From the NCBI GenBank assembly GCA_030018795.1, contig JASEHA010000001.1, positions 1 to 57,225 on the forward strand: a stretch of DNA of 57,225 bases, given 5' to 3'. Below, piece after piece: positions 1-57,225 of the stretch. The number at the start of each line of letters is the position of its first letter. The stretch's first letter is position 1. A program made the position numbers and the translations under genes. The stretch is from a bacterium (lineage in GTDB: Bacteria > UBA9089 > CG2-30-40-21). A model generated the notes under the pieces. The model did not search any database and was not told the origin of the DNA. It saw only the letters and a program-made list of their open reading frames with translations.

Positions 1-3000
1 GTTTTGTTTGGGACAAAGGGAACAATTACCTCTACTACTACAGATTTCTTAGGTTCATTTACTACTAACTTTACAATTAATACACAAAAATATGGAACAA
101 CCACTGTTCTGGCTATGGGAATAGTAAGCAATGGAACAGCTACTCAAGGTTTTGGGATTCGTGCATATATTATCATTACCCCTGTTTGCGGGACAGTAGG
201 TTCATGGATAACTGTTACTGGTAATGGGTTTGCAGTATTGGCTGAAACAAATGGAGAGCCTCTAAAGATTGATTTTGGGACAAGACAGGATATTTTCAAC
301 AGTCCTCCTCAATCGTCATCGAAAGATGGTACCTTTACCCTTTCCTTTACCATAGATACTCAATCTGCAGGGACAACAACAGTAAGAGCTACAAGTAAGA
401 TAACTACAGCAGCCACGAATTTTACTCTCTTCACCATCACCCCTAACCTCTATCTTGTTTCACCAACTACTGGCACGATTGGCTCAACTGTAACCATTTA
501 TGGTTCTGGATACTCTGCCGGTGAGGTGATACAGGTTGACTTTGGGACAAATGGGTTCAGGAATAGTGGGACAAAGTCAGCCTCAACCTATGGGACATTT
601 ACCGCATCCTTTACCGTTGATACCCAGCCTGCTGGAATAACAACAATACGGGCAACAAGCGAAATATCAGGGGTGAATAATGTTAATTACTTTGGGATAA
701 GACCGAATATTACTTATCGAAGCGGGCCGGGGAATGGATATACAAGGGTTGGGCAATCAATAACTATAGCTGGTAATGGGTTTGCAGCTGGAGAACAGGT
801 AGCAATTGGTTTTGGTAACAAAACAACAATTACTACAACCACAGCAGATAGCACCACAGGTTCATTTACCGCTACCTTCCAGATTGATACTCAAAAATAT
901 GCAACAACCACGATTACTGCCAGAGGAATGATCAGTGGGTTTAGTGTTAGTGGTGGTGATAAGGGCTGGTTCTTTATTCAACAGCAGATTGCTACCCCTG
1001 CTCCTAATTATGGATCAGTGGGGACAATAATTGCCGTTACTGGTGATGGATATGGTGAAAACGAGGCTATCAGACTGGCGTTTGGGACAAATCAAACGAT
1101 TGCATGGGGATATGCCTCATCCAATGGCTCGTTTGCAACAACATTTACCATTAACACTCAAAAATATGGATCAACAGATATTGAAGCCATTGGTAGTGTT
1201 ACCGGGTCAACCTTAAATAGTAAGAAACAGGTGAGTATCAAGGCAAAATTATATCTGGTAACCCCTAATACTGGCACAGTAGGAACATCGGTGATGGTTT
1301 ATGGCAATGGTTTTGCAACAGGTACTGCTCGAATTGATTTTGGAACAACCGTAAGCAGGGTGGAAAATGTTCCTGTAAGTGATTATGGGACATTGGCAAC
1401 ATCTTTTACCATTGATACTCAATCGTTTGGGACTACAACTATTAATGCTTATCATGATGTAGGTCTTAGTCGGCAGGTAGATAATCCTATTGGCTTTAAG
1501 ATAACAGGGAATATCCTGTATGTCTCCCCATTGAGCGGGACGATTGGCAGTGCAGTTGAGATTGCTGGTAACGGGTTTGGAGTGTCAAAAACAGTAACCA
1601 TCTTGTTTGGAACAAAGAGCAATATCAAGCAATGCAGCTCAGAGGTTAATGGCTCATGGACAACCAGCTTTACGGTTGATACTCAATCGTTTGGGACAAC
1701 AACCATCAGTGCCAGTGATCCATCTACAGCCTTTGCTGCAACATATACCTATTTAATTACTGCTAAATTGAATGAGCCGCAGCCTGGCTCAGGAACAGTT
1801 GGAACAACCATTACCCTGACAGGCTATGGCTATGGGGCAGGCGAGAGTGTAAATGTTAACTTTGGACTGACATCACCAATCAAGACAGTCCCTGCAAGCA
1901 ACTCTGGCTCATTCAGCACCACCTTTACAGTGAATGTACAAAAATATGGAACAACAACTATAACGGCTGCTGGTGCAAAGGGTTCATTTACCCAAACCTT
2001 TATCATCAATCCCAATATTGTCTCAATTCTGCCGACAGATGGTCCCATAGATACCATTGTTACGGTTAAAGGTAATGGGTTTGGAGCAACAGAGCCTGTG
2101 AGGATTGATTTTGGAACACGGCAAGGAATTGCTACAGTAACAGCTGCCTCTGATAATGGTTCATTTACTATTACATTTACAGTAGATGATCAGCCAAGAG
2201 GGCAGGTAACCATTGTTGCTGTAGGGCTAAATACCAATGGGAGTTCTATGAAGTTTTTTGATATTAAAGCTGGGCTTAAATCTATGACGCCAGTAAGAGG
2301 AACGATTGGGACAGTGATATTGATTGAGGGTGCTGGATATACTGAGAATACTGGGGGTACTGGAATTATTCGTGTTGATTTTGGGACTACCATGTCCATT
2401 GCTACTGCAACATTAACTGATGGGGGGACATTCAGTATAAGCTTTACTACTGATGTTCAACCTGCAGGGACAACTACAGTCATGGCTACAGAGGTAGGGG
2501 CATCAACCAATTCCGGCTTCAAGTTGTTTGATGTTCAGGCAAATATTGTTACAGTCACACCCAGCAGCGGCTCTGTGGGCACGATTGTTACTGTGTATGG
2601 AAATGGCTATGGCAGTACTGAGTCTGTAAGGATAGAGTTTGGATCAAATTTAAACATTATCACAGTAACGAGCATATATACTGGCTCATTTACAGCTACA
2701 TTTACTGTTGATAAACAGCCATATGGAACAACAACCATTAAGGCTATTGGTTCGCCGTCAGGCGAGCAGGCTGTGTCTGTGTTTAATATCATGCCGGGTG
2801 TTATTAGCGTAAGTCCAAATAGTGGCACAGTTGGAATTAGTGTAACAGTGGTTGCTGATGGATTTTTGGCTAATGAGGAGATTTGTGTCTATTTTGGGAC
2901 AGATTTACAAACCATTCAAATTTCTGGTCAAGCAGCGGCAGAAGGTTCATTCACTGCTAATTTTGCTATAACTACTCAGCCAGCAGGCAGTACTACTGTA

Positions 3001-6000
3001 GAGGTGAGGGCTGCTGTAGAAGCAACAAGGAAGGCATGGAAATACTTTGATATTATGCCAAATCTGACCTATGTTGATCCAATCTCTGGTACGGTTGGGA
3101 GTAGTGTAGTTATCGAGGGTAATGGGTTTGGTAATGAACAAGTAAGGCTATCATTTGGAACTACAGTAACTATGACTACTGTTAATGCATCAAATGGGGT
3201 TATTTATACACCATTTGATGTCAACACCCAGCCCTATGGCACGGCAACAATAGTTGGTTATGGATTGAATACACAGCGAACTACTGCACCATGGTTTTAT
3301 AAGATAACACAGGATGTTTATGTGGCTCCGACTTCAGGCACAGTGGGAACAATTATCAATATTACTGGCACAGGCTATTATAAGACAGAGACAATAAAGG
3401 TTGATTTTGGGACACATCCGAGCATTGTTACTGGCGTGAGCACGAATGCGGATGGTATGTTTATAGCTAACTTTACCATTAATACTCAGAGCTTTGGAAC
3501 AACGACCGTGAAGGCTGCTGGTTGGACATCCGGGCTTATCAAGACAACGATGCTTGCCATTCAGCCTCAGATTTATCCTATCATGCCAACCAAGGGCACG
3601 GTTGGCTTAAGGGTTACGGTTCATGCGGATGGCTATCCGGCGGGTGAAGTAATTCGTCTCAGGTTTGGTGTAACCGGGACAGTAAGCATAACCACACCAG
3701 CAGATATTACAGCCGATGAAACAGGTTCATTTACAGCTATGTTTACCATTGATACTCAGAGCTTTGGGACAAAAAGTATTTCAGCCTCAAGCGTTATAAC
3801 CGCTTGTGTAGCTGAAAATATTTTTGTTATTGAGCCGCATATCTGGTATTTTTCACCAACAATAGGGAGTGTGGGCACAATTGTTGAGATCAAGGGTGAT
3901 GGATATGTTGAGTCAGAATTGGTTCGAATTGATTTTGGGACAACACAAAGTATCACAGAGGCACAAGCATTACCAACAGGTGCCTTTAGCACTACCTTTA
4001 CCATTGATACCCAGCTCTATGGTACAACAACCGTAACTGCATGGGGCACAACTAATGGGCATGGGACAAGGACAACATTCTTTATTACCTCCAATATCTA
4101 CTCAACAAGCCCAACAAGTGGAACAATAGGGACATGGGTAAATATTATTGGGTGTGGGTATGGCAAATCAGAGACGATTGAGGTTGTCTTTGGAACAAAG
4201 GGGACGATTACTGCCAGTTCAAGTGATAGTGGTGGCAGATTTACCGCATCGTTTACAGTGAATACTCAGCCGCATGCAGAGCCAGGATATTATACACTGA
4301 TTAAGGGGTATGGAACAGCAAGCAGCCAGATGGCACAGAGTAACTTTACTATTATACCAAAGGTTATCTCAATTACACCTGTTTGGGGAACAGTAGGAAC
4401 AATAATTACTGCTGTTGGTAATGGGTTTAGCTCATCAAAGACAAGCATTAATATGCAATTTGGATCAAATACCTCTTCCCTGCCCAAAGCATCTTCCAGT
4501 ATAGATGGTACATTTACCATATCCTTTACTGTTGATACGCAAATAGCAGGCTCAAACACAGTCAATGCTAATGATCCAAATGTAGGGTGGGCAGTACCCA
4601 ATTATTTCAGGATAGTTGCCCAGATTACCAGTATTACCCCAACAAGGGGAACGGTTGGTAACACAGTAAGTGTTTATGGCAATGGCTATGGTGCCAATGA
4701 ATTGGTAGAGGTTAGCTTTGGTGATTATGCAACAATAGCTGCAGCAACCTCTAATGGTATTGGTCAGTTTACGACAAGCTTTGTGGTTAATAGTCAGCAA
4801 TATGGGACAACAACTATTATCGGTGTTGGTACATCTACCAGTGAGCAAGGGACATTTACCTTCTTTATTATTCCGCGAATAGATGTGCTGTCACCCAACA
4901 ATGGGTTTGTTGGCAGTCAGATTATGATGAATGGCTGTGGCTATGAATCAATGGCAGATGTCAGGGTTGCCTTTGGGCTGACACCAATCATAGCTAATGG
5001 AACATCAAGTGGTAAGGGCACGTTTACAATTACATTTACCATTGACAGCCAGCCATATGGCAGTAGAACGGTTACTGTGTATCAAACTGATGATACAAAG
5101 AATGCATCCAATCAGGTATTTATCAAGTCAAAGATAATTGAGGTAACCCCGAATTCAGCAACCGTTGGCACAACCATTGCTATTAGCGGGACTGGTTATG
5201 GTGTATCCGAGAATGTCTATCTTAGTTTTGGGAATATGCCAGTGGTTACCAGTTACAAGACATCTGATTATGGAACCTTTACCGGCAACTTTGTGGTCAA
5301 TACCCAGGTTTATGGAACAACCACTGTTCGGATATATCCATTACCAGCGTCTGATTTAAGGCATGAATACACAACATACTTGAACATAAGGGGTGCTATC
5401 TATCGGGTGGAGCCAACCTCTGGCGGTGTTGGCAGGGCAGTAACCATTTGGGGTAATGGCTTTGGAAATGCAGAGTCTGTATCAATCAAGTTTGGAACAC
5501 ATGAAAGTATAACCTCTATTACTACTGCAGGTGATGGTGGATTCTCAGCCAGCTGGACAGTTGACACTCAAGGGTTTGGAACCACAAGCATCATAGCCAG
5601 AGGTGGACAAACCAACGAAACAGCAGAGAATATCTTTATCATTAAAGGCTCTATTGTCTATCTTAGTCCAACAATTGGTACAGTAGGAACAGATGTTGTC
5701 ATTAAGGGTGATGGGTTTGGGTCATCTGAGACTGTTCGTATCAGTTTGGGCAAGAATACGACTATTACTACTACTGCCTCAAATCAAGCTGGCTCATGGA
5801 CAACAAGCTTTACCATAGATACCCAATCCTATGGGACAAAGACGGTTCAGGCTTATGGGGTTGTTTCTGAAACATCAGATACAGTAGGCTTAAGGATTCT
5901 GCCAAAGATTATTGATGTTACGCCAACAACAGGGACAATAGGGACATTGGTTGCAGTTTCTGGTAATGGCTACATTGCCTCAATTGGGATAGGGATAAAT

Positions 6001-9000
6001 ATCGGGCTGACAATAAATATTGGTTTGACACCATTTGATGCCAAAGCAGATGAAGATGGAACATTCTCGGTAACATTTAATATAGATGATGAACCGTTTG
6101 GCAGTAACACAGTTACAGTTTTAAGTAAAGATAGTCTGGTTAAAGATACAAGGTGTTTTGTGGTTAAACCCATGGTCAGTGTAACACCTGTAACTGGTAC
6201 GGTTGGAGCGTCTATCACGGTTTCTGGTAATGGCTATGCTCCAACAGAGGTAATTCAAATAGACTTTGGGACAAGGGTAGAATACGCGACAACATCAACC
6301 ATTGCTTCAGGTGATCCGTCTGCGTTCCGCGGCTCGTGGCAAAGGGTAATGGCAGTAGATGTTCAGCCATATGGAACAACAACTATTCTGGCAACAGGGC
6401 TGGGCTCAGGTGGCATAGAAAGGTGTATCTTTAATATCAGGCAAAGATTAACAGCGATTACACCGTCTTACGGGACAGTTGGCAGCACTGTAACCGTGAA
6501 TGGCAATGGCTATGCAGCGTTAGAAAATATCAGAATAGGGTTTGGCAAAACGACAAGCATTTACAGCATACAATCTTATGATAATGGTGTGTTTCAGGCA
6601 GTCTTTACAGTTGATACCCAGCATGATGGTCCTAAGACAGTGCTTGCAAGCGGGCTGGGCTCTGGTTCTGATACGACTACTTATACCATTATGCCACATA
6701 TTGTTTCTGTCTTACCATTTACCGGGACAGTGGGCACAAGCATAACAGTTATTGGGGATGGGTTCAGGACATCAAGCAATATTCGTATTGATTTCGGGGA
6801 TAAAGAAGGTATCAGGACACTTGTTACCTCTTTTGACGGTACATTTACCACAAACTTTACCGTGGACATTCAGTCACAGGGGACAAAAACTATATGGGCG
6901 ATGTATGGGGCTGAGGTTGGCACCATCAGCAGTTTTGTTATTAATCCAAACATTACTGAAATTACACCGGCTGCAGGAATAGTTGGCTCAAGTGTAACAG
7001 TTACAGGTAATGGCTATTCTCCAAGCACGGTGTCCATTTACTTTGGGACAAATGCAGCCATGATTACAAATACAATTGCCAGTAGTGCCGGCACATTTAC
7101 CAAAGACTTTGTGATTAATACTCAAGCCTACGGCACTACTACAGTAATAGCAAAGGATATGGCTTCAGGGAAGCAGTCTATAGGCAGCCTTACCATTAAA
7201 TCAAACATCTATGAGCTGACACCAACCTCAGGGACAGTAGGCAGTTCAGTAACCATCCGGGGGACAGGGTATATTGGTGAGGTATATAAGCAGATAAGGA
7301 TTGATTTTGGGAATACTCAAACTATTGTGAGTGATATATATACAGGAGCTGCTAATGGGACATTTAGTGCTGTATTTTTTGTCAATACTCAAGGGTATGG
7401 GACAACAACCATCAAGGCAACCTATATTAATGATGCCAACCAGACCGCAGAGAGGATTTTTGCTATTCAGCCTGTTATTTACAGGATTAGTCCGACATCA
7501 GGCACGATTGGGGCAGATGTGACTGTTTATGGGAATGGCTATGTAGCAAGCGATGTTGTTTCTATAGCATTTGGTTTGACATCAGGTATTGCTACAGCTA
7601 CGGTAGAGGCACAGGGTTCATTTACTGCCAGTTTTATGGTTAATACCCAGCCGCTTGGATTGACAACAATTACAGCCTCAGGGACAATGAATACCACAGC
7701 CAGCTTTATGTTCAGAATAGTGCCAAAGATTACACTGGTTAGCCCTGGTAATGGAACGGTGGGAACAATAGTTCAGGTTGAGGGTAATGGTTATCAGGCA
7801 AGTGAGCAGGTAACCATCAAGTTTGGAGCACAAAATGTGAGCTTAATAAATGCCTTTAGTGATGGCTCGTTTACCACTACATTTACAGTAACTACACAGA
7901 AATATGGGACAACAACGATTACTGCTACTGGTGGGACTTCAGGTGGGACAGCGACAGGCACCTTCTTTATCCTGCCTGAGGTTTATCAGGTTTCACCCAT
8001 ATCAGGCACAGTGGGCACATTGATTACGATTTCAGGCACAGGGTTTGGGGCAAACGGTACTGTCAGCATCAAGTTTGGTGGGACTGCAGGTATTGCTAAT
8101 AAAAAGGCGTCTGCTAACGGTTCGTGGACAACAACATTTACTATTAATGCTCAAAGTTTTGGCACCACAACTATTGTCGCATCTGATATAAGCATACCAG
8201 CAGCAACAGCCTCAAATATCTTGAGGATTTTGCCATATGTTACGATTACCCCAACAGCTGGGAGTGTGGGAACAACTGTGTTTATATCTGGTAATGGTTA
8301 TGGGAGTGTGGAAGGTGTTCATGTTGGGTTTGGAACAATCATCACGGCTACAACCATTACCTCAAATACAGATGGTTCATTTAGCGGCTTATTTGTGGTG
8401 GGTCTGCATACATACGGAACAACAACCATAACAGCTGCTGGCTTAAATACATCTGCTGCTGAAAAGACATGCTTTGATGTGGTCTCTGCCATTACCCTGA
8501 TTACACCGACTCAAGGCATAGTAACCACAGTAGTTACTATAGCTGGTAATGGCTTTGGGGCAAGTGAACAAATAACTATTGGCTTTGGGAATATGGCAGG
8601 TATAGCCCTGTGCTCAAGCGATGACTATGGTTCATTTACCACTATCTTTACTATAAATACACAAAGCTATGGGACAAAGTCTGTGTTTGCTACAGGTACT
8701 GTCTCGGGCGAGGTAGCTATAAGTGCATTTAAGATAATTGGCAGGTTCTATGGTGTTTCTCCAAATAAGGGAACAATTGGAACAGTGGTTACTATTAAGG
8801 GTGATGGATATCAGGCAAGTGAGCTATTGTATGTTGACTTTGGGCAGACAACAGATATTATTTCAACAGCCGTGTTTGCGGATGCAGAGGGCTCCTTTAC
8901 CTTTACCTTTACTGTAAACACTCAGGCACAGGGAACAACAAGTATTATTGTGAGGGCAACTCAATTTGGCAGCAATCAGAGTATAACCAATGTCTTTAAT

Positions 9001-12000
9001 ATTGAGCCGCATATTACTAATGTGGCTCCAACAGATGGCTTTGTTGGTGATTGGGTGACAATTACTGGTGATGGCTTTGGGGTGTCAGAGACAATAGGTG
9101 TCAAGTTTGGAACAACATCAGCCATTTCATTGATCAGCACGAGCGATAAAGGGACATTTACGGCTGCATGGACAGTTGATACTCAAGGGTATGGGACAAC
9201 GAGCATTGTTGCAGTTGGAGAGATAAGTGGTGTGAGCGACTGGGATGAGTTTGTAATTAAGGCAAAGATTACCAGTGTAACACCCAGTCAGGGGACAGTA
9301 GGAACGATTATTGTGGTTGATGGTAATGGATACAGGGCTTCTGAATGTGTAAAAATAAGCTTTGGCAATCATTCAACCATTACCACAGCTATTGCAAATG
9401 GCTCAGGTGTGTTTACAGCGTCCTTTATTATTGATACACAATCTTATGGGAATACCACTATTACTGCCATAGGTACTGGTTCTGGAGCAAGTTCATCTGG
9501 CAGCTTCAAGGTGCTCAGTGAGGTTCCCTGGATTAGTCCAACAATCGGGACAGTTGGAACAGTAGTTACTGTGCTTGGGACTGGTTATGCGGCTTCGGAA
9601 TGGATATCTATTAATTTTGGAACAACAGACGGTGGTGCAATAATAAATAAGCTTGGCACAACCTCTGTAAACGGCAGCTTCTCAGTAACATTTACGGTTA
9701 ATACCCAACCCTATGGAACAACTACAGTAAAGGCTTATTCTCATGATTATCCATCAACAAGGTATTTTGAGAGAGGCTTTGTTATCACATCAAGGATTCT
9801 TACTGTTACCCCGGATCAGGGGACAGTTGGGAAATTGGTAAGTGTTACTGGTAATGGTTTTGGGGCAGTAGAAGGGGTGAAGATTAAGTTTGGCAGTGAG
9901 GTTACGATTGCTATAATTACCTCTGGCAGTAATGGATTCTTTAGCGGCTTCTTTACAGTAAATACTCAGGGGTTTGGAACTAAGAGTGTTATAGCAAATG
10001 GGCTGCAAGATACAGCCAATCATACTGGTCAGGCTGAGTTTAAGATAAGGGGCAGGATGACTAATGTAACACCATTGTCTGGAACGGTTGGCTCAAGGGT
10101 TACGGTTAAGGGTGATGGCTATGGAAGTTATGAGGATATAGCTATTAAATTTGGTGAAACAACAAGCATTACGACTGCAAAGGCAGAGTTTGGCACAGGT
10201 ATATTTGCTATTGGCTTTACAGTTGACAGCCAGTGTTTGGGTACAAAGACCATTACCATCCTTGGGCTTGACTCAGGAGAAACAGCTACAGCAGCCAGCT
10301 TTACTATCAAACCTGAAATATGGAGTGTTAGTCCAACCAAGGGTTCGATTGGCACAGTCGTTATCCTGAAGATGACCGGCTATGGTCCAACAGAATTGAT
10401 AGCTATTAACTTTGGGAATATCTCAAATATTGGTTATAGTGATTATACCTCAAATAATGGTACTGCTTTGGCAACAATAACAACAACAACTCAACCCTAT
10501 GGCACAACTACGATTACAGCTATTGGCACTATTACTGGTGCCTCTGCTGCCAACAGATTTGTGGTCAGTCCAAACATTACTTTAGTTACACCCAAGCTGG
10601 GCAGTGTGGGCACATTGGTAAATGTTACCGGTGATGGCTATTGGGCAAGTGAGACGGTTACGCTTGAGTTCGGGACAGGCTCTACAAAGCTTACAAAACA
10701 GGGGACAGCTAGTCAGATGGGTATCTTTAACCTGACGTTTACGGTTAATACTCAGGTGTTTGGGACAAAGACAATAACAGTCTCAGGGACTACTACTGAT
10801 ACCCATAAGGCAGAGAACTATGACTTCAAGATACTACCCAGCATTATTGAGGTTACACCAGGGCAGGGGACAGTAGGGCAAATAATCACGGTTAAAGGAA
10901 ATGGCTATGCTTATGAAGCAATAACGATTGGATTTGGGACTAATGCTGCTATTCTTACTAACAAATGGGCAAATACAAATGGCACCTTTAGCTTTAACTT
11001 TACTGTAGATACTCAAAGATATGGTACGACAAGTGTGACGGCTGCCGGTGCAATCGCTGGTATGGCAACATCCACATTCTTTATCAAGACAAGCATTTAT
11101 TCCATTTCGCCGTCAGAGGGAACGGTAGGATCATTGTTGACTATTAATGGTAATGGGTTTGAGGCAGGCATAGAATTATCTATTCGCTTTGGTGTGCCGC
11201 TGTTGCAAAACCCTGGAACAACAACAATTGCCGGCAGCTTTGAACGATTCTTTACCTTAAATGAGCAGCCTGGCGGAACGGTTACAGTAAATGCAACTGC
11301 AGGAGAAGCAAAAGCAGATAGGGCATTCTATATTAAGGCAAATATCCATACAGTCAGCCCATCTGAGGGTTCTGTAGGAACGAGTGTAACGATTGTTGGT
11401 AATGGATATAAGGCATCTGACACCATATCAGTTAGTTTTGGGACAACACCCAATATAGGTACTGCCTCTGCATCAGGTGTGGCTAATGAAAGCGATGGTC
11501 TTGGTGGCACATTTACCTTAAGCTTTACCATTAATTCTCAACCATGTGGTTCAACCACTATTACGGCTAATGGACAAACACTTAATAGTGCTTTTAATAT
11601 ATTCTATATCAAGGCAACTATCTATAGCATGACACCAACAGCAGGGACAGTAGGGACATTGGTTAATATCTCTGGAAGCGGGTATAAAGCAACCGAGATG
11701 ATTAATATCAGCCTTGGCAGTCATCCTAATATCACTAATAAGGTTAGCGGTACAGATGGCCGGTTTACAGTCTCGTTTGAGATTGATACTCAACCCTTTG
11801 GCAGTACAACCATTAGTGCTATTGATGATGATGAGCCATCTATTGCTGGTTATGAACGATTTATCATTAGACCAGCTATCTATGCTACAACCCCGACCAT
11901 TGGGACGGTTGGCAATGTAGTAATCATTAATGGTAATGGCTTTGGGGCAGATGAGGGGATAATGGTTGGCTTTGGGACAACACCAACCATTACTGAGGTA

Positions 12001-15000
12001 TTGGCGAATGGTTCTGGTGTGTTTGAGGCAACATTTACGGTTGATAACCAATCAATAGGTTCAAATACCATCACAGCCTATGGGACAACTACTGGTACAT
12101 CAGCGGTTTCTTACTTTAGGGTTGAGCCGCGATTGACATTGATTATACCAGAGACTGGCTCAGTGGGAACAGTGGTGAGCTTGAATGGTGATGGGTATCA
12201 GGCAAATGAATTGGTCAGGATTAATTTTGGTAACAGGGCATCTATTACTACGACAACAGCCTTAAACGATGGACGCATTATCACCAGCTTTACCATTGAT
12301 ACTCAAGTTTACGGGACAACGGCAGTAACAGCCATTGGCAATGTATCAAATGGGACAGCAGTAATTAATTTCCATATCACACCAAATGTCCATACTGTTA
12401 GCCCGAAAACTGGCACGGTTGGAATGACTGTAACCGTGATCGGTGATGGGTTTAATTTCCAGGGCAATAATATTGTTATTGATTTTGGTGATGCATCTGG
12501 ACGGGCTAGTGTTGCGGCATCTAATAATGGCTCATTCAGCACCACCTTTACAGTAGATACTCAAGTTTTTGGGACAAAGACGGTTCATGCTTCATGGACC
12601 AGTGTGGATACAAGTATATTTGCCGATAACAGCTTTAAGATTATTCCAGCCATACATACGGTTTCACCATCTACTGGTACGATTGGTCTGGTAATTACTG
12701 TTGCCGGTAATGGTTATGGCTGGTATGAAAATGTTGAGATTGGGTTTGGAACAACACCGAGTATTGTTAAGCCGCAATGTGGTACTATCGGACAATTCTC
12801 AGTTATCTTTACGGTTAATACTCAAGTGTATGGAACATGTGCAGTGGTTGGGACAGGGACAGACAATAGCTGTGTGGCTGCATCTACATTTTTCTGTCTG
12901 CCGCATATTGTTTTAGTTACACCGAGTTCAGCTACAATAGGCACCTTGATTGCTATTACTGGTGATGGATATATTGGCAATGCAAATGGCAGTCTTACCT
13001 TTGGGACATATCAGGGTGAGATGGGCACAGCATCGGTTGCGGGTACGTTCAGCACTGTATTTACCTTAAATGAGCAGGCTGGCGGTTCGTTGACTATTAC
13101 TGCCAGATCAACTGGTGCTGGTCATGAGGCTGTTGCACCATTCTATGTTAAGGCAAATATTCACACCCTGACACCAACAACGGGTACGGTTGGCACATGG
13201 GTCCAATTAACCGGTAATGGATACAGGGCATTGGGGACAATTACTATCCATTTTGGTTCAACCAAAACAGTAGCAACTACTCAAGCATCTGATATTGTCA
13301 ATGGTGAGGGTGGAACATTTACTAAGGGCTTTACTATCAACACTCAGGTCTATGGGACAACAACCATAACCGCGGCAGGTTCAATTAATTCAGCCACCAG
13401 ATCCTTTACCATTCTGCCCAATATCTTCAGGGTTTCACCTGATACAGGCACAGTAGGGACAAGGGTGACAGTGGCTGGTAATGGTTATCCAACAGGTGCA
13501 ATCAGTCTTAATTTTGGAAATAAATCAAATATTGCTACTGGTACAATGGGGACATTTGGCTCGTTTACCCTATCCTTTACCATTGATACTCAAGGTTATG
13601 GGACAACAACCATTACTGGTATTGGCACAGCAGGGGTATCATTTACACGCACACTTGTTATCCAGCCCAATATCTGGCGGGTAAGCCCAAATAATGGGAC
13701 AGTAGGGACATATGTGACGGTTTATGGTAATGGTTATGGTGCAGGTGAGATGGTAAACATTGATTTTGGTACTACCCTATTGATTACTGCCACAGCTACA
13801 ATAAGTAATGGCAGCTGGACAGCCATCTTTACTGTAAACAACCAGTCCATTGGCTCAAATACCATTACTGCTACTGGGGTAAATACAGGCACTGTAGCGG
13901 TATCATCATTCGTAGTCAAGCCAAAGATAACCAGTATTACCCCAACATCCGGGAGTGTGGGCACAGTAATAACCATTACTGGTAATGGCTATCAGGCTTT
14001 GGAGTTGATTCGTGTTGATTTTGGAAGTACCGCAAGCGTTACTCAGGTTTCAGCAAGCATAGATGGAACATTTGATGTATTCTTTACAATTGGTGTTCAG
14101 AAATATGGGACAACTGCGGTTATAGCTCAGGGGATAAATTCACAGGGCTCATCAAGTATAGGGTTTAAGATAACACCGAATGTTGTTTCTGTTTCACCGA
14201 GCGAGGGGACAGTAGGCAGGGAGATTACAGTAACTGGTAATGGGTTTGAATATGGACAGATAGGGATTGGCTTTGGGCAGACACCTACCCTGACAAATGT
14301 GATGAGCAGTGGGAATGGTTCGTTTACCATGAGCTTTGTTATTGATACTCAGGTTTATGGGACACAGGCAGTTAAAGCATATATGATGACAAATCAGAAT
14401 GTATTTGCAGAAAAAACATTCTTTATCTGGCAGACTATTGATGAGATAACACCGAATAGGGGAACGGTTGGGACAATGATTACGGTGAGTGGGACAGGGT
14501 TTGATGATGGGGATGTGATGAAAATAACGCTTGGTGTGGCAGATGAGTGGGATATTCCCTCTGCAAGTTCAAGGGGTTCATTTACAGGCAGTTTCCAGAT
14601 AAATACTCAAGGGTATGGAACAACAACGGTTACAATTCGTGGTGTTAAACCTCCAGAACAAGGAACATCTACAACATTAGTAATTTTGCCGGGGATATAC
14701 TCGGTGTTACCAACAGAGGGGAGTGTAGGCACATTTGTTACAGTAATTGGTAATGGGTTTGTGGCTACAGATGTGGTAAGTATTGCCTTTGGAATTACAT
14801 CAAATATTTCTACAGCTACAGTAGGAAGCAATGGTTTGTTTACTGCTTACTTTACAATCAATACCCAGCAGCTTGGCACAACAACGGTTTCTGCCTCAGG
14901 GACAATGACAACCATAGCTACCTCAACCTTGAGGATAATTCCTGCCATTACTATGCTTAGCCCAACAACCGGCAGTGTTGGGACAGTGATAAGCATAGAG

Positions 15001-18000
15001 GGTAATGGCTATAATAATGAACAGATAAGGATTGAGTTTGGAGACAGGGCAGCTATTACGACCATAACCGCCAGTGGAGGGGGCACATTTGCCACGAGCT
15101 TTATGGTTGATACTCAAGTATATGGAACAACAAGCGTGGGTGCAATTGGTATTACATCACAGGTTCCGGCACAGGAGAGGATTTTTGTAATATTGCCAGC
15201 CGTGTTTAGGGTTACACCAACTATTGGTACGGTTGGAAGTCCTGTCACTATTTACGGCAATGGTTATGGATCAGATCACTTGATTCAGGTTGATTTTGGA
15301 ACAATACCAAGCATTACTCAAACAACAAGTGATGTTTGCGGCTCATTCACAGCCAGCTGGACAGTTGATACGCAAGCCTATGGGATGACATTGATCACAG
15401 CAAAGGATGTTAATATTGCTCCAGAAATAGTTTCTGCAAACAATACCTCCTTTACCATCTGGCCAAATATCATCCTTGTTTCAACCTCCGGGACAGTTGG
15501 CTCTTCTGTACAGGTTCAGGGGAATGGTTATGGAATAAACGAGATAGTTGACATAAACTTTGGGACAACTCCAGGTATAACAGAGATTGGAGCAAATGGC
15601 ATTGGTGTGTTTACTACAAACTTTACAATCAATCTCCAGCCATATGGCACTACTACGGTCAAGGGTGCAGGCAGAAGCACATCAAATGTTGTTATTCCAG
15701 AGAAGCTATTTAATATCCTGTCTAAGGTTACAGGTGTAATGCCTGCTATTGGGTCAGTAACAACATTGGTTACAGTCTACGGCAATGGCTTTGGTGCAGA
15801 GGAAAAGATATGGGTGAAGTTTGGGACGACCGTATCAATTACAAGCACAACCACAGATATCTATGGCTCGTGGACAGCCACATTCAGCATAGATACTCAA
15901 TATTATGGTACCAAGACAATCACGGTAAATGGTGTTAATTCAGGCAGATATGATTCTGGCATGACTAAGTTAGTTGCCAGAATGTATCAGGTTTCGCCAA
16001 TATCAGGCACAGTAGGCAGTACAATAACCATTTGGGGTGATGGATATTCACCATATGAAACACTCAGATTTCAGTTTGGGAAATATTCTGCAACCAATCT
16101 AAATGGTAGTATTAATGACTGGATAGCGGCATCTGGTGAAGGAACATTTAGTGTATATTTTGTGGTTAGTACCCAGTCTGCTGGTACAACAACGATTACT
16201 GCTATTGGTGATGTAGCAAAATCTGGTCAAATTGTAAAAAATATATTCTATATCAAGGGTAAAATTCTCAATATTCTTCCATCAAATGGTACAATTGGAA
16301 GCAGGGTAACGGTTACTGGTAATGGCTTTATCTCATCTGAAAGTGTCAGGATTGATTTTGGGCAGAGTATGAGTATTGCTATAGTCAGCACCAGTATTGA
16401 TGGGACATTTAGTGTTGGTTTTACAGTTGATGTTAAACCAATGGGTACGGTTACAGTGGCGGCTGTAGATAGATTGACCACAGATAGTAATATCTTTATG
16501 GTCAGGTCTGCTTTAACCAATATTTCACCCACAGCTGGTATGGTCGGGACACCTGTTTCTGTTTCAGGCAATGGTTTTCAGGCAGGTGAACAGATACAGA
16601 TTGATTTTGGCAGCAAGATAACCATGACTATGACAACGGCTGATATTAGTGGCATTATAGGTGTTACCTTTACAATAGATGAACAGCGAAATGGTAATAC
16701 TCAGGTAGTTGCTACAGGTGTAATTACAGGGGCAACAGGAAGCATAGGATTTACTATCAGACATAATTTAGTCTATATTACCCCTGCATCAGGCACAGTA
16801 GGCAGCAAGATAACAGCTTATGGTAATGGCTATGTACCCGGGACAATAACCATTGGATTTGGGAATAAATTTGGGCTTACGAATAGTGTGATTAATCAAA
16901 ATGGCAGTTTTACGGTTAGCTTTACAGTTGATACTCAAGCTTATGGTTCAACCGCAGTAAGTGCTCGTGATGGACAGAATAACTCAGATACAGAGGTGTA
17001 TACCATCCTCCCCCATATTACCCAGGTTTCACCTATGGCTGGTACAGTTGGTTCAATTGTTTCTGTGCGTGGTGATGGGTATAGTGTAACAGAGCAGATA
17101 AGGATAGGGTTTGGTACGAATAATACCATTACTACGGTTGTTGCCGGACTTGATGGTTCATTTAGTAATGCTGTATTTACTGTTGACATTCAGCCGTCTG
17201 GTACGGTGGCTGTTACTGCGGCAGGGTTATTGGATCAGTCTATGCATGTAGATACAGATGAGTATCGGATTAAGGGGAATATTGTTGAGGTAATACCTCT
17301 ATCAGGAACAATTGGTTCATCTGTAACCGTTACAGGTAATGGTTTTGGGGCATTAGAGGGCGTGCAGATAGGGTTTGGGAATACGCCATCTATAGCCACG
17401 ACTCAGGCAGCAGGGGTGGGAACATTCTCAGTTGGATTTACAGTAGATACTCAGGTGTATGGAACAAATACGGTAAAAGCAAATGGTATTACTACAAATG
17501 ATATAAGTTATAAATATTTTGTGATTACACCAGATATCTATTTCATTACTCCAGTAGATGGGACAATTGGCACACCTATAACCATTGCTGGTAATGGTTA
17601 TGAATCAGGCGGTGTGATTAGAATTGATTTTGGGACAATTGATGGTGTTTATAGCTGTAATGCCAACTCTGTTGGCACATTCACCGCATGGTTTAATTCA
17701 ACCATTCCGCAACCCTATGGAACAACTACTATTACCGTAAGTATTATTGATACCGCACAGATAGCCTATAAATACTTTACTACCCTGCCAAGGGTTTATA
17801 GCGTAGCACCAACAGAGGGCTCAGTTGGTACGAGTATTACGGTATGTGGCGATGGGTATGGTAAGAGTGCGAGTGTCAAAATAGACTTTGGCAATACAGT
17901 AAACAGGGTAACTGGACAGACTAATAACTCTGGTACCTTTACAGCAGTGTTTACCATTGACACACAAATTTTTGGAACAACAACGGTTAAGGCATTGGGT

Positions 18001-21000
18001 GCAGGGTATTCTGCTGAGAATATCTGTCGAATAATACCTGGGATTTACCTGGTTACACCATCTCGCGGTATGGTTGATCAATTAATTAGTGTCCATGGAA
18101 ATGGGTATAAGCCGGGTGATAATATTACGGTTAATTTTGCTGAGCAGCAGTTTAGCAACATAGCTTCTGCAGATATATCGGGTCAAATGACAGCTATATT
18201 TACTGTGCCTGTTCAGCCTTATGGCACAAGGACAGTTTCAGCCATTGGAGATAATTCAGGAAGGGAGGCTCAGAATAGCTTCTTTGTTGTGCCATATATT
18301 TACAGCGTTACACCTCTAAGCGGTACTATTGGAACGCCAGTAACCATTTCAGGCAGCGGTTATCAGGGGTCAAACACCGTAAGCATTGATTTTGGTACGC
18401 GTGATGGTGCAGAGTGTGGTATTTTGCAATCTACGAGTAATAATGGTACATTCAGTTATACATACGATACCCTTATGCCACAGCCTGCTGGAACAACCAC
18501 GATTATTGCCTGGCAATCAGGAGAAAGATATACAATAACAGATTCAGACACATTCTTTATTAAGGCAAGCATTGTTACTGTCAGTCCGAATGAGGGTACA
18601 GTAGGCACACCAATTACCATTACTGGCACAGGCTTCTCACCTACCTATCTGGTTAAGATTGGTTTTGGAACTACTGCCTCAAGGACAGGCTGTCTGACCG
18701 ATGGATCAGGGATATTTACAACCATATTTACCATTGATACACAGGTGGATGGGACATGCACCATTACCGGTAATTGTGCGATTAATACGGCTACCAATAG
18801 TTTGAGGATTAAACCGGCTATTATCAATGTCACACCAATTGATGGCAGTGTGGGCACGATGGTGATTGTCAGTGGTAATGGGTTTGGCGGGTTGCATAGC
18901 ATTAGGGTAGCGTTTGGGAATAATTCTTCGATTGTGCTTGCTTCTTCAGCTATCTCTGGCTCATTTACAACAAGCTTTACTGTGGATGAGCAGGTTTATG
19001 GTGAAAAACAGGTTAAGGGTCATGATGATATAGATAATGTATTTAATGATATGTATCAACCGTTGTTTACCATTAAGCCAAATATCACCCTAATCAGTCC
19101 AAAATCTGGCACGGTTGATACAAGTGTTCTGGTGACTGGTAATGGTTTTGGTGAAAGCGAGACTGTCAGAGTCAAGTTTGGAACAACAGAAACCATTGCA
19201 ACAACACTTTCTACTGGCACAGGGTATTTTGAAACCTTGTTTACGGTTGATAATCAGTCTATAGGGATTAATACCATCACGGCCTTTGGCTTGAATACGA
19301 GCCAACAGGCAGCAACATATACCTTCAGGGTTATGCCAGGATTGACAGCCATTATGCCAACACAGGGTACGGTAGGGATAGTGGTTACATTAAGCGGTAA
19401 TGGTTATAAGGCACTTGAGCCGATACATATTGGTTTAGGGACAACACCAACCATTACCATGACTACGGCTGCTGCTGAGGGGACGATATACGCTACATTT
19501 ACAATTAATACTCAAGGTTATGGGACACAGGCAGTTAAGGCAATAGGGCTTACTTCTGGCGGGACAGCGACGATTAACTTTAAGATATTACCGCATATTA
19601 CCCTGATTAGCCCATCTACAGGAAGTGTTGGGACAAATGTTACGGTTTATGGTAATGGGTTTATAGGTAATAGTGCATTAAATATCCTGTTTGGAACACA
19701 GGGGATAGTAGCTATCAGAACTCCAGGAAATGATGGTTCGTTTGGAACGGCTACCTTTGTAGTTGGCTATCAGCCGTTTGGCAGTACAACGGTTACAGCC
19801 AGAATGGTAGATACAACAGATGTGGGAGATACAGGTGTGTTTAAGATATTGCCAGATGTTGTGATTGTTACACCATCATCTGGTACAGTTGGAACAGTGG
19901 TAAATGTTCAGGGGACAGGGTTTATAACCGGCGAGACGATTGGTATTGTGTTTGGCAGTTCAACCTTTGGCGGAGGGAATACGCCTGATGCATCAGGTGT
20001 ATTTACATGCTTCTTTACAGTGAATTCTCAACCCTATGGTACGACAACGGTTGAAACTATTGGCTATACATCGTTAGTACCGGTTCATAGAAGCTTTATT
20101 ATCCTGCCCAAGCTGACCGATGTTTTACCTGTTAGAGGCACGGTTGGAACAATTGTGACCATATGGATGGATGGGTTTGCAGCCAATGAAAGCATTCGTA
20201 TCGCTTTTGGTAAGAATGCAAGCATAACCTATGCCACAACCAATGATAAGGGGACATTATCAACCACATTTACGGTTGATACACAAATCTGCGGGACAAC
20301 AACCATAACCGCTTATGGGACAACATCAGCTGGTAATGTGTTTGTTATTGATCCGCAGATAATCCTATTTGCACCGGTATCAGGGACAGTAGGCAGTCAG
20401 GTGAGTATTGCTGGTGATGGGTATGGTGGACTTGAAATAATTAAGATACGGTTTGGTGGGACATCTATTATCAAGACAACAACTGCCTCAAGCAATGGCT
20501 CATTCTCAACCACCTTTACCATAGATACACAAGCTTATGGTCCAACAACCGCAACAGCCATTGGTTCAAGTTCTGGCAGGCAAGTTGAGCGGATATACCA
20601 GATTCAGCCAAATATCATCTCTATTGTGCCAAATACCGGCAGTGTGGGAACAAGGGTAACGGTTAGAGGCAATGGGTTTGGGGCAGGCAATAGTATCAGG
20701 GTGGAATTTGGGGTAAATACAGCTATAGTAAATACCACAGTCGCAGCAAACGGATCATTCACAGCCATATGGACAGTTGATACTCAAGTGTTTGGGACAA
20801 CAACGATTACTGCGTATGATGAGACAACCAATAGCTCTGGCACATTTACTATACTGACAAACTTCTATTCTTACACACCAAAGAGCGGGACAGTAGGCAC
20901 ACCAGTGATAGTCAATGGTAATGGGTTTGGAGCAGATGAGGGTATACGGATAACATTTGGTGCAAATACAACCATAACAACCGTAACAACAGATGACAGA

Positions 21001-24000
21001 GGACTGTTTACCTCAAGCTGGACCGTTGACCTTCAGCCGTATGGCACAAAGACGGTCAGGGCAGAGGGACTTGTCAGCGGGCAGACATTTAGTGATATAT
21101 TTGATATTAGTTCAGTCATAACAGATATGAGCCCAACCATTGGCTCAGTAACCACTCAGATAACCATCAGCGGCAATGGGTTTGGTGCAAATGAAAACAT
21201 CAGACTGGACTTTGGTCTGACAACAGGGATACAAAATGTTCTTGCAGATAAAACTGGTTCATGGACAACCACATTTACTATCAATACCCAGATGTATGGG
21301 ACAAAAAGCGTCAGGGCAGTTGGTGCAAGCTCTAATCGGACAGATTATCGAGACCTGAAGCTGGTAGCCAGACTGTGGCAGGTATCACCAACAACAGGAA
21401 CGGTTGGGACAAGGATAACGGTTTGGGGCGATGGATATTCTAATCAAGAAACAATTTACTTCAATCTGGGGATACTTGGTACTATCGCAACCACTCCATC
21501 ATTAATCCAGGCATCATCTGCTGGGACATATAGTGCTAACTTCATCATCAATACTCAGGTTTCTGGAACATGCACCATTGAAGCAATTGGATTTGGTTTT
21601 GGCAAGTCAAATCAGCGTACCACAAACTATATCTGGATTGACGGACATATTACTAATATTTTACCAACATCTGGTCCTGTAGGAACATTTGTTACAGTTA
21701 CTGGTGATGGGTTTGGCAGGAATGAGGTTATACCAATAGACTTTGGTAAGACTGCAGGCATAACCAATATTTTAACCAGTGAGTTTGGCACATTCTCAGT
21801 TATCTTTACGATTAATACTCAATCATTAGGGACAACAACCATTCTTGCTACTGGCAGTCTGACTAAGGATGATGATATATTCAGGATTACAACAGGTATT
21901 GCTACCATCAGTCCTGTTAATGGTACGGTAGGAACATTAGTGTCGATTACCGGTGGCGGCTATCAGGCAGATGAGCCTATTCGTATAAGCTTTGGTCAGA
22001 CAATGACAATTAATACGTGTGTTGCAGATACCAATGGCTGGATAAATGGAAGCTTTACGGTTGATGAACAGGTATATGGTTATAAAACTGTAACAGCTAC
22101 AGGCATTAATTCTAACTCTGCTGGTAATATTGGGTTTAGTATATTGCACAACCTGACATATGTAACCCCAATAAGAGGGACAGTAGGTAGTGTGATTACT
22201 GTCTATGGTAATGGATATAACGCTGGTCCGATATACCTTGAGTTTGGTGATAAACCTCTTATTGAAACAGGTAATACCACAAATGATGGGACATTTGCTA
22301 TCACCTTTACCATTAATACTCAAGTGTATGGGACAACTACGGTCCATGCTTTTGATTCTAAAGGGAAGCGGGATGCAGATGTTGTCAATATTCTGCCTCA
22401 TATTATAAAGGTATCTCCAACCATTGGTTCGGTTGGAACACTGATTACCATCAGTGGTGATGGTTATGCTAATATTGAGCCTATTCGGATTGCTCTTGGC
22501 TGGACACAGACGATTGCTATGACCAATGCCAGCGACCATGGTTCATGGACAACGACATTTACAGTAGATGTTCAACCATCCGGGACAGCAAGCATTTCAG
22601 CCTATGGGACAAATGATGAGATAAACCATCAGGAGCATGACCTGTTCCGTATCTGTGGCGAGATTACTCTTGTTTCACCAACTAAGGGCAGCGTTGGGAC
22701 AACTATTACTGTTCATGGTAATGGGTATGGTGCCTCAGAGACAGTATTGATAGACTTTGGCTTAAAGACCCCAATTGTCAGCCCGGTTTGTAAGTATGAT
22801 GGAACATTTAGCACAACCTTTACCATTGATACCCAGGTGTATGGGACAAAGACATTAACCGTGACCGGTCAGAATACAGCTGATGTTGATATACGAAGAA
22901 TAAAGGTTATACCAGAGGTAGTCTGGGTTAGCCCATTAAATGGTACGGTTGGGACAGTGATTACTATCTATGGCAGTGGTTATGCTGGGACAAGCACACT
23001 TTTTGTTGATTTTGGGACAGAACATGGGGTTGGTTGGAGTGCCATGAATAGTATTCTTATTGAAACATCAGAGAGAGGGACATTTACAGGTGTTCTTGAT
23101 ACCACTATACCTCAACCATATGGCTCAACCACGATCACTGCCTATCATGAGACAAGAGAGATTACAGCGGATAACTGGTTTACTATTACACCAAGGATAT
23201 ATCAGGTAACACCAAATGTAGCTACGGTTGGAACTATTGTTACTATTTATGGTGATGGCTATGGTGCTGTTGGTACGGTTAGTGTTAAGTTTGGCAAGAC
23301 ATTATCTATTACCATGGGGCATACAGACTCAGCAGGGACATTCAGTGCTATATTTACGGTTGACACTCAAAGCTTTGGAATAACAACCATTACTGGTTAT
23401 GGCCGATTTGCTCAAGCTCATGAGTCAGAAAATATCATGCAGATTATTACCAAGGTTTATGCTGTCACCCCAACCATTGGAAGCGTTGGAACCATAGTCA
23501 CTGTTTATGGTAATGGCTATGCAGCATCAGAGGCAATAGAGATATTGCTTGATACAGAAAAAATGACCATTATTTCAGGTGAAAATACAAGTGAGAATGG
23601 TACCTTTGCAGCTAAATTTGCGATAACAACCCAAATGTTTGGCACTAAAGTGATTACAATTACTGGACCAGTTTCTAAGTATCCTGCATACAACGGATTC
23701 TTTATCATTCCAGAGGTTTATTCTGTTGTGCCAACCACTGGTACGATAGGGACATTTATGACCATCTCTGGCAGTGGTTATGGTGATAGTAAATGGGTAT
23801 ATATTAATTTTGGGACAAGACCAGGAACAGAAAGCAGCAGACTGGTGAGGACACAAAATAATGGTACATTTGTCTATACCTATGTGCCAGAGGATGAATA
23901 CCCACAGCCAGCAGGGACAACAACCATCACTGCATGGGAAGAGGGTGGGGATGTGCTGCGTGTTGCGGCTAATGTATTCTATATTCAAGCACATATCTTC

Positions 24001-27000
24001 TCTGTCAGTCCAGCCGAGGGCAGCGTAGGGACAAGAATAACCATTGATGCTGATGGGTATTCAGCTAACTTCCCGGTAAGGATAGACTTTGGGACAATAC
24101 AGAGCAAGGCAGTTGGAACAACCTCTGCTTCAGGAACATTCAGCACCAGCTTTGTTATTGATCCTCAAGCTTATGGGGTAACAACCATTACAGCTACCTG
24201 TAAGCTAAATACTGCTGCAAACATATGCACGATACTGCCAAACATTATTCTGGTCACACCAACACATGGCAGTGTAGGCGTAAGAGTTACAGTTCGTGGC
24301 GATGGTTTTGGTGCTACAGATACCATTAATCTTGATTTTGGCAGCACAATAAAGATTGTAACACCAATGTCTGATAAATATGGGACATGGACAACTATAT
24401 TTACCATTGATCTTCAGCCATATGGGACAACAACTATTTCAGCCTATGACGAAGAAACAATACCTGTTATTTGGGCATATGACAGGGTCAGGATTGATAC
24501 GCATATTACACTTGTAACACCACTTTCAGGGACAGTGGGATCAGTAGTAAGCGTAACAGGTAATGGGTTTGGAGCAAGTGAGCAAATAAGGATTGAGTTT
24601 GGGACAACGCAGAGTATCACATCTGTTATGTCAACAAGTGATGGATATTTTGAAGTAAACTTTACGGTTGACAGTCAGTCAATAGGTACCAATACCATTA
24701 CTGCTTATGGATTAAATACCGGGCAGAGTTATGCTACCTATACCTTCAGGGTAATGCCCAAGCTAACGAGTATTGTGCCTACAGAGGGCACGGTTGGGAC
24801 AACCATAACCCTGTATGGTGACGGCTTCCGCAAGAGTGAAACCATTAAGATTGACTTTGGCAGTACCCTGACCATGACGGTTGAGGCAAGCAATGATGGT
24901 TCATTTGTGCGTGAGTTTGTGGTCAATGAGCAGGCATATGGGACATGCTCGGTTGTGGCCACAGGGCTTTCTTCTAATGGCAAGGCAAGCATTGACTTTA
25001 AGATATTGCAGAGTATTATCTATCTAAGCCCAACAACCGGTACTGTGGGCAGGGTTATAACAATATCAGGTCAGGGTTATGGTTATCATAACTATGTAAG
25101 GATACAGTTTGGAACAACCCAAACCCTGACACAGAAGCTTACGAGTGATGGTGGAACGTTTACCCATACATTTGCCATTGATACTCAAGTTTATGGGACA
25201 ACAACACTGACTGCATGGGATGATAATCATAATATTTATATTGAAAGGACACTGTTTATCCTGCCAGAGATAATCACTGTGACACCAAATAGTGGTACGG
25301 TTGGCAGCTCTGTCACAATTGCTGGTAATGGGTATCAGAGGGACGAGATTATTCGAATTGAGTTTGGATCAAATATAAATAGAACAATTCCTCTGACTGT
25401 TGTTACCGAATATGGTTCGTGGACAACTACATTTACTGTAGATACTCAACCATATGGCACAACAACTATTACTGCTACAGACGGATTAGCAGCTACCTCA
25501 AAGCTGTATACCATATTGCCAGAGATTATCCTTGTTACACCAAACAAGGGGACGGTTGGATCCATGGTAACTGTAGCTGGCAATGGCTATGGCTCTGGCA
25601 AGCAGATAAGGCTTGAGTTTGGCAGCGTGACAACAAAGATAAATACAATGGCTGATGTCCATGGTTCGTTTACCGTCAGCTTTACGGTTGATACCCAATA
25701 CTATGGCACAACAACGATTGGAGCACATGATGATGATAATCAATTAACAATTCGGAAGAAGTATACCATCCTGCCCAATATTATCCTGGTAACACCAAAG
25801 GCTGGAACGGTTGGAAGTTCAGTAATTGTTGCTGGTAATGGGTTTGGGATGGCTCGAAGTATCAGGATAACCTTTGGCAATACCCCAACCAGGGTAGTTC
25901 AGGTTTGGGCAGAGCATTGCGGATCATTTACCGTATCGTTTACCCTTGATACTCAAAGCTATGGCACAACAACCATTACAGGACATGATGATATGTCTGG
26001 GATTAGTGCCTCAGAGACAAATATCATTTTGCCCGAGATTATTCTGGTAACACCGGCTAAGGGTACGGTGGGGACGATTATTACCATTGCTGGTAATGGT
26101 TATGGCTCATCCAGGCAGGTGAGGCTTGAGTTTGGCACTACGCAAACCATTACTACGGTTCAGGCACAGGTCAATGGCTCGTTTACCACAACCTTTACGC
26201 TGGATACTCAAGGTTATGGGACAACAACCATTACGGCTCATGATGATTTCTATCAGGTAAGGTCAGCCAAGGCAGCGGTTATCCTGCCCAATATATTTAG
26301 TGTTTTACCGCAGTTTGGTTCGGTGGGGACATTGGTTACTATCAAGGGCAATGGTTATGGGGCTACTGAGAATATCAAGGTTGACTTTGGGACAACACCA
26401 GATGTGAAGCGGGTAGATACCGATGTTACTGGTTTATTTACAACTGTATTTACTGTGAACCTCCAGCCATATGGAACAACAACGATTATGGCTATTGGGG
26501 CAGGGACAGGTGTATTTAGCTGGAAGCAGTTTGATATCTCATCTGTGATTACAGATATGACACCAACCAACGGCTCTGTGAGTACAGTGGTTAATATCTC
26601 TGGTAACGGCTTTGGCAGCTCAGAGCCTATTCGTATAGTCTTTGGACAAAATGCAACCATTACCAAAACAACCTGTGATGTTAATGGTTCATTTACAACA
26701 ACCTTTGTGATTGATACCCAAATTTATGGGACAAAGACCGTAACCGTTATTGGACTTGCTTCAAACAGGAATAATTCTCGCAACTTCAGAATTGATGCAA
26801 GCATTGTCTATGTTTCACCGAGTTATGGCAGTGTTGGCACAGTGGTTACCATGCTTGGGACAGGATATGGCGTTGAAGAATTTATCTATGCTCATTTTGG
26901 AACAAAACAGCAGATTGCCTCTCTGCTTAAGGCAAGCCAGAATGGTTCGTTTACCATCAGGTTTACTATTGACACTCAAGCCCTGGGAACAACTACAGTT

Positions 27001-30000
27001 ACAGCTGAAGGGATGAACAGGGCATTGCAAAAGGCATACAATACCTTTGTCATCAAGCCAGAGGTCTGGCGGGTATCACCAACAGAGGGTGTTGTGGGAA
27101 CACTTGTTACGGTTTGGGGTACTGGTTATGTATCAGGTGAGACTGTCAGGCTTGACTTTGGAACAAAGATTGAATCAGCTACGGCAAGTGCTATTATTGA
27201 TGGCAGCTTTGTGGCTTACTTTGTGGTTGATACTCAGCCAGTTGGGACAACCACTGTCAGGGTAACAAGCACCACTACTGCTTGGACGCATTATAACTAT
27301 TTCAAGATAACCACAGGTATCTTTGTTACACCTCAATCAGGGAGTGTGGGGACAACCATCAATGTTTGGGGTGCTGGTTATCAGGCTGATGAGCCGGTAA
27401 GGATAGGCTTTGGGACAAATAATAGTATTACCACTACTCAGGCATCTAATATAGGCAATATCAATACCACCTTTACTATTGATGCCCAAGCCTATGGCCC
27501 TCGCCCAGTAGTGGCTGCTGGTATGGCATCAGGTGTAGCAGCAGCAACAACATGTAACATATTCCAGCACATTACCCATGTTTTGCCAAATACTGGTCCT
27601 GTTGGAACAGATGTTGAGGTCAGGGGTGATGGCTATGAATGCACTGATACGATATCTATCAAATTTGGGACAACACAACAGATAGTCTTTGGGCCAGCAT
27701 CATATGATGGTACATTCTCACTCAAGTTTGTGATTGATACTCAAAGTTATGGGACAACAACCATAACAGCTACCGGTGTTAATGGTATTAAAGAGGTTGA
27801 TGATGATACCTTCTTCATCACCTCAAAGGTGCATGTGGTTACGCCAACTACAGGCTCAGTAGGCACATTGGTCAGTGTTATTGGCAAGGGTTATGCAGCT
27901 ACTGAGACCATCAGGGTAACCTTTGGGACAACAATAACCATTGTTTCACCAATAACCTATATCAATGGTATGTTTGAAACAAGCTTTACAGTTGATCACC
28001 AGTTCTATGGTACAAAGAGCGTTATCGCTGCTGGTTTACAGGATGAGGTCAATCACTTAGCAGAAAATAGGTTCCATATTGAGTCAGATGTGCCAGTGAT
28101 TACACCAACCTATGGAACGGTAGGCAGCTATATTACCATTGTTGGGACTGGTTATGGAAGCAATGAGAATGTGACCATTGATTTTGGCAAGACAAAGCCA
28201 ATCAAGATACCTGCTGCTGATGTAAAGGGTGACTTTACTATTATCTTTACCATTGATACGCAAATATATGGCACAAAGACCGTAATTGTTACTGGTACAG
28301 ATACACAACAGGTGGTTAACCGATACTATAAGATCATGCCTGAGGTGGTAAGATTGACACCATCCTTTGGTACGGTTGGGGTAAATGTTACGGTTTATAT
28401 GACTGGCTATGGACAGGAAGAGCAGATATGGCTGCACTTTGGGACAGATAGTTATTATAAGAATAGTGCCTATAATACCTCAATCGATGGGACACTTACC
28501 ATGGAGTTTGTGGTTAATACACAACCCTATGGATCAACAACATTAACTGGTGAGGGTGTAAATACAGCATGCTCAGCCTATAATTTCTATGATATTAAGT
28601 CCAATATTATTAAGATTGAGCCGACCACTGGCTCGGTTGGAACGATTGTGATGGTAGCTGGTAATGGATTTGGGGCAATCTCAAATATACGTCTACAGTT
28701 TGGAAATAATGCATCGATTACCTGTGTTGCCTCTATGGCAGAAGGCTCGTTTACAACAACGTTTACTGTTGATACTCAACGCCAGGGGATTACTACGATT
28801 ACAGCATATGACACCAAACAATCAGGTGCTAATGCCTCAGGGACACTTACCATTACTGCTAATATCACTGGCATAGTCCCAACAACCGGTACAGTAGGAA
28901 GCTTTGTCACGGTTTATGGTAATGGCTATGGGGCAACAGAGAATGTCAGGATAATCTTTGGTAAGAATATGAGCATTACTACAACTAAGGCAGCAGAGGC
29001 CGGGACGATTGCAGCTGTGTTTACCATTGATGCTCAAAGCTATGCGACAAAGACAGTTACAGGAAGGGGTCTGAGAACAAACCAGCAGTCATCCATTGAG
29101 TACTTTATCAGGCCGCACATCACCCATGTCCTGCCAGATAATGGGACGGTTGGCACGCATATCACTGTTAAGGGTGATGGATATAGTCCGACCGGGACAT
29201 TGTGGATTGATTTTGGCGGCAGGGTTTATCCATATCAGATTGCGGCAACACAAACCACAGCAGATGGCACGTTTACGGTTGAGTTTGATATTGATACCCA
29301 GCCAGGTGGGACAACAACTATCATGGCACATGACTATTATGATGTGGGAACAATAGCCACATTCTATATTACGGCCAGGATATACACTGTTACACCTGCC
29401 TCTGGCACGGTTGGCACAGGGGTTACTATTTGGGGCAATGGCTATGCTGCCTCAGATACAATACAGGTTAATTTTGGGACAACATTATCCAGGGCAGTGG
29501 TTCAGACAAGCGGGGTTATAGGTTCTGGTAATACTGGTGGTGCTGGTGGAACGTTTACAGTTTCATTTACCATAGATACTCAAATCTATGGCATAACAAC
29601 CATTGTTGCCTCTGGCTCTATCCTTAATCAGGCAACCAATACCCTGATTATTCTGCCAAGGATCATTCGAGTTTCACCAAACTATGGCACAGTAGGGACA
29701 TCTGTGACGGTTTCAGGTAATGGTTATGGCTATAAGGAACGCATTGAGGTTAATTTTGGTACCACGTCAACCATTGCTTATACTACCAGTGAGAAATATG
29801 GTTCATGGACAGTAGTTTATACCATTGATCATCAACCGCTTGGTACAAAGACAATTACTGGCTATGGGCTGGCTACTGGTATATCTGCTGCAGAGACATT
29901 TGTTATCAATCCAAAGGTTGAGTTTGTTTTACCAAACCATGGCACGGTTGGATCAAGTGTGTATGTTGAGGGTGATGGCTATGCAGCCAATGAGGGTATA

Positions 30001-33000
30001 AGGATAAACTTTGGGACAAGCAAGACAGTATATACCCAGGCTGATAAATATGGTTCATTCTCAACCACCTTTACTGTTGACACTCAAGGCTGGGGTGTGA
30101 CTACTATCTGTGCCACAGGGACATCATCAGGGACATCATCCATTAATTTCTATGACATTGAGACCGAGATAATCCTGGTTAGCCCAACCTTTGGGACAGT
30201 AACAACCATGATTACAATTAAGGGTAATGGGTTTAAGATAAATGAGCTTGTCCGAATTGACTTTGGGAATACAACAAGCATTACTGAGGTTTATGCAGAC
30301 AATATTGGTTCAATTACAGCAATATTTACGGTAAATACTCAAGTTCATGGGACAAAGACTATTTCAGCTACAGGTGTTGTCTCCAATCAGCCGGCTGATG
30401 GTTACTATAGAATCATTGCTCGTGTATGGGAGGTTTCGCCAAACAGCGGTACGGTTGGGAAAACGATTACGGTTAAGGGTGATGGGTATTGTGCGACAGA
30501 GATGGTTGCGATACAGTTTGGGACAGAGCTGAATGTTGCACCATTATATCGAGTAACAGAAGACCTAAATGTTACAAATACAGATGCAAATGGTAGCTTT
30601 ATAACCACCTTTGTTGTTCCGGCTCAACCAGCTGGCACAAGCACTGTCCTTGCTCGCAGCTGGCAGACCAATCCACAGCAGGCAGTTAATTATCTCAAGG
30701 TTACAGGGCATATTGTCAGTGTGAATCCACCATCAGGACCAGTGGAAAGAACACAGGTTATTGTCCATGGCAATGGGTTTGGAGCAGAAGAGCTTGTCAG
30801 AATAGACTTTGGAAACACCTCATCTATTGCCATTGTTTCAGCCGATATTCATGGTGTATTTGAGGCAAGATTTACGGTTAATACCCAGCCGGTTGGTATG
30901 ACTACCATTGTGGCTACAGGGCTTATATCAGGGACATCTGATGATGATACATTCTATATCACTACCGGGGTAACATCCATATCCCCAGCAGTAGGTACTG
31001 TGGGTATGAATGTCCATCTTGAGGGGACTGGTTATGAGGCAGATGAGACTGTGCGTGTTGATTTTGGGGATGATACAGGTGTAGTTACAGCTACAGCCAT
31101 GGGAAATGGTATCTTTGCGGTTAACTTTACTATTACATCTCAGGCATGGGGTGATGTGGTGGTTATGGCTCAGGGTGTTAGTTCTGGTGCATCAGGTACT
31201 ATTATGTTTAAGATGAATGAAAACCTGATTATTACACCTACAGCAGGCACGGTTGGAAGCACGGTTTATCTGACGTGTACTGGTTATGGAGTCAGCGAGG
31301 GGATAAAGGTTAGATTTGGAACAACATATCCCATGCTTCAGGGTCAAGCTACTGGACATGGTGTTTTTATTACGCAATTTACCATTAATGAACAGGTTGT
31401 TGGCTCAACATCTATTACTGCTCTGGGACAAACGGTTGGTACTAAGTTTACCCAAATATTTACTATTCGTCCAGAGATATGGGTTAGTCCATTGGATGGA
31501 ACGGTTGGAAGCATTATAATCGTATGGGGCACAGGGTATGGGGCAGATGAGGATATCAGGGTTGACTTTGGCAATACCATAACCATTAATACCGGTCATA
31601 CAGATAATTGTGGTACATTCAGTGTTGCCTTTACTATTAATACCCAGCCTATAGGTCCAACGACCGTTACCTGCACTGGCTTAAACAGTGGGACATCAAC
31701 AGATGCCTTTGTTACTATTAAACGCGAAATTACCGGTGTATTTCCAACCTATGGCTCGGTTGGGGCAACCATTCTGGTTGAGGGGACAGGGTATGATGCT
31801 GGTGAGCCTATTCGTATAGGGTTTGGAACAACAGGGAGTATTACGACAACCTATGCCAGTCTAATGGGATCGTTTAGCGTAACCTTTACCATTGATACCC
31901 AGTTTACCGGGACAAAGACTATCACTGCTCATGGCTTACAGTCTCATGCTGAGTACTATGGCTATTGCCGTGTTATGCCCAAGATCACCCTTGTTTCACC
32001 TGCTAACGGGACAATTGGGACACCGGTATATGTTACTGGTACTGGTTATGGCGAAGGTGAGACGGTTAAGCTTGATTTTGGTACTATTATGAATAAGGCA
32101 AGCTCATGGGTTGCAACGAATGTAGGCACATTCAGCGGCTGGTTTAATGCCAATGACCCACAGGCTTATGGTACCACAACGGTTGTGGTAACAGGACTTA
32201 CCTCGAATGTGGCCACCATCTCCTACTTCTTTATTGGGGTTAAGCTGACAGATGTTGTTCCATCATTTGGAACCGTTGGTCAGGTGGTTACGGTTTATGG
32301 TAATGGATATAATCCTTCTGGCAATATCCATATTACCTTTGGCAGGAGCCCAACAGCTGCGACTACGGTTACTGATGCTGCTGGCTCGTTTATTGTGCCG
32401 GTTACGGTTGATGTACAGGCATTTGGAACAACCACGGTTATGGCTACAGGTGTAGATATCGGGGTATCATCTACTTTCTCTAAGTTCTTTATTATTAAAT
32501 CGAATATCATCTATTATGAGCCGAGTGAAGGCTCTGTAGGGACAGTAGTAACCATCCAGTCTGATGGTTATGGGAGCAATGAGCTGGTGGTTATTGGGTG
32601 TGGGATGAATCCTACCCTTACGACCACCCAAGCCTCAACGAATGGCTCATGGACACATGTATTTACCATGGATACGCAACCCTATGGAACGCATACTATT
32701 ACAGCTACTGGCATGGATAGTAAAGAGGTTAATTATCGACTATTTAAGATTACACCAAGGATTATCCTTGTTTCACCGTCTTATGGTACAATAGGGACAC
32801 AGATAGGGGTGCGGGGCAATGGATATTATGCCAATGATGAATTAAGGGTGTATTTTGGTACTACAGAGGTAGGCACAGAGGGTGAGACAGATATTATTGT
32901 TTGGACAGATAACGTAAGAGGCAGCTTTACGGTTTACTTTACCACAGGGATAAGGCCTGCAGGCACAACAACTATCCTTGTCCGAAGCAAGGGTTATCCG

Positions 33001-36000
33001 GGTCAGCGTGATACATCTACATTCTTTATCATTCCCAAGATTATTATTTGCACACCAACACATGGAACGGTTGGCACAACCATCAGCCTTGAGGGTAATG
33101 GGTATTATGCAACAGAAAAGGTGAGGATTAACTTTGGGACAAATGGAACCATTACCACAGTAACTACAAGCGGAATAACTCAGGTACCATCTCAGGATTG
33201 CTGGGTAGGCGGCACCTTTAGTGTTACCTTTACTGTAGATACTCAACCCTATGGCACAACAACTATCCTTGCTACAGGGCTTGACTCTAACCTGACGGCT
33301 AAGGAACAAGTCTTTATTGAGCCAGCTATTCCGTTTGTCATTCCAGATAGGGGGACGGTTGGGTCAGAAGTAACGGTTAAGGGCAATGGGTATAGTGTCT
33401 CTGAAGGGATTGTGGTTGATTTTGGCAAGTATTTGAATATGGCCCAGGCAATAACCGATATCAATGGTTCATGGACAGCCATATTTACTGTTGATACGCA
33501 ACCCTATGGCACAACAACCATTCGGGCAATTGAAACAAGAACAGGGATTGCAGCAGAGAATACATATATTATTGTTACCAAGCTTTCATTGGTTACACCA
33601 ACACGAGGTACGGTTGGGACGATTATCTCTATCTACTCTAATGGGTATGGTAATGATGAAATCATCAATGTTATTTTGGGGACAACACCATCAATAGCCA
33701 TTACGCAAGCTTCAAGTGAGGGGACATTTAGTGCAACCTTTACCATTGACAGGCAGCAGCTTGGCGATACCTTGCTGCGGGTTGTTGGGATAACTACAGG
33801 CAAAGAAGATACTGGCTGGATAACTATTAACCCGGCCATTCCATCGGTTTCGCCAACAACTGGAACAGTAGGGGCATATGTGACAGTTATTGGCGACGGC
33901 TATAAGGCAACTGAAGGGGTAAGGATTTCTCTGGGTAAGAATACAACTATCTCTATGGTAATCACAGATGTTTGTGGTTATTTTGAGTCTATATTTACTA
34001 TTGATACTCAGGTGTATGGGACAACAACCGTCACAGCTGCTGGTCTTGATTCTGGCACAATTTCATTCAACAGGCTGAAGATTACCCAGGAGATTATTAC
34101 CTTGTCGCCGAATAATGGGACAGTAGGAACAATTGTTTTGCTTGAGGCAAATGGTTTTGGTGCAAATGAACTGCTCAGGATTGACTTTGGAACAGTAAGA
34201 ACGATTACTACAACAAGTGCCAATCTGAACGGCTCATTCTCTACCACGTTTACCATTGATACTCAGAGCTATGGAACAACAACCGTATTGGTTACTGGCT
34301 TAGTTACAAACGAACAGGATATGGTTTTCTTCAATATCAGACCAAGAATAAGATTGGTAACACCTTCATCTGGCTCAGTGGGAACAATTGTTAACCTATA
34401 TGGTGATGGATTTGGTGCAAACGAGGATATAGGGATTGACTTTGGCAAAACAGCAACTATTGTGCAGACGAGCACAAACATCTATGGTGCGTTTAATATA
34501 GCCTTTACCATTGATGTCCAGCATGAGGGAACAACCAGTGTGCTTGCCAGAGGGCTGACATCAAATGAGCAGGCAGGGAATGAGTGTCGCATCTTTGCCC
34601 ATATCACCCTTCTTACACCAAGTGTTGGAACGGTTGGCAGTATAGTTGTTATTGAGGGTGATGGTTATGGCGATGAAGAGGTTATCAGAATCGATTTTGG
34701 GACAACACAGAGTATTACTACTGTTGTGACAACCTTTGACGGCACATTTAGCGTCAGCTTTACTGTAAATCCACAGGTATATGGCTTTACCAGTGTCAGG
34801 GCATATGGCTTGACCTCAAGTGAAGAGGATAGTACCCGGTTTATAGTTACAGTTGATGCGACGACAATTACTCCAAATTCAGGACCCATTGGAACAGTAG
34901 TATTGATGATGGGTGCCGGGTATGGAGCAAGTGAGACCATTCGCATCTCTTATGGTTCAACTAAGACTATTGCTACCTGCACAGCAAATGAGGCAGGACT
35001 ATTTATAGTTAACTTTACCATTGATACTCAAGCATGGGATGTGATATCTCAAGGGTCAAAGACTGTGACAGCATATGGGCTAATAACCAATGCCTCCTCA
35101 TCCCTTACTTATAAGTTAATCCAAAGAATTTTGAGGGTAGTGCCAACCCAGGGTAGTGTAGGAACGCTTGTTTCTATCTGGACCGATGGATATGCACCCA
35201 ATGAGCCTGTCTGGAATATATTTGGCTCATCACCACATGGGCCAACATATTATTCATCTGCAGCAGGAACGCTTACCTCAACCTTTACGGTTGATACTCA
35301 ACCAGGTGGGACAACAACCATTACAGCTGAGGGTAGATTTGGTTCATTTGGTATTGCTCAGAATATCTTTATCATCAAGGGCAGGGTATTGTCTGTTAAT
35401 CCTTCGAGTGGAACGGTTGGGACAAGGGTGACGGTTAGTGGTGATGGTTATGGAAAGGATGAGATGGCTGTGGTTCACTTTGGGTTTACTCAAACCATTA
35501 CCTATGCTGCGGTTAATCCAGCAGGTAAGTACAGCACCTCTTTTGTGGTTACGACCCAGCCAGCAGGAACAACAACCATTACGGTGGTAGGTCCTGTATC
35601 TAATCAGGAGAGTATGGGATACTTCAAGGTAGAGACTGGCTTGACCCTGATTACACCGTTAAAGGGTACGGTTGGTACATTAGTAACCATTGAGGGTTGT
35701 GGCTATGGCAGCAGCGAGGGTATTCGTATCAGTCTGGGAACAACACCAACTATTACCATAGTGACAAGCAGTCCTTATGGCTCGTTCTCAGTAACCTTTA
35801 CCGCTAATACCCAGCCGCTTGGTGGCAGGGTTTTATCTGCCATTGGAATAAATAGCAAGATAGTAAAGAGTGGTATGTTCAGTATTCAGGCTACAGTAAC
35901 AAAAATATCTCCTGATTTTGGGACAATAGGCCGAATAATTACAGTTTGGGGTAATGGTTTTGCCTATCCAGATAAGGTTTATGTGCAATTTGGCGAGGGA

Positions 36001-39000
36001 CAGAGGATACCAGTTGGGGATACTGTTGGCAGCGGTTCGTTTATGGTTATCTTTACCATTGATACTCAGGTTTATGGGACAAAGACTGTAGTGGTAGATG
36101 GGAATGCCACACCACCGGTGTGGGGATATTGTAAGATAGTTGCAGATACAGCCATAGTAACACCATCTACTGGCAGTGTAGGGACAATAGTTACTATTAA
36201 AGGCGGCGGTTATAGCGATACTGAGCCTATTCTTGTTTACTTTGGTACATTTGGTGATGCCATTACCTCTACCTCTGCCGGGATAGATGGTCACTTTGAG
36301 GTTGGGTTTACCATCAATACTCAATCTTGCGGGACAACAACCATAAGGGTTAAGGGATTTGGTGAGTCAGGTCAGGAGACATTCAATAGATTCTTTATCA
36401 CCAGTAATGTGGTTTCAGTCATGCCGACAAAGGGTAGTGTTGGCTCTAAGGTAACGGTTTATGGCAATGGTTATAACTCTGTAGAGATGATTAATATCAA
36501 GTTTGGAACAAATGATTCTATAAGCTTGGTTGAGAGTAATAACTTGGGTGAGTTCACATCTATCTTTGCGATTGATGTTCAAGCCTATGGGACAACAACA
36601 ATAACAGCTATCGGTGCAAGCTCTGGTCAGATAGCACAGAATATTTATGGTATTGTCGGTAATCTTATACAGGTAAGGCCGTCTTCTGGTATTATTAGTA
36701 CCTTTGTTACGGTAACAGGTAATGGATATGGAAAGAGTGAACAGATAGTTGTTGACTTTGGAACAACAAAGACCATTGCTACAATTGTATCCTCACAGTA
36801 TGGGACATTTACCGTATCCTTTACAGTAGATACGCAGAGATATGGACGAAACAGTATCACCGCTACAGGGATAACCACAAAGACCAAAGCCAGCAATATT
36901 GATTTCTGGGTTATGCCAAGGATATACTCTGTCAGCCCCACTATTGGTTCAGTGGGTAGTATTGTGACCCTGAAGGGTGATGGCTGGAGTATTAATGAGG
37001 CAGTGAATTTCTATTTTGGTAATGAATTCTATAAGTATACAGGTGGCAGTGATCAGTCCATTGGGTCTACTCAAACGAGCGGATTTGGGACGTTTACCGG
37101 CAGCTTTGTGGTTGACCTTGAGCCTTATGGGACAAAGAGTATTACAGCTAAAGGGATGAAGACTGGTGGAACAAATGTTGCAGGGAATGAATTCAAGATT
37201 ATTGGTAACATTACCAGGGTTTCGCCTTCCATTGGTACGGTTGGAAGCTGGGTGACCATTGAGGGCAATGGGTTTGACGGTACAATAAATCAAACGTTTG
37301 GAGAGTATTTGCATATTGACTTTGGCAAGGTAGATGACAGAATAGCATTTGGAGAGGTTTCAGCTGTGACGATTGGCAGCTTTATAGCTGCGTTTACTAT
37401 TGATACTCAAGTATTTGGATATACAACTGTTCGAGTAAGGGGAGATGACAGTGGGTGTATCTCAGAGAAGATATACAGGATAATTGGCAATATTACTTTA
37501 GTAACCCCAACAGGCGGGACACTCGGGAGTATGGTGACAATTACAGCTACAGGCTTTGGTGCCAGTGAGAGTGTGTCTGTTGACTTTGGAACAAGTCCTG
37601 CGGTTGGCTCGTCTGTATCAAGCAATGACGGTACATTTACAGCAAGCTTTACTATTGATACCCAGCCTTGCGGCAAGACGACCATACTTGCTTTTGCCAG
37701 TCTATCAGGGGCAATGGCTACACATAGCTGTTATATCCATGGCAAGATAATTGAGGTAACACCAATTGCTGGTTCTGTAGGAACAATGATTACGGTTAGT
37801 GGTGTTGGCTATGGTGTTATGGAGAATGTATGGATTGATTTTGGGAACAAGACACAGATAGAGATTGGACAGACAAACGAGAATGGTATCTGGACAACAG
37901 TCTTTACAGTAGATACACAAATGGCAGCAACCAAGACCATAACTGTGACAGGATTCATGTCATCTGAACGCAGTCAGGATACCTTCTTTATTACTGGCAG
38001 GGTGACTGGTATCCAGCCAACAGCCGGGCCAGTAGAGACAACGGTTACGCTTACTGGTAATGGATATAAAGGGGATGAGGAGATACATATTCACTTAGGA
38101 ACAACCATAACCATTGCCAGCGGTTATGCTCAAACAGACGGCAGTTTTGAAATAATATTTACCATAGATGATAAGCCAGCCGGGACACATACGGTTATTG
38201 CTCAGGGTGTTGATTCAGGTCAGATTGATCATACATGGTTTGTGGTTAATTACGGTATCTCTATCTTAAGTCCGACAAGTGGCACGGTAGGGACACCAGT
38301 AAGGATTATTGGTAATGGTTATGGAACTGATATAGCTGAGAATGTCAAGATTTCCTTTGGAACAACGCAGACCATGGCTGTACTTACTACAAGTGATAGT
38401 GGAAGGTTTGAAGCTATACTTACGGTTGATACCCAGGTTTATGGGACAACTACAGTTATTGCTACCGGACTTAGCAGCGGCAAGGTTAATCAGGTTTATT
38501 TCTTTGTTGTACAGAGGATAAGCAGTATAAGCCCATCTGTTGGTAGTGTAGGGACATTGATTACGGTTAGTGGTGATGGATATTATAAGAATGAATTGAT
38601 AAATGTTGATTTTGGCATAACAACAATAATTAAAGCGGTTTACACGAAACAAGGCGGAGACTTTGAGGCAATATTTACTATTAATACTCAACCCTCTCAA
38701 AATTATGATGGTAATACAGGGACAACAGCTATCACGGCTACTGGGTATAGATCTAAGCTTGTTGATACAGATGGATTTGTGATTATTGGAAATATAACCA
38801 GTGTTACACCATCTGTTGGTACGGTTGGAACAAGGATTACGATTAGTGGTAATGGTTTTAAAGCTGATGAATTAATAAAGATTATATTTGGAACAATAGC
38901 TCAGCCGCAGGTACAGATGACAGATGCAATTGGTTCATTTACAAAGAGTTTTGTTATTAATACCCAACCAGCAGGAATGACTACGATTGATGCCTATGGA

Positions 39001-42000
39001 ATGGCTTCAAGGTTAACGGCGTATAATTACTTTGACATTATTCCAGATATAACATTAGTGTCACCTACAACTGGTACGGTTGGTCAGGCTGTGATAATTA
39101 CTGGTACTGGCTACAGGGCTGCAGAAACCATACATATTACCTTTGGCAATAAACCAACCATTGCTACATGTATAGCCAGCAGTCCGGTTGCAGAAAAGGA
39201 TCCATGCGGAACATTCTCTGTTGTATTTACAGTAAACACCCAGCCAGCTGGAACAACGACTATCATGACCACTGGTCTGGCAAGCGGCTTGAAGGTGCAG
39301 AGGATATTTGATATTACCTGTGATATCTATTACTTTAGTCCAATAACAGGGACAATTGGGACACCTGTCATGGTTAAGGGAACAGGTTATGGCTCAAGTG
39401 AATCAGTAAAGATAAACTTTGGGCATACTCCAAGTATTATGACCCTGACAATAAGTAATCAAGGTTCATTTACAACCATATTTACTATTAATACGCAAAT
39501 ATATGGAACAAAGACAGTAACAACTATAGGCAATACAAGTGGTGAGACATATGATAAAACCTTCTTTATTATGCAGAGAATAAGGTCGCTTACACCAACC
39601 ATTGGCTCTGTTGGGGCATTGGTTGAAATAGTGAGCGATGGATACTATGCCTCTGAGTCAGTAAGTATACTCTTTGGCACCTTGCCTGGTAAGGTGGCTC
39701 AGCCGACTACAAATAGTGATGGCTGGTGTATAGCAACCTTTACAGTAACTACTCAACCATATGGGACAAAGACGGTGAAGGCAAATGGCTTGACTTCATG
39801 GTTAAAGTCTCAGGTTTACTACTATATTCAATCCAGGATTTCAGTGCTCAGTCCAGAGGCAGGAACCGTTGGTCTTATGGTTACGGTTGAGGGCACAGGG
39901 TTTGGACCAGATGAACAGATCCGTGTTGATTTTGGTGATACAATAAGCATTGCTCTGGCAACAACCAGCAATGAGGGTACCTTTGCTACATCCTTTGTTG
40001 TAGATGAACAACCAACAGGCGAGCATCCTGTTATTGCCAGCGGGTTATTTAGCGGGCAGACACATACCAGGGTATTTAGTATCCAACCAGGTATATCTAT
40101 TGTCAGTCCAGACTCTGGTACGGTTGGAACACTGATTGAGGTTGAGGGTAAAGGGTACTGGGCAGGTGAATGGATTCAGGTTGATTTTGGTAAGACCCCC
40201 GATAGAGCCAACGTTGATACAAATACAAAGGGCGGGTTTAAGACAAGCTTTACTATTGATACTCAATCCTTTGGCATAACAACGATTAGAGCTATAGGTT
40301 TGTCCTCATCTCTAACAGATGACGATGTCCTTGTTATTCGTGGTCATATCCTTAATATGACACCAACCATTGGCTCTGTTGGCAGTATAATCAATATTGA
40401 TGGTGATGGGTATGGAGATAATGAATGGGTCAGGTTCTATCTTGATGAGCAATTGTTAGAGGATAAGATATTTACCTCAAGTAATGGTACCTTTAGTGGT
40501 ATATACGTTATTAATACTCAACCTTATGGAACAAAGGTTGTCAGGGTTTATGGCAGTAGTACGGCTGAGATAACAGAGGCTCAATTTACTATTCATGCCA
40601 ATGTTACCCATGTCCTGCCATCCTTTGGTACGGTTGGCAGTCTTGTGACCATTAAGGGGAATGGATATGGAATAAATGAACAGGTATTTGTTACCTTTGG
40701 GACAATACTGGAACCAAAGATTGCCAATACATGGAGTAATTATCGTGGTGAGTTTGAGGTAAGTTATGTTATTAATACTCAAATCTATGGGACAACAACG
40801 GTAAATGTTGAGGGCATCCCATCATTTGAGAAAGCTAATAATTACTACCACATCCGTGAAAACATTACCATTGTTTCTCCAACCACAAGCATGGTTGGCT
40901 CTTTTGTTACGGTTATGGGTAATGGATATGGGTTAGGGGAAGTGATACGGATTGATTATGGGAAGGTTATAAGTATTACTGAGACAATAAGTAATGCACG
41001 TGGTGAATTTAACACAGTCTTTACAATTGATACTCAGAGATATGCAACCCATACTGTGACAGCATCAGGCTTAAACACACCGACATGTTTTAGTTCATAC
41101 CACTTTATTATACCAAAGATTGTGGTTAATCCAACAACCGGTATGTTGGGAACAATAATTACGGTTTGCGGAACTGGTTATGGCTCAAGCGAGGCAGTGA
41201 GGTTAGACTTTGGAACCAGTCCAGGAATAATCTATGTTGATGAGGCATCTGAAGAGGGATCATTTACTATATGCTTTGCCATAGATACACAAAAGTGTGG
41301 TAAGACTATGGTTGAAGGTAGCGGTCAACAGCATGGTGTCCCTGCAAGTGATTATGTTTGGATTACACCAAAGGTTTGGGTATTACCATCAATCGGTGTA
41401 GTCGGTGCAGAGATTACGGTTATGGGTTCAGGTTATGCTGTCTCTGAAACCGTACAGATAGACTTTGGCAAGAGTATAAATATGTTTACAGCCATACCAG
41501 ATGAGAGTGGATACTTTGCTAAGGTCTTTACCATAGATACGCAGGGATTTGGAACAACAACCCTGATAGCCACAGGGCTTTCAAGTGGGTTATCCAATCT
41601 GACAACAATTAAGATACTGGGTAAGATTCGGGAGGTAATTCCAACTACCGGGACAATAGGCAGTTATGTGACAGTTATTGGTGATGGTTATCAGCCTGGT
41701 GAGCAGGTATGGATTGATTTTGGAACAACCATGTCTATTGTTGATCCAGTGGTTGATAATGATGGTGTGTTTGTTAAGGTATTTACGGTTGATACCCAGG
41801 TTTATGGAACAAAGACGATTAAAGCCAGGGGTATTAGCTCTGGTGAGACAGGTGTGAGCAAGTATGTGTTGATACCTAATATTACTGCAGTTATACCACC
41901 ATCTGGCACGACAGGGATTACGGTTACGGTTACTGGTAATGGGTATCAGGCAGGAGAGGTGATACAAATATTCTTTGGCACAGATACTGGGTCAAGGAAT

Positions 42001-45000
42001 CCATATTGTGCTGCCTCGAGTTTAGGGACATTCAGCACTACCTTTGTGGTTAATATTCAGCCAGCAGGTGTAACAACCATAAGGGCACAGGGCATAGGTT
42101 CTGGTCGAGTGGCTGTAAGCATCTTTGGTATTAGTCCAAAAATTGTTTCTGTAACACCAACACAGGGGACGCTGGGTGTCCTTGTTACGGTTAAGGGTGA
42201 CGGCTTTGCACCCAATGAAGGGGTAGCCATTGACTTTGGGACATCAGGGTCAATCACAGAGCTTGTTGCAGATAATAATGGTGAGTTTACCACTATCTTT
42301 ACGGTTGATAATCAGCCTTATGGCTTAACGACTATTGTGGCTGTTGGTAGCAAGACATGTATGCCAGCAGAAAAAGTAGTGTTTGTTATCCGGGGTGTTA
42401 TCCATGTTACGCCTACTGTTGGTACGGTAGGAAGGGTGATTAATATCAGTGGCACTGGATTTGCAGCAAATGCCGGTGTCAGGGTTGACCTTGGTTTGAC
42501 ATCAGGCATTACTACTATCAGCAGTGATGTAAACGGGGCATTTGATGGTGTATTTACTATTAACACACAGTGTTATGGCACAACAACCGTATTGGCTGAG
42601 GCAGCTGATGTGGGGACAGACACTATATTTATTAAACCGCAGGTGGTTAGTGTTGAGCCAACAGCAGGCACGGTTGGCACTATCGTTATGATTTACAGCA
42701 CAGGTTATGTTGCGGGTGAGAGTGTAAATATTGCCTTTGGCACTAATGCGAGCATTCAGACGGCAATTGCCGGTACATATGGGTCATGGACCACAAGCTG
42801 GACAGTTGATGTCCAGGCGTATGGGACAACGACTATTACTGCCAGCGGTATCAGTGTGGCAACAAATGTGTTCCGTATCCAGCCGCAGGTGGTTAGTGTT
42901 GAGCCGACAGCAGGCACGGTTGGCAGCGTGGTAGCGATCTATGGCACAGGCTATGCTGCAGGTGATAATATCACGGTAGCGTTTGGCACCAATGCTGGTA
43001 TTCAGACGGCAATTGCCGGGCAGTATGGGTCATTCACCACAAGCTGGACAATTGATGTTCAGGCGTATGGTACCACAACCATTACTGCCAGCGGTGTGAG
43101 CATGGCGACAAATGTGTTTAGCATTCAGCCGCAGATAGTCAGTGTCTTGCCAGCATCTGGCAGCGTTGGCACAATCGTTACGATTTATAGCACAGGCTAT
43201 GCCTCAGGTGAGACAGTGAATATTGCCTTTGGCACGAATGCCAATATTCAGCAGGCAGTTGCAGGGCAATATGGCTCATGGACAGCAAGCTGGACAGTGG
43301 ATACCCAGAGGTATGGCACCACAACCATTATTGCCAGCGGGATAAGTGTTGCTATGAATGTCTTTTACATCGAGCCAGAGATGTACAGTGTCATACCTCC
43401 AGCAGGCACAGTAGGCAGCCTGGTAACGGTTTCTGGACAGGGGTATCAGGCTGGAGAGATGATTAGTGTTGCCTTTGGATGGACACCATCCATTACCAAT
43501 GCTATTGTTGAGGCTAATGGTGCCTTTGTGGCTGTTCTTACAGCTGATACCCAGCCGCAAGGGACAAGAAGTATTGTGGCTACAGGTGTCAATAGCGGGT
43601 TGATAAGCAGGAATAATTTTGTTATTATCGGTGAGATTATTGGGATTACACTTAAGGCGGCAACGGTTGGAAGCATTATTACTGTTACTGGGACAGGCTA
43701 TGGTGTGGGTGAGGAGATTACCATTGACCTTGGGTTAACCAATGCCATTACAAAGGGTTATCCGCAGGCAGACGGAGTGTTTAATATTCCATTTACTATT
43801 GATACTCAAGTTTTAGGGACAACTACGGTTATAGCCAGGAGTGCATCCTGCTATGATACGACTAATGTCTATATCCTGCCAGCTATCTATGATATTATAC
43901 CAAAGGCTGGCTCGGTTGGCACAACTGTTAATGTGTTTGGCAATGGATATGCGGGCAATGATCAAGTGTATATCAGCTTTGGTAAGACAGAAAACATCAA
44001 GTTGGTCAAGTCACAGAATGTCTCTGCCATGGGCAGCTTTGCAACAACGTTTGTTGTTGATGTTCAACCGTCAGGCACAGTAACGATTACTGGCACAAGC
44101 AGTACATTCGGCTTGAGCGGCACATATCAGTTCCGTATCTGTGGTGAGATTACTATGGTAAGCCCAACAATTGGCTCTGTGGGTACACCTGTCAGTGTGG
44201 CTGGTAATGGATATGGTGCTGGTGAGGATGTCAGGATTGAGCTTGGGGCAGTAAATACCCGGGCAATAGTTATGGCAGATGATAGCGGTGTTTTTGAGAC
44301 AATATTTACCATTGATACTCAAGCGTTTGGGACAAAGACAATAGTGGTTACAGGTATAGGGACAGGCGATACAGATAATGAGCCACTTAGAATATTTGCC
44401 AACATCATTGGGATTACTCCAACAATGGGTTATGCAACCATAATTATCAATGTCAGGGGCAATGGCTATGGCTCAAGTGAACAGGTAAAGATTGATTTTG
44501 GCAAGACAATCAGCCTTGTCTCCTGCTTGAGTGATCAATATGGTTCATTTGATATTACCTTTACCACAGATACTCAGCCCATGGGTTCAAATACAGTAGC
44601 TGCAAGTGGGCTGTCGAGCAATGAATATGCATATACATACTTTGCTATTGTTCCTCAGATAGTTATTGTTACCCCAACCATTGGCACAGTAGGGACTATA
44701 GTCCGTGTTGAGGGCAGAGGGTATCAGTCAAGCGAGGCTGTCAGGATTGACTTTGGCTGGCATTATGGAATTACTCAGACAACAGCATTAGCAAATGGTG
44801 TGTTTAATGCTGTATTTGTGGTTGATACCCAGGAGTGTGGCGGGACAGCGATACATGCTTATGGTCTAAGCTCTAACGTTGAATCAATCAAAGACATTAC
44901 TATAGTTAGTAATGTTGTTCAGGTAACACCATCTCGTGGCAGTGTAGGCACAGTGGTTAATGTGCTTGGCACAGGGTATGGTGATTCTGAGATAGTAAGG

Positions 45001-48000
45001 GTTGATTTTGGAACAACAGCATCTATTATAATCACAACCTCTTCTGTCTATGGTCGGGTCTCAGTCAGCTTTACCATTGATACTCAAAGTTGTGGGACAA
45101 CAACCGTATCTGTAAACGGTCTGCAAAGCAATGAGTCAAGCGGCTCAAGATTTACTATTTTCGGCAATATAGTAAGCATTACACCAACAAGGGCAACCGT
45201 AGGGACAATGATTTCCTTGCTTGGCAATGGTTATGGTGCTGATGAGGTGGTTGATATCAACCTTGGCAAGACATTGCCAATTACAACGATTACAACAGAT
45301 ATTACTGGGTTGTTCAGCACAGTGTTTACAGTTGATACCCAAAAATGCGGGACAACAACCATGGCAGCTGTTGGCAGGATAAGCAAGGAATCTGTTGTCA
45401 GGGGTGTAAATATCTACGCTAACATCTGGCAGGTATCACCAGGTACTGGTCCAGTGGGAACAATAGTCACGGTCTCTGGCAATGGGTTTGATCAATTAGA
45501 GCAGGTTCGGGTTGATTTTGGTATTAGTCGAAGTATGTGTGAGCCAATAACATCACAGAATGGTTCATGGACAGTAGTATTTACCGTTAATATCCAGCCA
45601 GCAGGAAACATTGCCATAATTGCTGAGGGCATGGATTCTGGTCAAAAGGCAGTGTCAGTGTTTGTCATAGCTGGCAAGATATTTGTGACACCAAATAATG
45701 GCACAGTAGGCAAGGTTGTGCGGGTTTATGGTGAGGGATTCTCAAACAGGGAATGGGTTAAGGTAGACTTTGGTGTAACACCAAGTGTGACTAAGGCATT
45801 AACCTCAAGCAATGGCACCTTTAGCACTACCTTTACCATTGATACCCAGGCTGCTGGAACAACAACAATCCTGGTAAAAGAAACAAAGACTGGCGGTATC
45901 TCAGCAGATACAACCCTGTACATACATGGAAATGTGGTTATAGTTACGCCGAATAAGGGAACGATTGGAACAAGGATTGAGATTTCTGGCAATGGCTATG
46001 CTGCTGGTGAACCATTACGGATTGAGTTTGGCTCAACATCAAGCATTGGCAATGCCCTTGCCAGCAGTATAGGTACGTTTACAGCTGCCTTTACCATGGA
46101 TACTCAAGGGTCAGGCATTACAACCATTATTGTTCATGGGCTTACATCAGAAGAGAAGTCCGCAGGTACGGTTACTATCTGTGCTGAGATTATTCTGATA
46201 ACACCAACAAGGGCAACGGTTGGTACACCAATATATATTGAGGGCACAGGGTTTACTGCCTCTGAAAACATTCGCATGAAGCTTGGGATTAATGCTGCGA
46301 TTATTGTTCCCAATACAGTCTATGCCTCTGGTTATGGCTCATTTGCAACAACCTTTACTGTAGATACTCAACCATCTGGCGATACACAAATATTTGTTTA
46401 CAGCTATCCGAGTGCACAGACAAGTGAGGATCCAAAGGCATACAGCTCACTTGCTATCTACTCAAATATTACGTCTATTACCCCAAATAGTGGAACAGTA
46501 GGCAGCTTTGTTACGGTTTATGGTAATGGGTATGGGTTGAGCGAGGCAGTCAGGGTTGACTTTGGCAAGAAGGCATCTATGTCTATGGTTACGGCTAATG
46601 TCAGCGGTGAGATAGTCTCAATCTTTACGGTTGATACTCAGAGCTTTGGAACAACAACAATAATAGCTGTTGGAATATCTACAGCTGAGACTGCTTCAGG
46701 GCTTTATTGTATCAGGGCCAATATTATTCTTACCTCACCCACAAAGGGTACGGTTGGAACAATCATTACATTAGCTGGTAATGGGTATGGTGATAATACC
46801 GGTGAGTTTATTCGGGTTGATTTTGGGACCACACCATCTATAAGTGTAATCAAGGCAAACAGTAGTGGTGAGTTCTTGACAACATTTACTATTGATACAC
46901 AGGTTCGTGGACCAACAACCATTACTGCAGAGGGCTTGACTACCAGAGAGATAGTGCTCAGCAGCGTGCAGATATATGCTAATATTACAACACTTACCCC
47001 AACTCGAGGCTCAGTGGGAACGATTATTACCTTAGTGGCTAATGGTTATGGTCCAACAGAGCAGATGAAGGTTGATTTTGGTGCAACGAGTGAAATCATT
47101 GATGTCTATACAGATATTACCGGTGCATTCAGTACAACCTTTACAGTTGATACCCAGGTTTCAGGGACAAAGACTGTAGTGGTTATTGGCAGGGTGAGCT
47201 TTGAGCAGGACCAAAGGCTGTTCTATCTTCATACAAACATTGCTCAGTCAACACCAATGGCAGGGACTATTGGCACACCAATTACTATTGAGGGTCATGG
47301 GTTTGGAAGGTATGAACCAATAAGGGTTGATTTTGGTACCACCAATGCAATTATTTCACCATTACCAACAGCAGAGGAAAATGGTACCTTTGTCTATACC
47401 TTTACCGCAGATGCACAGGTAAATGGTCAAACAAGGATACTGTGCACTGGCATGGATACCAATGAAAAGGGTTATGCTACATTTACGGTACAGGTGCATG
47501 TAACTACCTTTAAGCCAACCTTTGGCTCAGTAGGGACAATAGTTAGTATCATTGGCGATGGTTACAGCGGCAGTGAAACAGTACGAATAAGCCTGGGCAC
47601 AAACAGAACCATTACAACAGTAAAGAGCAATGTTGCTGGTGAGTTTACAACCACCTTTACCATTGATACCCAGTCTGGTGGAACCGCAAGCGTGATAGCT
47701 TATGGGCTTGATTGCCAGCAGGATGAATTAAGAATGTTCAGGATATACACGAATATTGTGGTTGTTTCACCAGGTCAGGGTAGTGTTGGGACACCAATAT
47801 TTGTTACTGGTAATGGCTACTTAGCAGATGAGGGTATCAGGGTTGACTTTGGGAAGGTAATAACCAGGACATCTGCTACTACTGATAGCCGTGGCTATTT
47901 TGAGGCATCATTTACCATTGATACGCAAAAGTTTGGGACAACAAGTATAACCGCAGCCGGTCTGGTAAGCATGGAGCAGTCAGAAAAGACACTGCTTATC

Positions 48001-51000
48001 AGGTCAAATATTATCACGGTTACGCCAACAAGGGCAACAGTAGGGACAATTATTACTGTAGCCGGTAATGGCTATGAAGCAGATGAGGATGTCAGGATTG
48101 ACTTTGGCTATACTCAAACCATTCAGCAAACATTAAGCAATGCCTCAGGTGAGTTTAATACCAGCTTTACACTTGATACTCAAGCCTATGGGACAACCAC
48201 GATAGTTGCTACTGGGGCTGTCTCTCGTGAGGTATCGCGGTCAGGGCTGTCTATCTATGCAAACATCACTATAGTTTCACCATCAAGGGGAACGGTTGGC
48301 ACAACAATTACTGTTTGTGGCAATGGTTATGGGGCAAGTGAGACCATAGCTATTGACCTTGGCTGGACAACGAGTAGAACAACAACGATTACAGATTATA
48401 CGGGCTATTTCTCAACCACCCTGACCATTAATGTCCAGCCATGCGGCACAACAATAGTAATGGCAAGGGGTATTGCTTCAGGTGAGACAGATAATGATAG
48501 TCTGGTTATTTTCTCCAACATCTATGAGGTTTCACCTGTTTGGGGTATGGTGGGTGAATTGGTTACCATCTATGCCGATGGCTTTGGTGCTAATGAACAG
48601 GTTGAGATAAACTTTGGGATTACACCAACCATTACTCAAGCAGCAACAGACTATAAGGGTGCGTTTACAGGTATATTTACGATTGATGTGCAGCCTGCTG
48701 GCTGGACAACGATTACAGCTTATGGAATGAATAGCCATGAGGTAGCAAGCAATAAGTATAGAATATCGGCCAAGATTACAGTATTGTCACCGTCACACGG
48801 TACAGTGGGAACGATTGTCAGGGTTGATGGTAATGCCTTTGCAGCTACAGACTCAGTCAAGATTGACTTTGGCTGGACAAAAGCGATTGTTAAGGCCAGC
48901 TGTAATGATGCGGGCGTATTCTCAATAACCTTTACCATTGATACTCAAATGGTTGGGACAAGAACTGTCATGGCTAACTCAACTAAGAATCTGGAGCTTT
49001 ATGCCTTCCAGATATTTACGATTGAGCCACATATTACACAGGTAACACCAAATGAAGGAACAGTAGGGACGTTAATTACAGTCAGGGGTGATGGCTATGC
49101 GGCTACAGAGACAATAAGGATAGACTTTGGATGGACAACGAGCAGAACCAGTGTGGTTTCAGACTATCGCGGAGGATTTGAAAAGACATTTACCATTAAT
49201 ATTCAGCCTTATGGTATAACCAATATCATTGCTACAGGTATGGATAGTAATGTAATGGATGAAGACAGCTTGCTTATCAAGGGTAATATTACCAGTATTG
49301 TGCCATCATTTGGTACGGTTGGCAGCAGTGTTATGGTAACTGGTGATGGGTTTACAATAGAGGAGAATATCCAGATTCTCTTCGGTTATGATGTCATAAC
49401 AGATACAAATACAAACTATCGAGGTGAGTTTACCGCATACTTTACGGTAAATACTCAGGCTGCAGGGACAACTACGGTTGAGGTAGCAGCCTTAATCTCA
49501 TCACAGGATCTGATTGGTGGGTTCTATATCAAGGGTAATGTCCTGACAATGACACCAATTGATGGGACAGTAGGAACAAATGTATCTATCAGTGGTAATG
49601 GCTATGGGGCAAATGAGGAGATAAGGATTAGCCTTGGTGAGACTATAACCAGGGGTATGGGTCTGGCAACAGATGCTGGTGTGTTTGAATTTAGCTTTAC
49701 CATTGATACCCAGCCAAGCGGTCCAAAGACAGTAACTGCTTATGGCATCAATTCAGGTGAGATAGATTCAACCAGGGTGTTTACCATTGTGCCAAAGATT
49801 GATAGCGTTACCCCTGCACAGGGCTCAGTTGGTTCTATAGTGAACGTCTATGGCAGCGGTTACTGGGCGAATGAGGGTATTCGTGTTGATTTTGGCAATT
49901 ATGTCAGTCGAGCGGTTGTTTCAACCGATAACAGCGGTGCTTTTGTGGCAGTATTTACTGTAGATACTCAAATCTATGGAGTAACAACCGTTGTGGCTGA
50001 AGGGACAGGCTCAACGATTCCAAGGTATAGCAGCTTCTTTATTCGCGGGAATGTTACCAGTGTATCACCCAACGAGGGTACCATTGGAACAATAGTAACC
50101 GTGCTTGGCAATGGCTATGGCTCAATAGAGGATATAAGCCTATACTTTGATGTTTATCCAGAGTCTGTTGTTAAGACAGATAATATCGGCAGCTTTAAGT
50201 CAGTCTTTGGTGTCAGGGCACAACCTGGTGGGACAAAGACAATTACTGCCCGTGGGGCAAATACAGCTGAGTTTAAGGCATCCACCTTCCTTGTTAAGGC
50301 TCGTATCATCATGATCAGTCCAGCAAGCGGAACTGTAGGCAGTTATGTTACCGCAGCTGGTGATGGCTATAATGCTACTGAGATGGTGAAGATAAATTTT
50401 GGTACAAAAGAGATGATTGTCTCTGTTCAGGCTGCTGCTGGTGTGTTTAGTGCTGTATTTACTATTGATACTCAAGGCTTTGGGACAACAACCATTCAGG
50501 CATTAGGGGTAAAGTCAGGGCTATCAGGTATTCAAAAGATTCTTATTACTCAAAGGGTTATACTTGTAACACCAAATAATGGTACGGTTGGCTCATCAGT
50601 TGAACTGAGGGGTAATGGCTATGGCTCAAGTGAAACCATATCTATTGGTTTTGGGACAACTGCAACCATTACCCAGGTAATAGCCGGGCAGAATGGGTTG
50701 TTTATAGCCGTGTTTACGACTACAGAGCAGTTCTTTGGTTCAAAGACCATAACCGCTTCAGGGCTTTCTACAGGGTGTGTTGATTATGGCTATTTTACCA
50801 TTATACCAAGGGTAGTTATTACACCATTGATGGGTACGATAGGAACAATGGTGGCTGTCAATGGTACAGGGTATCGCTCGATTGAGCGGGTAAGGGTTGA
50901 CTTTGGGATGTTAAAGCCTATAGCCACGGTTTGGACAAACAATGTTGGCAGCTTTGAGTCAGTCTTTGCGGTGGATACTCAAGGTTATGGAACGACAACC

Positions 51001-54000
51001 ATTATTGTTACAGGACTTGGTGCTAGTCCGATAAGGGTGGCTACCTGTATATTTAGTATTATGCCGCAAACATTTATCTCACCGCTTTCAGGGACAGTTG
51101 GACAGCTGGTGACTGTAAGCGGTAATGGTTGGGGTTATGTAGAGGGTGTCAGGGTTGACTTTGGGACAACTTCATCCATTATAGTTGCTATGACCAATGA
51201 CCGGGGGACATTTGCTACAACATTCAGTGTTGATGTCCAGTCGGCTGGCAAGACAACCATAACTGTAACTGGCGTGAACTCTAAGCAGGTGTTTGTCAAT
51301 AGCTTCTTGATAACCAGTAAGATTGCTGAGTATTCTCCAACTATGGGTACGATTGGGACAATGGTCAGCCTGATGGGTAATGGCTATTTGCCGAATGAGA
51401 CGATTGAGGTTGCCTTTGGCTGGACAAGAAGTATAACCATAGCTCAGGCAAATGCTCTGGGTGTGTTTAATACTGGGTTTACGGTTGATGTTCAGCCCTG
51501 CGGAAACAGAACGATTGTGGCTACAGGTTATGGATCAAACAATGTCAGTCGAGCAGCATTTAGTATTATACCGAACATTACCATGGTAACGCCTGCAGCT
51601 GGAACAGTAGGCTCAATGGTTTCTATAGCTGGTAATGGGTATGGTGTCAGTGAATTCATTGAGGTTATCTTTGGAACAAACAATGAGATACCGATATTTG
51701 AGTCAACAAGTGATGGCAGGTTTACAGCAGATTTTGTCGTTGATGCACAGCCAATGGGGCAGACAATAATCAGTGCTCTGGGCTTGAATTCAAACAGGTG
51801 TGCTACAAACAGCTTTACCATCACATCATTGATTGGTGTAATACCAGGTATAGGAACGGTTGGACAATCTATAGTGGTTTGGGGTACTGGTTATCCGGCA
51901 GGCGAGATTATCAATGTTGACTTTGGTCTAACCGATACGATTACTCCAAATATCCTTACTGGCAATAACGGTTCATTTGATACCTCGTTTATAGTTAATA
52001 CTCAAGTTTATGGGACTACTACGGTTAATGCAACCAGCATTCCGGGCAATGTATCTTGCCAGACAATGTTTACCATCCTGCCGCATATCAACTGGGTAAC
52101 ACCTGAGGCAGCAACGGTTGGGACGATTATTACCATTGCTGGCGATGGGTTTGTGGCAGGTGACAGTATAAATATTATCTTTGGAACAAATCCAGCGATT
52201 GTTGGGACAAATAGCAGGCAAGACGGCTCGTTTGTGGTTACATTTATTGTTGATGAGCAGGCTTATGGCAGTCGAACGATTACTGGTGTTGGTCAGGCAA
52301 CACCTGATAATGGTATTGGCTACCTGAAGATTATGCCGGAGATAGTCTCAATTGTTCCCACAATAGGTACGGTGGGAACAATAGTAACGGTTAAAGCCTC
52401 TGGTATGCCGGATAATGAATATTTGTGGATTGACTTTGGCTTAAGCCCGAATGTTCAGGGTCCAATTGCTCCGGTAGCTTATGGTACATTTACATCTGAG
52501 TTTGTGGTTGATACTCAAATCTCTGGGACAACAACCGTGACGGTCAGGGATACAGTGGTAGATGCTCATAAACAATTCTATATTGATGCAAAGATATACT
52601 CACCAGAGCCTATATCTGGGACAGTAGGAAGCACGGTTAGCATTCATGGTGATGGGTATGGGGCAAATGAGATTATTAGAATAGGCTTTGGAACAACGGT
52701 GTCTATCAATAGTGTTGAAACGACAGAATCTGGTACATTTGTGACCGTCTTTGTGGTTAATACTCAAGCAAGAGGGTTGACCACCATTACCGCTACAGGC
52801 TTAAATACCAATGAGGTTGATATCAGGACATTTACGATTGTCCCAGAGATTATTCTGGTTACACCGACAAGGGCAACAGTGGGAACAATTATCGAATTGA
52901 AGGGCAATGGGTTTGTTGGTAATTGTCCAATAAGGGTTGATCTGGGGACAACACAGGGTATTAAGGATACAAATACAGATGTAACTGGTTACTTCTCAAC
53001 AGCATTTACTGTGAATACTCAAGGGTATGGGACAACAAGCATTATAGCCGGCTCTGAAGCAGACAGCATGTTTATCTACAGTGAGATTATCAGGATAACG
53101 CCAACAAAGGCAACGGTTGGTACAGTGATTAGCATTGCCGGGACAGGATATGGTGCCAATGAGCTGGTTCTGGTTGACTTTGGTTGGACAAAACCAATAG
53201 CAACCATAACTGCATTGGCTACAGGGTATTTTGAGACAGTATTTACAATAAATATCCAGCCTGCTGGAACAACTACAGTGGTTATGACTGGTGTGGCAAG
53301 CAAGGAAACCAACCAGAAGACAGTGGTTATCTACTCTTCGTTCGTAAGTGTAACACCAGTATCAGGTACGGTAGGAACAATAGTCTCTGTTGCTGGTGAT
53401 GGCTATGCTGCCAGTGAGGCGGTGAGGATAGATGTTGGTGAAATAGCTTCAAGAACAACAACAATAAGCAGCTATGCTGGAGCGTTTGGGACACTGTTTA
53501 CGATTGATGTTCAGCCATATGGGACAACAAGCGTTGTGGCTGTGGGGATGAATAGTGGTGAGATGGCTAAGGATTGTTTCCGTATCGAGCCAAATATTAC
53601 CTCTATTGCTCCAGGGTCAGGTATTGTGACTAATAGTGTTACTGTTACCGGTAATGGCTATGGTGCCAGTGAATTGATAAGGGTTGACTTTGGGCAGACA
53701 ACAACGATTACCAGTGTCCAGTCCAGCAGGTGGGGCAGTTTTACAGCTGTGTTTACGGTTGACAAGCAGCCAACAGGTGATAAAACAATTACTGCCTGTG
53801 GAATATTATTTAATGAGAAGGCATATGAGCACTTCACGATTATCAGCGGACTATTCATCTCGCCAGGGATTGGCAGCGTTGGAACAATAGTTACAGTCAA
53901 TGGGAGTGGGTATGACAGTAATGAGCAGGTTCAAATAGATCTTGGCAAGACAAAAACTATTGCCAGCGTATCGGCAAATGCGTCAGGGTTGTTTACTACT

Positions 54001-57000
54001 ACCTTTACCATTGATTCGCAGGCCTATGGGACAACAAGCGTGTCAGCCACTGGCATGGTCAGCGGACAGGCATCAACAGTCAGGTTCTTTATTATGCCAG
54101 AGATAACTGGTCTGACACCAACTACTGGTACGGTGGGAACATTAGTAACCATAGATTGCACTGGTTATGGTTCTGGTGAGCAGGTAAGGCTTGATTTTGG
54201 CAAGACCATAACTCGTGTATTAAGTAATGCCAGCATTAATGGTACATTTACCATGATATTTACGGTTGATACTCAAGTTTATGGGACAAAGTCAATAGTG
54301 ATGACAGGGCTGGTTACAGGCAATGTATTATCAAGGGATTACCTCATTGTTTCTGAGATAGTCAGCGTAACACCAACCATAGGAAGTGTTGGCAAGCTGG
54401 TTACCATTGTAGGCAGTGGCTATGGTAATAATGAAAAGGTACAGATTGACTTTGGTCAGACAATGAATCTGGTGCAGCCATTAACAAGCAGTGATGGGAC
54501 ATTCAGCGTTACCTTTACGGTTGATGTTCAGGCATATGGGACAAAGACCATAACCGTTGAGGGTGTTGATACAAGGTATAGATTAACAAAGACATATTGT
54601 ATTATTCCAGAGATAATCAGTGTTGTGCCAAATACGGGTACAGTTGGGACAAATGTTATTATTACCTGCAGCGGTTATGGATCAGGTGAGCAGGTAAGGG
54701 TTGACTTTGGTAAGACATCCAGCATGGTTATTGGTGTTGCCAGCATAGACGGAACATTTACTACCAGCTGGACAATTGATAAGCAAGGTTATGGGACACA
54801 AAACATTGTTGCTCAGGGTGTTACGAGTAAGGCTCAGGCAGGAAATACCTTCTATATTACACCAAAGATACTTAATGTATCACCAACCATTGGTACGGTA
54901 GGAACTATAGTTACTGTAAATTGTGATGGTTATGGTGCAGATGAGGATGTAAGCCTTACACTTGGAAAGACTGTGGGTATTGTTATGGTTAGAGCCAGTA
55001 ATAACGGGACATTTACCACTACCTTTACCATTGATTCCCAGAGGTATGGGACGCAAGCCTTAATCATTGAGGGTGTAAATAGCAAACATCCAATGGAGAG
55101 CAGCGTTTATATTACCCCAGAGGTAGTGAGTGTATCACCAGTCAGTGGTACGGTTGGGACATTGGTTACAGTTAGCGGTACCGGCTATGGTGTGGGTGAG
55201 GTATTGCGTGTTGGTTTTGGCAAGACAATGACCATAGTCACCTGTATTGCCAGTATAGATGGAACATTTACCGCAGTATTTACGGTTGATACACAGGGTT
55301 ATGCAACTAAGACCATTACAATTGAGGGTGTCCAGATATTGCATCCAGCAGCCAATACCTTCTTTATCCTGCCGGAGATAGTTGGTATGACACCAACAAT
55401 TGGTACGGTAGGGACATTGGTGACAATTAATTGCACAGGCTATGGCTCAGGCGAGACGGTGCGTGTTGATATTGGAAAGACAGCAGGTATTGTGCTTCCT
55501 GTTGCCAGTAATGATGGAACATTTACGACAGTGTTTACCATTGATACTCAAAGCTATGCCACAAGGACGGTTACTGTTGAGGGTGTTACCACTGGTGATG
55601 CGAGAAAAGAGATATTCTATATTATACCAGAGATAGTAAGCGTTGTCCCGAATAAGGGCAGTGTCGGAACATTTGTGACAGTAATTGGCAGCGGTTATGG
55701 TGATACTGAAACCATAATGATAGACTTTGGTTTGACAGCAAATATAGTTTCTGGTGCATCGAGCAATGATGGTACCTTTAGTCTTGTATTTACCATTGAT
55801 ACTCAGAGATATGGGACAAAGACTATTACAGCCGAAGGTATTCAAACACAATATCCAGTAGCAAGGACATTCTGTGTTATACCGCAGATAATCAGTGTTA
55901 AGCCATCACTGGGCACAGTAGGAACATTGGTAACCATTGCCTGTAGCGGCTATGCAGGGCTGGAAAATGTCAGGGTTGACTTTGGACAGACAACAAGCAT
56001 GGTAATTGGGATTACAGATAAGGATGGAACGTTTACATCTGTGTTTATGGTAGATGTCCAGCGTTATGGTACAAGAAGTATTATTGGGACAGGATTGGAC
56101 AGCAAGGCTGTGGCAGAAAATACATTCTATATTACTCCAGAAATAATTAGTGTCACCCCATCGATGGGTACGGTAGGGACATTTGTAACAATCAGATGCA
56201 GCGGCTATGGCAGTAATGAGGCTGTCCAGGTTGGATTTGGCAAGACAGATAGTATTGCTACCGGTATATGTAGCATAGATGGTACATTTACCGTAGTGTT
56301 CACCATTGATACGCAGAGGTATGCGACAACGACCATAAGGGCAACAGGTGTTACCCATCAGCATACAGCGAATAATACATATTATATCCTGCCAGAGGTA
56401 ATTAGTGTTACACCAAAATCAGGGACAGTTGGCACAGTAGTTAATGTGAAATGCAGCGGCTATGGGGCAAATGAGGCTGTCAGGGTTGACTTTGGCAAGA
56501 CCATGAGTATGGTTATTGGTCAGACAACTGAGGATGGTACGTTTACATCTGAATTTGTTGTTGATGCTCAAAGTTATGGAACAACAAGCATACAGGCTAC
56601 CAGCGTTGTCAGTATAGATCAAACAGGTATACCGGTTACTCAATATAATTGGTTTAAGATTACAACAGCTATCTATATTACACCCATTGAGGGTACGGTA
56701 GGGACATATGTGGTTGTAAATGGAGATGGCTATGGAGCAAATGAGGATGTCCGGATTGACTTTGGAACAACAAAGAGTATTGTTATTGCCTATACCTCTG
56801 CTGATGGAACATTTACAACCATGTTTATGAGTAATCCACAGAGGGCAGGGATGTCAATGGTTACTGCAACAGGCTTGAATACGCAGCATCCATATGAAAG
56901 ATTCTTTGGAGTCAGTGCCAAGATCAGTCAGATTATACCTACACATGGAACGGTTGGGACAGTGGTTACGGTTATTGGTGATGGGTTTGGCGGTGAAGAG

Positions 57001-57225
57001 ATGGTCAGGATAGACTTTGGCTCTACCCAGACTATAACCCAGATACAGGCAAACATAGCCGGTACATTCTCAATAGGGTTTACAGTAAATACTCAAGGAT
57101 TTGGGACAACAACCATAACAGTCTATGGTCTTGAGAGTAAGCAGCAGCCGGCAAAGGTGTTTAAGATAGAGCCGCAGGTAGTCAGCGTTGAGCCGACAGC
57201 AGGCACGGTTGGCACAATAGTTACG
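1..57225 (+). CDS. Internal fragment (19,075 codons) of a giant ORF. It encodes a tandem-repeat, IPT/TIG-like Ig-fold (beta-sandwich) protein of surface-fibre or adhesin type. Both termini lie outside the window.
   Basis: Frame +1 reads through from nt 1 (GTT TTG TTT GGG ACA...) to nt 57225 (...GGC ACA ATA GTT ACG) with no stop seen in hand translation. The supplied ORF track has no frame +1 entry at all, whereas frames +2, +3 and all minus frames are chopped into pieces of 200 aa or less. Repeat-unit lengths are always multiples of 3. Conservation is at the amino-acid level with free synonymous variation. Confidence 0.9.
1249..1512 (+). repeat. Example of one canonical module (88 aa).
   Basis: Translation: LYLVTPNTGTVGTSVMVYGNGFATGTARIDFGTTVSRVENVPVSDYGTLATSFTIDTQSFGTTTINAYHDVGLSRQVDNPIGFKITGN. 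The next module starts at ATC CTG TAT GTC TCC CCA (1513). Confidence 0.85.
5995..6030 (+). repeat. In-frame 18-nt tandem micro-duplication (INIGLT x2) inside one aberrant module.
   Basis: ATA AAT ATC GGG CTG ACA (5995-6012) is followed by ATA AAT ATT GGT TTG ACA (6013-6030). The peptide is identical and three sites differ synonymously. It replaces the usual E-x-V-x-I-D-F-G-T strand (context GNGYIASIGIGINIGLTINIGLTPFDAKADEDGTFSVTFNIDDEPFG). Confidence 0.8.
11095..12906 (+). repeat. First copy of a 7-module tandem duplication inside H0.
   Basis: The module order is: IYSISP...FTLNEQPGG, then FYIKANIHTVSP...GGTF, then ..., then DNQSIGSNTITA, then EPRLTLIIP, then ITPNVHTVSP, then IIPAIHTVSP. The same order repeats immediately downstream. 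TTTACCTTAAATGAGCAG occurs at 11251 and again at 13060 (offset 1809). Confidence 0.75.
12907..14694 (+). repeat. Second copy of the 7-module tandem duplication inside H0.
   Basis: The module order is: IVLVTP...FTLNEQAGG, then FYVKANIHTLTP...GGTF, then ..., then NNQSIGSNTITA, then KPKITSITP, then ITPNVVSVSP, and so on. Gln-codon anchors at 12049 and 13843 are 1794 nt apart. Confidence 0.75.
15727..21117 (+). repeat. Super-repeat copy H1 (21 modules, 5391 nt).
   Basis: It starts VTGVMPAIGSVTT. It is colinear module by module with H2. Examples: ARMYQVSP / ARLWQVSP; FTIRHNLVYITP / FSILHNLTYVTP; TILPHITQVSP / NILPHIIKVSP; STIPQPYGTTTIT / TTIPQPYGSTTIT; PQPAGTTTIIAW / PQPAGTTTITAW; DNQSIGINTITAFGLNT...YTFRVMP / DSQSIGTNTITAYGLNT...YTFRVMP. 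Confidence 0.8.
21118..26547 (+). repeat. Super-repeat copy H2 (21 modules, 5430 nt).
   Basis: It starts (V)ITDMSPTIGSVTT. See H1 for the colinear anchors. Its modules 17-20 form the locally homogenised LPEIILVTP...HDD subfamily. Confidence 0.8.
25261..26283 (+). repeat. Four-module homogenised subfamily (255, 255, 258 and 255 nt).
   Basis: Unit starts are CTG CCA GAG ATA ATC (25261), TTG CCA GAG ATT ATC (25516), CTG CCC AAT ATT ATC (25771) and TTG CCC GAG ATT ATT (26029). All read ILP(E/N)II(L/T)VTPxxGTVG...AGNG(Y/F)...R(I/L)(E/T)FG...YGTTTI(T/G)(A/G)(H/T)D(D/G). Confidence 0.8.
26548..30168 (+). repeat. Super-repeat copy H3 (14 modules, 3621 nt; lacks modules 15-21).
   Basis: It starts (V)ITDMTPTNGSVST (DISSVITDM is shared with H2). 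Modules 1-14 are colinear with H2: FKITTGIFVTP...GYQADEPVRIGFG matches FRITTGIATISP...GYQADEPIRISFG, and long-loop modules 8, 11 and 12 are in register. It then jumps straight to the next module-1 type (TFGTVTT at 30184). Confidence 0.75.
30169..34857 (+). repeat. Super-repeat copy H4 (about 18 modules, 4689 nt; more diverged).
   Basis: It starts IILVSPTFGTVTT, then ARVWEVSP, then VTGHIVSVNP, then DDDTFYITTGVTSISP. Long-loop modules 8 (FSGWFNANDPQAYG), 11 and 12 are in register with H3 (offsets 3639 and 3654). The next module-1/2/3 set starts at about 34858 (IWTDGYAPNEP..., NIFIIKGRVLSVNP). Beyond about 36 kb I can no longer follow the colinearity by eye. Confidence 0.55.
42637..43374 (+). 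repeat. Three consecutive compact modules of exactly 246 nt (82 aa), clearly more similar to one another than to their neighbours.
   Basis: CCG CAG starts fall at 42637, 42883 and 43129. The three read PQVVSVEPTAGTVGTIVMIYSTGYVAGESVNIAFGTNASIQTAIAGTYGSWTTSWTVDVQAYGTTTITASGISVATNVFRIQ, then PQVVSVEPTAGTVGSVVAIYGTGYAAGDNITVAFGTNAGIQTAIAGQYGSFTTSWTIDVQAYGTTTITASGVSMATNVFSIQ, then PQIVSVLPASGSVGTIVTIYSTGYASGETVNIAFGTNANIQQAVAGQYGSWTASWTVDTQRYGTTTIIASGISVAMNVFYIE. They share near-identical runs such as ATTCAGACGGCAATTGCCGG. Confidence 0.9.
54094..56660 (+). repeat. Ten-module subfamily P(E/Q/K)(I/V)(I/V/L)(S/G/N)(V/M/L)xP...VxVDFGKT...(S/N)(I/N)DGTFT. Seven of the ten carry Cys in place of the Gly of GNGYG.
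   Basis: Unit starts are about 54094, 54352, 54604, 54859, 55117, 55372, 55624, 55882, 56137 and 56389. TGC/TGT codons occur in IDCTGYG (about 54156), ITCSGYG (about 54666), VNCDGYG (about 54921), INCTGYG (about 55431), IACSGYA (about 55941), IRCSGYG (about 56196) and VKCSGYG (about 56451). Confidence 0.8.
57172..57225 (+). repeat. Truncated start of another module of the 42.6-kb compact subfamily.
   Basis: CCGCAGGTAGTCAGCGTTGAGCCGACAGCAGGCACGGTTGGCACAATAGTTACG (PQVVSVEPTAGTVGTIVT) compares with CCGCAGGTGGTTAGTGTTGAGCCGACAGCAGGCACGGTTGGCAGC at 42883. There are only a few mismatches over the first 45 nt or so. Confidence 0.8.

Follow-up and report, generated by a model that had tools for sequence, protein, structure and literature searches.

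The 57,225-nt stretch of DNA analysed here (the window) is open in one reading frame throughout and encodes immunoglobulin (Ig)-like modules joined end to end, with collinear orthologs in other assemblies. We propose that it is probably part of a giant gene of Candidatus Desantisbacteria that is real and translated, and that the encoded chain of TIG modules would be exported as a rod of about a micrometre, acting as a stalk or tether.

An uninterrupted reading frame across the window

A six-frame stop scan found no stop among the 19,075 codons of frame +1 over the full 57,225 nt. The five other frames contain 559-1,972 stops (1,132, 1,516, 559, 725 and 1,972), and their longest open stretches are, in the same order, 93, 84, 201, 122 and 56 codons. 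At the lowest stop rate of any other frame (559/19,075, or 2.9%), a run of 19,075 codons would lack a stop with a probability of approximately e^-559. The preliminary description of this DNA had read a single stop-free frame across the window, naming an in-frame stop as grounds for rejecting that reading, and the scan agrees with it. Its statement that the other frames are broken into pieces of at most 200 aa holds for four of them and is off by one codon for frame -1, in which the longest stretch has 201 codons.

The composition by codon position is coding-like (GC1 44%, GC2 50% and GC3 35%), and neither tRNA genes nor Rfam families were found on either strand of the window. The start of the gene lies outside the window, inside which there are 231 Met codons. 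The encoded slice alone has a mass of 1.99 MDa and a pI of 4.85; it is acidic, and Thr, Ser and Gly are abundant.

A uniform array of Ig-like modules with a predicted TIG fold

With an HMM derived from the window's own sequence, we assigned 99.8% of the residues to 221 complete and two cut modules, a count that matches the earlier estimate of roughly 220 Ig-like modules and a coverage that agrees with the claim that no enzymatic or non-repeat domain is present.

1..57225, forward strand: continuous open reading frame of 19,075 codons, internal part of a giant gene (stop scan; collinear orthologs from at least nine assemblies)
1..87, forward strand: C-terminal 29 residues of the module cut by the window start (HMM profile positions 58-85)
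88..57096, forward strand: 221 complete IPT/TIG-like Ig modules (HMM segmentation, Pfam TIG PF01833, AlphaFold)
57097..57225, forward strand: N-terminal 43 residues of the module cut by the window end (HMM)

The complete modules are 79-97 aa long (median 85) and abut directly, without linkers, the largest stretch left unassigned by the HMM between modules being 7 aa. Their consensus is ..I.P.I..VtPt.GTVGT.VTV.GnGYga.E.irIdFGtt..It...as..GtFtt.FTvDTQ.yGTTTItA.G..........F. Module-to-module identity is 37% for protein and, at the DNA level, has a median of 49% (36% at third positions); with paralogous modules this diverged and synonymous sites near saturation, the array appears to be ancient. 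Beside the module, neither the module HMM nor Pfam detected any other domain type in the 19,075 aa. Moreover, no segment resembles a transmembrane (TM) helix; the maximal 19-residue hydropathy, 1.75, is found in 'IVPQIVIVTPTIGTVGTIV' and does not go beyond that of beta-strand cores.

Pfam TIG (PF01833) matched the first quarter of the window protein (aa 1-4,800) with 152.7 bits against a gathering cut-off of 20.9. When modules were searched singly, 47 of 149 matched it with E<0.01, the best E-value being 1.3e-7. For the other three quarters no Pfam family was returned despite their identical architecture, which we take to be an effect of the HMMER filter. NCBIfam contains no model for this subfamily of modules. 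AlphaFold2 predicted seven strands per module, with a pLDDT of 95.4 for the one-module as well as the three-module model.

26023..26796, forward strand: three consecutive modelled modules (AlphaFold2 pLDDT 95.4, pTM 0.81, all-beta)

The pTM of 0.81 of the three-domain model suggests a defined packing between domains. In Foldseek searches, the three-module model matched multi-Ig arrays including SiiE, invasin, plexin and fibronectin, while the best matches of the single domain were Ig-like sandwiches with TM scores of 0.58-0.75, all with E-values of 4.7e-3 or weaker. Domain D of CGTase was the sole PDB match of the module profile, and Foldseek found the same domain at 22-25% identity. The Pfam and PDB profile matches place the modules in the IPT/TIG family, with a predicted seven-stranded Ig-like (E-set) beta-sandwich of approximately 85 aa as in domain D of CGTase and the IPT domains of plexin and Met. 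Unlike typical IPT/TIG domains, they constitute a divergent subfamily, as two thirds of the single modules miss E 0.01, with a signature of their own (P..GTVGT, GNGY, FG and FTvDTQ.YGTTT) and a copy number well above that of any described TIG protein. The signature Gln is conserved in 215 of the 221 modules, the remaining six having E, K, R or H instead.

Ester cross-link domains of the Cpe0147/VafE type contain a Thr/Ser nucleophile, a Gln electrophile, a His/Glu base and buried acids (bioRxiv 10.1101/2025.03.26.645365). Judged by residue conservation across the modules, a Thr-Gln ester cross-link of this type is unlikely for the module, in which no Thr/Ser column exceeds approximately 77% and no His column exceeds 7.6%.

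Collinear orthologs and extent of the gene

Fragments from at least nine independent assemblies tile the window collinearly from aa 1 to 19,075 with 64-91% identity; they derive from the MAGs AAB296, AAB267, COZ13, COZ71, COX18, HY792, HY793, JAEMOG01 and JAHIZN01 as well as from ENA and JGI contigs. Many Desantisbacteria MAGs contain an ortholog. The lineage had initially been considered unreadable from the sequence; however, the orthologs come almost all from MAGs of Candidatus Desantisbacteria, and we assign the gene to this uncultivated phylum on that basis. Contig JAHIZN010000456.1 overlaps the window over 12 kb with 76.9% aa and 78.6% nt identity. This overlap contains five small indels, all in frame, and 47 modules, none of which was gained or lost.

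45235..57225 (aa 15,079-19,075), forward strand: 47 modules in codon alignment with the JAHIZN010000456.1 ortholog

On both sides of the window the orthologs remain open and consist of modules throughout, supporting the preliminary description, which placed the window in the interior of a larger gene. Upstream, the HY793 ortholog (L003) continues for approximately 1,900 aa, all modules, and together with P0028 adds approximately 2,236 aa; downstream, the L001 ortholog stays open for 10 kb and P0019 reaches +22,869. With approximately 2,200 aa added by orthologs on the upstream side and 3,800 aa on the downstream side, the gene would comprise at least approximately 25,100 aa, i.e. approximately 293 modules. 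Neither terminus was found, each apparent end in the related MAG contigs being an N-gap or a frameshift. Since the closest MAG contains additional all-module fragments, totalling at least approximately 10.6 kaa, that do not map onto the ~25-kaa composite, a genome may encode several such all-module proteins.

Selection and local duplication

Over 3,994 codons aligned between the window and JAHIZN010000456.1, dS was 0.70, dN 0.15 and dN/dS 0.21. Omega of single modules was 0.09-0.42 in all 46 modules tested; thus, purifying selection acts on every one of them. Columns conserved among modules had a dN/dS of 0.065, and those varying among modules still had one of 0.32.

Recent duplication is confined to only a few local sites of the array, and two blocks of modules exceed the background identity.

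25189..26211, forward strand: modules 98-101, second small similarity block, mean identity 56%
42571..43308, forward strand: modules 165-167, recent triplication of the short 82-aa subtype 'IYSTGY' (identity, TRF)
54022..56571, forward strand: modules 210-219, similarity block, mean module identity 50% versus 37% background

The three copies of modules 165-167 are 66-69% identical in protein among themselves, and TRF reported 2.9 copies of period 246 with 76% matches at 42,637-43,349. This site varies in copy number between genomes, with three copies in the window versus at least nine in the HY792 ortholog L002, the array of which is broken by an assembly gap. The last 70 nt of the window match the repeat at 42,867 in 54 of 70 positions. 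L001 contains 246-nt tandem arrays at 11,938-12,981 and 14,117-15,487, the first of which begins at the point that corresponds to the end of the window; the module cut there is the first of a recently duplicated 82-aa cluster, as seen in L001.

Smaller relatives and a proposed extracellular role

Complete relatives carry the same module, with 70-88 bits per module, and have signal peptides together with Beta_helix/NosD, cohesin, CHU_C or Por_Secre_tail domains. Smaller proteins of the same lineage combine 2-26 modules with domains of the beta-helix, NHL-propeller, M23-peptidase, FG-GAP or cohesin type. The type IX signature (signal peptide plus a PF18962/PF13585 C-terminal domain) was seen only in small paralogs: CHU_C scored 29.0 and 32.2 bits in P0022 and P0052 against a cut-off of 27, and Por_Secre_tail scored 23.7-25.5 bits, below the Pfam cut-off of 27, so that only CHU_C passes. 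In P0108 and P0116, signal peptides and NHL-propeller or M23 heads lead into module arrays, and secretin genes lie directly upstream; with at most 51% identity, both were ruled out as orthologs of the giant gene. JGI contig L004 from a related organism carries tandem all-module genes of 646+, 1,495, 1,130 and 3,718+ aa. In the 19,075 aa of the window, which as an internal slice does not include the C-terminus, the RTX nonapeptide GGxGxD does not occur and the two LP.TG strings are internal and at chance level.

Because the same module forms the stalks of smaller secreted proteins, the reading as an extracellular fibre or tether is the best supported. The chain of modules would be exported from the cell and form a semi-rigid extracellular rod or fibre on the order of a micrometre, and this rod would act as a stalk or tether that keeps a terminal head, or the cell itself, away from a partner cell, prey or particle. 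The initial suggestion of a surface fibre, tether or adhesin is strengthened by the stalk position of the module in proteins with signal peptides and type IX C-terminal domains, and we retain it as a proposal. Against this reading, export of a protein of >2.5 MDa is, to our knowledge, without precedent for any known route, the head-bearing P0108 and P0116 are not orthologs of the giant gene, and the proteins with type IX tails are small paralogs.

More tentatively, one polypeptide might contain at least approximately 300, possibly >400, consecutive Ig-like domains; no organism might then have a longer tandem Ig array, and titin would have fewer Ig-type domains. The polypeptide might serve throughout Desantisbacteria as a micrometre 'fishing line' to partner or prey, perhaps with secretin-linked export as near the Omnitrophota giants, and the array per genome might exceed 35,000 aa. 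We consider this extended version possible but doubtful.

Alternative explanations

The same giant extracellular Ig array could instead be a coat, sheath, matrix or cell-cell connector rather than a projecting tether, which we regard as unlikely. This would be consistent with >19,000 aa that contain no binding or enzymatic domain, with selection that is uniform over modules and includes residues differing between modules, as fits lateral packing contacts, and with the unmapped all-module fragments of the closest MAG, perhaps from several such proteins. However, no self-association motif or sign of multimerisation was found, and in the smaller relatives the modules are spacers that lead from an N-terminal head to a C-terminal sorting domain.

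It is improbable that the frame is translated but yields many shorter Ig-array pieces through polyprotein processing, proteolysis or internal initiation. A protein of >2.5 MDa is difficult to make and export, and the tandem genes of L004 are examples of shorter all-module products. By contrast, there is neither a stop nor a frameshift in the 57 kb of the window or in 22 kb of an ortholog, there is neither a linker nor a conserved cleavage motif between modules in the window, and genomes agree strictly in how many modules there are and in what order, a constancy that separate products would not need.

An assembly artefact, in which repeats of several shorter genes were joined chimerically or expanded artificially, is close to refuted. 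Short-read MAGs of the gene are highly fragmented with N-gaps, there is one frameshifted half-module junction (L003 9,554-9,597), and the window stops exactly where the cluster of near-identical 246-nt repeats begins in the ortholog. Nevertheless, the DNA of the window is non-repetitive, as all exact repeats are shorter than 40 nt and modules share so little identity; assemblies from different sites keep the same order across nearly every junction of the window, only a point of approximately 2 aa near aa 6,857-6,860 being unspanned by independent assemblies; and GC content is uniform (41-46%) with a positive GC skew throughout. Together with purifying selection, the low module identity and the collinear assemblies support the earlier view that the gene is real. 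Finally, a decaying or selfishly expanding repeat without cellular function, for which the local duplication of the small 82-aa subfamily with a copy number differing by genome could be cited, is already contradicted by the selection data (dN/dS far below 1 overall and <0.42 in each module), by the lack of stops, frameshifts and gained or lost modules among 47 at dS 0.7, and by the many Desantisbacteria MAGs with orthologs.

Relation to known giant and Ig-array proteins

The gene is a new version of already known giant tandem-Ig surface proteins. Salmonella SiiE has 5,559 aa and 53 BIg domains, Marinomonas MpIBP approximately 120 BIg domains, and the Mobiluncus mulieris adhesin 7,651 aa and 51 Ig-like domains (PMC10619420). 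As in these proteins and Pseudomonas LapA, the Ig-like chain would function as an extender, and the Foldseek matches include SiiE (2yn3, 2yn5), the BIg domain of MpIBP (4kdv), invasin and Bap. However, the gene is 4-5 times longer, or more, than the giant tandem-Ig adhesins of cultured bacteria; its modules are old and diverged, whereas the repeats of MpIBP and LapA are near-identical; and its domain family is TIG rather than Big/BIg as in adhesins of the SiiE/MpIBP type. The small paralogs of the same lineage resemble type IX cargo with Ig-like stalks such as the Flavobacterium gliding adhesin SprB. The product of the giant gene would be several times larger than SprB.

Proteins of >10,000 aa are no longer limited to a few examples, as the preliminary description had it, since a 2026 preprint lists 3,650, up to 147,155 aa in Omnitrophota (bioRxiv 10.64898/2026.06.07.730766). 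Therefore, what is unusual here is not length alone but the architecture, a pure array of >221 copies of one domain, and the phylum. The gene shares with the Omnitrophota giants an ORF of >10 kaa, an uncultivated phylum (PVC superphylum according to one paper) and repeats that are old and diverged instead of tandem DNA of recent origin; moreover, secretin/GspD-type genes lie upstream of these giants, as they do upstream of P0108 and P0116. In the Omnitrophota giants (Archaeovorins, dockerin-type proteins and tandem-repeat scaffolds), many different Pfam families are combined in a mosaic, together with tens to hundreds of TM helices, and the highest copy number reported for a single family is 41; neither paper mentions Desantisbacteria or TIG domains (bioRxiv 10.1101/2023.11.21.568195; 10.64898/2026.06.07.730766). 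By contrast, the array described here repeats a single domain at least 221 times and has no TM-like segment. An Archaeovorin/dockerin-type mosaic was rejected, as one domain type makes up 99.8% of the window and dockerin, HEAT and TPR were not found.

In titin and twitchin, too, a single chain contains hundreds of Ig-type domains, adjacent domains have low identity, and the chain is approximately a micrometre long. The likeness is an analogy only, as lineage, domain family and cellular location differ. Moreover, titin mixes Ig and Fn3 domains with a kinase and disordered springs, whereas the array described here is uniform.

An uninterrupted reading frame fills the window

Frame +1 contains no TAA, TAG or TGA over the 57,225 nt of the window (19,075 codons), confirming the preliminary description of a frame that is open from the first to the last nucleotide. 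The remaining five frames have 559–1,972 stops each, with longest open runs of 56–201 codons; all are broken up, as previously stated, but the longest open stretch is 201 codons and not at most 200. At 2.9% stops per codon, i.e. the lowest rate among the other frames, the probability of 19,075 codons without a stop is approximately e^-559. Moreover, the GC contents at the first, second and third codon positions (GC1, GC2 and GC3; 44%, 50% and 35%, respectively) follow the pattern of coding DNA, the GC content is 41–46% all along the window, and the GC skew is positive everywhere. When both strands of the window were scanned for tRNA genes and Rfam families, none were found. The antisense frame -1, with 559 stops and the open run of 201 codons, has the fewest stops of the non-coding frames; we take this low number to be a side effect of codon bias on the sense strand rather than a sign of a gene.

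The open reading frame consists of diverged Ig-like modules

Segmentation by an HMM built from the window's own sequence resulted in 221 complete modules of 79–97 aa (median 85), with a further module cut off at either end, in agreement with the initial estimate of ~220 Ig-like modules. The modules account for 99.8% of the residues, linkers are absent between them, and the largest unassigned gap is 7 aa, supporting the earlier notion that no domain other than the repeat is present. In domain register, the module consensus is ..I.P.I..VtPt.GTVGT.VTV.GnGYga.E.irIdFGtt..It...as..GtFtt.FTvDTQ.yGTTTItA.G..........F. Several Gly and one Pro are invariant or nearly so, as is, unusually, a single Gln. 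This Gln in FTvDTQ is the most constant module residue besides Gly and Pro (e.g. 'FTLDTQGYG' near window aa 8737): it is kept in 215 of the 221 modules in the window, the other six having E, K, R or H at this position. Across all fragments (1,537 modules), it is kept in 94%, and the other 6% are alignment-edge gaps. The window product has a mass of 1.99 MDa, a pI of 4.85 and a high content of Thr (16%) and Gly (12%) as well as much Ile, Val and Ser. Neither a TM-like segment nor an RTX motif was found in its 19,075 aa; RTX, LPXTG, TM helix, dockerin and HEAT repeat were all considered for the window protein, and none was supported within this slice.

At the protein level, modules have a median pairwise identity of 37% (5th–95th percentile, 29–45%), which is independent of their distance (0.38 at lag 1 vs 0.37 at lag 100), and no super-repeat periodicity was found. 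At the DNA level, the median is 49% overall and 36% for third codon positions alone; from the base counts at third positions, the chance identity there is estimated at ~28%. The window contains no exact DNA repeat of 40 nt or more, and TRF detected only one array in it (246 nt; 42,637–43,349). Three patches are younger than the rest.

Younger patches in the module array of the window
Modules 165–167 (42571–43308): 66–69% identity
Modules 98–101: mean identity of 56%
Modules 210–219: mean identity of 50%

Based on the low module identity and the absence of long exact repeats, we conclude that the array is old and diverged except for these few young patches. Low identity between neighbouring domains is shared with titin. 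The low identity between neighbours in the array is what would be expected if near-identical neighbours were selected against for misfolding together.

The modules are a divergent IPT/TIG subfamily

AlphaFold2 models of three consecutive modules (26,023–26,796) and of one module both had a pLDDT of 95.4 and contained seven strands per module. Because the pTM of the three-domain model (0.81) is similar to that of the single domain (0.82), the models suggest that neighbouring domains are packed in a defined way rather than as loose beads. In Foldseek searches, the three-domain model matched multi-Ig arrays (SiiE, invasin, plexin, ICAM, fibronectin and Bap), and the single domain matched generic Ig-like sandwiches, including neocarzinostatin (TM 0.74), CGTase domain D (22–25% identity), CARDB, PKD and MpIBP BIg, every match having an E-value of 4.7e-3 or weaker. 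CGTase domain D was also the sole match of the module profile in the PDB.

The Pfam family TIG (PF01833) matched the first quarter of the window protein with 152.7 bits and 47 of 149 single modules. In hmmscan against Pfam, the other three quarters (window 14401–57225, in pieces of 4,675–4,800 aa) matched no family despite containing the same modules, which we take to be an effect of the HMMER filters; similarly, a scan of NCBIfam yielded no model matching the modules. The mostly blank hmmscan and the missing NCBIfam model probably account for the public annotation as 'hypothetical'. In total, we conclude that the modules are a divergent IPT/TIG subfamily. Judging from the strand topology of the models, the conserved P..GTVG, FG and DTQ.YG loops would share one pole of the domain, with GNGY at the opposite pole, a placement that would fit conserved domain–domain junctions. 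The signature of a Thr–Gln ester cross-link is not found in the modules.

Collinear orthologs are present in independent assemblies

Protein searches identified dozens of 'partial' proteins that are all-module and fill their contigs, nearly all of them from Candidatus Desantisbacteria MAGs (locus-tag prefixes AAB296, AAB267, AAB110, COZ13, COZ71, COX18, HY792 and HY793). Most of these fragments match the window at the level of paralogs (35–40%), and a subset is collinear with it at 64–91% identity; the closest MAG is AAB296, the fragment P0229 of which is 91% identical to the window. The collinear fragments derive from at least nine assemblies, tile window aa 1–19,075 in the same order, and span all junctions in the window except for a ~2-aa point near aa 6,857–6,860.

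The single match among the GTDB species genomes was JAHIZN010000456.1 (L001; 55,768 bp; 78% identity) from the MAG 'Modern_marine.mb.176', in which one frame is open across all 22,010 nt examined. The first 4,003 codons of L001 align with window aa 15,079–19,075 at 76.9% aa and 78.6% nt identity with five small in-frame indels only, and modules were neither gained nor lost. Part of L001 recurs in the ENA contig P0035 at 99.6% identity, demonstrating that this sequence was assembled twice independently. The ortholog contig of HY793 (L003) was considered as a chimera based on 37% identity in a first BLAST search; this was rejected when a targeted alignment to window aa 1–1,288 gave 63.8% identity. 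At 9554–9597, L003 has a frameshift where approximately half a module (the GTVGT...GNGY part) is missing. Because the order of the window is kept on both flanks, the frameshift reflects either an error of local assembly or a genuine lesion, and not a chimeric join.

Two all-module proteins were deposited under other organisms, i.e. P0016 (HY772_03460) as Candidatus Woesearchaeota archaeon and P0127 (AB1589_43110) as Cyanobacteriota. Because short fragments of a repeat gene carry little binning signal, the two contigs are most likely wrongly binned. The JGI contig Ga0181613_1000757 (L004), from a related organism, has at 76–16861 a tandem series of shorter all-module genes (646+, 1,495, 1,130 and 3,718+ aa) in place of a single continuous frame; this means either that multi-gene arrays are a further form of the family or that the contig contains sequencing errors.

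All modules are under purifying selection

For the 3,994 aligned codons of the window and L001, dS is 0.70, dN is 0.15 and dN/dS is 0.21. By column class, dN/dS is 0.065 for columns conserved among modules, 0.26 for intermediate and 0.32 for variable columns, and omega per module is 0.09–0.42 in all 46 testable modules. Because dN/dS is low in each module and each column class, we conclude that every module is maintained, including the residues that distinguish modules from each other. Altogether, the diverged modules, the collinear independent assemblies and the purifying selection come close to excluding misassembly and lack of function.

One module subfamily differs in copy number between genomes

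The 82-aa 'IYSTGY' subtype is present in three copies at window 42571–43308 and in at least nine copies in the ortholog contig of HY792 (L002; ~8,350–10,800, on both sides of an N-gap), the HY792 assembly breaking into this gap inside the repeat site. The copy number at this site differs between genomes, and the 'IYSTGY' subfamily appears to be the sole part of the array that is still duplicating. Window 57156–57225 lies in the first module of a second cluster of the same short 82-aa subtype; in L001, this cluster consists of two 246-nt tandem arrays that are locally up to 95% identical.

Tandem arrays of the short subtype in L001
11938–12981: 246-nt tandem array, 4.2 copies
14117–15487: 246-nt tandem array, 5.6 copies

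Because the window end coincides with the start of a cluster of near-identical repeats, it is probably an assembly break and not a biological boundary.

The gene extends beyond both ends of the window

That the window is part of a larger gene, as suggested in the preliminary description, is borne out by the orthologs: L001 continues without a stop, in modules only, for 3,333 aa past the window end, to which the related protein P0019 adds ~455 aa, and L003 goes on for ~1,900 aa upstream of the window start, to which P0028 adds ~330 aa. The composite of the window and its orthologous fragments spans ~ -2,236 to +22,869, i.e. at least 25,105 aa with ~293 modules, and reaches no terminus at either end. 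None of the apparent gene boundaries in the related contigs is genuine, those of L002, L005, L013 and L014 being N-gaps and that of L003 a frameshift; similarly, none of the ~100 all-module fragments has a non-module end, and what looked like 'non-module tails' in P0067 and P0138 turned out to be a variant module. Protein and profile searches for the gene ends retrieved only all-module fragments or non-orthologous head-bearing proteins, and metagenome scans only five small unrelated loci (L007–L011). A profile search of 1.84 billion representatives identified 9,197 proteins with the module; because the longest among the matches listed is 7,284 aa, the full gene is absent from that protein library.

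The fragments of the AAB296 MAG, as summed from listed fragment lengths and locus tags, amount to ~26 kaa. Because ~10.6 kaa of these are off the composite, further array exists, belonging to this gene or to a paralog. The same MAGs contain unmapped groups of mutually orthologous fragments (e.g. P0004/P0016/P0024/P0037/P0228 and P0001/P0010/P0023/P0154), and in some unmapped fragments, the module subtype is more divergent and matches Big_6 weakly. These groups may be further parts of the same gene or a second giant gene.

Smaller relatives suggest that the modules are extracellular spacers

The same module subtype (70–88 bits per module) is present in 2–14 copies in complete smaller proteins of the lineage (e.g. 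P0022, P0043, P0047 and P0052), which contain, in this order, a signal peptide, a right-handed beta-helix/NosD head, the modules, cohesin-like domains and a C-terminal type IX sorting domain (CHU_C or Por_Secre_tail). P0108 and P0116, from two MAGs labelled 'bacterium', are not orthologs of the window gene (at most 51% identity); each starts with a signal peptide and has an NHL-propeller/PD40 or M23-peptidase/Big/FG-GAP head followed by a module array running off the contig. On both contigs, a secretin gene (Secretin_N + Secretin) lies upstream.

Secretin and head-array genes
L012, 8475–9773: secretin, directly upstream of the head-array protein
L012, 10001–22532: head-array protein
L015, 2913–4307: secretin, with one gene between it and the head-array protein
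L015, 5379–15141: head-array protein

Genes for an SLT lytic transglycosylase and an S8 peptidase are further neighbours on L012. Omnitrophota giant genes are reportedly preceded by a type II/IV-like secretion locus including gspD, and the secretin upstream of the P0108 and P0116 arrays recalls this locus.

In this lineage, the module would be an extracellular spacer that holds heads off the cell, and the giant gene would be the extreme case with at least 221 (~293) spacers in line. Ig-like domains usually have a rise of 3.5–4.5 nm; at this rise, the window product would be ~0.8–1.0 µm long and the composite product more than 1 µm. A surface fibre or tether is the reading with the best support. 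That the product instead contributes to a coat or matrix seems unlikely, and that it is processed into shorter products we regard as highly improbable.

Discussion

Giant tandem-Ig surface proteins and giant ORFs of uncultivated bacteria are already known. What is remarkable here is the domain count, the uniformity, the age and the phylum; the function is putative. Giant ORFs are by now frequent in Omnitrophota, with 3,650 proteins reaching 10 kaa or more and lengths up to 147,155 aa (bioRxiv 10.64898/2026.06.07.730766); these giants are mosaics with many TM helices, and the top copy number reported for a single family is 41 (bioRxiv 10.1101/2023.11.21.568195, 10.64898/2026.06.07.730766). By contrast, the window array, with at least 221 copies of one domain only, is approximately five-fold above this number, which is the highest reported for giant prokaryotic proteins. 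Likewise, known tandem-Ig adhesins have ~50–120 domains, e.g. 51 Ig-like domains in a Mobiluncus adhesin (PMC10619420), vs at least 221 in the window array. Desantisbacteria and TIG domains are unmentioned in the two Omnitrophota reports, and the titles and abstracts listed from the searchable literature on the phylum describe no giant gene in Desantisbacteria.

Public annotation does not show the gene: in every Desantisbacteria MAG, it is split over dozens of contigs annotated as 'hypothetical protein, partial', and some of these are most likely binned into wrong organisms. Because the gene is shattered and probably partly misbinned, estimates of completeness and gene content for the phylum are distorted. 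A protein of more than 2.5 MDa also raises the question of its export route. A micrometre-long fibre, if this is the product, would provide an imageable hint at the lifestyle of an uncultivated lineage, i.e. attachment, episymbiosis or predation. Finally, the array is a natural experiment in repeat-protein evolution, in which hundreds of adjacent homologous domains are ~37% identical and individually conserved between species, with one subfamily duplicating.

Follow-up and report, generated by a model that had tools for sequence, protein, structure and literature searches.

A 21-module super-repeat in a giant Desantisbacteria gene, probably the record of ancient tandem duplications

The window, i.e., the whole 57,225-nt stretch of DNA that was analysed, lies inside a single gene of Candidatus Desantisbacteria that is longer than 57 kb and runs past both window ends. 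A frame scan revealed that one reading frame (+0) is open across all 57,225 nt. Using a custom module HMM on the whole window, we recognized 222 tandem modules, mostly of 82-96 aa. These are IPT/TIG-like Ig-fold modules, each about 85 aa long (Pfam TIG match, 127.9 bits), and the gene product is a rod or fibre built of them in tandem. The Ig-like fold is predicted by an all-beta AlphaFold2 model of modules 83-85 (pLDDT 95, pTM 0.85), for which the best Foldseek matches were tandem Ig-like surface proteins, i.e., an S-layer protein (7ptp), SiiE (2yn3) and region RII of MpIBP, the ice-binding adhesin of Marinomonas (6xi3). Signal peptides, beta-helix and cohesin domains, and a T9SS sorting domain (PF18962) occur in smaller paralogs. 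Because neither gene ends nor a secretion signal nor an anchor was found in the window, it is the paralogs and the fold that point to a putative secreted cell-surface fibre. The features referred to below are as follows:

1..57225, + strand: internal fragment of the giant ORF; 19,075 codons, stop-free, both ends cut
7483..8496, + strand: modules 30-33; unit positions 18-21, tail of a further upstream copy, pairing with modules 58-61 at lag 28
8497..15732, + strand: unit 1, modules 34-61 (n = 28); positions 1-15, a tandem repeat of 9-15, then 16-21
10582..14187, + strand: 7-module tandem duplication in unit 1, modules 42-48 (10582-12393) and 49-55 (12394-14187); lag-7 Smith-Waterman path
15733..21123, + strand: unit 2, modules 62-82 (n = 21); in-register match to unit 3
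21124..26553, + strand: unit 3, modules 83-103 (n = 21)
26554..30174, + strand: unit 4, modules 104-117 (n = 14); positions 1-14 only, 15-21 missing
30175..32250, + strand: tentative unit 5, supported part, modules 118-125; only positions 1-4 and 8 recognizably in register
32251..34863, + strand: modules 126-135; remainder of the 18-module fifth copy as originally proposed; in-register signal and end point undetectable
8497-8751, 15733-15987, 21124-21378, 26554-26808 and 30175-30429, + strand: A signature module (G-x-V-[T/S]-T replacing GTVGT), five copies
11884-12138, 13678-13932, 19090-19347 and 24511-24768, + strand: D signature module (D[N/S]QSIGxNTITA), four copies

The original prediction was that four rare module variants, here anchors A to D, recur in the same order at fixed offsets, marking super-repeats of 28, 21, 21 and 14 modules, and numbering by the module HMM bore this out. 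All of the anchor coordinates fall at an identical within-module position, in modules 34, 62, 83, 104 and 118 (anchor A), 41, 69, 90, 111 and 125 (anchor B), 44, 51, 72, 93, 114 and 128 (anchor C) and 47, 54, 75 and 96 (anchor D). These module numbers give the lags of 28, 21, 21 and 14 modules, with a further lag of 7 inside unit 1, and the unit lengths (7236, 5391, 5430, 3621 and 4689 nt) are exactly the predicted offsets. Among the 222 modules, the G-x-V-[T/S]-T variant is restricted to modules 34, 62, 83, 104 and 118, the nearest other form being G-I-V-T-N in module 209, and the first four of these form a 4-tip clade in a neighbour-joining tree. Module 136 was rejected as A-type, since it reads GPIGT and has Z ≤1.6 versus the A modules; units 5 and 6 were unrelated (mean Z -0.31). 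For the D modules, Z was 8.5 (75/96), 5.4 (47/75), 4.9 (47/96) and 4.8 (47/54), and blastn aligned 19222-19378 with 24643-24799 in this region at 71.5% identity (offset 5421).

The signal begins not at 8491, as had been stated, but four modules upstream, at module 30 (nt 7483). Modules 30 and 58 share 61% protein identity, and blastn aligned 7530-7828 with 14748-15043 at 68.8%. Unit 1 matched unit 2 with a mean in-register Z of 1.34 over positions 1-14 and 1.29 over positions 8-21, shifted registers all giving values around 0, and its best non-self BLASTP matches were at +49 and +28 modules. Its internal 7-module duplication, with Z of 3.8, 2.5, 5.5, 4.8 and 4.6 for pairs 42/49, 43/50, 44/51, 47/54 and 48/55, is ancient; both copies are carried by two orthologs (P0018 and P0006). 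The protein identity of units 2 and 3 was 45.3% in register versus 34-38% when shifted (mean Z 2.69); by BLASTP it was 44.5%, compared with ≤37% elsewhere. Modules 99-102 of unit 3 (25276-26298) are mutually alike, with a lag 1-2 signal at modules 95-102; this is a local overwrite, but the unit still counts 21 modules. Unit 4 gave a mean in-register Z of 1.31 versus unit 3 and its best BLASTP match at -21 modules (41.3%), and the junction at its end (117|118) is conserved in an ortholog (P0013). Unit 5 is assigned more tentatively. It had been proposed as a copy of 18 modules, of which about the first eight (positions 1-4 and 8) stood up and the rest had neither signal nor a defined end. Module 118 had a Z of 2.1-3.4 versus modules 34, 62 and 83, and position 8 a Z of 4.1 versus unit 2; over 18 modules the mean Z was 0.86 versus unit 2 and 0.58 versus unit 3, and in modules 126-135 the in-register partner ranks looked random.

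The super-repeat pattern is real. Its best lag-21 diagonal had z = 14.6-16 versus 300 shuffles of module order, and the derived lags of 7, 28, 42 and 49 were also seen at the module level. In module-level Smith-Waterman comparisons (95th percentile of the null, 14.7), the scores were 58 at lag 21 (modules 49-95 versus 70-116), 19.6 at lag 28 (modules 30-49 versus 58-77) and 18.7 at lag 7 (modules 41-49 versus 48-56); in registers displaced by 1-7 modules, upstream or downstream, the signal was gone. When 75 three-module segments were aligned with MAFFT, modules 83-85 shared 42-47% identity with the four segments in register and 31-39% with the 70 other segments. In line with what had been anticipated, the neighbour-joining module tree placed 25 in-register pairs in clades of ≤4 tips versus a null mean of 2.6 and maximum of 8. 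With orthologs as queries, the second and third HSPs lay 7, 21, 28, 42 or 49 modules away on either side. At unit positions 7, 10, 13 and 16-20, in-register signal was undetectable even between units 2 and 3, so that a clean single block duplication is not proven for every module; some modules may have mosaic histories.

At the DNA level, in-register identity was 0.51-0.55 against a background of 0.49, lower than the earlier estimate of about 60%, and four-fold sites were at background (0.35 versus 0.36). For units 2 versus 3, pS was 0.70, i.e., saturated, with a dN of 0.53. No continuous diagonal at offsets of 1.8-7.2 kb emerged from TRF, blastn self-comparison or gapless autocorrelation, DNA dot-plots being blank because synonymous sites are saturated. 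Such off-diagonals had been expected, and a dot-plot lacking them had been named as grounds for abandoning the pattern; since the DNA-level tests gave no continuous diagonals, a true pattern would have been discarded by that test. Between modules, the longest exact match had a median of 10 nt at all lags, 7 and 21 included. Because neighbouring modules share no DNA long enough for homologous recombination, module order is frozen and inherited collinearly.

Ortholog fragments from other Desantisbacteria genome bins match the window collinearly, module by module, spanning 208 of the 221 adjacent-module junctions (including 33|34, 48|49, 55|56, 61|62, 82|83 and 103|104, besides 117|118), and a clear 1:1 ortholog was found for 191 of the 222 modules. 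Orthologs were 73-85% identical, compared with 39-45% for paralogs, with a dS of 0.50-0.89 and a dN of 0.13-0.22. Their dN/dS of 0.20-0.25 indicates that the modules are under purifying selection. The claim that these are ancient segmental duplications that have been retained is thus upheld by synonymous saturation, by ortholog order across the checked junctions and by dN/dS. Changes in length have also occurred in related lineages. In one contig, L003 (Desantisbacteria bin COZ13, GCA_002784185.1), modules 96-102 are duplicated in tandem (offset 1791 nt; 79.7% nt identity over 745 nt), the breakpoint lying inside the conserved GTVGS...GNG motif. In contigs from two other bins, the ends are 90.6% identical over 149 nt at an offset of 5403 nt (L004) or form an exact 81-nt terminal repeat at an offset of 5316 nt (L005), both offsets representing one 21-module cycle made of orthologs of modules 79-94. 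Elsewhere in the protein, zones differ by 1, 2, 5, about 8 or 11 modules between or within lineages.

The pattern is very probably a fossil record of ancient multi-module tandem duplications, retained without concerted evolution. At least four rounds of tandem copying of a 21-module block of about 5.4 kb would have produced units 1 to 5 and the tail of the upstream copy. Later, one copy would have gained the internal 7-module tandem duplication (42-48 to 49-55), and another, unit 4, would have ended up without its last 7 modules, either by losing them or by never having received them. We infer this order of events, and unequal crossing-over at conserved motifs as their mechanism. All of the duplications long predate the split of the sampled Desantisbacteria lineages; the copies have stayed unhomogenized ever since, their modules evolving separately under purifying selection, and today in-register copies are only slightly more alike than any pair of modules. 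Three separate events, each at a different unit phase, involved exactly 7 modules, which simple neutral duplication leaves unexplained; 7-module periodicity and microhomology, which could have accounted for them, are both absent. Nor does such duplication explain why the count of 21 was kept despite local overwriting.

It is these features that a functionally selected period would accommodate. A 21-module period with a 7-module sub-period might be the long-range structural repeat of the fibre, e.g., because 7 modules make a whole number of helical turns, or might hold the fibre in register with a periodic partner or other copies of the same fibre; if so, this zone could change in length only by 7 or 21 modules, as in titin and nebulin super-repeats. 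Consistent with this are the duplication in unit 1, the truncation of unit 4 and the duplication of 96-102 in L003, all of 7 modules but at different unit phases, as well as the recurrence of 21-module cycles in the L004 and L005 lineages, the 21 modules that unit 3 holds despite overwriting of 99-102, and the fixed positions of signature modules A and D in the units that have those positions and in orthologs. The pTM of the three-module model also suggests a defined inter-module geometry. However, the count of sevens is post hoc and based on three events, and the weaker 7-module periodicity that had been suggested inside the unit was absent (shift 7, z = -0.37; shift 14, z = -0.03). Unit 5 and everything downstream are irregular, and other zones of the protein change by numbers other than 7. 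Retention in register does not predict conservation among orthologs (rho 0.17, p 0.46), module lengths are weakly autocorrelated at lag 21 (r 0.22, p 0.03, uncorrected), and no partner or lattice is known. We regard a selected period as unlikely. Equally, nothing in the present sequence favours unequal exchange at 7-module spacing, as had also been proposed, exact matches being about 10 nt at every lag.

The 90.6% identical ends of L004 and the exact repeat in L005, each one 21-module unit apart, are what would be expected of a DNA higher-order repeat still under concerted evolution by unequal crossing-over or gene conversion, as in satellites. In the window, that reading is refuted by four-fold sites at background level, saturated synonymous sites and orthologs far closer than paralogs; with units only 51-55% identical against a 49% background and exact matches of about 10 nt, we consider it extremely improbable. 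Almost no credence can be given to an artefact, whether the rare variants recurred by chance among 222 similar modules or the repetitive gene was misassembled. The gene is indeed highly repetitive and fragmented in short-read bins, every homolog being annotated as partial, but permutation tests (lag-21 diagonal, Smith-Waterman and neighbour-joining tree) and independent collinear ortholog fragments with the same order in several bins refute this, and modules at about 49% nt identity are too diverged for assembly collapse.

Domain repeats commonly expand by several domains at once, the 7-domain unit of nebulin being a textbook case (Bjorklund et al., 2006, PMC1553488). Describing this hierarchy as unusual was therefore an overstatement, although we found no prokaryotic case with a 21-domain unit described in the literature searched. 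Like the protein described here, titin, with its A-band super-repeats of 7 and 11 Ig/Fn3 domains, is a giant filament of tandem Ig-like domains (about 90-100 aa) in which same-position domains are more alike than neighbours, and its pattern is conserved between species and originated by block duplication. In titin, two domain families are combined in a set order that matches the 43-nm thick-filament period. Here, by contrast, all modules belong to one family, the unit has 21 of them and no partner is known; the setting is a prokaryotic, single uninterrupted ORF, and the copies are much more diverged (39-45% versus a background of 37%). Nebulin resembles our case in its several-module duplication units, seen by autocorrelation and when every module is compared with every other in a similarity matrix, and in its 7-module quantum. 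Its modules, however, are 35-aa helical actin-binding repeats, and 7 is the thin-filament period, whereas here 7 is no periodicity of the sequence and is confined to the sizes of three indel events.

Giant bacterial fibrillar adhesins (SiiE, MpIBP, LapA-type RTX adhesins and the Mobiluncus 51-domain adhesin) likewise have a very long tandem Ig-fold stalk that is a presumed extracellular rod, in line with the Foldseek matches. Their stalks typically expand one domain at a time, often with near-identical copies, as in MpIBP, and we know of no multi-domain super-repeat in them. They have BIg or other Pfam families and RTX/T1SS or sortase features; in the window we saw neither BIg-type families nor RTX/T1SS or sortase termini, the modules being divergent IPT/TIG domains and the paralogs pointing to T9SS. 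Satellite higher-order repeats are similar in that a short monomer lies within a multi-monomer unit that is amplified as a whole, and in-register unequal exchange explains recurrent whole-unit gain, as in L004 and L005; they differ in that the array here is coding, under purifying selection and, in this genome, not homogenized, with synonymous-saturated units. The pattern, real and conserved between species, looks like the footprint of old block duplication, as in titin and nebulin, rather than a demonstrated structural ruler.

Reading frame +0 is open over the whole 57,225 nt (19,075 codons), with hundreds of stops in every other frame, and it encodes 222 head-to-tail modules, mostly of 82-96 aa, as delimited by a module HMM built from the window sequence. 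The modules at both ends are cut, and both ends of the gene lie outside the window. L001, a contig from a related genome bin, carries 21 more modules upstream, and the homologous proteins P0011 and P0015 carry more modules downstream, with no gene end there; when gene ends were sought in L001, P0030, P0011, P0015 and P0064, all proved to be internal module arrays. Antisense ORFs of 150-200 aa occur within the giant ORF (21937-22539 and 11551-12051, both on the minus strand, and others), with no sign of being genes. GC skew is positive over all 57 kb, which we read as a coding-strand composition effect.

With Pfam, modules 62-82 (unit 2 of the super-repeats) matched PF01833 (IPT/TIG) at 127.9 bits in six stretches, against a cut-off of 20.9. 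The match is patchy, reaching E <= 0.01 in 11 of 75 three-module segments, and residues 1-1000 of the window gave no Pfam match at that threshold. Standard domain annotation thus badly under-calls the giant protein, Pfam seeing only a minority of its modules. An AlphaFold2 model of modules 83-85 (pLDDT 95, pTM 0.85) consists of three beta-sandwiches with about 6-7 strands per module. Its Foldseek neighbours are tandem Ig-like surface proteins (S-layer protein 7ptp, SiiE 2yn3 and MpIBP RII 6xi3), and the matches also include plexin IPT domains. The sole match of the module profile to PDB sequences was a marginal one, to cyclodextrin glucanotransferase 1cyg (E 0.006). Family profile and predicted structure both indicate that the modules belong to the IPT/TIG family, with an Ig-like beta-sandwich fold.

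The original prediction was that four rare module variants, A to D, recur in the same order at fixed offsets. Every one of these anchors falls at a constant within-module position in an independent module map:

Modules carrying the anchor variants
Anchor A: modules 34, 62, 83, 104, 118
Anchor B: modules 41, 69, 90, 111, 125
Anchor C: modules 44, 51, 72, 93, 114, 128
Anchor D: modules 47, 54, 75, 96

The predicted super-repeats of 28, 21, 21 and 14 modules (units 1 to 4, modules 34-61, 62-82, 83-103 and 104-117) are exact, with lengths of 7236, 5391, 5430 and 3621 nt from our own module boundaries; by the same boundaries, the span from the A-type module after unit 4 to module 136 is 4689 nt. 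Counting positions 1-21 from the A-type module, unit 1 consists of positions 1-15, a second copy of 9-15, and then 16-21. Modules at the same position (in register) were more alike than those compared after moving the register by 1-5 modules, and more alike than the mean of the 222 x 222 module matrix (protein identity 0.37):

Protein identity between units, in register and shifted by 1-5 modules
Unit 2 versus unit 3: in register 0.453; shifted 0.34-0.38
Unit 3 versus unit 4: in register 0.417; shifted 0.35-0.38
Unit 1 versus unit 2: in register 0.407-0.416; shifted 0.35-0.39

The best diagonal, at a distance (lag) of 21 modules, stood at z = 14.6-16 against 300 shuffles of module order. Module-level Smith-Waterman alignment recovered modules 49-95 versus 70-116 at lag 21 (score 58), 30-49 versus 58-77 at lag 28 (19.6) and 41-49 versus 48-56 at lag 7 (18.7), the 95th percentile of the null being 14.7. 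The autocorrelation vector of modules 30-125 peaked at lags 21 (10.5), 28 (3.6), 42 (2.4) and 49 (4.4). The lag-21 pattern was likewise obtained from MAFFT, BLASTP and a neighbour-joining module tree, in which same-position modules group, as had been proposed for a module phylogeny. Module length was autocorrelated at lag 21 with r 0.22 (p 0.03), which is no longer significant once corrected for how many lags were examined.

By an information-weighted, double-centred similarity score (Z), the mean in-register value was 2.69 for units 2/3, 1.31 for units 3/4, and 1.34 and 1.29 for the two halves of unit 1 versus unit 2. The signal is limited to unit positions 1-6, 8, 9, 11, 12, 14, 15 and 21, and is absent from positions 7, 10, 13 and 16-20 even for units 2 versus 3. 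It fades in unit 5, which starts at module 118 (0.86, 0.58 and 0.17 versus units 2, 3 and 4). The fifth copy had been given 18 modules: positions 1-4 and 8 are recognisable, but its end is undefined, module 136 being an ordinary GPIGT module. A sixth unit starting there was ruled out, the mean Z of units 5/6 being -0.31. At the other end the pattern starts not at 8491 but at module 30, nt 7483. Module 30 (7483-7734) and module 58 (14701-14952) are themselves an outlier, 61% identical in protein and 68.8% in nucleotides over 301 nt, far exceeding the rest of the lag-28 diagonal. Since the orthologs of module 58 likewise show about 60% identity to module 30, the similarity is older than speciation; a later gene conversion, or strong constraint on the module, could account for it.

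At the DNA level the copies are more diverged than the roughly 60% nt identity first estimated. Codon-aligned in-register identity was 0.51-0.55, versus 0.49 for any two modules, and four-fold sites of in-register copies were at background. The diagonals at 1.8 to 7.2 kb expected in a DNA dot-plot or autocorrelation were absent by TRF, blastn and gapless autocorrelation, because in-register DNA identity is near background and synonymous sites are saturated. The only TRF match in the window was a 246-nt triplet at 42.6 kb; self-comparison by blastn produced no diagonals but a handful of short HSPs, 21, 28, 49 and 63 modules apart; gapless autocorrelation of DNA and protein gave the 85-aa period and no 5.4-kb peak. 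Module-length drift and saturation mask the pattern, and DNA- or residue-level tests are therefore unusable as a refutation of it.

Orthologous fragments in proteins (P) and contigs (L) of related bins aligned to the window with no rearrangement, at 65-94% identity per module:

Orthologous fragments and the window modules that they cover
P0018: modules 33-49
P0006: modules 49-67
P0001: modules 55-80
P0003: modules 82-102
P0024: modules 95-108
P0013: modules 110-129
P0064: modules 123-168
L002: modules 134-188
L001: modules 1-34, plus the 21 further modules upstream

A clear 1:1 ortholog was identified for 191 of the 222 modules, and collinear fragments bridge 208 of the 221 junctions, including the checked unit boundaries 33/34 to 117/118. 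In their second and third HSPs, the listed fragments matched at offsets of 7, 21, 28, 42 and 49 modules to either side. No link emerged between the conservation of orthologs and the retention of paralogs (rho 0.17), and no long related loci were found in genome and metagenome contig collections. All homologs found are annotated as partial. The strong homologs with a phylum name are partial proteins from Candidatus Desantisbacteria bins; others are labelled "bacterium" only, and one bin is labelled Woesearchaeota. The last, L005/P0004 (GCA_016208715.1, JACQXV010000080.1, annotated as a Candidatus Woesearchaeota archaeon), has modules 79-82 that are 71-80% identical to the window; it clearly carries a Desantisbacteria-type gene, and the label is likely to come from binning contamination. 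In L001 (bin HY793) a frameshift at 9527-9597 splits the orthologous giant gene, reflecting either misassembly or genuine disruption. Module 54 of L002, which occupies the position of window module 179, best matches window module 100 (0.75), which may represent conversion or a scaffold error.

Changes by 7 and 21 modules were also seen in relatives. L003 (bin COZ13, GCA_002784185.1), which encodes P0003, has a second copy of modules 96-98 directly after module 102. The copies are 79.7% identical over 745 nt at an offset of 1791 nt (7 modules), their dS of 0.74 is similar to that between COZ13 and the window, and the breakpoint lies inside the conserved GTVGS...GNG motif. P0002 (contig L004) and P0004 (L005) contain a 21-module cycle in which orthologs of modules 79-94 are joined by five others; P0010 has the same module series but too little of it to complete a cycle. 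At an offset of 5403 nt the two ends of L004 are 90.6% identical over 149 nt, and L005 repeats 81 nt exactly at its ends, at an offset of 5316 nt. A cycle of the P0002 type upstream of the window was ruled out, the upstream part of L001 matching P0030 instead.

The simplest account of the pattern is that a 21-module block was duplicated in tandem anciently, with an additional internal duplication of 7 modules and a loss of 7 modules, and that each module would afterwards have evolved independently over the long term, under purifying selection and without concerted evolution. That these are ancient, retained segmental duplications, as first suggested, agrees with a pS of 0.70 between units 2 and 3, the collinear orthologs and an ortholog dN/dS of 0.20-0.25. 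Neighbouring units that exchange unequally in register would naturally gain exactly 21 modules at a time, the increment seen in the L004 and L005 lineages. Exact identity between any two modules is now limited to about 10 nt whatever the lag, 7 and 21 included (11 nt for modules 96/103), so that module order in the window is frozen. The idea that exchange is favoured at 7-module spacing finds no substrate in such matches, and microhomology gave no explanation of the 7-module events. The duplication account leaves unexplained three independent events, each of exactly 7 modules and each at a different unit phase.

Those three events would fit a hypothetical molecular ruler in bacteria, comparable to titin and nebulin, as would the fact that 21-module cycles recur in other lineages and that signature modules stay at fixed positions. 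Such a fibre would have a selected 21-module period (about 80-90 nm if a module measures about 4 nm, by our estimate) and a 7-module sub-period, and its super-repeat zone would tolerate changes in module number by 7 or 21 alone. We consider this improbable. The unit has no 7-periodicity: the weaker periodicity that had been anticipated did not appear between or within units 2 and 3 (z = -0.37 at shift 7 and -0.03 at shift 14). Moreover, other zones of the giant protein change by other amounts, with a young triplet at modules 166-168 that has about 10 copies in bin HY792, repeats at lags 1-7 in modules 208-222, and an 11-module repeat in P0015. The recurring steps nevertheless pose a testable question, whether long-range periods are under selection in bacterial fibres.

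Modules 166-168 (42649-43386) are a tandem triplet of a single module with 63-78% protein identity (TRF period 246, 42637-43349). The copies in L002 (bin HY792) lie at the corresponding site, their number being approximate, with 20 N in that contig, and P0005, P0011 and P0012 contain long runs of the same 82-aa module type. Unlike the super-repeat zone, which is frozen, this site seems to vary in copy number. In the younger C-terminal array, modules 208-222 (53347-57225), modules 211-215 and 216-220 are 57-61% identical in protein (64-66% by blastn), and many modules have a Cys in an xCxGYG motif; in P0015 (bin AAB296), an ortholog of this zone, the extra near-identical repeat is 940 aa apart. 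Modules 212 and 217 (about 54364-55893) resemble the position-7 modules 89, 108 and 110 (identity 0.51-0.57, lags 109-128), a resemblance that hints that the array was seeded from that module type.

The fold and the smaller paralogs, which have signal peptides, beta-helix and cohesin domains and the T9SS sorting domain PF18962, point to a putative fibre or adhesin. In P0022, P0025, P0038-P0042 and P0069, all smaller proteins, this module type is found together with a right-handed beta-helix at the N-terminus, cohesin/dockerin or beta-propeller domains, and PF18962 at the C-terminus, a domain mix that suggests a family of T9SS-exported surface proteins.

Among known systems, bacterial fibrillar adhesins share the tandem Ig-like stalk, here with 222 modules of predicted Ig-like fold. 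Such adhesins also have a secretion signal, an anchor in the cell wall or outer membrane and a separate adhesive domain at the tip; here, signal peptides and PF18962 were seen in the paralogs alone. RTX/T1SS adhesins (LapA, SiiE, MpIBP) have calcium-binding extenders of the BIg type, whereas here Big_6 matched 3 of 75 segments and Big_3_5 only 1 of 75, and no RTX match was among the families listed for the window parts scanned with Pfam. In a DNA higher-order repeat under concerted evolution, unit identity far exceeds monomer identity, which is not so in the window (0.51-0.55 versus 0.49); by contrast, contig ends one unit apart reach 90.6% in L004 and an exact 81-nt repeat in L005.

The hierarchy had been called unusual, but multi-domain expansion, detected by the very same approach, has been described as common: domain arrays often expand several domains at once, the 7-domain unit of nebulin being the classic case (PMC1553488). 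Our literature search found no account of giant genes or super-repeats in Desantisbacteria, and a preprint on Omnitrophota giant genes does not describe the architecture seen here. The window is a new, unusually large case of a known phenomenon, with a 21-domain unit in an uninterrupted prokaryotic ORF, and not a new kind of system. It implies that giant surface proteins of prokaryotes, like eukaryotic filament proteins, can lengthen through duplication of very large blocks (21 domains, about 1,800 aa), and that the duplicated copies can each stay distinct over long evolutionary time; the frozen, position-specific module order offers a coordinate system for assembling and comparing giant genes shattered in short-read bins. 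The closest analogue among Ig-like filaments is the A-band super-repeats of titin (PMC10665226). As in titin and nebulin, super-repeat structure is conserved between species, here as collinear orthologs across the checked junctions, and same-position modules are more alike than modules within a unit, although only at positions 1-6, 8, 9, 11, 12, 14, 15 and 21. Whereas titin and nebulin super-repeats have a fixed order of distinct domain types, the window has a single family, in which positions are marked only by the A, D and long-loop variants.
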